Source: Octopus vulgaris
Taxonomy: Eukaryota
Length of the DNA stretch: 64,000 nt
Reading direction: 5' to 3'
Assembly: GCA_951406725.2 (NCBI GenBank)
Contig: OX597822.1
Coordinates: forward strand, 15,810,001-15,874,000
Part shown: piece after piece, positions 1 to 64,000 of the stretch
Numbering within the stretch: the first letter of the stretch is position 1
Layout: the number at the start of each line of letters is the position of its first letter
Made by a program: the position numbers and the translations under genes
Notes under the pieces: generated by a model
Told to the model about the DNA's origin: nothing
The model's input: only the letters and a program-made list of their open reading frames with translations
The model's database searches: none

Positions 1-1679
1 CAGTCTCCAGATACTATGAAATGGATGAGTGACGGAAATTATCGTTTGATATTTATTTCTGAAAGTGAAATTTCTGTCTCATTTTATTCTATTTTTTTTC
101 TGAATCCAATTCTGATTACGTGGACTGGTTATGCCAAGACAATAAAACAGCGAAATGTTTTACAGTTTGCGATTGTCCTTATTAAGTATTTTACACCTAT
201 GCACCTATGTACGATGTATGCTTTATAGACAGTTGGATTAATGTATATAAATTGTATTTATAATGTTCGCAGCTATCATTCACAGCTCATGACGGAATTT
301 TAAATGGAATATTTCTGTAAGTTATTCAGTTATCCTCACAAATAACCAGAGTTGCTTTGTTAGAAAAAAGGAAATAACAGCAGATACACATTCGCCTTCT
401 ATAGAATAACACGTGCTTTTGCATAAAACATAAGTAACATGCGCTTGCTATCTGTTGGCGGCAATATGCCCCACACAGAAACGATATAAAGAATATCATG
501 TCTGAAATTCATGATTAGTCTTACGATAAACGACACGATTTTATATTTACCGTAATATCTCATCGGTATATATTTCCCCCCATTATTTTTAGTAGCAATA
601 TTTTTTTATAAACAGCAATTTCTTGGTATGAAAAATACACGGAGTAAACTTTATAACCAATCATATTATTTCTGCACTCGCCACTATATTGTCTTCCAGA
701 CACACATAGTTTCACTGCTTTAGTAATAACAAATCTCATAAATATAGAGACAGAATAAAAAAAAAACACATTAAAATGTATTATGAGGCCTTTAATATTT
801 TCTTCAAATGTATATAAGTTCTTTTCACAAGCTTCGTTATTTGATTGGCTGCTGTTATTTTTTCTTTTAGTTTCCGACGCCGATAATCCATTTTTATGAC
901 ACGTTTACTTTCAAAATAACTAACTCACTTCTTTTATGTTCTTAACTTATATATAAACTATCAACTTTAATTTGCAATTTCTAACGCAACTCATTCGCCT
1001 GCTAATATATAATTAAAGATTCACAGATTGGAAATATTTTCTGAATTTTAAATTAATAGCAGGAAATGCCTATAGAACTTCGATTCTCCCTTCAGATACT
1101 CCTTATCTAATTTCTCATCCATATCATTTTTACTTTACTACTCCTTTTGTTTTTTGGCGTTATACTAAAATTAAATACTGAAATATAAAAATATTAAATT
1201 AACAAGGAAGTATGAAATATTACAGTGACATTATCTGAAGAATGGTGGCTCCATGTGTTAATAGCAAGGAATTATAAAACAAAAAAATAGCATAAGAGAA
1301 AAGTAGATTCATTGCCGTGTTTATGTGTTGTGTGTGTTTTTTTTTTACCATATTAAAAGTAGCATTTATAAAATGATTACTTGTTTACTGAAAAAAAGAT
1401 GAAAACATGTTGATATTTTATTGAAAGAAGTGCCAATATACGTTCGATATAAATGAGCTTAAAAATCGTAAAATTGCTTTAGCATCTTACTCGCAATGTA
1501 TGACGTCTAAAAAGCATTAAGCGTAGAAACATTACGAAGATAGACAACATTATATAGGGCATTATTCTTCAATATCTATATCCTAATTTAGATATATTTA
1601 TTTCTATACATAAAAGTGTATCTTATTTCGCATAAAATATGTCAATATATAGCAATCATACCTGCATAAATATGTATGT

Positions 1680-1882
1680 ATATATCATTGTGTGTGCGTG
1701 TATATGTATGTATATATATATATATATATATACATGCGTACATATATATGTATATATACATGCATACTTATGCTATGTATATATATATGTGTGTGTGTGT
1801 GCGTATATATATATATATACATACGTACATATATATGTATTTGTACATGCATACATGCATAAATATAAACAAACGCATACAT

Positions 1883-1926
<44 letters not shown>

Positions 1927-1950
1927 ATGTATGTATGCATGCATGTATGT
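1680..1950. repeat. Compound (TA)n/(TG)n/(TACA)n microsatellite
   Basis: Directly visible; explains the Y/I/V/C-rich pseudo-ORFs at 1639-2089. Confidence 0.95.
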
Positions 1951-2103
1951 ATAGTGAGAATTTACAAAAATAAAGACAAAAGACGAAGACGGATGCGTAA
2001 ACAACAAACAAACATATTAGTTTAAAGCTCGGGAAGTGAGAAAATATTTTACGTTTCGAGCCTACGCACGTCGACAGAATGGAACACATAATTAAACAGG
2101 AGA

Positions 2104-2157
<54 letters not shown>

Positions 2158-2161
<4 letters not shown>

Positions 2162-2601
2162 AAATAAGCAACAAGGATAAATTCGGTAATTTGGTACGAT
2201 CGTTTCACGCTACATCATTTTATTAAATGTTGTAAGTGTTACAACAGTTTTAAAATGCTGAGCACTCATCAGCCATTAATAGAAGTTTTCCATTACTACA
2301 TAATTTTCATATCAATTGATAACATTATAGAGAAGGTAGATATATAGACAAAGAAGTAGATTTAAATTTTAAGAACATTTAATGTAGTGGACTGAATATT
2401 CTTCAGTCAGATGATAAACTCCACTACCTTAAATGTTCTTAAAATTTAAATCCACATCTTTGTCTATATATCTATATATCTAATGGCTGATGTGTGCTCA
2501 GCATTTTAAAACTGTTGTAAAACTTACAACATTTAATTAAGTGAATTAGCGTGAAAGGATTGTACCAAATTACCGAAATTATTCTTGATGCTTATTTTGA
2601 T
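2158..2601. repeat. Imperfect fold-back palindrome between (TA)n tracts; probable inverted PLE terminal repeat
   Basis: Arm 2158-2391 is the reverse complement of arm 2420-2601, with an extra ~55 bp in the left arm. (TA)n tracts lie at 2107-2158 and 2700-2780. Confidence 0.9.
2187..2278 (-). ncRNA. Type I hammerhead ribozyme with extended stem II
   Basis: Minus strand reads TAATGG CTGATGA GTGCT...AGCGT GAA ACGATCGT A CCAAATTA. Core boxes are intact, stem III is palindromic, and the predicted GUA cleavage falls between 2195 and 2194. Confidence 0.7.
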
Positions 2602-2717
2602 TATAATCACCCCATGGATTTATATGGATATCACCATACAAAATTCTGGTGCATCTAACTTAAGTACCATATTCATTTCAATCTAAATTTTGCTGAACTT
2701 ATATATATGAATATATA

Positions 2718-2781
<64 letters not shown>

Positions 2782-2924
2782 TACGACAGGTCGCTTTCAG
2801 TTTCCGTCTACCAAATCCACTTACAATGCATTGGTTGACCCGAGGCTATAGCAGAAGACACCTGCCCAAGATGTCACGCAGTGGGACTGAACCCGGAACC
2901 ATGTGGTGGGTTAGCAAGATACTT
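2782..2924 (-). mobile_element. tRNA-derived SINE family A, body (interrupted; continues at 4863-4879 and 6170-6192)
   Basis: Reverse complement of the 5' half of the intact copy at 28568-28987. Confidence 0.9.
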
Positions 2925-4862
2925 TTATTCATTAAATTTGCCATGAAGGCAGTACATAGATGTAGCTTTGCGGGCTGGACGTAGACATTGATGGTATGAA
3001 TGATGGTGATGGAACGAAGGTGGTGATGGGAGAAGACGAAAGCGCTCGCCGACTTCTGCTTCTCTAAGACAATGTTCTTTTTTCAAGACACAATGAGGCA
3101 ATAAACCTCTTACTTAACACGATGTTCAGAGATCTATTTTTTTTCTTCTTTTCTTTTTTAAAACACACAGAAAGTCGCTCGTTCAGGTCATCCGGCGGAC
3201 CAGTGCTTTTGCTCCACTGTGGCAATCACCCGATGTTAGGCCGGACCATGCAGTCATAATTTGGTAGGAGTCCTCCGGAAAGGAATTCATGATCCTGGAC
3301 AGATCATTTTCCCCTATGACCTCCGCAGCCACCTGCGAAGGCCACTCAGGGTCCTCCGTGCAGGACAGAATTCCCACCCATCGGCCTCTCCTTTTCATTT
3401 TCTTAACTTCATTTTCCATGATTCCTCCTTTGTACAAGAGGATCACATATTCATCATCCGGCGGAACACCCGCCTGAGGAGGCTCGGGAAACGCCGTCTG
3501 CGTGTTACAATCCGCCGGCGGCGTCCCGTTTCTCTTTCTTCTTCTTTTTCCTTTTTTTCCCTGGGCCGCGGAAGGGTGAGGTTCCGTTGTTGCACACAAT
3601 GGGTCCTCTTTTTCTCCCGCAGCTTCAGGGTCTTTCGGTGGGTCACCATTGTTGCCCATCTTTCTTTTCTTTTTTGAGGAAGTAGCAGTTTCCTCGTTCT
3701 GTTTCTCTCCTTCCATTGGGGGGGGGGGCAGGGAGAGGTTCCAACATTAACTGCTCCAGGATCCTACTTTGGTCCCTGGGGCAGTTCTTCTTAATGTGGC
3801 CGGTCTCCAGGCACATGTGACATTTGGGGGGGGGGGCCTCCCTCAAGCATCACCGGATATTTGACTCGGCCATCCTCAAGAAATCTGGGAAAACCAGACT
3901 TTTGGCTGATTGGATCCATAGGGTCAAAACAGCTTTCGAACACTCCCAATCAGCCGCAGGCAACACTTTTACATTTAGCAGCTTGGCACTGCTGCCACCC
4001 AGACCCCGGCGGATAGAGTCCTCTATCCACTCGGGCTCAACTCAGGGTGGTAGGCCACAGATCCAAGCTTTTAATAACCTTTTCCCCATGTAATTTGGCA
4101 AGAATAGTATTTCTTTGCCATCAAGGGGCTGGCTTGCAAAGATAAATTTAACGGCTGGCATGTAGTCCGCTAGCTCGTTTAAAATAGTGTCCTTCGGGAA
4201 GACGGCTATGGTGTCGAGCGACTTCGAATAAGTCCTCAACACCACGGTCCTCCTTTCTAGGTCCTTTAGCCAATTTTGGGGAGGTGTCAGCTCCCACACG
4301 AGCAATTCTTTTGTCATTAACACAAAATTTAAGATAGTTCAAAATACAAAAATAGAACCCAAAAAGGGAGAAGGGAAAACAGAACAGAAGAGAAGAAATA
4401 AAATAATAAACAGTTCAAAAAAGTTTTTTTTTTTTAAAAAAAAGAAAGACAGCTTGAAGAAGAGTGTTCAAAATCCGACAAAAGAATCAATTTTTTTTTT
4501 GGGGGGGGGCGAAAAGGTACTCCTGCCCAAACGTCCAAAACAGTCCTTGGTTATACTTGGTGCTTCTTGGTAAATCCAACACAAAGGCAATTAATTTTTG
4601 AGGCGGGGCTACGCCTCCTCAAAAATACAATTCTCACTGCAAAGTGAGTCTTTACGTTCGACCACAGGCAGCAAAAATGTCCGGAGCAAAGTGGAGTCTA
4701 TTACTCTCCAAAAAATAATAAATACAGAGCAATAAACTTCACTAAGCCCCCCCCCCCCAATTCAACAAATGCCTACCTGTAGTCGAGTCTCAAGAATTCA
4801 ATAATTCACGCCTAAAGGCGTGACATCCGGGGCAGCCAAAAGACACGTCCGAACACGTCGAA
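2925..4862 (-). mobile_element. ORF1-only non-LTR retroelement (L1/Tx1-like, no RT)
   Basis: Flanked by a 16-bp TSD: ggttagcaagatactt 2909-2924 and ggttagcgagctacct 4863-4878. The 3' end is AATGAATAAAA on the minus strand. It holds one disrupted ORF with a CCHC knuckle. Confidence 0.75.
3183..4317 (-). pseudogene. Disrupted gag-like/ORF1 protein with CX2CX4HX4C zinc knuckle and basic low-complexity C-terminal region
   Basis: Pieced together from ORFs 4042-4323, 3643-3846 (KCHMCLETGHIKKNCP) and 3183-3716. It has a stop and frameshifts, one at a G homopolymer. Confidence 0.7.
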
Positions 4863-4879
4863 GGTTAGCGAGCTACCTA

Positions 4880-6169
4880 CGAGGGACGTTCAATAAGTAA
4901 TCCCCCTGACCCACTTGCAGTTGTTTGATCTAGCTGAAATTTTGCATGTGCAATTATTTATATCTCTATAGAGTAAGTGGCAAATTACAGCTCTGACCTA
5001 ATTGTGGTTTCTGATTTACAGGTGTTTGAACTGAGTCAAGTGTGAAATGGAGCCTGTTGAGTGTCTAGCAGTGATCCGGTTTTTGTATTTGAAAGGACGC
5101 ACACCACGGGAGACTTTTGCTGAAATGAAAGTAACTTATGGTGATGATGCCCCATCATAGGACCTTGTAAAATGCTGGCATCGTGAATTCAAACATGGTC
5201 GGAACTCTGTGGAAACAGCTCCCAGATCTGGTCGCCTCCTTTCTGCCATTGATGAGACATCTGTCCGTCAAGTTGAGGCTGCCATTTTGGAAGATCGACG
5301 CATAACAATTCGCCAAATAGCCCATGAGGTCAAGATTAGTACCGGGTCTGTGGAAACTATCATTCATGACCATTTGCATATGCAAAAGGTGTCTGCCAGA
5401 TGGACTCCCAGGCTGCTCACACCTTTCCAGAAGCAAGAACGCGTCGAGTGCTCGAGGATGAATTTGGAGATGTGCCAAGAAGATGAGTCAAAAGTTTTCA
5501 AAAGACTGATTACACAGGATGAAAGCTGATGCCATCACTATGATCCAGAGACCAAAGTCCAGTCAATGCAGTGGAAGCACCGTGACTTACCTCCTCCAAA
5601 GAAGTCAAGGGTGCAGCCCTTCGCTGGCAAGGTCATGCTCACAGTCTTCTGGGACCAGGACGGAGTAGTGATGACAGATTTCCTGGCAAAGGGTACCACA
5701 ATTGCAGGAACCTATTATGCTTCACTTTGAGGAAATTAAGAGAAGTTATCAAAATCAAGAGGCGGGGCAAGATCAGCAAAGGCATCCTCCTCCTACAGGA
5801 CAACGCTCCGGTCCACAATTCGCGGGTCGCCAGATCAGAAGCACAGGCGCGCGGCTATGAACTCCTCCCCCATCCCCCTACTCTCCTGACATTGCACCCT
5901 CTGATTTTCACCTCTACCCATCCATGAAGTTGTTTTTGAAAGGAAAGCATTTCCCAGATGATGCAGCCTTGATTTCTGAACTCACGTCGAGGTTGGAGGA
6001 CCAAGCTGAGGTATTCTACAAAACTGTCTCCAGAGCTGCATCAAACGATGGGAGAAATACGTAACTCTGGGTGGTTCCTATGTAGAAAAAGACTAATAAC
6101 TGTGCTAAGTTTCGTTGCTCTACTGCTATGGGAAGTGGGTCAGGGGCATTACTTATTGAACGGCCCTCG
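4880..6169 (+). mobile_element. Full-length mariner DNA transposon (1290 bp)
   Basis: 37-bp TIRs at 4880-4916 and 6133-6169 with 2 mismatches. TA duplication at 4878-79 and 6170-71. Internal transposase present. Confidence 0.97.
5047..6096 (+). pseudogene. Mariner (DD34D-type) transposase with stops and frameshifts
   Basis: MEPVECLAVIRFL..., PRSGR, WTPRLL (WVPxxL motif), ITQDES*, QDNAPVH, YSPDIAPSDF, ending GGSYVEKD*. Confidence 0.95.
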
Positions 6170-6190
6170 TACCACACAGCCACTCCTGCG

Positions 6191-6192
<2 letters not shown>
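6170..6192 (-). mobile_element. 5' head of the interrupted family A SINE
   Basis: taccacacagccactcctgcgcc is the exact reverse complement of 28568-28590. Confidence 0.9.
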
Positions 6193-6272
<80 letters not shown>

Positions 6273-7228
6273 CACCTTCAGAATATTTGCAGGGCGTGAA
6301 GTATAAAACCGAGTAACAGGTATGGAGCCCAAACATTTATACAATGAAGTTACAATTTAAAAATGCAATTAGGAGAAACCAAGAGTATAAAGGTGAGTAT
6401 AAAGGTGAGTTTAAAGTCCAGCGACAAGAGTTGATGCAAAGATTTGGGAAAGAGGAAAACAGAAGCAGTAACTGAACGAGACGCTAGATTAAGATGCTAA
6501 TGATATACTTTTTTTATTAACTATGAACTAAACCTTCTCTGTGGTTTTGAAAACTTTGTGAGGTTACGATAATATTAATGATGTTTGATTAGTGTAGCAC
6601 CCGTTAAATATTCAGTTCCTGACTCTTGAAGAGAAGTAGAATGTTATTTTCTTCTCTTACTTGTTTGTGTTTGTCGTTTCTTTTTTCTGTATTTCTGTGC
6701 AAATAATTACAGGTTCTCTACGTGATATATTTTAGCGTCGTTCCCAAAATATTCCTTTTTTTAATTATTGCTCCCTAAAGTAAATATTAGTTCATAACTA
6801 TTTTTACCTATTTTTTCACCCATAATTCAATTAGTTTCACTTCTAAAGCTACTTTTTGTAAAAGACATTATCTTAATATTTCAAAATACAGTTGTCGATT
6901 GATTTTATGCATCTTTTACAAATCAAAAGATCCCCAGCATATAATTACTTATTTTGATAATTACAAAATTATTGTATTTACGGATATTTACGTTAATTAT
7001 ACAGTTATTAATAGCTACTTATGGGAGAATGTCGAATCATTCATTGTCATTTAAATGAATGCTTCAGGTCTTAACTGATTTAGAGGAACTCAGCTGTCAA
7101 AAACAATTGTAATTATCTAACGCACACACCCACACATACATTCTATATATTCACAAAGTGTATATAAGCGCTTTGTAAGTGCGAAACCGATTATCCCTCA
7201 CTGACTGGGCATAACAAACACCCTTCTT

Positions 7229-7287
<59 letters not shown>

Positions 7288-7313
7288 CATACATACATAC
7301 ATATATATATATA

Positions 7314-7349
<36 letters not shown>

Positions 7350-7357
<8 letters not shown>

Positions 7358-8125
7358 TCATATAGGGTGGCAAAAATTTTGTAGAATTTTGCCACCAGCG
7401 CTAGTAGGAAAAAATTAAATAGTCATAAACCATTTTTACGTTCAACATCACAATCATACGGCCATAATATTCTAGAAATAACAGCCATACGCATACATTA
7501 ATACGTAAACCAGGAGAAAATTGAAAACTTTACCTGTAATTTCTTAGAGATGCACCGTTTCATATATATATATAAAGCCTACGTTCAACATCACAATCAA
7601 GGAACGGCCATAATAGGCCATTCACCCACTAGAAATAACAGCCAAAAGCTTTAACCGCAAAATAACATTAATACCGTAAACCAGGAGCATCGTCGGTGCA
7701 TCGTCTAAGAATTCTACAAAATTTTTTTGCCACCCTATATTGATTAATTATGAATTTTCTGGTTAGCTCCGTAACGGAATCGGTGGTTCATTTGCTGCCG
7801 ATAAATTTGGCGCGAGTGCGACGATTTGAAAATTTTAGGTCAGATACTGCCGAGGCAGCAAGAGGAATGCCTCGTGAAAAATATCTGTCCCGATTTGGCT
7901 ATTTCTTACTGATGAGTCTAAGGGCCTATGGTGGATTGGCTTGATTTAATTTAATCAGGTTAGTTTACCATTAAACGGTAGATGAAACGGTGCATCGTCT
8001 AAGAAATTACAGGGTAAAAGTTTTTCAATTTTCTCCTGGTTTACGGTATTAATGTTATTTTGCGGTTAAAGCTTTTGGCTGTTATTTCTAGTGGGTGAAT
8101 GGCCTATTATGGCCGTTCCTTGATT

Positions 8126-8130
<5 letters not shown>
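7350..8130. repeat. Complex inverted-repeat cassette between (TA)n tracts, carrying a hammerhead
   Basis: 7590-7687 is a perfect 98-bp reverse complement of 8033-8130. 7438-7563 is a deletion-riddled inverted copy of 7982-8130. 7350-7388 is inverted with 7710-7751. Confidence 0.9.
7901..8007 (+). ncRNA. Type I hammerhead ribozyme with long stem II extension
   Basis: ATTTCTTA CTGATGA GTCTA...TAGAT GAA ACGGTGCATCGT C TAAGAAAT. Stem I is a perfect 8 bp, the core is intact, stem III is near-palindromic, and the predicted GUC cleavage is after 7999. Confidence 0.9.
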
Positions 8131-8159
<29 letters not shown>

Positions 8160-8274
8160 ACATTTCATGACAGTCAAAGAAGAAAGCAGGAAAAAGCAAC
8201 AAATAAAGGTCGCTGTTTAACTCATAATGGAGTCTTTCGGAGTTAGTAAACATTTAACTACATATATGAGCGTG

Positions 8275-8437
8275 TGCTTCTTCCGCACAGTTTCCTTCCA
8301 CAAAATTCAGTCCGAAGGTATTGGTGGGACCCTTGTCTTGGCTACAGTAGGCACTTGATGAAAATGCCACCCAGTGGGACTGAACCTGCGACCAAGTGGT
8401 TACAAAGCGAAGTTCTTAATCTCACAGCCGCGTCTGA
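8275..8437 (-). mobile_element. Diverged family A-like SINE fragment
   Basis: cagtgggactgaacc B-box region and ...cacagcc head resemble the reverse complement of 28568-28720. Confidence 0.65.
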
Positions 8438-10023
8438 ATCTATTTGAAATGTATTTCTATATCCTACATAAATATTTCACTACTACATTGTAGTTGGTAG
8501 AGGCAGTTTGTATTTCGTTAAATTTATACGCTATGTGTTCAAATTTCTCACAGTGCAGCTCTGCATTTTATTCTTACAGGGTCGTATCATTTGAAGATGC
8601 CTCTCAAGCAACATCGCTAGCTTTGTGTGTATCTTACATATACAGTTACTACCGCTGTAATCTGAAGTTCTTTTTCTTTTCAGGTGTTATCATTCACTTG
8701 TTTACAATATATTTTCATCACACCCGAAGTATATTTTTACCTGAAATTATTAAATAAAGGAAGCAGCAAAATATAAGACGCAATTTGTAGAATAATCGTA
8801 GATATCAATATTTTTTCTTATCTATATTTATACATTTATCGAAAAGTTTCAAATGTAAAGACGTTTAGAAATATATTTTCCTAATATAATTATTTTCCTG
8901 TAACTATACACATAATGATATAACAACTCAAAGTGTGTGTGTGTGTGTGTGTGTATGTGTGCATGCGTGTGAGCGTGCGTGTGTGTGTGTGCATGCGTGT
9001 GAGTGTGCGTGTGTGTGTTTGTGTATGTGCGTGTGTGGCCTTGTGCCAATGTTATGAATTCTTATTTAAGAAAAATACCAAAACTGCATTGCAATTTACC
9101 TTGACAACATTCCAAATATTCTGAATCATATCTGCATATTTCACAGATACCTATTTGGAAATGTTCGCGTTTGCTAATAGTTTGCCTGTTTGTTTTATAA
9201 TATATCAAAAATAAATCTATTTTCAGTTAATATTTTTAAAAAGTAGGATCAGCTGTGTTCCTACGTTAAATAACGAATATAGATATAATTTCTTGTTGAA
9301 TGATATAAGTAATCTTGGATACTCTTCGGTATTATTATCTGCAGTTTTATTTTAATGAAGACCAATCAGATTACCTTTACGAGTAAACAAACGCATACGT
9401 ACCAAACGACATGCACATGCGTACTAATGAACGCAGACAAGGTTAAAAACTACCGTAATACAGCACAAGCTTCTTCTTATAATAAACAAAAATTCTGTCC
9501 TCAGCTCTATAGAAAAAACTGTTACCATTTTGCGCGTGCAAAACAACAAGAAATAGCATAATTTATACAGAAGTTTTACCTAGTGTGTGTATGTCTGCCA
9601 TTATTTTATGGCATTCTTTTCTTTGAAGCAGCAAAGATGCTAACTCAATTATATGGTCGATAATATGGGATCATATGATTGTTCGTTAATTTCCGTAAAA
9701 ATGTTCTCATTTCTTTGTGCTTTGATCTTCAAAGCACAAATTGAAGCTAAAATTGTGCTTTGATCTTCAAAGTACAATTGAAGCTGAAATTGAAAGGGAG
9801 GAGAAAGTGAAAAGGTGACATTTGTTTTGAAGTGGGAGCAGAGAGTGAAATAGTTGAAGAAGTGAAAGGTCTATATGAAATGGACGTGTGTGTGTGTGTG
9901 CATGTGCCTGAGAGTGAGAGCGAGCGAGTGAGTGACCGAGTGAGATATCTCACTTCTATTTTCTTTCCTCCACCTCACTATTTATTTTGTATCCTAACTA
10001 TAACTTAACCATCATCTCAAACC

Positions 10024-10075
10024 GTCTCCAATGAATGGATATGATAAATAAATATCCTAGAAACGGCTGTAGGAC
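10024..10075 (+). ncRNA. Degenerate hammerhead-like motif (probable PLE terminal repeat relic)
   Basis: GTCT CCAATGA ATGGATAT...ATATCCTA GAA ACGGCTGT A GGAC. Stems I, II and III are present but the first core box is CCAATGA. A microsatellite follows ~60 bp downstream. Confidence 0.45.
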
Positions 10076-10137
10076 CTTATATCTATAAATGTTCTAATAT
10101 ATACACAGCCTTATCTCATTACGCAAAAATTCTTATA

Positions 10138-10197
<60 letters not shown>

Positions 10198-10209
10198 TAT
10201 GTATGTACG

Positions 10210-10251
<42 letters not shown>

Positions 10252-10749
10252 CGTCAGATTTATTGTAACTCTTTGTGGTGGAGGAAATTATACAGTTTAT
10301 AAATATAAAGTAAATATATAATATAAAAATGGTAAAAATGCTGAAGACGTTTAGAAAATTAAATACAGAAATATTCCGTGCCCTTGCCCCTATTTAAAAC
10401 AAGCACTCCAAATGTAATTAGTCTTTATATTTACAATATCTTAGAAACCAACTCATTCATTATTCTTTCGAATTCCTTTCCGTATTTCTTTATTCTGATC
10501 CCTCATTTCTTGCATGATTACGTCCCAAAATAAGACATTTAAGTGAAATCCCATCCGTTAAATAATATAAAACTTAAACATTAATTTGTTTATAGTCATG
10601 AATATGATTCTATACTCCACGTTATGACATACACGTTGTGAGTTTTAGTCTTTGTTTTCTGATCCTTTTCAAGAAGATTATATTTGGAATATGAAAAATT
10701 CTGTCAATGAATCATTAGTTTTGTTAGCCATAATATATAATTACATGTT

Positions 10750-10978
10750 TATTTCTTTATTGCCCACAAGGGGCTAAACATAGAGAGGACAAACAAGGAC
10801 AAACAAACGGATTAAGTCGATTACATCGACCCCAGTGCGTAACTGGTACTTTTATTTATCGACCCCGAAAGAATGAAAGGCAAAGTCGACATCGGCGGAA
10901 TTTGAACTCAGAACGTAGCGACAGAAGAAATACCGCTAAGCATTCCGCCCGGCGCGCTAACGTGTCTGCCAGCTCGCC
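10750..10978 (-). mobile_element. tRNA-derived SINE family B
   Basis: Minus-strand head GGCGAGCTGGCAG, B-box-like GAGTTCAAATTCC, central GCCTTTCAT...GGGGTCGATAAA..AGTACCAG block, tail AATAAAGAAATA. Homologous to 18883-19465. Confidence 0.9.
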
Positions 10979-12317
10979 GTAGAGAGAACAACTATTTCTT
11001 TCTGGTACATTGCTTTTATTTGGAAAGAACACAGGCGGTGTGCTGTTTAAGTTTCCTTCAAGAAAGATACGATAAGCATTTGATCTTAAAACTGCACAAT
11101 CGGCGTTGCGATGGAATTAAATAGCAATGTTTTTTTTATGTTCCATGGAATTTATAAAAGAGATGTGTATCAATGTCATCTCTTCGGTTTTGTCGCATCA
11201 AAATGTATTTATTTCAAGTAACTTATCTGCTTTGGAAAATAAATCTCTGGCATAATAATTTATTTCCTCGTCATTTTATCGAAAATCTATTGTATATTGA
11301 CAAACAATAATGGTAGACTTAGTATTTGAAACTTGACTTTATTACTTTAGAATTTAGGGTTTCCCTTCATCACTATTCAAAATCGAATTTAGTGGGATAA
11401 TTTGGTTATAGCATGCGTCCATCAAAACCTATATGCACAATTCAACTAAAGCATGAATGCGATATGAATATATCAGAAAAATATGGTAATATATATTTTT
11501 TAAAAATAGCAACCAGTGAGATTGATCGAGGGACGGAAATATATGGAGAGTAGTGAGGCTAGAATTCCAAGAGGAAAATAAAGGGGAGAGATTGTAGTGG
11601 TATCAATGATCAAACTATTCATAATCGATAAAATAGGAATAGCAAAGATGTGCTTTTTTTTTATCTCAGCTATGAATTCATTTCTATTTATTTGATTAGA
11701 TGTTTGCTTCAAAAATAAAATAAAATGTTCTATTCGTTCTAGAAATATAAAACATACAAATACGAGTGATTTTCTTCTTTAAGAAATTTTATATGCAAAG
11801 AATACACCATGCTCTTTTTTCTATCAATAACATGGAAACAGAATTCTGATTACAAATTCTCGAAAATCTGTTTAATATCCTCAGCTATGTTATCAATTCC
11901 ATTTCAAACATTGGGATAAAATATGCAAAGATTCCAAAGGAAGTTGAGCTATTTTGTATCAATAAAAGCCACGCAAGTAAATATCCAATTCTGATACGTA
12001 CATCTATGGCTTTGGGTGAACCAGATGTATTTTTACTAGTTTGACGTTTATATTTTCTGTCATATTTTCTTCTTACCGTTGACTACAAGTGATTCAGCCC
12101 TAATGTGATTGTTAGATATTGCTATTTCACTGTTTTCTATATTTTTTGCTGATATATTTGTCTTTTCGTTGTATTCATAGGAATTATTCTCACATTATGT
12201 CCATTAACGGAAGTATTTTGTCTTCCGATAGATAACTGTTTCTTGAAGCTCAATCATCTAAAGTGACATTTCACCACAAGAACGACGGTGTGCAGTGGTT
12301 GGTTTAAGGCCGACACA

Positions 12318-12371
12318 CTATTATTATTATCATCATCATCATCATCATCATCATCATTATTATTATTATTA

Positions 12372-12410
<39 letters not shown>
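12318..12410. repeat. Compound (TAT)n(CAT)n(TAG)n trinucleotide microsatellite
   Basis: Directly visible. Confidence 0.95.
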
Positions 12411-12411
<1 letters not shown>

Positions 12412-12699
12412 TTCCCCTTAGTGGAAGTGTATTCCCATCTCCTTTCTCGTCCTGCGGTGCAAGTGTATCATATTTAACATTCACGAAAAGAATCAACTTT
12501 ATATTCCACATCACGCTGCATACACATTGTATATACGACGTTAATCATTGTGAGCTTCTTTATTTATAATATATACGAAAACTATTTAAAAGCTGTAGTG
12601 AGGATCAAATATCCCCCATCTTTTTGCCAACTAATGTGTGTTACTTAAATATATTTCACCCTTCTATACTTGCAGATGTCATTTACTGAAATTCATTTT

Positions 12700-12860
12700 A
12701 AATTGCTCAAATGAGGGTATCGACATCAAACACCCTTTCTCAGCAAATGCCACAGATCAGAGGAGGCTCTCAATAATAACAGTGTACCAAAACGACGGTG
12801 CCCCAGCATGGCCACACCTTTGAGCTGAAACTGATAAAACATAAAACATAAAGCATAAAA
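12700..12860 (+). mobile_element. 3' end of a CR1/L2-like LINE or related SINE tail
   Basis: ggtgccccagcatggccac...ctgaaac plus a short tandem tail; matches the tails at 28921-28987 and 33294-33345. Confidence 0.5.
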
Positions 12861-13047
12861 AAGAAAAAAACTGTTCCTGAGAGAAACATGTTTGACATTT
12901 GACGAAACATTAATGTCTGGCCATGCTTGTTTTAGATAAAATAGATACGTTCCGCTTTTTATGAGGCTTTACTCTCGGAAAGTAGCCACAATAATGTCTT
13001 TGCCATGTTTGCAATAATAAGTTTCTCCCTTCGTCGTATCGGTACCC

Positions 13048-13335
13048 CGCCCCGAATTGGCTTTGGCTGATGAGGGTCAGAGACGTGTGGTCCTTGGGGA
13101 GCTTACTGTGCCACGGGAGGAGAGCATTGCTGCAGCTCATGAGCGGAAGCTGTTGGGCTATGAAGAGCTGGTAGCTGAGATTCGGGAGAAGGGTTACATC
13201 TGTGAGCTGGTTTCCCAGCAGCTTCTCTCAGAAGGTTTCTGAAAGTGGCTGGTGTGTCTGCTGTGAGGACAACCATGTGTGGAGAAAGCAGTTGAGGGTA
13301 GTGCTTGGATTACCAAGAGATTTATGAATGCGGAT
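13048..13335 (+). mobile_element. Restriction-like endonuclease (REL) fragment of a HERO/NeSL/R2-group non-LTR element
   Basis: PELALADEGQRRVVLGELTVPREESIAAAHERKLLGYEEL fits the PD..ELTVPWE...AHERK..KY..L motif; EKAVEGSAWITKR follows downstream. Confidence 0.75.
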
Positions 13336-14349
13336 AAGGCTACAAAACTATCATGAGTCCAGTTGCAACGCAATATATCCAGCTGTTGCGGGCACACCGT
13401 GTGGAGAGATACTGAGCTTAATGGGACCGAAATCTTGTCGAGGCACGGCCTTCAGCTGATGGTTGAGGCTGGACGAGAAATGAAGCACTCTTCTACTATA
13501 CATATCTACTATATAGTTTCTTCTGCTATATATATCATTACTAAACTAACATTTTCAAATGTTCTCGCTAAATAGGATTTTTTAATATCTTTACTACAAC
13601 GGAAATATATTTTACTTCTATAAATTTTTAATACTTCTAATGGTATTTAACTAATTCGTTTTGGTTTCAGTAAACACTTAAATGATTTTATGTGTATATG
13701 AAATGTTGCACGGACGAAGAAATCGTGTAGAGGCAATTAAATATATTATTAATTTAGCTGCATTCATCTAAGTTGGGACTTTCAGTTTATTATTCTACGC
13801 GCTAAAATCGATAAAATATATCTGAGATGTAATTTAGTATATTGAATAGGGTTTTTGTAAAGCATGCACTCTTGACGATGTGAATTGCAATCGTCACATA
13901 TCCATGTCAGTAACGTAGCAGAAATTATAGAGCAGTTCGTATGTGATTATTTTAGTTTAGGAAATTAATCAGATAGGGGATATAAGTGCAGCTATTAGCG
14001 AAGAAGTGACATTGAATTTATTTGTGTTTGGGTCAAAATTATTTAGACTGAATTTGTCAAAAACATTTTAAAAATAAAAAATAAAAATATGCTTTGGGAA
14101 ACGATCTCAAAAAAAAGTTGAAGTTTCTGAACGGAAATTTTTGCAAGATTAGCTGAATTGAAGTTTAGGTATAGAAATTAAAATAGTAATGATTTGAACC
14201 AGTTGTTTGAGTGGAATTTTGCAGCGAGTTACAAAAGCATTTATAGAACTAAATATATAACTAAATAGATTATTAGAAGACAGCATTGTCTCTCTACGTA
14301 TAATTCCACGAGGAAACATTATTATTTCCCAGCGGAGATTTATTAACTA

Positions 14350-14732
14350 CTAGCAGTATCGCCCGGCGTTGCTCAGGTTTGTAAGGGAAATAACTATAAA
14401 GCATTTTTAGAGAGTTATAGCCAAAAAACAGCAAAAAAATGGAAAAAAATGATGGTAAATTTTTTTTTTATAGTTAAAAAAGGTGGAGTTGCGTCCCCTA
14501 CACAGTTTGTGGTTTGTGTTCCTGATTCTCGACCCCATGTCGAATTTATCGATTTTTTCAGAACTGGAGGAACTTTTCAAAATTTTCGCTGCGTTAGTTT
14601 TGAATTATGACATTGGGCTACGTGTGTGTCAAGTTTCATCAGAATCGGTTGAAAGCCGTGGTCAGGGTGAGGGTACAAGCAAACAGACACACAGAAAAAC
14701 GCACAGACAAACTGCCGTTTATATATAGAAGA
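14350..14732 (-). mobile_element. Non-autonomous Helitron
   Basis: Minus strand has 5' TC..TATATA and a 3' hairpin CCTGAGCAACGCCGGG followed by CTAG|T. The first ~110 bp match 38854 onward. Confidence 0.8.
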
Positions 14733-17314
14733 AATAAAACACAACCCAGTAATACTCGCTCATATAAAGCATCTGTGAAATAAACCTTGTCATCTGCTAA
14801 TGGTTAACCGTTGAGTAATTTAAAATCGAATGTAGCTAATGTTATTCTCGTGAACATTTGCGTCTTCTGCAATGAGCACGAATAGCAGGCACATAATACT
14901 ATAAAGATGTTGCTGGAAATAGTAACCGCAAGCTTGCTTCAAATTAAAACGCTTGGTGACTTTGGATAAACAAATTGTAAACAATCGAATTTTGGAATAT
15001 TGTCTAAACTCAAGATACCTCTTCACGGTGTGATACTGCTGCAGAAAGCATCGGTTATGACATTTCTGTAACTATATCCTCCAAAGCTTTGAAAGGCACG
15101 AGATTCACCGTCAGAAATATTGTTCATCATGTCCTGGATATCACCATAATGTAAAGAAAATTGATTTGAGGATTTTCATTTTGTCACTTAAGGATACCAC
15201 TGAAGGTAACTTGTTTGCTATTGCAATTTCAAAGTTTCCAATTTCCTGTGTGAAACAATTTATCTCTGTGCGCAAATAAAATTTCATTGCAACTATTGGA
15301 AAATGTTGAACTCAGTTTAGTAATTCCTGCATTTTTCATGATTCTACTGACCCGTAATGATTTGGTGATTTCAGGAAACTTATTGTCTTTTACTTGTAGA
15401 ATTATACGTCAAAACCAAGGAGATCGTTCCTCCCCAAAACTTCGGACTGAACAAGTGAGTAAACGAGACCATTTGGTTATAATTCTTTCTTCTTTGCCAA
15501 GATACAGAGACCCGAAATCTTTACTCATAAATTTGCTAACGCTTGTCAAAATTTACATAAATACAGTTTGTGTATCGATTAACTTCTCAGGTATCGACGG
15601 GTACCACGGCTAGATGCTAAATAAATTTCAAAGCAGTCTCTTATAATTGGTTATTCAATTGTAAATACTATGGTATTTGCCTGTAAATAGAATGACAGAA
15701 ACATTGTGTTTATCATTATTTGATTGTAACAGTGTTGTATATTCTTTATTCACGAGATCTCCTATTGCCTAAAAGGTTAATGTCCTGGCAGAAGGTTATT
15801 ACTAAAATAAAAGAAATTTCCTGGTATTTATTCCAGCATTCTGTTTCACATAACATTTAAATCCTTTGTCTAACGCAAGTATTGCATTAATAATTATATC
15901 CAACCAGGCCAGTAATTCGGATCTGTTATCAGAAGCTAAAGAATTTCAGCAAGCCAATAATTTACTCAAGTGGAAACCAATGAAATTCTAGAGGTTCTTT
16001 TAACATTAAGAAGAAAAAGTTGACACGTAATAAAAACCAATTCCACATCACTGAATGCCCTCGAAACGTATTGAAATGTCTCTCTTTATTTGATATTCAG
16101 CCAAAGAAATTAATTATGCGTATTCATCATTTTTAACGTTAATCCTTGCTTAAGATTACAAATATGAATCGACTTATGCAATTCAAATGTAAGACTTTGC
16201 CAACTCCTCGGCAATATTTGAGTGATAAATATATATGATCTTTGTGAGCAGCGTATAATGTGGCAAACTAAAAGCCACCAGGATTACAATGTTCATTAAT
16301 TACACATAGTTTAAATGCGAGATATAACATTAATTTGTAACAGAAAGAGCAGGTTGTCTTCGTTAGGTCCTCTTGATATCTAATGAGATAATTTGTATCT
16401 TTAGTGAAAAATACCAACACGTGGTGATATATGGGATGAGGTGTCAAGTAAGTTGGAGGAAACATGAATATTTTATAGAATACTAAATTATCCTTATTAT
16501 GATGTGGCATGTCAACCATATTACCTTAATAGCATTATGAGTTAAAATTTCATAACGATGTCTACATCAATATAGAAGCGACTTTAAATGTATTGATTGC
16601 ATAATTCATACTGCATTATATTGGACTTTCAGTAATTTAATTCATTCAATGTGAGAGCATTCAAACATTTGAACTGCATCGTACAATTGACATAGAATTA
16701 TTAAGGCCGAAGTAGATATTTCTCTGAATCGCAATTACATATACATATTAAATGCAGTCCTACGTTGCTTTAATGTGCAATACGTGGATATAGTTGTATC
16801 ACAAGGGGAATGATACAATGAGAGGAAGCATGCCATGTCAAGAGAGCAAGTATGAAACTAGAACGAAAATCAGAGGATGAAACATGTTGTAATCTTAGTT
16901 TATTTTAAATAAGTTTTTGCCATTGAAGTTTGTTTCAAGGAAACATATGAATCTGAGCTCTAGTCTATCATTTATGTGAATGTATGTCACTAGTCTCAGA
17001 GAGAGATCGAAATTAGATAGAGCAATGGATTTATCAAGTTTCCACACAAAGTGATAAAAATAATATTTTAAAAAAAGAGACTAGAAATGCAATAAAAGAT
17101 ATCATTATAGTAAAAAGAATAGACGAGACAGGAAGCAATATTTTGTGTAGGACTGCTTAAGGGCGCCTTGTTAAATATGGTTTAGAAATATGATAGAATA
17201 CAAAATAAATTACATGAGAAGATGGAAAAATAATTTTTTGTAGTTTCACTATAGAACAGGTCTATAATAATTAACTTTTAGAAACACGACCCAATGCGAA
17301 ATAGATTGGAGTTG

Positions 17315-17608
17315 TTTTTTCCTTCTCGAGCCACGCCTGGCTCATTAGGGCCGGTTTCCCGGTTTCCTTAGCGTATAGGTTCCCCACTTGGACGGGACGC
17401 CGGTCCGTCGCAGGTGAGCTGCAAGATACAGGAGGAAAGAGTGAGAGAAAGTTGTGGTAAAAGAGTCAGCAGAAGTTTGTCATTAACTTCTGCCGGAGTC
17501 GTGTGGAGCTTAGGTGTTTCACTCATAAACATACACATGGCTCGGTCTGAGATTCGAACCCTCGACCGCGAGTCCGCTGCTCTAACCACTAGGCCATATG
17601 CCTCCACA
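17315..17608 (-). mobile_element. tRNA-derived SINE family C (possibly octopus OR-type)
   Basis: A box TGGCCTAGTGG and B box GGTTCGAATC on the minus strand; homologous to 42887-43178. Confidence 0.9.
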
Positions 17609-17711
17609 GGCTGGAGTGAAAACTTCAAAATTAAACTGAATGTTTGTCTGTTGAAATAGAGAGAGAGAGAGAGAAAGAGCGAGGGGTTAAGAGAGAGAGA
17701 GAAAGAGCGAG

Positions 17712-17764
<53 letters not shown>

Positions 17765-18120
17765 AAGAATGTTGTGATAAAAACATGTTAGAAATAGTTC
17801 AATTAGAAAATCAATTCAGTGTTTCATTAGCTTCTCTTAACATTTTCTTGGCATATCTTTAAAAACCCAAATAGTGTTTATACATGAAATACTTTCATGA
17901 TGGGAGGTTCGAGATACGGACTTACCATAAAGGATCTGGTTTGAGCAATTCCTGAAATGTGTATACATAATATCCAAGAAGATTGCTGAAAAAAGCAATA
18001 AAATAGGGCGAAAATAGGATTTCAAGGTGATTGATTTTACACCGTATTAAAAAGAGAGAGAGCATCAGTGTTTCGGAGAGTGGTCCATCGTTAATCAAGA
18101 GAGTGCTAACAATTAGACAA

Positions 18121-18184
<64 letters not shown>

Positions 18185-18882
18185 GAGAGAGTGAGAATTA
18201 AATGTTCTTCAATGCACCAACTATGTCGCAAATTGAACAAAATTATACTTTTTGTTCTCTCCTTTTCTTCGTCTGTCACTTAGCATCAAATCTCTGTATC
18301 AGACATCCAAGCTGAATCTGTTTCTTCCTTGCAGTGTAAAATTAATTATCTCGCTAGTTTGAAAGTTGGAGTTTCTTTCTTTTAATTCTAAGATGTCGTG
18401 ATGTTGCAACATTGACATAGGAACCACCTCCAGATTACACTCGATTACTAACATTTTATTACATAACAGTTATAAAATATAAAAAGGAATTATATAGAAT
18501 TAATCATTTGTTACGATACTTGTCTATATGCGTGAATTATTTCTTCATTATATTTTTAGAACGTTTTATATGGGTGTATGCGCGTGTGTGAGTATGAGTA
18601 TATGGATATATGTATGTGTGAATGTATTTAGAACGATGATTCAGACTTAGAGTCCGGTGTCTTTACAGGGCATTAAACCGCGGGGTAAAGAATGGCTATC
18701 AGAAGGATCAATTTGAGCATATATGGAGGCAATTATAAGGATAAACAAATTAGATATATTAATTATAACAGTTTGGGTATAAAATAGAATATATGTATAT
18801 ATGTATAGATGCAAGACGAGAGAAAGCAGAGGGGAGTGTTTCAGACGATGAATCTTTAAGTATATAGATACTTATATTAATT

Positions 18883-19465
18883 TATTTCTTTATTACCCAC
18901 AAGGGGCTAAACATAGAGGGGACAAACAAGTTGATTAAGTCGATCACATCGACCCCAGTGATTAACTGGTACTTATTTAATCGACCCCAGAAGGATGAAA
19001 CGCAAAGTCGACCTCGGCGGAATCTGAACTCAGAACGTAGCGGCAGACAAAATACCTATTTCTTTATTACCCACAAGGGGCTAAACACAGAGGGGAAAAA
19101 CAAGGACAGACAAACGGATTAAGTCGATTATATCGACCCAGTGCGTAACTGGTACTTATTTAATCGACCCCGAAAGGATGAAAGGCAAAGTCGACCTCGG
19201 TGGAATTTGAACTCAGAACGTAACAGCAGGTGAAATACCTATTTCTTTATTACCCACAAGGAGCTAAACACAGAGGGGACAAACAAGGACAGACATAGGT
19301 ATTAAGTCGATTACATCGACCCCAGTGCGTAACTGGTACTTAATTTATCGACCCCGAAAGGATGAAAGGCAAAGTCGACCTCGGCGGAATTTGAACTCAG
19401 AACGTAACAACAGGTGAAATACCGCTAAGCATTTCACCCGGCGTGCTAACGTTTCTGCCAGCTCG
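18883..19465 (-). mobile_element. Head-to-tail trimer of SINE family B
   Basis: Units are 18883-19056, 19057-19239 and 19240-19465; only the last keeps the tRNA-like head. Confidence 0.92.
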
Positions 19466-20309
19466 AATATTGTGCGTAAAGTACAAACGACACGGAAAAT
19501 GAAAGGATGGGGAGGGGAAGGTGTTACAAGTCAAAGAGCTGTTTCTGGGCGCTCGGAGATCCATTATGATATTGGTAGATGCAGCTCCATCACAAAATAC
19601 TGACGTAATTAAAACATTCAACATTGTATTAGTCGTGCCCCCGTCGTCAGGGGAGAACATATCTTACATTTCAGAACCTGATGCAAAGAAGTTCAAAGAT
19701 GGAATGGTTGAATGTGGAGAGCTACTCGTTTAGAGGGAGAAAGTAGGAGGGCCGGTGGGATTACGAGGAGTGTTGAGACAAGGAAGAGTGAGAGGAGATA
19801 AGGGAGCTAGTTAAGGACGAGGGAGGGGATTAATAATGAGGATATTAAGGGAGATGGTAACAGAGGTGGCATGGGAGATTAAAGAGAGGGGTAGGATAGA
19901 CCTAAACCACTCCCATCCGTTTTCTGCAGTTGCGTTCACAACTTCGATCCTGGTTCTTTACACTCCTACACCTTTTCCCTGCATTGTCTCATTTTTTTTT
20001 AATGTATTTCTTCCTTCATTCTCAATTTCAATCTGCCCTTCTTTCGTGTCTAGCCCTACTGGGCATTTTCATGTTCCTTTGCGTAACCCATATTCATCTA
20101 TCAGACAGACGCAAGGATTTTTTTGTTGTATATATATATAATTATTATAATTAGTTTTGTCCCGTTTGCTTATTGCCCTGTACATTTGTTAGCAATTGCC
20201 AGTGGCTTTTGCTGCAGGCGCCACCAGAAGTGAACATTCTCAACGATAAAGAGTGCGAAATTGTAAGGATCTTTTGGACGTTGACTGATGAGGAATTAGC
20301 TACGAACTT

Positions 20310-20452
20310 TATGTATGTATGTATGTATGTATGTAAGTATGTATGTATGTATGTATGTATGTATGTATGTATGTATGTATGTATGTATGTATGTATGTAT
20401 GTATGTATGTTTGAATGAATGAATGTATGTATGTATGTATGTATGTATTTAT
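20310..20452. repeat. (TATG)n microsatellite
   Basis: Directly visible. Confidence 0.95.
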
Positions 20453-21713
20453 GTACGGATCAAAGAGTTTGGTTGAAACTCCTTGGTACTCTGATTTTCA
20501 AGCGTGCAGCTAGTCTTCGGCTAATGAGTCTGAACAAGAGTTCGATTAAAGCGAGTCAATGATTACTATTGGACGCTGGCCACCGATTGGTCGAGAACGC
20601 TCAGGCGGCTGTCGCAGCTTGATGTTTAGCTACTCCATCTCCATATCTCTCTCTGTCAGTTTGTCACTCTGTCTCTCTATCTCTCTAAATGTATATACAT
20701 ATACATGCATACACACACATACATATACGTTTATACACATATACACAGAGAGACTGAGAGTAAGATGATGATGTGTGTACGTGTGTGATTGTGTTACCTC
20801 TATGAAATACCACCCGTAGTTTTCTTTTGCCAAGCTAGTGATCTCTGTGCTAACATCTATAGAGTTTGCATATGAGATGCAATATAAACATGTCATGCTG
20901 GCCATTTGAGTAAAATATATCTATGTATCTCTTTATAAAGATCAATTTGTTCTAAAGTAGGTGCATATGCAAATTGTTGAATCTAATGATTATCTGCGGT
21001 AACTGGCTTTTCCTTATTCAATCTCATCAAAATAGCATTCCAATCTGTCATTCTAAAATATTTGTGATCGAGATTTCCTTTAAACCGGTGAAAATGCAAA
21101 ATAGGAAATTAAATTCCTCCTGTACAAAACTGTATGCATAAAATTTATATTGGATTAATTAAACATTTGACTTAAGATAAATTGGTGCTGACATTTTAAA
21201 CTTGAGGTAGCACATTCATTACAGTGTTATAAATATGTATAAAACTCTGCGGAACTATGCAAATCTATGTATGCTCGCTAACATATAATCTCATTTTTTA
21301 ATATTATCGAAATATCAATAGAAAGAGTCGAAGCAAAATATTTGCTGTTTATATTAATATTTGAATGGCGGTTCTGAAAAATAAATCCAAATTTGCAATG
21401 ATTCCTATATATTTGAGAGCATTTGCCAGTTTAACGGAGTATTTTGCTGGATGAATTAAGCATATTCTATATCACATTTCACGTATTTACTTGTTTCATT
21501 GATGAGCAATTAGGCAATATCAAAGCACCAAACTTTAGAGTTAATCAACTCTGATATTTGTTTTAAATATATCACTACAATAAACGACATCGGCTTTCAA
21601 GTGATTGGGAGCCAAACGCAAATAGAAACATATACACTCGTATGAATATATTCTTTTTACTTCTTTATATAGTTCATTATATACATGCATAAAACATACA
21701 TACATACATACAT

Positions 21714-22370
21714 AATCGGAAGGATAACTCCGCGGACAAAGAAATAAAACCCACAATATGGTAGAAGCCATCGCCACTCATAATAAAAAGGAATAGTGGT
21801 AGAATGTACCACTGAAGATCTCAATAAAATGTAAGCACAACAGACCTGATATAATGATTTGGGATAGAGAAGAGAAATTGTTCACAGTTGTGGAAATTAG
21901 CTGCTCGTAACATAAAGCTGAAGATCAACGAAAAAGAAAACACCTATGTTGAACTATTGAGAAATCTACAGTTACTCTATGCAGATTACAAGTTCACCTT
22001 TATACCTGTAATTATTGGGGCCCGCCCGGGGATATGTAACACACTGCCTAAATAACAATCTTGAGAAATTAGGCTTCTCAAAACCAGGAAAGGAGAAAGT
22101 TAATTCGAAGTTTACAGATCCTATCCATCACTAGAACTGTAAAAATCTGTAAAACTTTCCAGAAGTTTACCATGAGCATGCCTAGATATGTAACTATATG
22201 CGTAAGAGTGCATCCATAAAAGTTACAAGTTTGCACATACATGCATACATACATATACATACATACATACATACATACATACATACATACATACATACAT
22301 ACATACATACATACAAAAATACCCTGCTATTGATGTTGAAATTACAATGAAAGAATCTTGGATCTAGGTT
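21714..22370 (+). mobile_element. 5'-truncated R4/Dong-like non-LTR element (REL domain and 3' region) in (TACA)n
   Basis: Translates with frameshifts to KCKHNRPDIMIWDREEK..VVEISC..EKENTYVELLRNLQLLY.DYKFTFIPVIIGA.GYV. TACA repeats lie upstream (21695-21713) and at 22236-22315. Confidence 0.8.
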
Positions 22371-22430
22371 ATATATACATCTGTAGGTGTGTGTGTGTTG
22401 TATGTATATACATATACATGTATATATATG

Positions 22431-22485
<55 letters not shown>

Positions 22486-25400
22486 GTATGTACATATATA
22501 TATGTGTATGTATTTATGTAAATGCGTATATTATATAATACATACACGCATATATATTCGTGTACACACACACATATACCTATATGCATACATACATTAT
22601 ATACATAAATTTACCATTAAAATCAGCCAATATGAATACCTATGATGTAATACTTCGAAAAGAGATACTTTTTGAACTTGAAACCGACTTAAAAAAGAAA
22701 TGTCGTGCATCGAATTAAATATAAAAGAATTGTATAAATATAAATAAGAGTTGTAGAAATATATACATAGTGATATATATACACACACGCGCACACGCAC
22801 ACACACACACACACACACACTCATATGTACATAACAATTTCAAAGTTTTAGCGATACTATGTAACCAAATAATATTCCCTTGAGATTGCTGGGTACGATT
22901 ATGTGTATGTGTGTGTGTGTCTATGAGTGTGTATGTTTGTTTCTGTGTGTGTGCGGTTGCACACGTGTATTCGTATGTGCGTGGGGAAGAGCAAAGAGTA
23001 GATAAGCTGGAAACCAAGAGATAAGAGACAGTGATTTAGCAACCACAGCTAAGCCACCAACGCGAGGGTGTTACTGTTGAGAATTGAAACACCCAATTAT
23101 CTTTGGATACCGCCATATGACATCAGTTCATAGAGCATCTTTTAGATGTAATCAGTATTCTCTCTCTCTATCTCTCTCTCTCTCTCTCTCACTCTCTCTG
23201 AATTTATGTGTTTGCGTGTGGACGCATCCATGTATATCCATAGATGGCACTCGTAAATTGATATGGTTGTGAATATGTACCATTGCTTGTGTTAAGTGCA
23301 TTCTGATACTTCTGTACTTGTGAGCTGATACAAACAGCCCCGCAAAGTGTAACGTATGTTTACCAATTAGAGTACTGTGAAGTGAAATATCATTCTCGTA
23401 GGCACATTGCACTGCCCGACACTCGAATCGTTCCGACGAGCATTATACTTGTGAGTCAAACAATCTCACCACAATGTCGCAGAAGTAAACCAATTTTGCT
23501 GGTTTCATAAACGCGTTAAAGCAACATACCTAAATGATTTGGACGATATTATTTCATATTTTGTATTAGATTTCACAGTGTCCAATATATACAATTTAAA
23601 TAACAAACTGTTAGCATTTCTAGTAGAATTTGTCATAAGTTTCGTGCTATAGCATGTTATGGACTGTGGAATGTTGTACGCTGCGTCTCATATGACATTG
23701 ACATTCCTTGTTCAGTTAAGATATATGTAGTTCCTCACTGAATAAATACACAATAATACATGTAATATTGAACGTCCCTGTGATCTCCAGTAACCTGAAA
23801 AATTAAGAACTACAGGAATGCAGCACTTTCCTACTGTGATTTATAAAGGCTGTATGATTTTAATGAGCATATTTCAGCATAAAAGTAATAACCATCTAGA
23901 ACTGCCTTGCCATATAGATGTCGGCGTCATATTAGCAATAGCAACAGTTTTGTAGAATTACACTGTAATGAGATATGATGTTTCCAATTAGGAAGATGCT
24001 GAACCATAATGTAATTATGTTGTTGTAGATTACTGGAAAACAGGAAGGAACGAAACAATCAAAATCGCAAAATGTATTTGGGAATAATAACTAATATGCA
24101 AAGTAAACGAGATTTGTGTGTTTCACTCATAAATCTTACATAACAAATAAAACGCATACATCAACCTGCGCATGCGTACTTGTCTTTTGGTTAAGGATCG
24201 ACAGCTTAAAGTTAGTTCACTGATTGGGTTTCGAAATCCTGTGGTTTCTTTCTTTTCTAAACAGCTCAACATGATTAGGAAGATCCCGAATCAACAGTTT
24301 CGGGCGTGTCTTTGGATAACAAATCATTTGACACACAGTTTGGTTTCTATTATTTTTATTTTACCCTCTTTGTAAATATTTGTCAGATGTGAAATGAATT
24401 TGACTTTCTCGAGTTAAGAGTAAATTTTTATGCGTATCAAGTAATTGATCTTCCCATTACATTTAGGTAGATAAAAATTACAATGAAAAAAAGAAAAAGC
24501 TTTCCGCAAATAGATACATTAGTTCCATGAAAATGTAAATGCATATATCACTTGCTAAAAACACTGGTGATTCTAAAATAAATATGGGATTGCCTTGCAA
24601 TTGCACATTTTAGTTGAGCTGGTTCTTTCCTACACAGGGACAATTACAGCGCTTTTTATGCTGGATGAAGTAGCAAGTGTGTAGTATGAAGCATTATAAT
24701 ATTATGTCAAGAACGCGGTTTCACACAACAATCTTCCATGGAAAGCGGCTTTCAATTTTGATATTTTCTTTCTTCTCTAAGATATTTTCTCTTGTGTAAA
24801 TTTATCATTGCTTTCACTTTCTTAGCTACATTCAATTTGTCTATCCATTTTCTATCCGTTTCTCCAGCTTTTTCACTGAATGCTTTTTCAGCCATCTTCA
24901 GTTGACCAAGCTCGTTCATTAATATATTTTTCCTGCAGTTGTGCAATGGCGTGACATTGGATCTAAAGTTGCTATTATTTATGTACTCTTCTCGTGCATA
25001 GGAGTCTATTAAGTTTTCTACCTTCAATTTGTTTATGTTAAATATATTTCGTTAAATGTTGAGAAAGTCTGAGAAAGTTATTTTACTTGTCCTCTTGGCT
25101 ATTTATTCCGATATGTTTAAATTCAACCTCTCATGTTATTGAAACACGCTGAAGTATGTAATATAAGAATCAGTTCGATGGATATTAGTAATATACTCGC
25201 ATCATGTCTTGAAACTGGTTTTTTGTCTTTTCGTAAGAAATCTGGAAATAAACTGAATAGCGACATAGATACATGCATTCATGCCTCATCTCGCTGTAAA
25301 AATAATTCTTGTTTTTCGATTTCTTTTAATGATAGCTATCTCTGTAACACTATGTAACCTGTGTTTCTCCCGTTAAGCTCTCTTTATACCCGTTCATGTA

Positions 25401-25614
25401 TATTAAATAGATTTGCAGTTTTAATATACTGTATTCAACAAGTTATGTGACTTGGTTACAGAGGCTTAAGGAACTTGCTAAAAGGTTTTTGGGGGTCAGA
25501 ACCCTGCAGTGTTATTCTTGAATAACATGGCCGTAAAATGGAACACATTTAGACTCATGGGGTCTTTTTCTAGGCATTAGTCTGAAACGAGATTTACTGA
25601 CAATTACAACACCA

Positions 25615-25848
25615 ACTCTTTCACCACAACTTTCTCTCACTCTTACTTCCTGTTTCTGTTGTACCTGTATTTCAAAGGGCCGGCCTTGTTACTCTCTGTG
25701 TCACGCTGAATATCCCCGAGAACTACGTTAAGGGTGCACGTGTCTGTGGAGTGCTCAGCCACTTACACGTTAATTTCACGAGCAGGCTGTTCCGTTGATT
25801 CGGATCAACCGGAAGCCTCATCGTCGTAACCGACGGAGTGCTTCCAAA
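25615..25848 (+). mobile_element. 5'-truncated SINE family D
   Basis: Homologous to 40735-40955. Confidence 0.88.
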
Positions 25849-26874
25849 ATACCCGTTCATAGCATTAACATGCTTTAACACTAATATAATCTATATTCGT
25901 TAATAACAAGCTGTTATTTCTCTATTTTACCGTTCAATACGATTGTTTTGTCACTACGCTTCTGATACTAATGACGATATATCTTTCTGCTCATAACTCA
26001 GCGAGTCTATAAATCTGTTTATTTATATTTGGTTACCTCACGTTACATTCTGCTTTCAAATCCCGCCCAGGTCAATTTTCATCTTTCTGTAGTCGCCTCA
26101 GTAGGACTATTTCCTCTACTGTAGCAATTTTTCCACAAAAGCTGCAACCCAGATCCAATGTCAGCATTTTACTATATTAACATTACACTTAAAACTTTTA
26201 TTGAATTTATAATTGCTCTTATATTTCTCATTGTAATATCAAACATTGATCTATTCAGCGGTGAATCATGTCTCTGAGATCTTGAAAGTTTTCCACCTTG
26301 TGAACATTCGACAGCTTATGTGTCGATGCAATACCACATAAATACCTTTTCTTACTACGAAACCTGAAACAACAGACTATTTTTGGTTTGTGTTTTATCT
26401 ACTCAAACCTTTGATGCATGTATAACTTTAATAAAGGACTTTGGCCTCAGAGCAGAAAAACTAAATTTGATATAACTGAGTGATTTAATATAAAACATCT
26501 CTCACTCTACACCTACACGCACTCTCACACACACAGACACACATACACACAGACACACATACACACACACATATATAAGTACGAATTATTGTGACCTTAT
26601 AAGACGATGGATTTGATCCCTTTGCTAGGCGGCGGAATTGAGACTGAGCATGGCATTTCCTTTCGTGGTATTTTATTTCAGCTGAGTCTACACAGCTAGA
26701 AATTAGCAGCGACTTAGTACAGGTGCACTCTTCTCATCATTTGGTCATCACATTCTCAATGGTCTGCTGGTTTAAGTTTGAGAGGAGTTAGAAGGTGTCT
26801 AAATCCTCTCATGATTATACTGGCGCATGTACGTACGTATGAATGTATGTATGTATGTATTATGTCATTATTAA

Positions 26875-26975
26875 ATTATTTCAACAATATTTCTTGCAAA
26901 AAGAGAACCGTTTTCTAACTTAGATCCAATGCCCTTTCATTGGAATTTCAACATCAACAACAGGGTATTTTTGTA
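26875..26975 (-). repeat. Second copy of the module at 22315-22370, between tetranucleotide microsatellites
   Basis: Minus strand aaaaataccctg..gatgttgaaatt.caatgaaag...ttggatcta.gtta matches 22315-22370. Confidence 0.75.
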
Positions 26976-28070
26976 TGTATATATGTGTGTATGTGTGTAT
27001 GTATATATGTATGTATGTATGTAGGTAGGTAGGTAGGTAGGTAGGTAGGTAGGTAGGTAGGTAGGTAGGTAGGAAGGAAGGAAGGAAGGAAGGAAGATAG
27101 TCTCTTCAGCCTAAAGACTATCTTGTTGAAGTCATTCACTAATTAATTCTTATCAGTTTCCAACCTAATGAAAGCTAAAATTTGATCCATATCATCGTCC
27201 GTTTTACGTTCCGGTTATGTGACACTTTGCCACCTGAATTATTATGACAAAAATAGTCAGAAATACATACATGGAAGGCGGAGCAGTAAAAGACAAATAT
27301 AGTTCTGATGAGATCTGAACTTAGGATGTTGAGAAACATATGTACAATCTCACAGCTCAGCGCTGTACAGATTCGGCCGTTCAGTAATAACAATGTTTCA
27401 AGCTGTAACGTATGATATAAAACATAATATTGAAGAATCTAGAGAGAAACCTACCATGTATGGAATTCAGTAAATAGTTTATTTTTTCTGTTCATATTTT
27501 GCTAAATATTTCGATGAAAACAAGGAAGAACGTGCATGATTTATAATTGCAAAAATCTAATACATTGGAGTTGTAGAAGGGTTTTGGTCAGAACAGATGA
27601 TTTCTTTACAATCACGTGTGTATTCTCATTCACTCTTACGTGCAGCCTGATAAAAATATATAAACCACAATTGAACATCATGTTGGTACGGTGTCGATAT
27701 TGATGACTAGAAAATAGTGTTCAGGAAAAGGAAAAAAATTGCGAACAATGGCTTCGTGAAGGTAATCATACAGGAAGCAAATTTTCCTCTAGAATAAAGC
27801 TATCTGAAATTGTTTTTCGTTTCTGCCAGTAAAAATGATATCAATGTTATTACTGAAAAACATTGTACTAGTATTCCTTGACAACAAAATATATTTCCTC
27901 TCCTTTTTCATCAAGTATGAGAAAAATGACGTGTGTTTGAGGTTAACTTTTACTACATAAAAAAATGATGATGCATTTTTATGACGCAATAAAACAAATC
28001 TTATAGAAAATATATAGGTGCGTGTGTGTATGTGTGCGTATACATACACAAACTCACATATATATACATA

Positions 28071-28276
28071 TTCTTTTATTCTTTTACTTGTTTCAGTCAT
28101 TTAACTGCAGCCATGCTGGAGCACCGCATGTAGTCGAGCAAATCGACCCCAGGACTAATTCTTTGTAAGCCTATTACTTATTATATCGGTCTTTTATTAC
28201 CGAAGCGTTAAGTTACGTGAACTTCAACACACCAACATCGGTTGGCAAGCGATGATGAGGGAACAAACACAGACAC
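28071..28276 (-). mobile_element. 3' half of SINE family A (inverted relative to its neighbour)
   Basis: Reverse complement of ~28770-28987. Confidence 0.9.
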
Positions 28277-28280
28277 TCAC

Positions 28281-28282
28281 AA

Positions 28283-28318
<36 letters not shown>

Positions 28319-28352
28319 ATATGTATACGAAGATATATATATATATATATAC

Positions 28353-28392
<40 letters not shown>

Positions 28393-28527
28393 GTATATAT
28401 ATATATATGTATATATATATTTATATGTATATATATATATATGTATATATATGTATATATATTTATATTATATATATATATATATGTATATATATATGTA
28501 TTATATATATATGTATATATATATGTG

Positions 28528-28566
<39 letters not shown>
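28281..28566. repeat. Long (TA)n-rich microsatellite
   Basis: Directly visible. Confidence 0.95.
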
Positions 28567-28567
<1 letters not shown>

Positions 28568-28987
28568 GGCGCAGGAGTGGCTGTGTGGTAAGTAGCTTGC
28601 TAACCAACCACATGGTTCCGGGTTCAGTCCCACTGCGTGGCATCTTAGGCAAGTGTCTTCTGCTATAGCCCCGGGCCGACCAATGCCTTGTGAGTGGTTT
28701 TGGTAGACGGAAACTGAAAGAAGCCTGTCGTATATATGTATACATATATATATGTATGTGTGTGTGTGTTTGTGTATCTGTGTTTGTCCCCCTAGCATTG
28801 CTTGAAAACCGATGCTGGTGTGTTTACGTCCCCGTCACTTAGCGGTTCGGCAAAAAGGGACCGATAGAATAAGTACTGGGCTTGCAAAGAATAAGTCCCT
28901 GGGTCGATTTGCTCGACTAAAGGCGCTGCTCCAGCATGGCCGCAGTCAAATGACTGAAACAAGTAAAAGAGTAAAAGAGTAAAGAGT
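28568..28987 (+). mobile_element. Full-length tRNA-derived SINE family A
   Basis: A box TGGCTGTGTGG, B box GGTTCAGTCCC, internal microsatellite, LINE-like tail ending in (GTAAAAGA)n. Confidence 0.92.
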
Positions 28988-30982
28988 ATATATATTATCA
29001 GTGTATTTTCATGTGTATGTGTGATAATTACTATGGCAGAAAAATAATTGAGGGTTGTTACTCCACAGGACATTTATCATTTTGCTTTAGGCACAAGTGA
29101 CACTTGATATAAGCTACTACAAGGATGCCACTGTTAGCGTTGTTAGTAAATTGTTCCACCATACCCGAAATAAAACGCTCACGCGCAAGTTGGAAGATCA
29201 TTTCCCATCATCCATCTGATCTTGTTTAGAATAGAGCTTCTCTTGAAATACTGTGCCCAATGATGAAAATTACAATTGACTGAGGGGCCTAAGACAAGTA
29301 AAACTCATTCCGCAGAAATTAATAAAGCAGTTAATGCTTTCGCATGATAAATATTAAAACACGAAATGAATTGATTTTAAAAAATAAATTATATATAATT
29401 TGATGTAAGTATATTTGATTTGTCAATTATATAAAAGCTGATTTTGTACTGAAGAGAAGAAAATAGTATTTCTATGACTAATGTCGTTCTTTCTAGTATT
29501 TATTTGACAGTTACCTCCCTTGATACTACCTCTTCAAACAAAGTCAATACTAAATCTCGAATATCAATTAATTGTTTCACGTAATACAGGAAGCTGATTT
29601 ATGGACATTATTCGAAGATTTTTACTCTAATAGAACCATTGTAGCCTACAGGAGAAATACTCATCTGTTCGTCAATTCACGTAATTGTCTAAATCTTTGA
29701 TTCTGCTAGTTTACACATCGGCTCCCCAAAATTAATAAAAAATAGTTGTTGACAAACGTGTTTCATCATTTTGCTTTTTTTAAATCTCTATCACGGTGAT
29801 AATTTGGTGAGCAATGCCGTCTTTGTAACACCTGATCTACGACATATTTACCATTCTACTTTTGGAACCAATGGTTCTTGATATTTGCAATAAAAAAATG
29901 CCCTTGCTTTTATTATCAGTAAAACCACGAAATATATAAGAAACAAGAAGTTCGCAATAAGATGGCCAATAAATGGCCATTTGCCGTTTATCCTCGATCG
30001 GAAGAACGCCATTCGGTAGATTGACAAACGGCCACCAACAGACTTCAGCCACTTCATAAAATAATTGCTCTTCTTTAGCGCTATTAGCGTTGTAATAAAC
30101 TTAAGGACACATCTTTTACTTTAACAAACAAAAGACCGATCTCTTTTTCCATTCACCATTTTTGGTGTCTTATTACGTTCTCCAATAAATATTTAAAGCA
30201 CTTCTTTATGTGTAGAACGCTGCTCCTTAAATCTGTTCAAGAATCACGTTATAGGCTGCAGAATACATCACATAAGGGATGTTAAAAATTCGCATAAACT
30301 ACAGTTATATACCCACTCTTGTAAGATATTGAAGTACATTGGTTATAACAGCAAGTCTGCAGATAAGCTAGTAAACAAGAAAATATATAGCAGTGTCGAG
30401 CAGCGACACACTTTACCGTTGTCACTTACAATCCTATGCAAATTAAACCTAGAATTCAGTCAGAAATGGAACGATATTGATATGACTTGTCCTTTAAATT
30501 TAAATAAAATCATTAATTACAGATATGTTTTCGGGTTATACACATTATGAAAGATATCTCAGAACATAGTATAGTATAAGGCATTAGCTTAATTACTGGG
30601 TTGAATTATGTTTCCTCACATCTAATTAACCGCTTTGAATCTGTTCTAATCTGAACACGGAAACATATTCAAGTGGCATGTAACCAACAGCTTATTACAT
30701 ACAGGGTATTGAACAATGAAAATTATAACTACTCACGTTTAACTACATCTGGCAATATTACCTTTCCAAATGCAATCCACATGAATACATATTAATTGGT
30801 CATTATTTACCATAGAGGAACACCTGCTTTCTTACTCTCTAATAACCTAATATTTAGAAACAAAATAAGCAATGCAAAGAAAATTAAGTTATTACGGAAG
30901 ATGAAATGAAAAGTAATGTTTGCTAATAGTTAATTGGGAAATATTATAGCAAGGCATACGCATAAACACGCGCGCGCGCGAG

Positions 30983-31052
<70 letters not shown>

Positions 31053-31139
31053 CATAGTGTGATGGAGGTGGTTGTGTGCGTGTATGTGTAAAATGAAAAG
31101 AGAAATATTGATGATATATTTATGAAAAAGAAGTGATTA

Positions 31140-31295
31140 ATATTGGTTTCTAATTTTGGATCAAGGCCAACAATGTGGAGGGAGAGATCAAGTTGATTAT
31201 TTGACACCAGTGCTTCACTGCTACTTATTTTATCGACCTTGAAAGAATAAAATGCAAAGTCGAGCCTGGTGGAATCTGAACTCAAAGCGAAAAGG
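31140..31295 (-). mobile_element. Diverged family B-related SINE fragment
   Basis: tacttattttatcgacc..gaaag....aaagtcga..tggtggaatctgaactca matches the family B core. Confidence 0.7.
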
Positions 31296-31974
31296 CGGCG
31301 TATTGAGTAATGTTCTTATATATTATATACGGTTCTTATATTCTATATACAGTTTCACTCCTAAATTCCAGTATAACCTATCGAAGTTTGTCAAGGTAAG
31401 CTTTTTAAATATTGTGGCCTGTTAAAAGTTTAACATTTAAAATCATGTAACCCAAATAAATGTTGTATGAGGGAGGATCGTTAATAAAAAGTCCAGAGTT
31501 CAGAAATTCGAACAAGGTTGAGCAACAGAAAAGAAACAGAATCTGGAGTCTACATAAGTTACGCAGAATTAGGAAGATGTGTGGGTGTGGATAATATCAG
31601 ATATATTGCCAGGTAGAATTCCTTGGATTAATGAATGGAACTATATAACAAGTCAAAGATATGCGTATAAAATCCGAGACACAGAATTTGTGAGTGTGCT
31701 TATGAATGCGTGTGTTTCCCTGTTTACATACCTATGCTTATCATATGCACGATATTAACCGCCACTTGAAGCACTCTACTTACCCCTCATGGGCCGTACC
31801 AAAAACAAAGCGTCGCCACACAATATTTAATAATGGAAGACTAACAAAGCTATTTGAGTCTAGGAGAAATGCCTTGCAGTATCCCAGGCGGCCCTTTACA
31901 TTCTCTGTTTGAAACATGCCGCCAAGATCAACATTCCTTTTCATCCATTTAGGATCGATAATTTCACATATCGA

Positions 31975-33345
31975 TGATTTCACATATCAGCAAAGTCACA
32001 GATCGAATCGTCAGAAGGAAACTGGTTCTGTTCCGAGAAGAAAACAACTTGCAGAGCGATATCCAACATAGTTTCCGTCCCAGATCAAACTGCTTCATAC
32101 ATGTCCCTTACGGCACCATTACTTGGCTAGATGTTGTTGCTCGACCATTTAAATGTTGGTGTGATATATTTAGACCTTGCAAAGACACCTGACATGCTGT
32201 GTCGTAGCGTGATACCAGGTGAACGGGGAGACCGGCTACATGTCTTAGTGAAAAACAGACATGAGGAAATTGCAGCCAATGATACCCGCTCTAGGGAAAA
32301 TACGTTTTGAGTCCTAGAACCAGCATATTTTGAATCCTGGAACCAACACTAATTATAATAGCACACTTAGACAGGACAATGATCATTCAGACACTCATTC
32401 TCAATAGCTACGACGACGGTAGAAAGTTATCACGGGCAATAAAGAGCCCCGGCGATGCCGTAAGCCTGTCGTGGGATCTAAATTCAATATATCCAAATGG
32501 GCTGAACAAGACAATATGCAGTTTATCATTAGGAAACTTCAAGTACTGCGCTGTCAGCTCACAAATGCAGTCTGCGCTTTTAGATCAAGAAGGCGCTGCG
32601 ATCGCAGAGTTCCAGACAATGAGAGAATTGAGGATCAGTATGTGTAACAATGCATCATTTCACATGCACATTACCAAGATAACAATAAAGCGTAGGCAGT
32701 GTGGATACTAAGATTTTCTAGGTCAAGAGGCTAAGAATTCATGTTGATCCCGTGGAAGACCTTTGGCCCAGCACTACTCCACCAACAAGACAGTTGCAGA
32801 TGTATCACTTGGAGAGTCTTAAACAGATTAAGACTTTACTCTTTAGAGGGACGACGTGAGGAATTTTGTCATAATTTACATGTGGAAAATGTTTGCAAGG
32901 GCCAGGACCTGACTTGAGCAACAAAATTTATGCAAATGCCTGGACTGGATGGCATTGCGTAGTACCGAATGTACCATCTACTCATCTAATTTGAAAACCA
33001 GTAACAGCAATAGATTAGGATTAAAAGGCTCACTGTTCTTCAATACTCTCGCAAAAGAACAAAGAAACCTGCATAATTTGAATGCGAATATCTCCTGACA
33101 GAAACTGGGCATTCTCCCATGCTTGATATCAGATCAGCCTACGTCTGGGCATGAAGGGTAGACGAGGGTTGTGGCAGCGTCAAACTTATTTATACACCAA
33201 ATTAGCCAACAACCGGGAGAAAAGCGTATCTAAATGTGTGGCGATAGAATCCAGCTGCCCAGAAAAAACGGTCATATGCGAGGTATGTGGAAAGGTGGTG
33301 CTCCAGAATGACCGCAGCTGCATGGCCAAAACGTATAAAGCAGAT
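31975..33345 (+). mobile_element. Decayed CR1/L2-group LINE (RT region to 3' end)
   Basis: SHISKVTDRIVRRKL..F.EENNLQSDIQHSFRP (compare QHGFRxGRSC), DVIYLDLAK and SYDDGRKL (YADDTK-like). Tail ggtggtgctccagaatgaccgcagc. Confidence 0.75.
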
Positions 33346-35397
33346 GAAAGAAATATATCATGAGCATTTTATCTAATTATCCATGTGTTCTTTATGCAGA
33401 AATCGTCCCTGAAACAAGATTTGATGACTTTTATATTATATAAATATTAACATACGATTTCGTTTCAGTTTTAACGGTTATTCGCAGCGGAAACCGTTTG
33501 TAGCGTTAATGTGCAAGAAGGTAATGAAATCAGTACCAGAATTATATTAAGATCGATTTTATTGAATGTATACTTTGACCATGTGAATAGTCAAAAGAAA
33601 CCAATGGTTATTCACAAATAAAAAGAAATCCTTATATTCCGTGAAACCTCCACATATAACTTTACTATTCATATTAGATTTTTGAAACTAGCTTTGAACG
33701 TAATGTATTTGAGAAACAAGTAAATGTTTCGTCAAACGTACACGTATAAGTTAGACAATTTTAATGAATAGTTTGTTTGGTACCAGCAGCAATATTTTTA
33801 CTATCAAATGAATAATAAAGATGTTTAATATCATCCTTATATAGATTCATGACACGATTCATTCAACGCATCTAGCCGCATTTATATGTGTATGTATATG
33901 TGTGTGTGTTTGTACCTATTTGCTTATGCATGCATACTCACAAATACATATGCATATAAGTATGTGTGCCTGTAAATATACGTATATGTATATACGCATG
34001 CGTATATGTGTGTATGTATATAATTATTGTGTGTATGTGCGTGTCTTCTCCAAATTATTCTAATCTCGGCGTCTTCAGAGCCTAACACATTACGTATCGA
34101 AGATACTATAAAATGAAATGGAAACACAGTTTGATTAAAAGAGAACTATCCACGCGCTACCGGTCTGTTTTTATCTGTTGAGTTAGGAAGGAAGGCCAAG
34201 TAGATAGCATTTTACACTATCTTCGAGACTATTAGGACGTTGGCTCGGGAACACAGGGTGCAGAGGTTGCAAGCGCCCCTCTAAAATTTTGGCTGGATAC
34301 AAAATGAAGTGTTTTTTTTTTTGTCTCTAGTACAATGCAGCAACTCCATCTGGCACACGGTACATAAAAAGTTGAACAATGAAAACATTTTGAACATCCT
34401 CCTGAAAAAACTTCCTTGCCAAAGCAAACGAGCATAGAAATATTTGGGGGCTGATTTTTTTGATTGATGAACAAATATAATAAAAGCAATACTTATTCTT
34501 AAACCTAAGTTTGTTTTGTTATTGAGATCGAAAATAATTGGCCTTGTTTCTAAACATTTTCAACTTGGTTTTGCATCCTTGAAGCAAATATCGTCGCCCG
34601 TCATATTTGTTAGGGAAGCAAATATGTAAACCGAGGAAGTAGCTGGAACGCATGCAATGGACAACATTCCGTCAAAGGCATCCACGGTACCAGATGGTTA
34701 TGTTGAATTGGGCCATAGAATTAGTTTACGACCAAAATACGCCGTGACTGGATTCGAAATCAGAATATAAAAAGCTGTAACAAACAATACATGGCAGATG
34801 ATTGTAGCTTTCTATTGGTAACTTTAGGTAGGGACCTTGAACAAATGAAAAACTAAATTTATAACGGGGAATCAACTTCGACCGGAGAAAGTTTGAAACA
34901 ATCTTCAAAGTATTCTATTCGATGATCTAACAAAACGGTGATGACAAGATGTGCACTAAATCTGTGTAAATATGGAAGAGCTGAAGTGATGAAAATGTCT
35001 TATAATGATAACCTAATACAGAAAGATTTAAGCAGCTGTGTAATGTGTAAATTGTGTGTAAGTCAAATTTTAATTTCTTTCATTTATATTGGGTGAAATA
35101 TGAGCCAGTTTTTTACTGAATTTCGATACAGCTTATATAGACTACAACGAACATTTCAGATGTTAATTTAACAAAGAAATGATATCTTTTCGAAGAAAAC
35201 AAATGTTTTGAGATGGTCAGATAACTCTAAGTCGTATCGTTTGTCCCCATTTGAACCAACACCAAATTAAAGTATCCAGTTATTTGATCTCAAACGTAAC
35301 AGTTACGAGAGAGAAAAAGAACTCTAATAAATATAGACCAACTTCTTTACATCTAATCCAGTTCCAGGACCACAATGACGTTTTCTTCTTCTTCTTC

Positions 35398-35443
<46 letters not shown>

Positions 35444-37333
35444 CATTATTATGTTTTAATGATTATTTGTCCATACTTTCTGTGTATTTCTTTGTCGTTC
35501 ATTTGCAATATTCTATAATTTGTGATTGATCATTCTGCGAATTTATGTAATTTTTTCTTTGTACATGATTCAATAAATTCAGTATACAAAGTATAAGAAA
35601 GGAAATAAAAGCTACCATTTGGGTGCCAGCCATATAATTCATTGTATTTCCTATCATATCAGATTGATTGCAACCATTTCTCCTCTATAGTTTCTCTCTC
35701 TAATATACTTTACAATTACTTCAAAATTCTACACGTTTCGACAATCCACAGATGTTTTATTTTCTCTCTTAGTTCTGTTTTATATTGACATACGACACTA
35801 ATAACCCTCGCCAAAATACAGTTTCAATACGACATTAAGGTTTCTTACTTGAAAGCAACAAACTTCGCTGTGTAATTACATAGCACTCGAATATATACAC
35901 TACATCGTTCGAAAATGCTGTCAAGTTGGCATGGCATATCTCTTTCTCGCTCTCGTACTCTCTCCCTCTTTTCCCACTTTCTCTTTTTTCTCTCTCTATT
36001 TTGCTAATTACAGTTATTCAGTTATATCTTTCCTCTATATGTGAGACACTAAATATATATCCACCAGTAAACAAGCAATCATATAGACACATAAAAAGTG
36101 TATTGATGTTACCAAAAAAAAAAAAATAATAATCTAAAAGAAAATAATAATCATTCGAGTATATTCTATTAGTTCCAGCGACAGATATTATATCAACCAG
36201 GACCTAATGAGTAGCCTAATGTATTTCTTTATTTAAAGTATGATTTCATTTTATTATTTTTTACCTAAAAGTAAAGTACAAAAATAAAAGCGTACATACA
36301 AATTATAGAAGAACTGAATAAAAATTACATTGACCTGAACGAACGGGTTAAGTCATCGTATTACATAACACTAATTGTATCAATAATTAGAGAGCGTAAC
36401 AACGTTATATTTCAACGTATAGGTCTCGGTTTCAACCATTATATTTACAAGAATATATTTACAAGAATATAAAGGCATACTATGCCCGGTTAGCAGGGTT
36501 TATAAATTACCACGAAAATGGTTGTAGAATAAATACTGTGCCAATGCAGTCTCTGTTCTGTTACATATGGTTTGATCGAAACATAATGCGTTGAATCTTT
36601 AAATATACATACGCAGAAGCTATAATAATATATCAATACGTGATAGTGTTATGTCAGATTTATTCTCTGTTGGTCCACATACATCGATCCTAATTTGCTT
36701 CTTTGTCGTATTCGTCTCCTTTGCAGGACCCCAATGTATCAATTTGTTGTTCTTCCAGCTAAGCAGCTTCAATCTAATGATTAGGGTGTACATTAACCGT
36801 TAGTCTTAGGAGAATTTATTTCCAACCTAAAATGTACAGAGACACTCGAGACCTACCCTAACATTGTTCACCAAACTTATTGACATGCAAGAAATCAACA
36901 ATTTCGTCCAACCCCTGGCTACAAATGGCCTATTTCTTCTGCATTCTACTACTGTTACTGCTGTTAAGTATGATTATTAAATTTGGTTGACCTAAGAAAA
37001 CGCCACTCATACGCTTCTGATTTGCTTGTCATTCCGCTTCAATTCACCTACATTGTAGGCTTTTAACTAGGCGCGTACTAAGCAGTCATTCTATCCAGGC
37101 TTTCTTCCAGAAAACGTTAGTTCCTTAATATACCCAAATAGACCTTACATTTCTTAACCTTAGTTTTTATATATAACAGAGAGTCTTCAAAGCTTCTGGG
37201 TAGGAAACCTGAATCCAGAAAATAGAAAATAAAAATAAGAAGTATTTTAAAACTATTTAAAAATTATTAATCTATATTTTTAAAGTAAGTTAGGGATCCA
37301 ATGATTAAGAAATCCTTATAATATATATGTTAT

Positions 37334-37480
37334 GGTGGCGAGCTGGTAAACGCTTGGCGGTATTTCGTCCGTACTTAGGTTCTGAGTTATTTTATCGGCC
37401 TTCGGGATCGGTAAAATAAGTAGCACTCGAGCAGTGGGGTCGAAGTAACCGTCCTATGCCCTTCAATTTGAAATCAATAT
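37334..37480 (+). mobile_element. Diverged, internally deleted family B-related SINE
   Basis: ggcgagctgg...gcggtatttcg..gttctgagtt..cggtaaaataagta. Confidence 0.65.
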
Positions 37481-38153
37481 ATATGCATGTCTCCAATCTA
37501 TTGAATTAATGTATCACAGAATCAAACAAGTTGTCACAACACAGTACGACCATTGATCGTTCCCATGATCTTAGAGGAAATATCTTAATTAAATGCAAGT
37601 GCTGGCTTCCATATATTTTACAATGTAGCACTTATTTTCCGATTGATAGCTTCATCGTTATGTAGAAACTTACAAAATGCTGATTGTCATTGTGTGTATA
37701 TCACTCTCTCGTGCTTTGTTATATATGTAAACATATCCACCCGGATCTGCATTAATTTCAAGAACGTTATGAAGAATTTTTGAACGTATCAACAAATAAT
37801 TCATCTTCGATCTAAGCACTATGAGACATTTATCTTAAATACATATTTTGATATTCCTACGAACATAACGTAACACTTATGCAAAGCTTAAAGTATATCT
37901 CGACGTTATTTTAACATAAATTTTAAGTATGCATTAATGTGTTAATGCATATATTCTCACTCTAGCATTCTATTCACCGCATGAGGCTAGTCATACAATG
38001 GAATCAGGAATCAATTTGTCATTTCAGAAATTGTCGCCTGTGTTATTTGCTAAGTGCTGTGATTTATATGAAAATATTCACCAAAACTTTGTCTTATAAA
38101 AGGGGTTGCAAAATAGCATGAATCTATGCATAAATACACGAAGAAAGAAGGGA

Positions 38154-38220
<67 letters not shown>

Positions 38221-38853
38221 CATATATATATATATATGCATATATACATATATAAAATCAGTATATGATTTAACTTATTAAACAAAGTTCAACAAGTTGA
38301 TTCATATTTATGAAATAGAGATTGGATGTTCAGATGCAATATAGTTTTTTTTATTTTTATTATTCCTATACAATTGTTTCATACAAATGGACCCAGATAT
38401 TCACAAATAGAACATCATAATAGTCAAACTTGTCCTCCTCAGTAGGAAATATTTAAAGGAAAGACAAAAAGGAAAAGACGGTTAAAATACATAAGTTTTC
38501 TCTTAGTTGTCATTTTAAGTGACTTATAAATTCATTCTTCTTGTCATTTGAATCTAGGCTAAAAAAATAAAAGTATATGGGGACTAATATATGTAATATT
38601 TAATTTAATCTTACTCTCTATAAAATCCAATATACATCTCTATTCAAAGCTCCTTAACTGTTTTTTTAACTCATCAAGCTGTATTTGAATGTTCGTTCGG
38701 AGTTACCAAATAAGTAGCTATATGTTATTTCAAATTCATATTTGATATTTCTTAACCGTCAACACTCCTTTCGACCTAAGATTTTTAGTAAATTGGTAGT
38801 TGGTATTAGGATGTGGGAAAAAAGTTTTTTCTATTCCAGTATTTTATGAATAA

Positions 38854-39247
38854 CTAGCAGTATCGCCCGGCGTTGCTCGGGTTTGTAAGGGAAATAACTA
38901 TATAAGCATTTTTAGAGAATTATAGCCAAAAAATAGCAAAAAATGCATTAAAAATGGAAAAAAAATTGCGGTAATTTTTTTTAAATCGTTGACTCATCGT
39001 AGACATTTTTAGAGAGTTACTTCCCTTATATAATAGCGAAAAAATGCATTAAAATGGGAAAAAATTATGGTAATTTTTTTTTAAATCGTAGACTCATCGT
39101 AGACGCGCGCTAATACCCAGAAGGGCTCGATATGAATCACGACTATAAGATACCCGGTTTTGGTTAAACTGCACCGCAAAATGTGGGAGTAGTTAGGAAT
39201 CTAAATCGTAGGAGACAGACACACAACCTTACTTTTATATATAAAGA
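38854..39247 (-). mobile_element. Non-autonomous Helitron
   Basis: Minus strand reads A|TCTTTATATATAAAA ... CCCGAGCAACGCCGGG hairpin ... CTAG|T. Inserted at AT with no TSD. Confidence 0.88.
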
Positions 39248-39350
39248 TAGGTTAATACGTCATAGGCAAAAATACATGTTATATGTCGTAAATAATGATC
39301 TAACCACGGCTTGACATATTTAAAAAGAACGTTACGAAATATATGCAATA

Positions 39351-39830
39351 CTAGCAGAAATACCCGGCGTTGTCCAGGTTAAAGAGAATTAAATTTTAAA
39401 ATGCCGACTAGATTATGCAGGTTTCAACTTTTAGTATCTGAGATACTTTCTACATTAATAACTCTGTAACCCATGCCAGCATAGAACATAGACTTTAAGT
39501 GAAATGTTAAAAGAAACTTTGCAACTCATATATGTTTATAAAGTGAATACACGTAATTCAAAACCACTTTTTGGAGGTTATTTCGTAACGAAATAATAGG
39601 TAGAGATTATAAACAATGAAAGGTCGATTTTGGCGATTCATTTGACAGAGGTAATACAGTGCCAATCCCATGATAAATCTGACGTAGTCTTGAAAGTTCC
39701 CATGAATCCTGGCTTAGATGTAATTTGTAGTGCAAAGTGCTTGTAATCTTGGTCAGTTGATGACAACAGTTTCTTCAATAGCTCTGGAGGTTGGGGATTG
39801 CAGGGAGTTTAATCTTTCCATTACTGCAAT
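39351..39830 (-). mobile_element. Helitron 3' end with possible decayed Pif1-type helicase sequence
   Basis: Hairpin plus CTAG|T at 39351-39378. Minus-strand fragments ERLNSLQ, RLQ..NYI*ARI and IAKIDL resemble RepHel C-terminal motifs. Confidence 0.5.
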
Positions 39831-39923
39831 CTTTCCAAGAACACAACACAGAGCCCGATCCTGGAATCGAACTCACTACCTCACGATTGGCGCATGGCTC
39901 TAACTAGTGAACCATGCGCCTTC
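39830..39923 (-). mobile_element. tRNA-like SINE head fragment
   Basis: Minus strand gaaggcgcatggttcactagttagagc...gagttcgattcc (A/B boxes). Confidence 0.6.
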
Positions 39924-39968
39924 GCGTATATATAAATATTGAGGGAATATTGCACATATCTAAAAGAA

Positions 39969-40156
39969 TGTTTGTCCCCTCTGTGTTTAGCCCCTTGTGG
40001 GTAGTAAAGAAATAGGTATTTCGTTTGCCGAGGTCGACTTTACCTTTCATCCTTTCGGAGTCGATATATTAAGTACCAGTTCCGTACTGGCGTCGATCTA
40101 ATCGACTGGGTCCCTCCTCCAATATTTCAGACCTTTTGCCTAGAATAGAAAAGAAT
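39969..40156 (+). mobile_element. Family B SINE tail joined to a headless second unit
   Basis: Has the same AAAGAAATA|GGTATTTC junction as the trimer at 18883-19465. Confidence 0.8.
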
Positions 40157-40503
40157 AATGGAGTATTTATTTCTTATTTGTTACCCCTAATAAATATTAA
40201 ATGTTAATAACAAGTTACATCTTATACAATTTTGTCAATTATGTGAAGAAGTTTTCAGAAAATATATTTGATGTTCTTTTTCCATTTCTAACATCCTGCG
40301 ATTTTCCGTATATTTCTAAAAATTCGTTATCACGTTTCCACTCCTGTTTTCACCTGTTAATTTTTATCCAGAAGATAAAGTAAAGAGAAAGATTTTAAGT
40401 AATCAAAACCAACATGAGTTATTGGACTTTGGTTGCCTCATATAGATATATTCAAATATATATATATATAGGTGCGTGTGTATGTAAGTGTGTGTGTATA
40501 TAC

Positions 40504-40540
<37 letters not shown>

Positions 40541-40581
40541 TAGAGAGAGAGAGAGAGACAGAGAGAGAGAGACAGAGAGAG

Positions 40582-40960
40582 GTGGAGTCGCAATAGCCCA
40601 GTGGTTAGGGCAGCGGACTCGCGGTCGTAGGATCGCAGTTTCGACTCCCGGACCGGGCGTTGTGAGTGTTTATTGAGCGAAAACACCTAAAGCTCCATGT
40701 GGCTCCGGCAGGGGGTGGTGGCGATCCCTGCTGTACTCTTTCACCAGAATTTTCTCTCACTCTATCTTCCTGTTTCTGTTGTACCTGTATTTCAAAGGGC
40801 CAGCATTGTCCCACTCTGTGTCACGCTGAATCTCCCCGAGAACTCGTTAACATGTCTGTGGAGTACTCAGCCACTTGCACGTTAATTTCACGAGCAGGCT
40901 GTTCCGGTGATCGGATCAACTGGAATCCCCGTCATCGTAATCGACGGAGTGCCAACAAAA
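40582..40960 (+). mobile_element. Full-length tRNA-derived SINE family D (head shared with family C)
   Basis: A box TAGCCCAGTGG, B-box-like GTTTCGACTCC; head gcagcggactcgcggtcg is shared with family C but the tail differs. Confidence 0.9.
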
Positions 40961-42886
40961 TATATAGACAGACAGACAGGCAGAGTGAGAGGGACAGATG
41001 TACACCAGGGGTAAATGGATTTATTTGTAGCAAGTGATATGGAATATGTGTTTAAAGATTATTTTATATGCTACTGCTGTCGTCGACATATTTTGACGCT
41101 TGATCTTGCATCCCTTTCAATAACTCTACTACCACCAACACCACCACCACTACTGCCATCATCACCATCTTCACCACTGCCACCACCACCACCACCACCA
41201 TCATTATCATCAGTTTTCATCATCTCTATCTATATTATTGTTAGTATTTTTCCAAAAAAGTCCTCTATACAAAATATTCAAAATAACTTATCTTCCAGCT
41301 TTGTCCGAAAGAGAACTTCAATAGCGACAAATTGCTGAAGCAATTGCTACCATATTCAAGAAACGATGAAAATAACTTTCATAAATTCAGACAAGCTGCA
41401 TTGTGTGGGAGTAAATATTACTGTTCAAAGCTTACGGAAAACGTATTAAAAAATGGGGCAGCAACTCGCCATCAAAAATATTCATAACATTCAGTCATCG
41501 CAACCATATTTCTGGTTACTTATTATTGGTTTATTTGTCTTATTTGTCTTATTGCTGGAGTTAGGTGACCTTTGTGTGAAGTGAGCATGTGTAGAACAGT
41601 CCAATTTGTTATTTGTTGTCCATAGAACAAGTTATGTTTCCCATAATTATCAATTAATCTTGCTAATTGCGTGAGAGTAATTTTATCATCAGTGTTGTTA
41701 TGATACAAGGAACTATTCAGGTTAATTACTTTCGAGCAGATTATTCACTGAATTACTGCTGATGGATGACCTTCAGCTGTCATTTGAGATTGCCTAACTT
41801 AAGAATCATATTATATTGAATTTAAGCTGTGTAGAATCACGAATCATGTAATTTGTTGATGATATGAAAGCACGATTTGTAATCTCAATTTTTTGTTTGT
41901 TTTCTTGACTATAAATTCTTGTGATGTTATCCGTTGTCCTGTAACATTGCCGTATATGTCAGTGATAATGCCGGTTATTATAGTGTCCTTCTTTGCTAGA
42001 ATTATTTTGTTATATTTCTATCTAGTGTTTCTGTGTTAAAAATGAACATATTCATAATTTATTAACGCATTTAGACTTATGACATCGTTCCAGCTGTTTT
42101 TCACAGAGTTTGGATTTCATCTACCCCACGTGATTACTAATTCCCTCTCATAATTTCCATTTTATTTTCCGCATTGGTATTCAAAACATTTTTGCGTTTC
42201 TTCTTGATTTAAATTTTCAGCTCTTTTCATTACTTTGTTCATTCGATCATTTTCCCTTTATGAAGGATTCCTACCTTTCATATTCAAGACGTAGAAAACA
42301 TTCTAGTTTTCGTTTTACTTCCTGAGTCTCTAATTTTATTGTTGTTTTTATGTTAAAGATACGTACGTATACCTCCCATAAACATTCATTCACTTTGAAT
42401 TGTATATGATTTGTTTTATGCTAACTTCAACCTTGTGAATTAACGTTCCTTTTGAAATTTTAGTACCTAATTGTCTGGAGTCACCTTTATTGTAAACTTG
42501 CTTTTCCCCTCAAATTACATATTTTTCACCTTACGTCTGTGTCTCATTTAACTTAGTTTCATCCTTTTATTTCTCGCGATATATTTCATATTAACTCTTT
42601 CGTCTCAAAGAGTCCCACATTAAGTTTTGCAAGTTTCGCGCATATTTCGATACGTTATGTTTTTAATAACTACATCGCTACAGCGTAAATTGTAAAAGAC
42701 AATTTTCCCTTTGATCCCTTTATAGCACCTATTTAAGGAAGGACTAGCCAAGTGATGGGTCGATCTAATCATAAAGCCTATCCGACTAAACATATTTGTC
42801 GATACCATTGAAACATATCTTTCTTCACTAGACGACCGCAACGGTCTACTCAATAGTCACGTACAACTGATTGCAGCCTGTGCTAT

Positions 42887-43178
42887 TTGTTCCTTCTCGA
42901 GCTACGCCTGGCTCATAAGGGCCGGACTCCTTGGCGTATAGGTTCCCATCTGGACGGAATGCCGGTCCGTCGCAGGTGAGCTGCAAGATGCAGGAGGAAA
43001 GAGTGAGAGGAAGGTGTGGCGAAAGAGTCAGTAGAAGTTCGCCATTACCTTCTGCCGGAGACGCGTGGAGCTTAGGTGTTTCGCTCATAAACGCACACAT
43101 CGTCCGGTCTGAGATTCGAACACGCGATACCTCGACCGCGAGTCCGCTGCTCTAACCACTAGGCCATGTGCCTCCACA
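42887..43178 (-). mobile_element. SINE family C with decayed 13-bp TSD
   Basis: Homologous to 17315-17608. Flanks are ttgcagcctgtgc (42871-83) and ttgtagtttgtgc (43179-91). Confidence 0.9.
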
Positions 43179-44563
43179 TTGTAGTTTGTGCACGAAGAAT
43201 GATTTTTGAACCTTACTATTTATCTAATTCACATATAAGGCATTTTTACAGAGTAAGTAACTTGCATAACGAGACGGCACATAATGGAGGAATGAAAACA
43301 CGTAACTGGAAATCAAAAGAAACAGCAAAAAATGGAGAATAGTTTCAAGAAACTAGTTTTACACTACGAGGAAATAATAAATTGTAAGTAAGCAAAATAA
43401 AATACTATAAAAAAATGTAGAAGATATTCAAAAGAGAATTAACAGGGAAAACTTCTGAATATACTGAAAAATTCAAAGCAACAATGGTAGAGAGTTAAAC
43501 AAATATAACAATGGTGATAACAATAGAGACAATGCGATAACAGATCGTCTAGTGAAGGCTATAATCCACTTCATAAAGCCATCACCGGAATCATATCAAT
43601 GCTAATGTTAGGTGTAGACAAAGCGTGGAAGGAGACAACCTCATTACACAATACACATCATTATGCAATAAAGAATCAATTAAAATGATAAACACAAACA
43701 CAAGGACGAATGAAATCCGATGTATATAAAAAGATGAGAAAGAGAGAAAAAAACGTTTCTTTTTTTTTGTCTGGAGTTGAAAGTGATATCAGTCGCTTCG
43801 TGGGAAAATGAAATTCGCTTATACAAGGGTGAAAATTATACGAGAAATACTATGCTCCAGCAGAAAGTGCAGAGATTACTTAAACTTGGTGCATATACTT
43901 CGCCTAATCTTAATTAACAGAATCATGAACCTTGGAAATAACCTGCATCGCAGGGTCAAACGATTTCACTTCTTATCGACGAGGTTTTCATTAGCCTTCG
44001 CAAAACAATATGTTTTATCGTTAGTTTCTGGTCAACCATAGCCATCTTCTGACGTTGTCAGGTGTCATATTTGTCTCCCTCGTGTCTTTTATCTGCTGTT
44101 TGAGTAACAACTTACTTTTGTACAAAAAAAAACATGGTGCCCCCATTAGGACGCCGTATCAACCTACTAAGTTAGATGTCTTGTATCCTTAGACAACTCC
44201 CCAATGTGTGTGTGTGTGTGTGTGTGTATGTTTGTATGTGTCTGCGTATGTATGTTTGCATATATATAATTTACTATACGCAACCCCCAAGGAGCTGCCA
44301 AGTGATTCCTGCCTAAAGTTACGTTAAATTCGCATATTTATATAACATGCCATGTATCTCCAAGCAATCTTTGAGGCTCAGATTGGTTGCAAATATATAT
44401 CATTTTATATTAATCTGTCAATTTAATGGAATTTAAAGCGTGTAACTATTAATTGCCCTTCTTTAATTGTGTATAGTAGATGATATTTAACTCTTTTTTC
44501 TTTCACTAGATACCGCACATTTTCGTTGCTCCAATCTGTATATGTATGTGTATATATACATGC

Positions 44564-44629
<66 letters not shown>

Positions 44630-45503
44630 GAAATGAGGGACTCAGAAATGCGGATGGCTTTGTATTTACAGATATTTATTTGTATATTTCATGTTTTTAT
44701 ACATCATATAACTAAGATCATGTATTAGCGCTTTCTCCCATTCTAGTGGGGTTTTCAAATCGAACTAAGTTCCTGTGTGAAAAGATTTGACCAGTTTATA
44801 GTGGTATTCAGTTTATAGTGGTATTCAGTTTGTAGTGGTGGGGAGGAATATAAGACAGTATGAGGAGAAAGCGAGAGAGAGAGAGCATATGTGTGTGTGT
44901 GTGCGTGCGTGTGTGCGTGCGTGTGTGTGTGCTTTTGTATTTGGAATGAGTGCTAAAGAAAGAGAGGGGAAGGGAGAGGGAAGAAGAAAAAAAGAATTAT
45001 ATTATTTGCTCTGCTGGGGGTGGTCTAAGATCTTGGGGAAAAAGAATTTCAGTTTTCACCATTTCATAGTGTTATTGAGTGTGTGGTGGCGGGGAGGTAG
45101 ACCATAAATTATATTTCCTTTTATCATTGTGAGAGAGTGTGTGTATATCTAATGAGGGGTGGTCAAATGATTTTTGGGGTTTAGAGAAGAAGAATTCTTT
45201 TATGATTATTTTGTGGAGGTGTGCGTGGGGGGGGGTCTGTGATTTTGAAGAAGGGAAGAAAGGAGAAAAGGAAAAAAAGGGGAAGGAGCAATAATTGTGT
45301 TGATATTTATACCACTATATATATATACATATATACATATGTATAAAATATTAGAAAGAACCACCTTTTATCAATTCAAAATGAATAATTAAATTACACC
45401 ATCTAGAAAATAACATATCATAGAAAAGGTTAAAATTAAAATAACAATTAAAAAGTAAAGATTAAGTAAATTACAAAAATAAAATAACGTACAAATAGGT
45501 AAA

Positions 45504-45567
<64 letters not shown>

Positions 45568-45887
45568 TATATGCTAAATGCTCCACTATATTAAATTGTA
45601 AATTGAAAGATTTGTTCTTCAATGTATCATGAGTAAAATTTCATAAAATCCATACTTGAAAAAGAGACTCTCTTGTTTTGAAGTTACAAATGACAGAATA
45701 CAAACTGACAACTACTGATCTTCAATTGATTTAGTCTAATATCTCACTGATCGACAGCTAAATAAATATTAAATTTTATCATACAGGAGCAACTGGTTCC
45801 ACAAATTAAAGTGAAATGGTTTCATTCAAATATTAGGATTACCTTTGTTCAATGTTGTATTTTCAAAAACCAAAACATATGTGTAGA

Positions 45888-45928
<41 letters not shown>

Positions 45929-45939
45929 CTGTGTGTGTG

Positions 45940-45985
<46 letters not shown>

Positions 45986-45988
<3 letters not shown>

Positions 45989-48698
45989 ACTTAGCAAATT
46001 TGGTCCTTCATCTGGTACAGCTTATTATAGAGATATTTTCAACCATTCAATTTGGGGGAGAACTTAGTCATGAAATATTTTTCCATATTCCTCCTGAAAG
46101 AGGTGTAAATTCTTTGGACATTTGTAAATTTAAGAAGGGAAAGATCTTAAATTTTCCTTCTCCACATGTAGCTATGTAGCTAGGTATGTACTCAGTGGTA
46201 TCTTGCGCAGTTCTTCCTGTCGATAATGTTGTCGGTGAATCCTGGCTCGTTGGCATAAAGAATTTCCAGTTTCACCTATGTAATCTTCCTTGCACGTGGG
46301 GCAGGTTATGCAGTATATTACGTTCTGCGACTTGCAGTTCATATCTGCATTTACTTTAAATACATGACCACTTTTAAATTTCATTTCTTTGTCTCCCTCT
46401 ATGTATTTATAGGTGGGGTTGCTGCAGATCCCACATCTACCATCTCCGCAATCTTTTGCAAAGAATTCAGTTTTAGTTTCTGATGAGAATTTCGCTCTTG
46501 TTAGATGTTTCTTTAGGTTTTTGTCTTGCCGTCTACTGTTTTTTATGCAATATTTGTTTAGTATGTTTTCCATTTTGGGATTTGTAGGACTATTGGTAGG
46601 TTTGAATGTATGATTTAGAACACGTTGGTAACTCCAGTGTTGTGCGTTTTTATGAAAGGGATAATGTTTTCTTGTTTTGGGTGTCCTGAGTTGTGCGATG
46701 TCTAGTTGCTCTTGTGATTCCATTTTCTATTAGTTTAAGAGGGTATTTTTGCTCTAGTAGGAAGTTTTCAGTTCATCTAGTCTTATTAGTCGTGTTTGTG
46801 AGTCAGTTACTATGTTACATATTCGTCTTGCCATACTATATGGGATGTTTCTTTTTATGTGGGATGGGTGGCAGGAGTGGAAATTTAAATATTGGTGTGT
46901 GTCGGTGTTTTTGTAGTGGATGTCTGTTGTGATGATGTCTAAGAAGGGAAGTTCGTTGTAGCTGGTATCTATTGTGAAGTTGACAGATGGGTGCAGCGTG
47001 TTGAGGATGTTGTGGAATGTTCGCAGGTCTTCTTCTGATCTGTTCCAAAAGATGAAGCAGTCATCGAGGTAGCGTTTCCACTTTTTCTTGATGTCTTCTC
47101 TGAAGTCGTGTTCGAAGACTTTCCCTATTTCATCGTATAGTTTGTTCTCCAGGAAACCCATCACCAGTTTGACATATGAAGGTACGAATTTTGTACCCAT
47201 AGCCGTGCCCTTTATCTGTCGGTATATCTTGTTGTTGAATGAGAATATATTTTCTTCGAGTATTAATTGGGTGGCTTGGGTGATAAAGTCTATCTTGAAA
47301 CGTTCGTCTATGAGTTCCCTGTATTTTTTTACCGATTGTTTTATTGCTTCCAGACCTAGGTTGTGTGGTATGTTCTTGTATAGATTTGTGACATCGAAGC
47401 TTGCAAGTATGGTGTTTTTCGGGACTGTATTTGGAATGTGTGTGAGGAAGCGTATGTCATCCCTTATGTAGCTTGGTATCTGTGGGCATAAAGGTTTGAG
47501 GAGTACTTCTATTAAATGGCTTAGTTGTTGTGTTGGTGCCTGGGGTCCTGCCACTATTGGTCTCATTGTGTGGTCTGCAGGCCTTTGTATTCTTATATAG
47601 TGGTTCTTCTGTTCCCTTATGGCTCTCTATATTTCAGAGCTTTTATGAATTTTAGGTAATCCATAAAAGTTCTATCTTTGGTTCTTGAATTGCATAGATA
47701 GTCTTTCTCCTTATCTGTAAAGGAGTCCTGGTATTCATTGATTAAAGTTCTTTTTTTTTATTGTTGCTTTCTCCGTTGGTGTTGGTTCCTCTTTATAGTA
47801 TGTCTGGTTGTTAAGCAATTCCAGTATCTTTTCTTTGTAGTAACCTGTATCCATGATAACTATTGCTCCACCTTTGTCAGCTTCTTTTATAATGATCGAC
47901 TTGTCATTTTTTAGTTTTTGTAAGGCTTGTTTTTCTCCTCTGTGAAGGTTCTGTTTGCATTTGTGTGTGTTGAGAGGAAATTTAGAGATTGTCTCTATGT
48001 ATGCGTCAAGGTGTTTGTCACTTCCCTTGTAAGGGGTGAAATGGGATTTTTTTCTTATGATTGAGTTATTTTCTGTTTCTTTATTTTCAAAGAATTCCAT
48101 AAGGCGGAGGTGGCGGCTGAAATTATCTATATCAGTTTTTAGTTCTATGAGGTTTGGAGTGGGTGTAGGTGTAAATTTGAGGCCTTTTAGTAGTAGGTTC
48201 ATTTCATTTTCGTTAAGTTCTCTTTTAGATAGGTTTATTATTTTGGTGTATTTTTGGTGTATTGGGTCTGGAGTATGGTTGAAGTATCCTTTCCATAAAA
48301 AAGGGGTTGTGTTGTTGCGTCTCCAAATTCCATTTTCAGTTCTTAGGTTTTCTTGTAGTAGTAGGGGCGGTCTGTGTGGTCTGTATGTATTGTTTTATCT
48401 TTGGTAGTTGTTTTCTTCCCATCTTCTGTGTTTGTTGAGCCAATTTCTATTACTGGGGTTCAGGTTTCTTTGTGGGTAGGTGGATGGTTCATGTTTTGTG
48501 TTTGTATTGTATTGATAGTGGGAGTTGTTTTTTATCCATCTTGTAAATTTGTAGGGTTGCATGGGGTTGGTGTTTGTGTGGTTTGGATTTCCTCGATGTT
48601 TGTTGTAGGTTATTTCTATCCACTTGTTTATTGTTCCATATGTGTGTCCTTTTAGGATGCCCAGTGTTATATGTTGGTGGTTGTTCATATTATATTTG

Positions 48699-48700
<2 letters not shown>
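45986..48700 (-). mobile_element. Penelope-like retroelement (probably Neptune-type), bounded by (TG)n and (TA)n
   Basis: RT followed by a GIY-YIG domain with a Cys-rich linker; microsatellites abut both ends. Confidence 0.95.
46039..48688 (-). pseudogene. Frameshifted PLE polyprotein: reverse transcriptase + GIY-YIG endonuclease
   Basis: LLKGLKFTPTP, IIKEADKGGAIV, FYGLPKIHK, RPIVAG, FDVTNLY, GTAMG, RYLDD, LPFLD, CGDGRCGIC, NVIYCITCPTCKEDYIGET, ending FSPKLNG*. Confidence 0.93.
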
Positions 48701-48781
<81 letters not shown>

Positions 48782-48836
48782 CAAACATACATACATACAT
48801 ATAGATAGTTAGATCATATATAATATATATATATAT

Positions 48837-48883
<47 letters not shown>

Positions 48884-49149
48884 TACAGCGAGAGAGACAG
48901 ACACACAGAAAGACAGAAACAGAGACAGACAGATAGTGAGATATTTCCGAGTATGGGATATTCCTTCATAAGAGACAAATAGGGGCTGGGCAAGATGACG
49001 GGAATAAAAGAGGAAGGGAATAAAAGAATAAGGCGATGGAAAAAAGAAGAAAAAGGAAGCTATGTCTTGTCTTGCAATGCGGCTAGAAACAGTGTCCTAC
49101 AGAAATACTGTAACACATAATAAAGTGTTATATTCATCGTCCGGTTTCT

Positions 49150-49190
<41 letters not shown>

Positions 49191-50099
49191 CTGCGCGCGT
49201 GTGAGTGTGTGAATGTATGTGTATATACATACTCGAGCACACACATTTATGTATGTACTGACGTAGGTATGTGTGTGAGCGTGTAAAATACATGCTACGA
49301 CTTGGTGAAGGCTAAGCGAAACACTTTAGAATAGTTAAGATGAACTCTTACTGACGACCGTAGTTGTTGATTTACAGTTAACTGTACACTTCAGCTTGTA
49401 AGATGAAATTGCTTTGATACACAGTTCACATTACCTAACCTCATGGAACTCGTCAAAACTGATAAACCGAGATGGCTTCGAGGGGTATGGAACGCGTTGT
49501 AAGATCTCACATTAACCCCAGAGTCGGTTATTTATATAATGATGGTTAAACATTTATAACTTTGAAATACATAAGAAACAAGTATTATCATCTGTGATAA
49601 TTTGATCTGAAACGTAATTGATATAAGGTGAAATAATACACCGGATAGGAATTAATCATTGTGATAGGACCTGGATATTTTATTGTCATGAGATGTTATG
49701 CAACACAAAGTGAACTTCTATATAGCCCAAGAGAAAGGGATTATATATTCTAACAACAGAGTAATTTTATTAATTTACTTGAAACATAGCAGATGTCGAA
49801 TAGATGGATGTATACTGACCCAATAAGGTTCGATTAGAGAGTGAAAACTCGCCGTTTATGAAGAAAATTTTGTAGAAAATGACAAGAGGCTAAATCCAGT
49901 ACCATAATGAAAAATTATGAAGGTGAAATACTAATCTATTTATCATATATTTACCATATATATATATATCTATTATGTATCACTGCGTGCAATGATAGTA
50001 TTCAATATAGATATTGCAATGAAGATAGGAAATTCAAATTGGTACATCGGATATGATTTGTTCGATCGCAAAAATTACGGAAGCACAACGTGTCATGTG

Positions 50100-50168
<69 letters not shown>

Positions 50169-50204
50169 ATTTATATATATAGATATATATATATAATTTA
50201 TAGA

Positions 50205-50330
50205 AAAACAAAAGATGAAGACAGGTGTATGAACAACAAGCAGGTGTAATTGTTTGACGTTTGCGAAAAACCAAAGTCTTTTACGTTTCGAGGAATAAGA
50301 GAAAATAAACAGAGAGAGAGAAGGAAAAAA
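50205..50330 (-). repeat. Dispersed repeat related to 1975-2105 (probable PLE terminal-repeat relic) next to (TA)n
   Basis: acaaaaga.gaagac.g..g..t..aacaacaa.ca...ttttacgtttcgag is shared between the two loci. Confidence 0.6.
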
Positions 50331-51806
50331 AACTTGTAGATTTCAGCGGTCCAGCATGGCGAATGGTTACGAAAAAGTTAGAAGAGGTTGAAAGAAAGGG
50401 ATATAATAAAGTGTTGGCGTTGGCGTGGGTGGGGGTGTGATGGAGTGCTATCAATGAAAAGAGGTGCTGGGTAGGAGTGAATAGAGGAAGTAGGTGTCAG
50501 ATGAAGAGAGGAGGGGAGTCATGAAATTATATATATATCAAACTGGCTTAACTGATGATGGCTGCGGAAATCGCCAAGACCTACGTCAGCATGGGATCTA
50601 AACTCGGAACAGGATTTCCAGCAACAATAGCCCAATCCCTTCACCAAAACATCCGAGTTGAAATCCCACCCCATCCACTACAACTATCTACATTATATAC
50701 TTATTAATCTATTTCTCCTTAATATAACATAATCACCCCCTTTAACAAATGCCAAATCTTTCAATTATGAACCTAATTTGGAATAGGGAAGGCATTGCTG
50801 CTTAACCTCAAGGTTAGAACCCCCTGACAACTAACTTTATTTTTCTGTACCTTCTATACCACGGGTGAGCTTGTTTACACAAGTTTCAATCTGGACTTAA
50901 TCTTTTCAACCAGCATATTGGTCTAACTTATAGTAGACCCTACTAATCCTACCCACTTATAAACAACACTGTAGAACATAACTTAAATCTTATAACTTAA
51001 TATTAACCGTTCCCCTCTCTTGACGGTATAGGTCTGCATTTGGGCACCGTAGTTGATGGCTTTAACATGTGACATTTCATTTAGGCTTGTTATGTATGAA
51101 TGGAAGTGAAATTTGGTGGTAGACCCAGTTTGGCTACACCCACGTAAGGGTTAATATTACAATACCTTTAGCAATAGGAACAATCTAATTTTAATTTTGA
51201 TATACTAATTTTAAATTTAATTTGATATATTCGGTAAGATTTAGTAAAATGTCGTAGGGCCTGGAGTGTGTACTGTTTTTTTTTTGTACTTTGGTTCTCT
51301 TGTGAGGCAGAATGCACCCAGTAACGTGTAGACATTTACTTGTTCGTCTAGTATTACCACCTCTTGGAAGTATGCTGGTTATTTAAGATGACAGATTCAG
51401 CATTATATTTCGTGGGTAATTTCCACTAGTATTCAACCCACTATCAGTAGTCTCCCCTTAACTGTAAAAAAGTTGATTGCCGTATTGGTTGCGAGTACTC
51501 ATCTTATTTTTTATTGTTTATTTTTATTTTTTGTTATGTTGAGATGGTGTAGAAGGTTATAAGCAGCTTCGTGCCACTTATGACGTAGCCTTTTCCCCCA
51601 ACACCTTTTTATTTACTGGTACATTTTTCTTCTTTATTTTCGTCTACCCCTGTAACTGTCTTAACTTTCCTTTGGTTTAAATTCAATTGACCAATTGCAG
51701 AGATGGCAGGGCTTTGGTCACTTCCATTTAGTGTTTGGTAGGTAGAATATTTCTGTTAGTACACCATTATAAAAATTTTACGGATTTGGTTTTGGATAAA
51801 TATTAA

Positions 51807-51892
<86 letters not shown>

Positions 51893-51895
51893 TAT

Positions 51896-51934
<39 letters not shown>

Positions 51935-51950
51935 TAAATATTAACTATTT

Positions 51951-51982
<32 letters not shown>

Positions 51983-51985
<3 letters not shown>

Positions 51986-52346
51986 GAATGGTTGTATACT
52001 GTCAATCTAACAAGAACGTGACAGTAGGGGGTACACCACCGCTGTATAGCCCTAGGAAGCATCGAACGCCTCCTGATGGCTTTGATACATTTTTCCCTGT
52101 GTCCTTATATACATATACAAAGGGGAGACAAACACCCCCGGATGCCGAAGCTGCATCTAGGGACACGTGTCCTTATATACATATACGAAGTGGGTGTTTG
52201 TCTCCCCTTCGTATATGTATATAAGGACACAGGGAAAAATGTGTCAAAGCCATCAGGAGGCGTTCGATGCTCCCTAGGGCTATACAGCGGTGGTGTACCC
52301 CCTACTGTCACGTTCTTGTTAGATTGACAGTATACAACCATTCTAT
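51983..52346. repeat. Near-perfect fold-back: 155-bp arms, 54-bp spacer
   Basis: 51983-52137 versus 52192-52346, 3 mismatches, flanked by (TA)n. Confidence 0.97.
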
Positions 52347-52395
52347 CGCCCCACCACCGTACATGTCTCTACGAGAGATTTAGAAATTCAATATT

Positions 52396-52457
<62 letters not shown>

Positions 52458-52506
52458 GAGTATTGCAGTTCGCTTGAAGCATTGTGTATTGTTTGGGAAA
52501 TATAAT

Positions 52507-52775
52507 GTGTCTCGAATAGCACAACAATGTAGAGTGGACTATAATAACTGTTATAATTTAATTATTCCTCGTCTGATATAATATTTTGGAATATAAAAAA
52601 ATCCTTCTTCAGATATCGCTAGGAATCAAAACCGATTATAGCAGTGACTCGATCAATTCCTAGCCATATCTGAAGAAGGAATTTTTTATATTCTGAAATA
52701 TTACATCAAACGATGAATAATTAAATTCTAACAGTTATTATAGTCCACTCTACATTGTTGTGCTATCCAAGACAC
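52507..52775. repeat. Fold-back with ~120-bp arms carrying decayed minimal hammerhead motifs
   Basis: Arms are 52507-52626 and 52656-52775. CTGAAGA-AGGAAT..ATTC(C/T)-GAAATATT motifs lie at 52575-52617 (-) and 52665-52707 (+). Confidence 0.9.
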
Positions 52776-52896
52776 GTAATACACACACATATATGTGTGC
52801 GTGTCTGTGTGTATGTTCATGTATGTATGTTTATGTATGTATGTATGTATGTATATATGTATGTATGCATGTATGTATGTATACACACACATACGC

Positions 52897-53055
52897 ACGA
52901 CGGACATTTTTCAGCTTCCGTCTATCAAATCCACTCGCAAGGATTTGATCGGACCATGGCTATAGGAGAAGACACTTGTAGAATGTGCCGCGCAGTGGGT
53001 CTGATTCCCGAACTCTGTGGTTGGGATGTGCGCTTCTTACCACGCAGCCACTCTG
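52897..53055 (-). mobile_element. Diverged family A SINE (5' half)
   Basis: ttccgtctatcaaatccactc..ggctataggagaagacactt..cgcagtggg..ttaccacgcagccact. Confidence 0.8.
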
Positions 53056-53553
53056 GGTCCACTAAATAAATTACTGGACTCAATACGAATGTAGAGTATT
53101 TTTTAATACAGTGTATCTTGAAGGCTCCGATTTCCAGTACTCAGAATTGCTCGTTCCCGAATATCAGATGCTAAACCGAACCTGGTTTTCTTTTGAATAT
53201 CCACTGTCGGGAGGAAACGCTTATCCGTATGTTCTGACGTCTAAAATCCTTTGTGGATGACACGTTTGAAAACGAGTGCATCAACCTCATGCTGTTAATT
53301 ATATTTGTGGTACTCGTCTCAATATTACATTTGATGTGAAATCAAAACGTGAGCTTCATGCAACTAAAATTTTCACTGGGGGTCAGTCTAATCTATTCAC
53401 TGTAGACATCCTATTTAGTTCTATATTTTGTCCCTGATTTTATTTTGTTCTTGGATCCGTCTCTCTCCATCACTTCCCCTCTTTCCCTCTCTCTCTCTTT
53501 CTCTCTCTCTCTCTCTATGTTTATAAATATATATATATAATGTGTGTGTGCGT

Positions 53554-53612
<59 letters not shown>

Positions 53613-54856
53613 AATCGAATTATGGATGATTATACTTCAAAGTTTTGTTAGATGATTCTTTTTATATATTGCCTCAACGTGCATTCTTGGTGATAAAGTA
53701 TTTGGAAGAAGCTGAATGAATGAATAAAAGCGGATGGGAAGAAGCTTAGGAAAGAAATCGGTAAATGAGGAGATCGAGAAAAGTGGCACGGAAGAGAGGA
53801 GGAAGCATTGGTCGTGTGCGAAACCAGCTCAGTAATAAATGGTGTTGAGAATAATGTGACTCATACAAAAAACTTCGCTGATGGTTGATCTCAATTATAT
53901 GAATGAGAAGATGAAGAAGAGGAAAGAGTGAAATGGAAGGAAGTATTTTCATTAACGTTAGTATCAAGTACCAAATAAGTATGATGTACTCATAACAAAA
54001 GGAGACCTGATGTCGTGCAAGAAGCGAATCAATCCTCGAAAATATGTGTTGACATCAATGAATAGGCGAACTCACAGACAAATAGGAAAGATGAGAGAAT
54101 GCGTAGGTGCAGACAATGCAGACAATTTTCGCTCCTAAGAAATTGTTAATATATATTTAGATTCCATCGGGAAGTTAGAGACTTTATATCGCAACTGATG
54201 GTCGCACATTACAATTTCTGTAATTCGTGCGCAGAATTCATGTAACTGGGAGACCACCTGTAAGTGAGCAAGTGTAATACAACAAATAGATATTTATCAC
54301 TATTAATGATCTCTCAGCTTGTATCCAATCTAAAAAATAGCTACAAAATATTGATTATAATCTGATAACAGTTTCTTTCCATCGCAGGAACACTATTTAA
54401 TAAGCTTGTTACACTACTGTCATCTCAGAGTGTTCAGTGAAAATTGGTTGCTAGGTGTGGTATAAGGTCGTCAAGAGAAATAGTATGCATACATACACAT
54501 ATATAAACTTCGGTGCGAATGATTTTGTTATATGGAGCCGCGTTTCACAATCCTGTAAATGATAATGATAATGGTATTTATATAAGCTCCAAGCTTATAG
54601 CGACCACCGTGCAATGATCAAGGAAAATAGCCTAATGGGTCATATAAGCCCTCCACAGAAAGCAGTAGGCTTTCGCTTCAGCGTAGTGCTCGAACCCACA
54701 TCCCTTTCTTAACGCAACTGTGTTAGCATTACAACAATACAACAACGAGTTAGCCTCCTTGCTTCTGTCAAATTTAAGAACTACATTAATTCGTAGTTGC
54801 TTTTTCTAAACAAACTTCTATGTGCTTTCGGAGCGAATATATATATATATATATTA

Positions 54857-54896
<40 letters not shown>

Positions 54897-55917
54897 GACA
54901 GACGGGCAGATTCATATACATACATACGTATATACGCATACACGTAGATGTAGACATATAAAAGTATATGTATAAATATATTTGCATATAAATTTACGCA
55001 CGCACACACACACACACACACAAATATATGCGCAAATATTTTTAGTTAACATAGAATGTTTGAATTTTAGCGGATGTCGTAATATACATTGTGTCCCTTT
55101 ACGTCTCGAAAATAGAAAGCAATAAAACATGTCCAATTTGAGATGAGTATTGGGGCTTGCCATTATGAACTAAAAGCCACGGAAGGTGGTGATCCAGCGT
55201 GAACGGAGCTGAATGACGTCAGCCTTTACGGAATTAAAAGGAAAATCCTTGAATATTCCAAGTGGAATTGGTTTTAAATATTCGATTATATGATTATGTG
55301 ACAATAAATATTAAAAAATATTATCTACCAAAACACTAAACTTCGATATAGTGAAATCGTGGAGTTACTAATAACTTCTGTGTGTTTGTGATATAAAGGA
55401 TTTACTGAAAGTCATTTAGTAACAGGTATATCAAATATTTAAGTAGGAAAAAATACCACGTAGAAGTTAACTATTCGTGAAAGGAATATCAGTATGAAGT
55501 GGGGGGGGGTGTTATAATTCTTATATGCGAGTTAAGGTGAAATGGAAGCTGTATAAAAGAAATATTTCAGAATCATTGAATGGTGAAAACTAAAGTTGGC
55601 AAAGAATGGAATTAAACGGAAATACGTGTGATAGATAACTTAAGCACGCAAAGACGGAAACACACAATCATATGCAGTGTTACGGGCTTATATATTTGCA
55701 TAAGTTCATATACGTATGCATATCTATTATATAAGTAAACGCATATATATGCATATATATGCATATTTATAAACAGACATACACGCGGAGAGTAATTTAT
55801 TTATATACTATAGAAATTAATATACAAATGCTTTTGTCATATCGGCCATATATATCTATCGACATTCATGTAATATATATATATATATGTGTGTGCGCGT
55901 GTGTTTGTGTGCATGTG

Positions 55918-55951
<34 letters not shown>

Positions 55952-56457
55952 AATATATACAAACATTCATATATATATATATATATACGTATACATGTGT
56001 ATATATGCATATTCATATACATATATACACATACATACGCACACACAGGTATATATATATACATTTATATGTGTGTATACATTTACATTAACACCGATAC
56101 ACACACATGTGTATGAATATGCATACACAAATATACACGCACATAATGAATTAACCCAGCCATTATGATGGTGGCCAGGTTTCGTGGCAATATCTTCTGA
56201 AAGATGTAATAGTAAATTCTAACTGTTTGGGAATACGCCAATTCCGCATCTCTGATCTTTAATTGAAACAGATAACTCAATGGCACCATTGACAGCAGCG
56301 GACTAATACTTCATGCAACGACTTCATTCGTAATGATAGTTGTTGAAAGTCAATTAAAATCATCTCTGTAAATCCCTTTGATCTAAAGTGGACGTTGAAG
56401 TAGTTTTCATTCAATATGAACTATTTCTATAATTTTTGCTAAATATCAATCTGATAT

Positions 56458-56527
<70 letters not shown>

Positions 56528-56614
56528 GTAGGTCCCAGGTTGAGTCGGGGTTAACCACAGTAAATAAGGTACTCAATACATAGCAGAGTAAATTAATTTA
56601 TTTTATAGAAGGAG

Positions 56615-56661
56615 CTTCTACAGGACTAGAACTGTTTCATTCGAAAGAAATCATCAGGAAG
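56615..56661 (-). ncRNA. Compact type I hammerhead motif
   Basis: CTTC CTGATGA TTTCTTTCGAAT GAA ACAG ttctagtc CTGT A GAAG. 4-bp stems I and III, weak stem II, GUA site. Confidence 0.65.
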
Positions 56662-56669
56662 ATGATGAT

Positions 56670-56714
56670 TTCCTGATGATTTCTTTTGAATGAAACAGTT
56701 CTAGTCCTGTAGAA
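56670..56714 (+). ncRNA. Compact type I hammerhead motif (inverted partner)
   Basis: TTC CTGATGA TTTCTTTTGAAT GAA ACAG ttctagtc CTGT A GAA. Confidence 0.6.
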
Positions 56715-56739
56715 GCTCCTTCTATAAAATAAATAAATA

Positions 56740-56820
<81 letters not shown>

Positions 56821-56923
56821 ATAATATATATATAATATATATAATATATATATTTATATATATATATATAAGTACATATATATATATGTAATATATATAT
56901 ATATATAATATAATATATATATA

Positions 56924-56962
<39 letters not shown>

Positions 56963-56965
56963 TAA

Positions 56966-57003
<38 letters not shown>
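56740..57003. repeat. Long (TA)n-rich microsatellite
   Basis: Directly visible. Confidence 0.95.
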
Positions 57004-57007
<4 letters not shown>

Positions 57008-58349
57008 GTATGCATGTATTTATGAGTATATGATACTGTTGTAAATATACATTTATTGAAGTAATTTCATTAAATATGGCAGATACTTTGACGATGACAC
57101 TGTTGTATGTGGAACCACAAATTTATGAAGTATTCATTTTTCAGCGCTGCAAATCAACAACTCTATAAATTATAAAACCAACTAAGCAGCACAATAGTAC
57201 ATGCAATGCATCTTAAAGATTAAGTGGTGAATGTTGTTTTGTTGTGCCATAAAAATAGAATATATCATGATTGTTATGAAAGGCAAGATCTTTGCGCAGT
57301 TTGAAAGCATTGGCAAGTGTAATATTTCTTTATTTTATTACGAATCAATCAATAAAATGTTTACCATGTCAACTAGCATTACATGCATTAGTAGTCTGTG
57401 GAAGATACGTTTATATTTATCACATATTTATATGGAACACACATTTTCATTGTTTTCCTATTTATTCTTGATATTGGATAGTGGATATCTATTCACAGGA
57501 CTTTACTGAAAGTTGAGATTTTTTATTCTATTTTATTTTACAAAACATTTCACATGTTGCCATTTTTAAAGAAATTCTATTCAGAAAAAAGTCGATGCAA
57601 AATACTTTCCTTTCTATTCCGTATACAAATATCACAATGCGATGGTTTCCTAACTGCAAACGTCACTAGGTTAATGGTTGCCACAAATCTCTGCTTTGCT
57701 CTGAATATCGCAAGTTTTTCTCTGAAATACTTGTCTTGCTTTTACTCAGCTTCTTTGTAATTGTTGATGCCGAACTCAAAATGTTATTTTTTTTCCCATT
57801 TGCTTGCCATCGGTATTTTGAGAAAAAGACTTTTAGTTTTATTTTAAACTTCCTATTTCGCAATCTTCACCTAAGGCTGTGAGTTTTCTTAATTTTTATT
57901 GCCATGTTCACCGACAAAATCTTCAACTTGGCGCTGATGATTTTTTTCAATGTATTTTAAATAAATATATCCAATAAATACAATAAATCATAGAATTTTG
58001 TTTATTTCGATCAAAATTTTCAAGAAAAAAAATATGTATTTAACAAAGGAAATAATTGATGAAATCGTTTTGTTTGTTTAGCTCAAAACTGTTCAAAAAT
58101 GTATTTAAGCAATAAATTATCTTGTAATGTATAAGAACTGTTTAGAAATTAAAGAGTGTTATAAAGTTTACTTTTGAAAATTTATTCATATTTTCTTACC
58201 GGAATATGTTTATTGTCTATCATCACAATAGCAATCAAGCGGTCTTGTTAGTATTTCTCCAACAGCGTCAAAGTTTTCTGAAATATTTCATCTCGATCTT
58301 ACTTGAATCCAAAATGAACCCGTTTTCCAATCATGTATCAGTTCATATT

Positions 58350-58810
58350 TTTATAACTTTCAATCAGTCTTTTCGTTAATTCCTTGTAGTTATACCCTTT
58401 GATAATTCTTTTAAATCTATGACACTTTGTGAGAAATGCGCACGATGCTCCTATTTCGTATCTGCACATCTTACAAATCTTATGACTTCAACTTTGCATT
58501 TTCTCGAGATCCACTCAATATGTTAAGTCTACATTGGACATCTGAGAGATTCGGAAACTCCAGGCCCCCACCCTATGAAGTTTTACTTCAAGATCAAGAC
58601 CTTTAAAACATGTGGTATCAATCTAAATTTTTCGGCTTTAGATGAAACTATATAACAATGCTAATTTTTCCTGGTTACAAGCAATTACTTCAATTAAGAC
58701 CACTGAACCTACCGATAAAGATTAGCAACCAACCTAATATCTGGCAACGATAGGAAACATATATTAGGCATATCCACTCTCCAAGTCAGGCATAAAACAA
58801 ACGTATTCAA
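58350..58810 (-). mobile_element. Possible very decayed PLE-type RT remnant
   Basis: Scattered minus-strand fragments (ANLY, LDLEV, FPNLS, KGYNYKEL) in the expected order; weak. Confidence 0.25.
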
Positions 58811-59098
58811 ATCTTTCTATTCATCCCGCTATAAATCTTTCTCTACGTCTCTCTTAAATTTGGGGCAGAAGCTCTTTAATAGTTTTAGTTTCCTTCTGTT
58901 TGGAGCGAATAATGTGGATGAATATTGGATGCTGTCGAGGAGTGAATCTTACACTACAGAACAACAACAGAAACTAACGTTTCGCATTTGTCAAGACAGA
59001 CCAGCAATGACATTAAAATGAACTACAATTTAGATCTTTACATACCTTTTCTAGTACACAATAATTCTGAAATATAGGTCACAAACATACACAGACAA

Positions 59099-59140
<42 letters not shown>

Positions 59141-59166
59141 CACACACACGCACATATTCACACACA

Positions 59167-59208
<42 letters not shown>

Positions 59209-60300
59209 ATCAACAGCTTCCGTATACTACATGAAGTGTTCTAGGCTTGTCATTTTCGCAAATAATCATTCCAGAATACAATCCGTATGTTATCCACTGT
59301 CTGGCACCGTTCACAATTTGATGTTCATTCCTCACATAATATCCACAAATATTTATAGAAATTTGGGACGGTTTCTATATTCTCTATTTGTCATATTCTA
59401 AAGATTTAGTATTCCAACTACTAGCATTTTAAAACAGGACATGATTTTAGATTTACAAAATATGAAAAACTACAAATAAAAATTACATAGGAATTGCAAT
59501 GGTGACACTGTAATTTCCAAAACAGAAGCAACTAATATGATATCGGGATCAGCGCAACACATTTAGGAACAGAACCTGAAGAAATTCGCAAATAATCAAA
59601 GAAAAGTCTTTGTGAAGTAGTATAATGCATGATATGGTTTTGTGGAACGTAATATTACTTAAACTCATGCAAGAAACCTCACCATAGTATGGAAATTTGT
59701 GGCATTAAAAATATTCAGTTATGTAGGGAACGTTTTAAACGAGAATAATGAATACTTTTATACATGAAAATGTATTTCATTGAATATATTAATGTAGAGA
59801 AACCAAAACGATTTCATACAAATCTTACCTTAAAATTCATGCTGACAGTCTGATATAATCTAAACTAAAATATTCCGAATAATACTGGTAGCTGTGCAAT
59901 AGTGACTGCAAATACGCTAAAAGCAGACACATATATTTACTTATAAATGCAGCAATTCCTACAAACCTATATTTTCCCTTATCTTATCAATGTGCGGGGG
60001 GCGAATTTATCACTCATTTGTAAAGCATAACTGTGTTATCAGTGTATGGCCAAGTGCTGCGAAATGGTGGAATCATTAGAATGTGGAATAAAATAATTCG
60101 TGTTGTAAATTCCAATTGTCTGCGTTCAAAATTCATTTTGCAGGAATTTAGCTTTGTGTTGTAACTGCTTTTTTGAAATCAAAAGTAAAAATGAGCAAAT
60201 CTATTTTTTATTTCTACAAAATCTCAACGGATATAATCGATATCAATTAGCTCACAGCTTCTATATTTTCCGATCATCTTAATGAGAAAAGTATCTAAAA

Positions 60301-60327
60301 TAACAACAACAACAACAACAACAATAT

Positions 60328-60362
<35 letters not shown>

Positions 60363-60390
60363 ATGATGATGATGATGAAGATGATGATCA
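60301..60390. repeat. (AAC)n/(GAT)n microsatellite
   Basis: Directly visible. Confidence 0.95.
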
Positions 60391-60500
60391 TTATATTTCA
60401 ATTCTAATAATTATATACAAATATATGAAATACATTAAGACTGCCAACGGTAAAACTGAAAACAATTTATATTGTTACATTACGTTCTTTTCTGACACGT

Positions 60501-60568
<68 letters not shown>

Positions 60569-63232
60569 ATGTTTGGCTAATTCGCAATTTTACAACCTAA
60601 AGGCAGAAGACAAAGAACATGATTAGACACTTTGATGCTCAAGCAGTGAGGCACAGTGAGGTGCAGTGAGAGCCACTAATGAGAATTAAGGTACGCGAGC
60701 TCCCCCCGGTCTCAGCCTATCCACTCCTCTACGCTTCGTATCGTCTCCTCAATATAAGTTGTTGTTTTTTTTCCTACACCTTCCCTGAATACGTCGGAAG
60801 CCGTAGACTACATTCGTAATCTTAAAGTTAACCTATAGGTTCTTCTTACATACTATGCAGTTGCTCTCGAATGGGTATTTTTAATAGATCAGCGATTTCA
60901 ACGAACATGACACTCTGATATTTTTGGTTTTTTATAAAGATACAAAACTCCATCTTCAACCTGAGAAGAGCCCTCCATAGTTTGACTGTTCTGCTTACAG
61001 ATTAGATTTATAATGTGCGAATAAGTTGGCTGATTTCTTTTTTATTAAATTAAAACCAAGCGTATCCAGACTGACAATAAGGAATTATTTTTGGTATAAA
61101 TATTTATTTGTAATCCTGTTATAGAAGCTCGAGGTTTGGAAGCAGTTGTCCATAGTTATCATCGTTCTCTTTGATTTTCAGAGATATTCACATCAGCAGG
61201 ACACCTGATCTCTATGACGGTTCATACATTTTCTTGTATGTCTCAAACAACAATATCTGGCATGTTATGCTTACACTACATTTGTCTTACTCTTGAAAAA
61301 TTGGACAAAATATTTAAATGATTTTTGCATTGGAAGTTGTCTCATTTTGAAAAGTTGAAATAAGTTGCGAAGAAATATCGATAAACAAGTGAAGGGTTGT
61401 AAAGATGACACGCAACAAAATTATTAAACTCGATAAATAGGTATACATATCATATGATAAAGAAAAAAGAATCTACCGTGTTATGCTGTTCACTACGAGT
61501 AATATAGTTTTAGAATATATTAATTTGGGTAAATTCTAGTTATTTTATTCAAAGAGAGAATACGAAAATATTCGAGAACGGCTGAAGAATTTGTGAAGAA
61601 TACTTAAGAGAAAATAACAAAGTGGTTATAAGAAGGTTTCTATATCAACTCACCTTAGTAAGAATTATCCGAAATATAGCTTTCTAAATGATAAAAAAAT
61701 GATAGATAAATTTAATTTAATGTAGAATGAAATAAGGATAACCACAAAGACGAGTTTAATATTAATAAATATATCTTTTGTGTTAAGGGTAGCAATTAAA
61801 CCGGAGAAACAAAAGAGAATTATGACTTAATTGAGATGCAAAAACAAAATATTCTGTTTAATATTTATTTATTAAGAGACTGAACAGCGTTGATGTCTAA
61901 GCGCAACAGAAATTATTTTCTTGCTACAGGAGTTAACAAATGTTTGTATATACAGTTTATGGTGAGCCATTAACAATATAGACAACCCAACAGCTTCTAT
62001 CTTCCATATTTTACAGACAAAATTATAACACCATCCAAAAATAATCTCTCTACAGTTACATAATTACAACATTTGTTTGCTTATAGTAACGAAGACTGCG
62101 CAGATATATTTCTAAAACAAAAAGTAAGCACTTTATCGTGATTTAACTAAGAATTCCATCATAGCGTGGTCACATTCACGGAAAATTATAAATGTCTGAG
62201 TTAATTGACCATATTTCAACAAAACGTCTTTCGAAGCTCATAACAAAAGCTATAGATACGATATATGGGCATATCGATCTCTAAATATATTGAAATAGGA
62301 GAACCATCGCATAAATGAAAAACAGACGTACTTTTCTGACAATAAAAATGGTTGTCGAAATGCATAAGACGAGGTGCTAAATATAAAACAAGACATAGCA
62401 TGCTTACATTTGGATTTACTTATGTATCTAATATGTTGTTAGTGAGGAAAATAAATTTTCGAATAGTTGTTAAATGTCTGTTAACAGATAGGAAATCCTT
62501 GTTCGAAATAAATGGTTTGAAAGGGGAGCAGAACTGTACCCAATGCAATCATCCAAGGTGAATTTCTCTGTTTAACTTTCGCATTGCAAAATAAATAGAA
62601 CTTCCCAACGTCACTGAAATAACGATTTACAGATAGATATAGATAAAGCACGCTTAATTATTTTCAGCTTAACAGTAACAGCAGCGATCAAAAAGGAAGT
62701 ATTAGAAACATAACGGGATAATATTTATAAGATTCAGGAATAAAATAGCCAATCCATCGCTAATAGCAGATCTAGATGTGATACTCTAAAATAGTCAGCA
62801 TCATTCACACACACAATAAAAATACATTTTCAAACAAATATCATAGCAAAATCTTTCTAATCACTTATTAAATGAAATCGAATGAAGAAAGATGGGACGA
62901 TCTTGGAAGTGTTCAAATTAATGGAGTTTAACCCGATGAGAGTGAAATATAGTTATTGAAAGATAAAGGTTTTACTTGAACAACAATAACAATAAGAAAT
63001 AAGAAATCATTTAAGAAATATATGCTACATTTCGAAATGTTATCCATGAAATGAGCCTCTCTTTCTCAACGTAATTTTCACTGTAAGAATTATGTTTGAA
63101 GTCTAGCACATATTTAAACAATGATATCAACACTAAAGTGTCTCCCATTTCTCCCCGTGTCCTGGTGCAAGCAGTAATACTGTTAAACATCAACAAATGT
63201 TATTGATATCAATGTGTTCGTTTTTGTCAAAA

Positions 63233-64000
63233 TCAAGTGTGGAGAACATCATCCATCGTGTGGTGTCCATTTTCATTGTTACATTTCTGAAGGTATTTTT
63301 GAAAGTTGTCCACCACTCTCTCCAACATTGGTCTGTCGATTTGGGCGACTTCCACGCCAACAGGTCCTTTCAAATCGTCCAATGTTCGGGACTTGTGCGC
63401 ATAAATACGTGCCTTGAGGTTTCCTCACAAGAAATAATCAGACATGGACAACTCAGGTGACCGAGCGTGGAGCAAGGAATTTCGGCAAACCTGGAAATGA
63501 GGCAATCATCGAAGAGAGGGCGAAGAACGTCCATTGATGCTTGGCTGTGTGAACCATCGCCCCATCCTGCTGAAACCGCATACGTCGAATAGGCATATGA
63601 ATTCGCCGTAATTCGAGTACGAAGAATTTTTTTATCATCTCGATGTAACGCTCAGAGTTCGTAGTAAGAGAATTTCCGTTATTGTCTCCAAAAAAAGTAA
63701 GGACCCTAACCCTAACCAAAAGTGACGGTCTCGTGTGCTTTTTGAACAGCACACGAGACCGTCACTTTTGGACTGTGAAGTGGACTTTCGTGCAGTTCTC
63801 TCGGATTTTCAAGAGCCCAGTAATGACAGCTCTGTTGATTCACCGTACCACTGAGATGAAAATGAGCTTTATCACTCATTAATAAAATGAGGTTGCCCTT
63901 TGCCTCAAAAATTGCTTCCATCTGACGTGCGAAGTTAAGCCATCCTGCATAGTCCCATGCTTTCAACTGTTACTCAATGATCAATTTGTATGGATGGAAA
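63233..64000 (-). mobile_element. Decayed Tc1/mariner-superfamily transposase, probably DD41D (rosa-type); continues past the window end
   Basis: SDKAHFHLSGTVN, PLHSPKVTV, ERYIEMI, FQQDGA.VHTA, RSPELSMSDYFL*G. About 41 residues separate the second and third Asp after correcting frameshifts. Confidence 0.85.

What the first reader, a model, noticed from the sequence alone, without database searches (positions are those of the whole stretch)
2158..56734. Recurrent architecture: fold-back hammerhead-ribozyme cassettes lodged in or beside (TA)n microsatellites
Seen: four loci of unrelated primary sequence (2158-2601, 7350-8130, 52507-52775, 56596-56734) share one design. Each is short, non-coding, in or next to a (TA)n tract, and carries a type I hammerhead motif with an inverted (sometimes partial) copy. 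In every case the minus-strand copy is on the left and the plus-strand copy on the right. Known: PLE terminal repeats carry hammerheads, PLE insertions often have an inverted terminal repeat at the 5' end, and non-autonomous HHR retrozymes exist in other eukaryotes. Inference: these are either extremely truncated PLE insertions or families of non-coding, microsatellite-targeted, self-cleaving hairpin retroelements mobilised by PLE RT/GIY-YIG. A read-through transcript could fold as a ribozyme or as a long dsRNA that masks it.
Basis: partly seen in the sequence, partly recalled or inferred. Interest (0 to 1): 0.85.

Follow-up and report, generated by a model that had tools for sequence, protein, structure and literature searches.

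The report
Penelope footprints on ribozyme RNA circles
The mirror-image ribozyme cassettes in TA repeats are not one new element: three are stumps of protein-coding Penelope-like jumping genes and one (plus a fifth nearby) is a non-coding ribozyme repeat with the same insertion anatomy, which is likely the footprint of Penelope enzymes copying what would be small RNA circles.

Summary
The four fold-backs are real, unrelated in sequence and sit at (TA)n, but only 4 of 8 arms pass my hammerhead (HHR) descriptor. Each locus belongs to a dispersed family. Loci 1, 3 and 4 are 3' ends of ORF-bearing Penelope-like elements (PLEs); 1 and 4 are Hydra-clade-like. Locus 2 is a 484-nt tandem non-LTR retrozyme whose HHR shows compensatory changes; a missed fifth fold-back (51983-52400) is a second, 362-nt one. 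Head-to-head arms, one arm carrying a longer 'tail', and the (TA)n target are published PLE anatomy. Centres vary, so the hairpin is rebuilt at each insertion; a self-propagating hairpin element is not supported. Two points go beyond the papers I read. (1) The retrozymes carry the whole PLE footprint (19 of 21 two-arm loci have one short and one long end; 5' ends scatter round the unit), structural evidence that PLE enzymes copy them, probably from a circle. (2) Locus-4 arms stop sharply at the HHR's outer edge, 29 nt after a conserved TATAAAT, probably the transcription start. The scan's AI notes report similar patterns in other genomes. Cleavage, start site and circles are untested.

The parts
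2106..2159 (.). (AT)27 tract at the short 3' end of locus 1
2158..2391 (-). Locus 1 left arm: 3' end of a Hydra-like PLE (family F1), short 3' end; HHR core 2266-2272, 58-nt helix II region, palindromic helix III CGATCG, predicted cut after 2195
2392..2699 (+). Locus 1 right arm: same family, internal deletion, HHR damaged (CTGATGT at 2487-2493), plus a ~100-nt tail (2600-2699) absent from the left arm
2700..2783 (.). (TA)n tract at the long 3' end of locus 1
7350..7687 (-). Locus 2 minus-strand pieces of the 484-nt retrozyme unit (F2): unit 341>85 with deletions (long 3' end, only the 3' half of the HHR) and unit 246>139
7707..8130 (+). Locus 2 plus arm: unit 297>484 then 1>236, reading across the unit junction; intact type I HHR (core 7909-7915, 8-bp helix I, 68-nt helix II region with a 19-bp hairpin, predicted cut after 7999); short 3' end into (AT)n at 8129
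51983..52400 (.).
52401..52453 (.). (TA)26 tract between the fifth locus and locus 3
52455..52627 (-). Locus 3 left arm: 3' end of a GIY-YIG PLE (F3) with ~40-nt tail; minimal HHR core 52606-52612, G12A
52628..52786 (+). Locus 3 right arm: minimal HHR core 52670-52676, helix I disrupted, short 3' end
56528..56661 (-). Locus 4 left arm: HHR (core 56651-56657, predicted cut after 56619) plus 68-nt tail (56528-56595) of a Hydra-like PLE (F4)
56662..56734 (+). Locus 4 junction insert and right arm: HHR core 56673-56679, predicted cut after 56711, short 3' end into (AT)n

Best explanation
All five loci have the anatomy of Penelope-like element (PLE) insertions into (TA)n and were likely made by PLE reverse transcriptase/endonuclease, which is inferred to build the mirror image anew at each insertion. 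Inferred mechanism: the enzyme nicks both strands of a TA tract, starts two cDNAs at two fixed sites on the RNA (the short end and the tail end), and the two cDNA 3' ends are joined head to head with 0-4 nt of microhomology or a short templated insert. The template differs by family. F1 and F3: long PLE transcripts, randomly 5'-truncated. F4: mostly a PLE transcript that likely starts at the outer edge of HHR helix I, 29 nt after a TATA box, so cDNAs primed in the 5' UTR would run off after 70-140 nt and give thousands of ~200-bp hairpins (strong-stop-like). F2 and F5: non-coding retrozyme monomers, likely cut out by the HHR, circularised and copied rolling-circle fashion into concatemer arms. 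Shown: anatomy, ORF links, end statistics, HHR covariation. Inferred: the enzyme, the start site, cleavage and the circle.
For: ORF links: F4 tail runs into a 712-aa ORF with RWR, DKT, CxCx5C, no CCHH, the Hydra features of PMC8557442 section 11; F1 3' UTR follows an RT 46% identical to it; F3 follows a Pfam GIY-YIG. Tail asymmetry: 41 of 41 short F4 hairpins, 19 of 21 two-arm F2 loci, 15 of 15 F1 inverted hits (13 distinct loci), 18 of 21 F5 inverted arms at the short end. Two RT start sites, cutting of both strands and AT-rich targets were shown in vitro for an anole PLE (PMC11167929). Both arms share the subfamily variant in 30 of 35 F4 hairpins. F4 edge: of 59 arms reaching +2, 28 stop at 0..+2, none at -1..-7, 6 in the next 30 nt; TATA-to-edge spacing 29 nt in 19 of 21 parsed long copies despite different spacer sequence; nearer palindromes such as GTTAAC and CTAG just upstream are not used. 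F2: 53 arm 5' ends not distinguishable from uniform round the unit (KS p 0.14), arms up to 3022 nt, within-locus divergence 0.4% against 1.8% median between loci, 15 locus-private variants shared by both arms in 6 loci; 7 pairs with two-sided change, 92.9% of cells paired, 0 of 500 shuffles as high.
Against: No autonomous partner was found for F2 or F5: no similarity of the F2 unit to the PLE loci tested and no ORF joined to an arm, so the enzyme is inferred from the footprint alone. For 9 of 33 F2 loci another locus is as close as the locus's own units, so young copies do not discriminate circle from linear multimer. No F2 arm in the positional sample ends at the cut site (0 of 53; one copy, L101, does). 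The F4 edge coincides with a 4-nt palindrome (AGCT) and an AG that could be a splice acceptor. Predicted helix I pairing is about 0 for the window's F4 arm and 0.05-0.09 for the F2 arm in its 234-nt context. F1 and F3 show no such edge. The F4 sample cannot show arms that end 3' of +22.
Confidence: 0.78

Rival explanations
1. The hairpins are themselves mobile, non-coding HHR elements: read-through RNA of a hairpin locus is copied whole and the centre is inherited.
For: F4 hairpins are very numerous (5650 exact 32-mer hits genome-wide; 41 short fold-backs in the loci of the first 100 hits) and share nearly the same centre and the same two ends.
Against: Only 6 of 41 junctions are perfect and the rest differ; each stem-II subfamily has its own hairpins with both arms alike (30 of 35); some arms carry 5-30 nt of true upstream PLE sequence; the short hairpins lack the TATA box; centres are scattered in F1, F2, F3, F5.
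Confidence: 0.07
2. The F4 centre is fixed by something other than a transcription start: annealing of two longer cDNAs at the AGCT palindrome followed by central deletions, a splice acceptor at helix I as in D. virilis Penelope, or RT stalling at the folded ribozyme.
For: 6 perfect AGCT-overlap junctions and many with 1-2 nt overlaps could derive from one by deletion. In D. virilis the intron ends at the 5' end of helix I (PMC4209133) and the promoter is TATA-less (PMC2377424). Self-priming on an antisense template was proposed for such palindromes (PMC3846280).
Against: No constant exon-1 sequence precedes the short arms, and many keep the AG; other palindromes within 6-30 nt are unused; in L194 the arms start at +1 and +3 with about 170 nt of foreign sequence between them.
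Confidence: 0.3
3. F2 and F5 are PLE-mobilised but from linear multimeric transcripts of genomic arrays, or arrays grow locally by unequal crossover; the HHR need not make a circle.
For: Local amplification is the model of the 2026 preprint; HHR cleavage was dispensable for PLE insertion in vitro; arms read through the cut site; other genomes have similar tandem units without HHR (AI notes, unchecked).
Against: Locus-private variants in all units on both inverted arms need a single-monomer stage; HHR structure is kept by compensatory change across subfamilies 10-20% apart; arrays end at the same two fixed sites.
Confidence: 0.25
4. The palindromes are assembly or long-read fold-back artefacts.
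For: Palindromes in AT-rich repeats are a known artefact class (own knowledge); no independent read across a centre was seen.
Against: Arms differ by 2-10%; the one-tail rule holds in 41 of 41; junctions carry micro-inserts; contigs of independent runs show both fixed F2 ends entering (TA)n.
Confidence: 0.02

Closest known systems
Insertion anatomy of endonuclease-bearing Penelope-like elements (Arkhipova 2013 PMC3846280, passages; Craig 2021 PMC8557442, passages and section 11)
   Same: Inverted 5'-truncated copy head to head, tail on one end only, HHR in the terminal repeat, (TA)n target, palindromes at the junction, TATA-like motif in a pLTR.
   Different: Here most F4 insertions are only the two termini, with a sharp 5' edge at the HHR; tails are 40-105 nt against the 30-40 nt described.
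Hydra-clade PLEs (PMC8557442 section 11)
   Same: F4 and F1 ORFs: C-terminal EN, RWR for RWK, DKT, CxCx5C linker, no CCHH, CxxC and CxH, (TA)n target, HHR.
   Different: F4 has a ~2.5-3 kb simple-repeat-rich 3' UTR (elements described as <3 kb); no tree was built.
PAc of Anolis (Frangieh 2024 PMC11167929; main text parts 1-2 read)
   Same: Two internal RT start sites delimit the tail; both target strands cut and extended; cDNA length set by the template's 5' end.
   Different: In vitro, Poseidon clade; it does not describe head-to-head joining or a 5'-end pile-up in genomes in the parts read.
Metazoan non-LTR retrozymes (Cervera and de la Pena 2020 PMC7229834, passages and Discussion; Li, Clavereau, Pollet 2026 bioRxiv 10.64898/2026.07.22.740005, parts 1 and 3 of 5 plus passages; its supplements are closed)
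   Same: Non-coding tandem units, one type I HHR each, low GC, highly paired predicted circle, co-occurring with PLEs.
   Different: F2 is 484 nt with a 68-nt helix II; F5 has a U4C core; both show head-to-head concatemers with PLE tail asymmetry. 'Inverted' occurs 0 times in PMC7229834 and once (a reference-list or unrelated place not shown) in the preprint; both only propose PLE mobilisation.
Opposite-strand minimal HHR pairs of Schistosoma (Cervera and de la Pena 2014 PMC4209133, Results read)
   Same: Dual HHRs 100-700 bp apart on opposite strands, ascribed to truncated PLEs; bulged base before helix II and no real helix III, as in F3.
   Different: Noted there in one sentence, without end statistics or mechanism.

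Membership tests
EN+ Penelope-like element (F1, F3, F4) | Terminal repeat continuous with an RT plus C-terminal GIY-YIG ORF in longer copies | tested here: met
   Pfam itself did not recognise the F4 or F1 ORF, the Atlas placed F4 with GIY-YIG/RVT clusters at 0.96-0.99; for F3 only EN and an RT N-terminal fragment were seen
EN+ Penelope-like element (F1, F3, F4) | Inverted 5'-truncated copy, tail on one end | tested here: met
EN+ Penelope-like element (F1, F3, F4) | Partial tandem forming a pseudo-LTR with HHR upstream of the ORF | tested here: met
   F4 only: L287, L289, L306; not seen for F1 or F3
EN+ Penelope-like element (F1, F3, F4) | Target-site duplication | tested here: inconclusive
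   ends lie in (TA)n, where a duplication cannot be read
Hydra clade (F1, F4) | RWK-type motif, DKT, CxCX5C linker, no CCHH, CxxC and CxH, (TA)n target | tested here: met
   read off the L287 ORF; RWR in place of RWK; F1 by 46% identity and EN remnants
Hydra clade (F1, F4) | RT phylogeny with named Hydra elements | not tested
   no reference sequences on hand
Non-LTR retrozyme (F2, F5) | Non-coding tandem unit with one type I HHR per unit, dispersed | tested here: met
   F5 core is U4C in 20 of 21 motifs seen
Non-LTR retrozyme (F2, F5) | HHR structure conserved | tested here: met
   F2: (18 hand-picked distinct sequences); F5 too uniform to test
Non-LTR retrozyme (F2, F5) | Self-cleavage | not testable with these tools
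   only 1 of 9 Xenopus dimers cleaved in the preprint, so it cannot be assumed
Non-LTR retrozyme (F2, F5) | Expressed as circular RNA | tested here: inconclusive
   F2 unit and its head-to-tail joint are in contigs of 4 of 4 runs laid, three only guessed to be RNA; the joint also exists in DNA
Self-propagating hairpin (MITE-like) element | Same centre and junction inherited among copies | tested here: not met

The most novel reading that the evidence does not exclude
This genome records two unmapped steps of the Penelope cycle. Ribozyme RNA circles (F2, F5) are copied rolling-circle fashion by a dimeric PLE enzyme from two fixed start sites into head-to-head concatemers. A Hydra-type PLE whose mRNA begins exactly at its hammerhead sheds thousands of 'strong-stop' twin cDNAs as ~200-bp hairpins, a genome-wide source of perfect dsRNA against the element's own 5' UTR.
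Probability: 0.45. Interest if true: 0.7.

Novelty: new variant of a known kind. Interest (0 to 1): 0.5.

Why it matters
Which enzyme moves animal retrozymes, whether their template is a circle, and how PLEs make head-to-head copies are stated as open in PMC7229834, PMC8557442, PMC11167929 and the 2026 preprint. Here young retrozyme families carry the full PLE footprint with the two priming sites mapped to the base (F2 unit 236 and 341; F5 309 and 361), and an intact-ORF PLE family is on hand, so an in vitro test is straightforward. The contrast between a hard 5' edge (F4) and no edge (F2) is what linear against circular templates predict. The general architecture, however, is known PLE biology.

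Tried and rejected
Rfam on the whole window: only low-complexity miRNA-like noise; on the F5 unit: nothing. Search for an autonomous partner of F2: blastn against 103 PLE-related stretches, tblastn of four PLE proteins against 80 overlapping F2 stretches (three flank hits, none joined to an arm), and a search with an older 84% subfamily gave none. Sequencing runs: no RNA holder listed on record; contigs cannot show ends, strand or level. Cleavage-site ends as in vivo evidence: 1-2 of 30 tail-anchored F4 loci (L040, L025) and 1 F2 copy (L101) are too few. A 5' hot spot in F3 (-30 to -50) seen in the similarity-ranked sample was weak in the positional sample and was dropped. The first F4 search used the palindrome as query and is biased towards hairpins; counts rest. 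Paper searches for the retrozyme head-to-head point and for this animal group found no paper describing it; subscription journals, Repbase/Dfam and bioRxiv supplements were not searchable.
Full report
Setting. The window is C9:15810001-15874000 of a 2.8-Gb animal assembly in 227 contigs, 34.6% GC, with 40 tracts of (TA)8 or more. Its SINE-like repeats remind me of cephalopod genomes; that is recall, not a tool result.

Observation. All four inverted repeats are in the sequence, share no primary sequence and have the minus copy on the left. A strict HHR descriptor found only the two arms of locus 4; a relaxed one allowing a long helix II found 4 motifs (2272-, 7909+, 56657-, 56673+) against 0.21 per shuffle, maximum 2 in 100. 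The other 4 of 8 arms are damaged or partial. Rfam saw only locus 2, below threshold. Each locus is longer than stated, because one arm bears an unpaired tail.

Family 1 (locus 1). 359 exact 25-mer hits genome-wide. In the first 30 by position, 3' ends fall mostly at two sites, +118 and +217 from the HHR core; 15 hits (13 distinct loci) have an adjacent inverted arm, always one short and one long end; 5' ends scatter from +61 to -1211. A long copy (L145) runs through a 1.2-kb 3' UTR into a broken RT/EN frame, 46% identical over 130 aa to the family-4 ORF.

Family 3 (locus 3). 139 exact 24-mer hits; 8 of 30 have an inverted arm, two of them doubtful; 5' ends from -15 to the limit of my reference. 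Long copies end in a GIY-YIG domain with two cysteines between GIY and YIG. The HHR is of the minimal type of PMC4209133 (bulged A, 5-6-bp helix II, no real helix III) and is decayed in many copies.

Family 4 (locus 4). 5650 exact 32-mer hits. Full-length copies read TATAAAT - 22-nt spacer - AGCTTCC - HHR - tail - ATG (cut +45, short end +68, tail end +137, ATG +184; TATA present in 3 of 3 such junctions) and encode a 712-aa ORF with the Hydra-clade motifs; many copies have open frames. Of the first 100 hits by position, 25 are long (22 by pattern, 3 added by eye). Of 59 arms that reach +2, 28 stop at 0..+2, none at -1..-7 and 6 within the next 30 nt. The TATA-to-A distance is 29 nt in 19 of 21 parsed long copies although the spacer differs between subfamilies. 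Among 41 short fold-backs every one has exactly one tailed arm, 6 are perfect palindromes, the longer arm ends at +1 in 19, and both arms share the subfamily variant in 30 of 35. I infer that +1 is the RNA 5' end and that cDNAs primed at the two start sites in the 5' UTR run off there (about 60% for this sub-claim). The AGCT palindrome, a splice acceptor and RT stalling remain rivals; the unused neighbouring palindromes, the lack of a constant exon 1 and L194, whose arms start at +1 and +3 around foreign filler, weigh against the first two. The sample needed an intact 32-mer, so arms ending 3' of +22, including at the cut site, are invisible in it.

Family 2 (locus 2). A 484-nt tandem unit with one HHR; 513 exact 27-mer hits and older subfamilies down to about 80% identity. 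In 32 insertions from the positional list, 21 have two arms, all head to head; 19 of the 21 have one end near 236 and one near 341, the other two are irregular; arms reach 3022 nt; the 53 5' ends do not depart from uniform round the unit (KS p 0.14) and none is at the cut site. Units differ by 0.4% within a locus, also across inverted arms, against a 1.8% median between loci; 15 locus-private variants are on both arms in 6 of 33 loci; but for 9 of 33 another locus is as close. In 18 hand-picked distinct HHRs the core is invariant apart from N7 and H17, and helices I-III show 7 pairs with two-sided change (92.9% cells paired, 0 of 500 shuffles; sliding controls 27-42%; relatedness is not controlled by the shuffle). 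The circle folds at -141.8 kcal/mol, z -4.5 on 60 shuffles. No ORF is joined to any arm. The unit, its head-to-tail joint and, in some runs, both TA-joined ends are in contigs of 4 of 4 runs laid, three of them only guessed to be RNA; this does not show expression or a circle.

Family 5 (missed). The fold-back at 51983-52400 belongs to a 362-nt tandem unit unrelated to F2, with a type I HHR whose core is CCGAUGA (U4C) in 20 of 21 motifs; 21 of 30 loci (ranked by similarity to the tailed arm) have an inverted arm, 18 of them ending at 303-310. U4C lowers activity in vitro but sustains a viroid in vivo (PMC3088659, passage).

Mechanism. The two fixed ends match the two internal RT start sites and two-strand cutting shown for the anole element (PMC11167929). 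The ends overlap the TA tract by a few A/T letters. Joining of the two cDNA 3' ends explains head-to-head polarity and the one-tail rule; this step is my inference. A read-through transcript of a hairpin would fold as long dsRNA, and inverted Penelope copies yield siRNAs in Drosophila (PMC3681739, passages), so the dsRNA is best seen as a by-product. Predicted helix I pairing is weak even in single arms, in line with low activity of PLE HHRs, so cleavage cannot be assumed for the window copies.

Comparison and novelty. Inverted truncated copies, tails, (TA)n bias and opposite-strand HHR pairs are in print (PMC8557442, PMC3846280, PMC4209133). Retrozymes as PLE passengers are proposed from co-occurrence and pLTR homology (PMC7229834; bioRxiv 10.64898/2026.07.22.740005). 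I found no paper giving PLE-type end anatomy for retrozymes or a promoter-linked 5' edge; the library is partial and the preprint's supplements are closed. AI notes of this scan describe 5' ends piling at the HHR edge and PLE-type tandem units in other genomes; I wrote the start-site idea down before reading them and did not check their DNA.

Verdict. Real, largely known architecture, with two testable additions: new variant of a known kind, interest 0.5.

Noticed in passing
window 44625-48650 (-): A decayed canonical PLE (RVT_1 E 1e-9, weak GIY-YIG) with a long 3' UTR ending in (TA)n; my descriptor found no HHR in it; only weakly related to the F4 ORF.
   Followed up: partly
window 18933-19423: 2.7 head-to-tail copies of a 183-nt SINE-like unit; no CUGANGA core.
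   Followed up: no
L395:851-957 (+) and L141:8132-8247 (-): Two further type I HHR motifs with 60-70-nt helix II regions and palindromic helix III, unrelated to F1 or F2: long-helix-II hammerheads seem common in this genome.
   Followed up: no
L141 and L144: F2 retrozyme copies lie a few kb from F4 PLE pieces in the same TA-rich stretches; shared target or nesting.
   Followed up: no
L194:420-1000: About 170 nt of foreign sequence between the two arms of an F4 insertion.
   Followed up: partly
L087:1534 (F2 unit position 34): A>G in contigs of runs X1 and X7 but not X2 or the DNA-sized run X16: allele or A-to-I editing; cannot be told apart.
   Followed up: no
window 21800-21990 (+): Broken frame that recalls a restriction-like endonuclease of a non-LTR element (context seen; likeness recalled, untested).
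   Followed up: no
L145:1640-2600 (-): Asparagine-rich (AAT)n insert between RT and EN of the F1 element, like the N-rich inserts of Adineta Penelopes.
   Followed up: no
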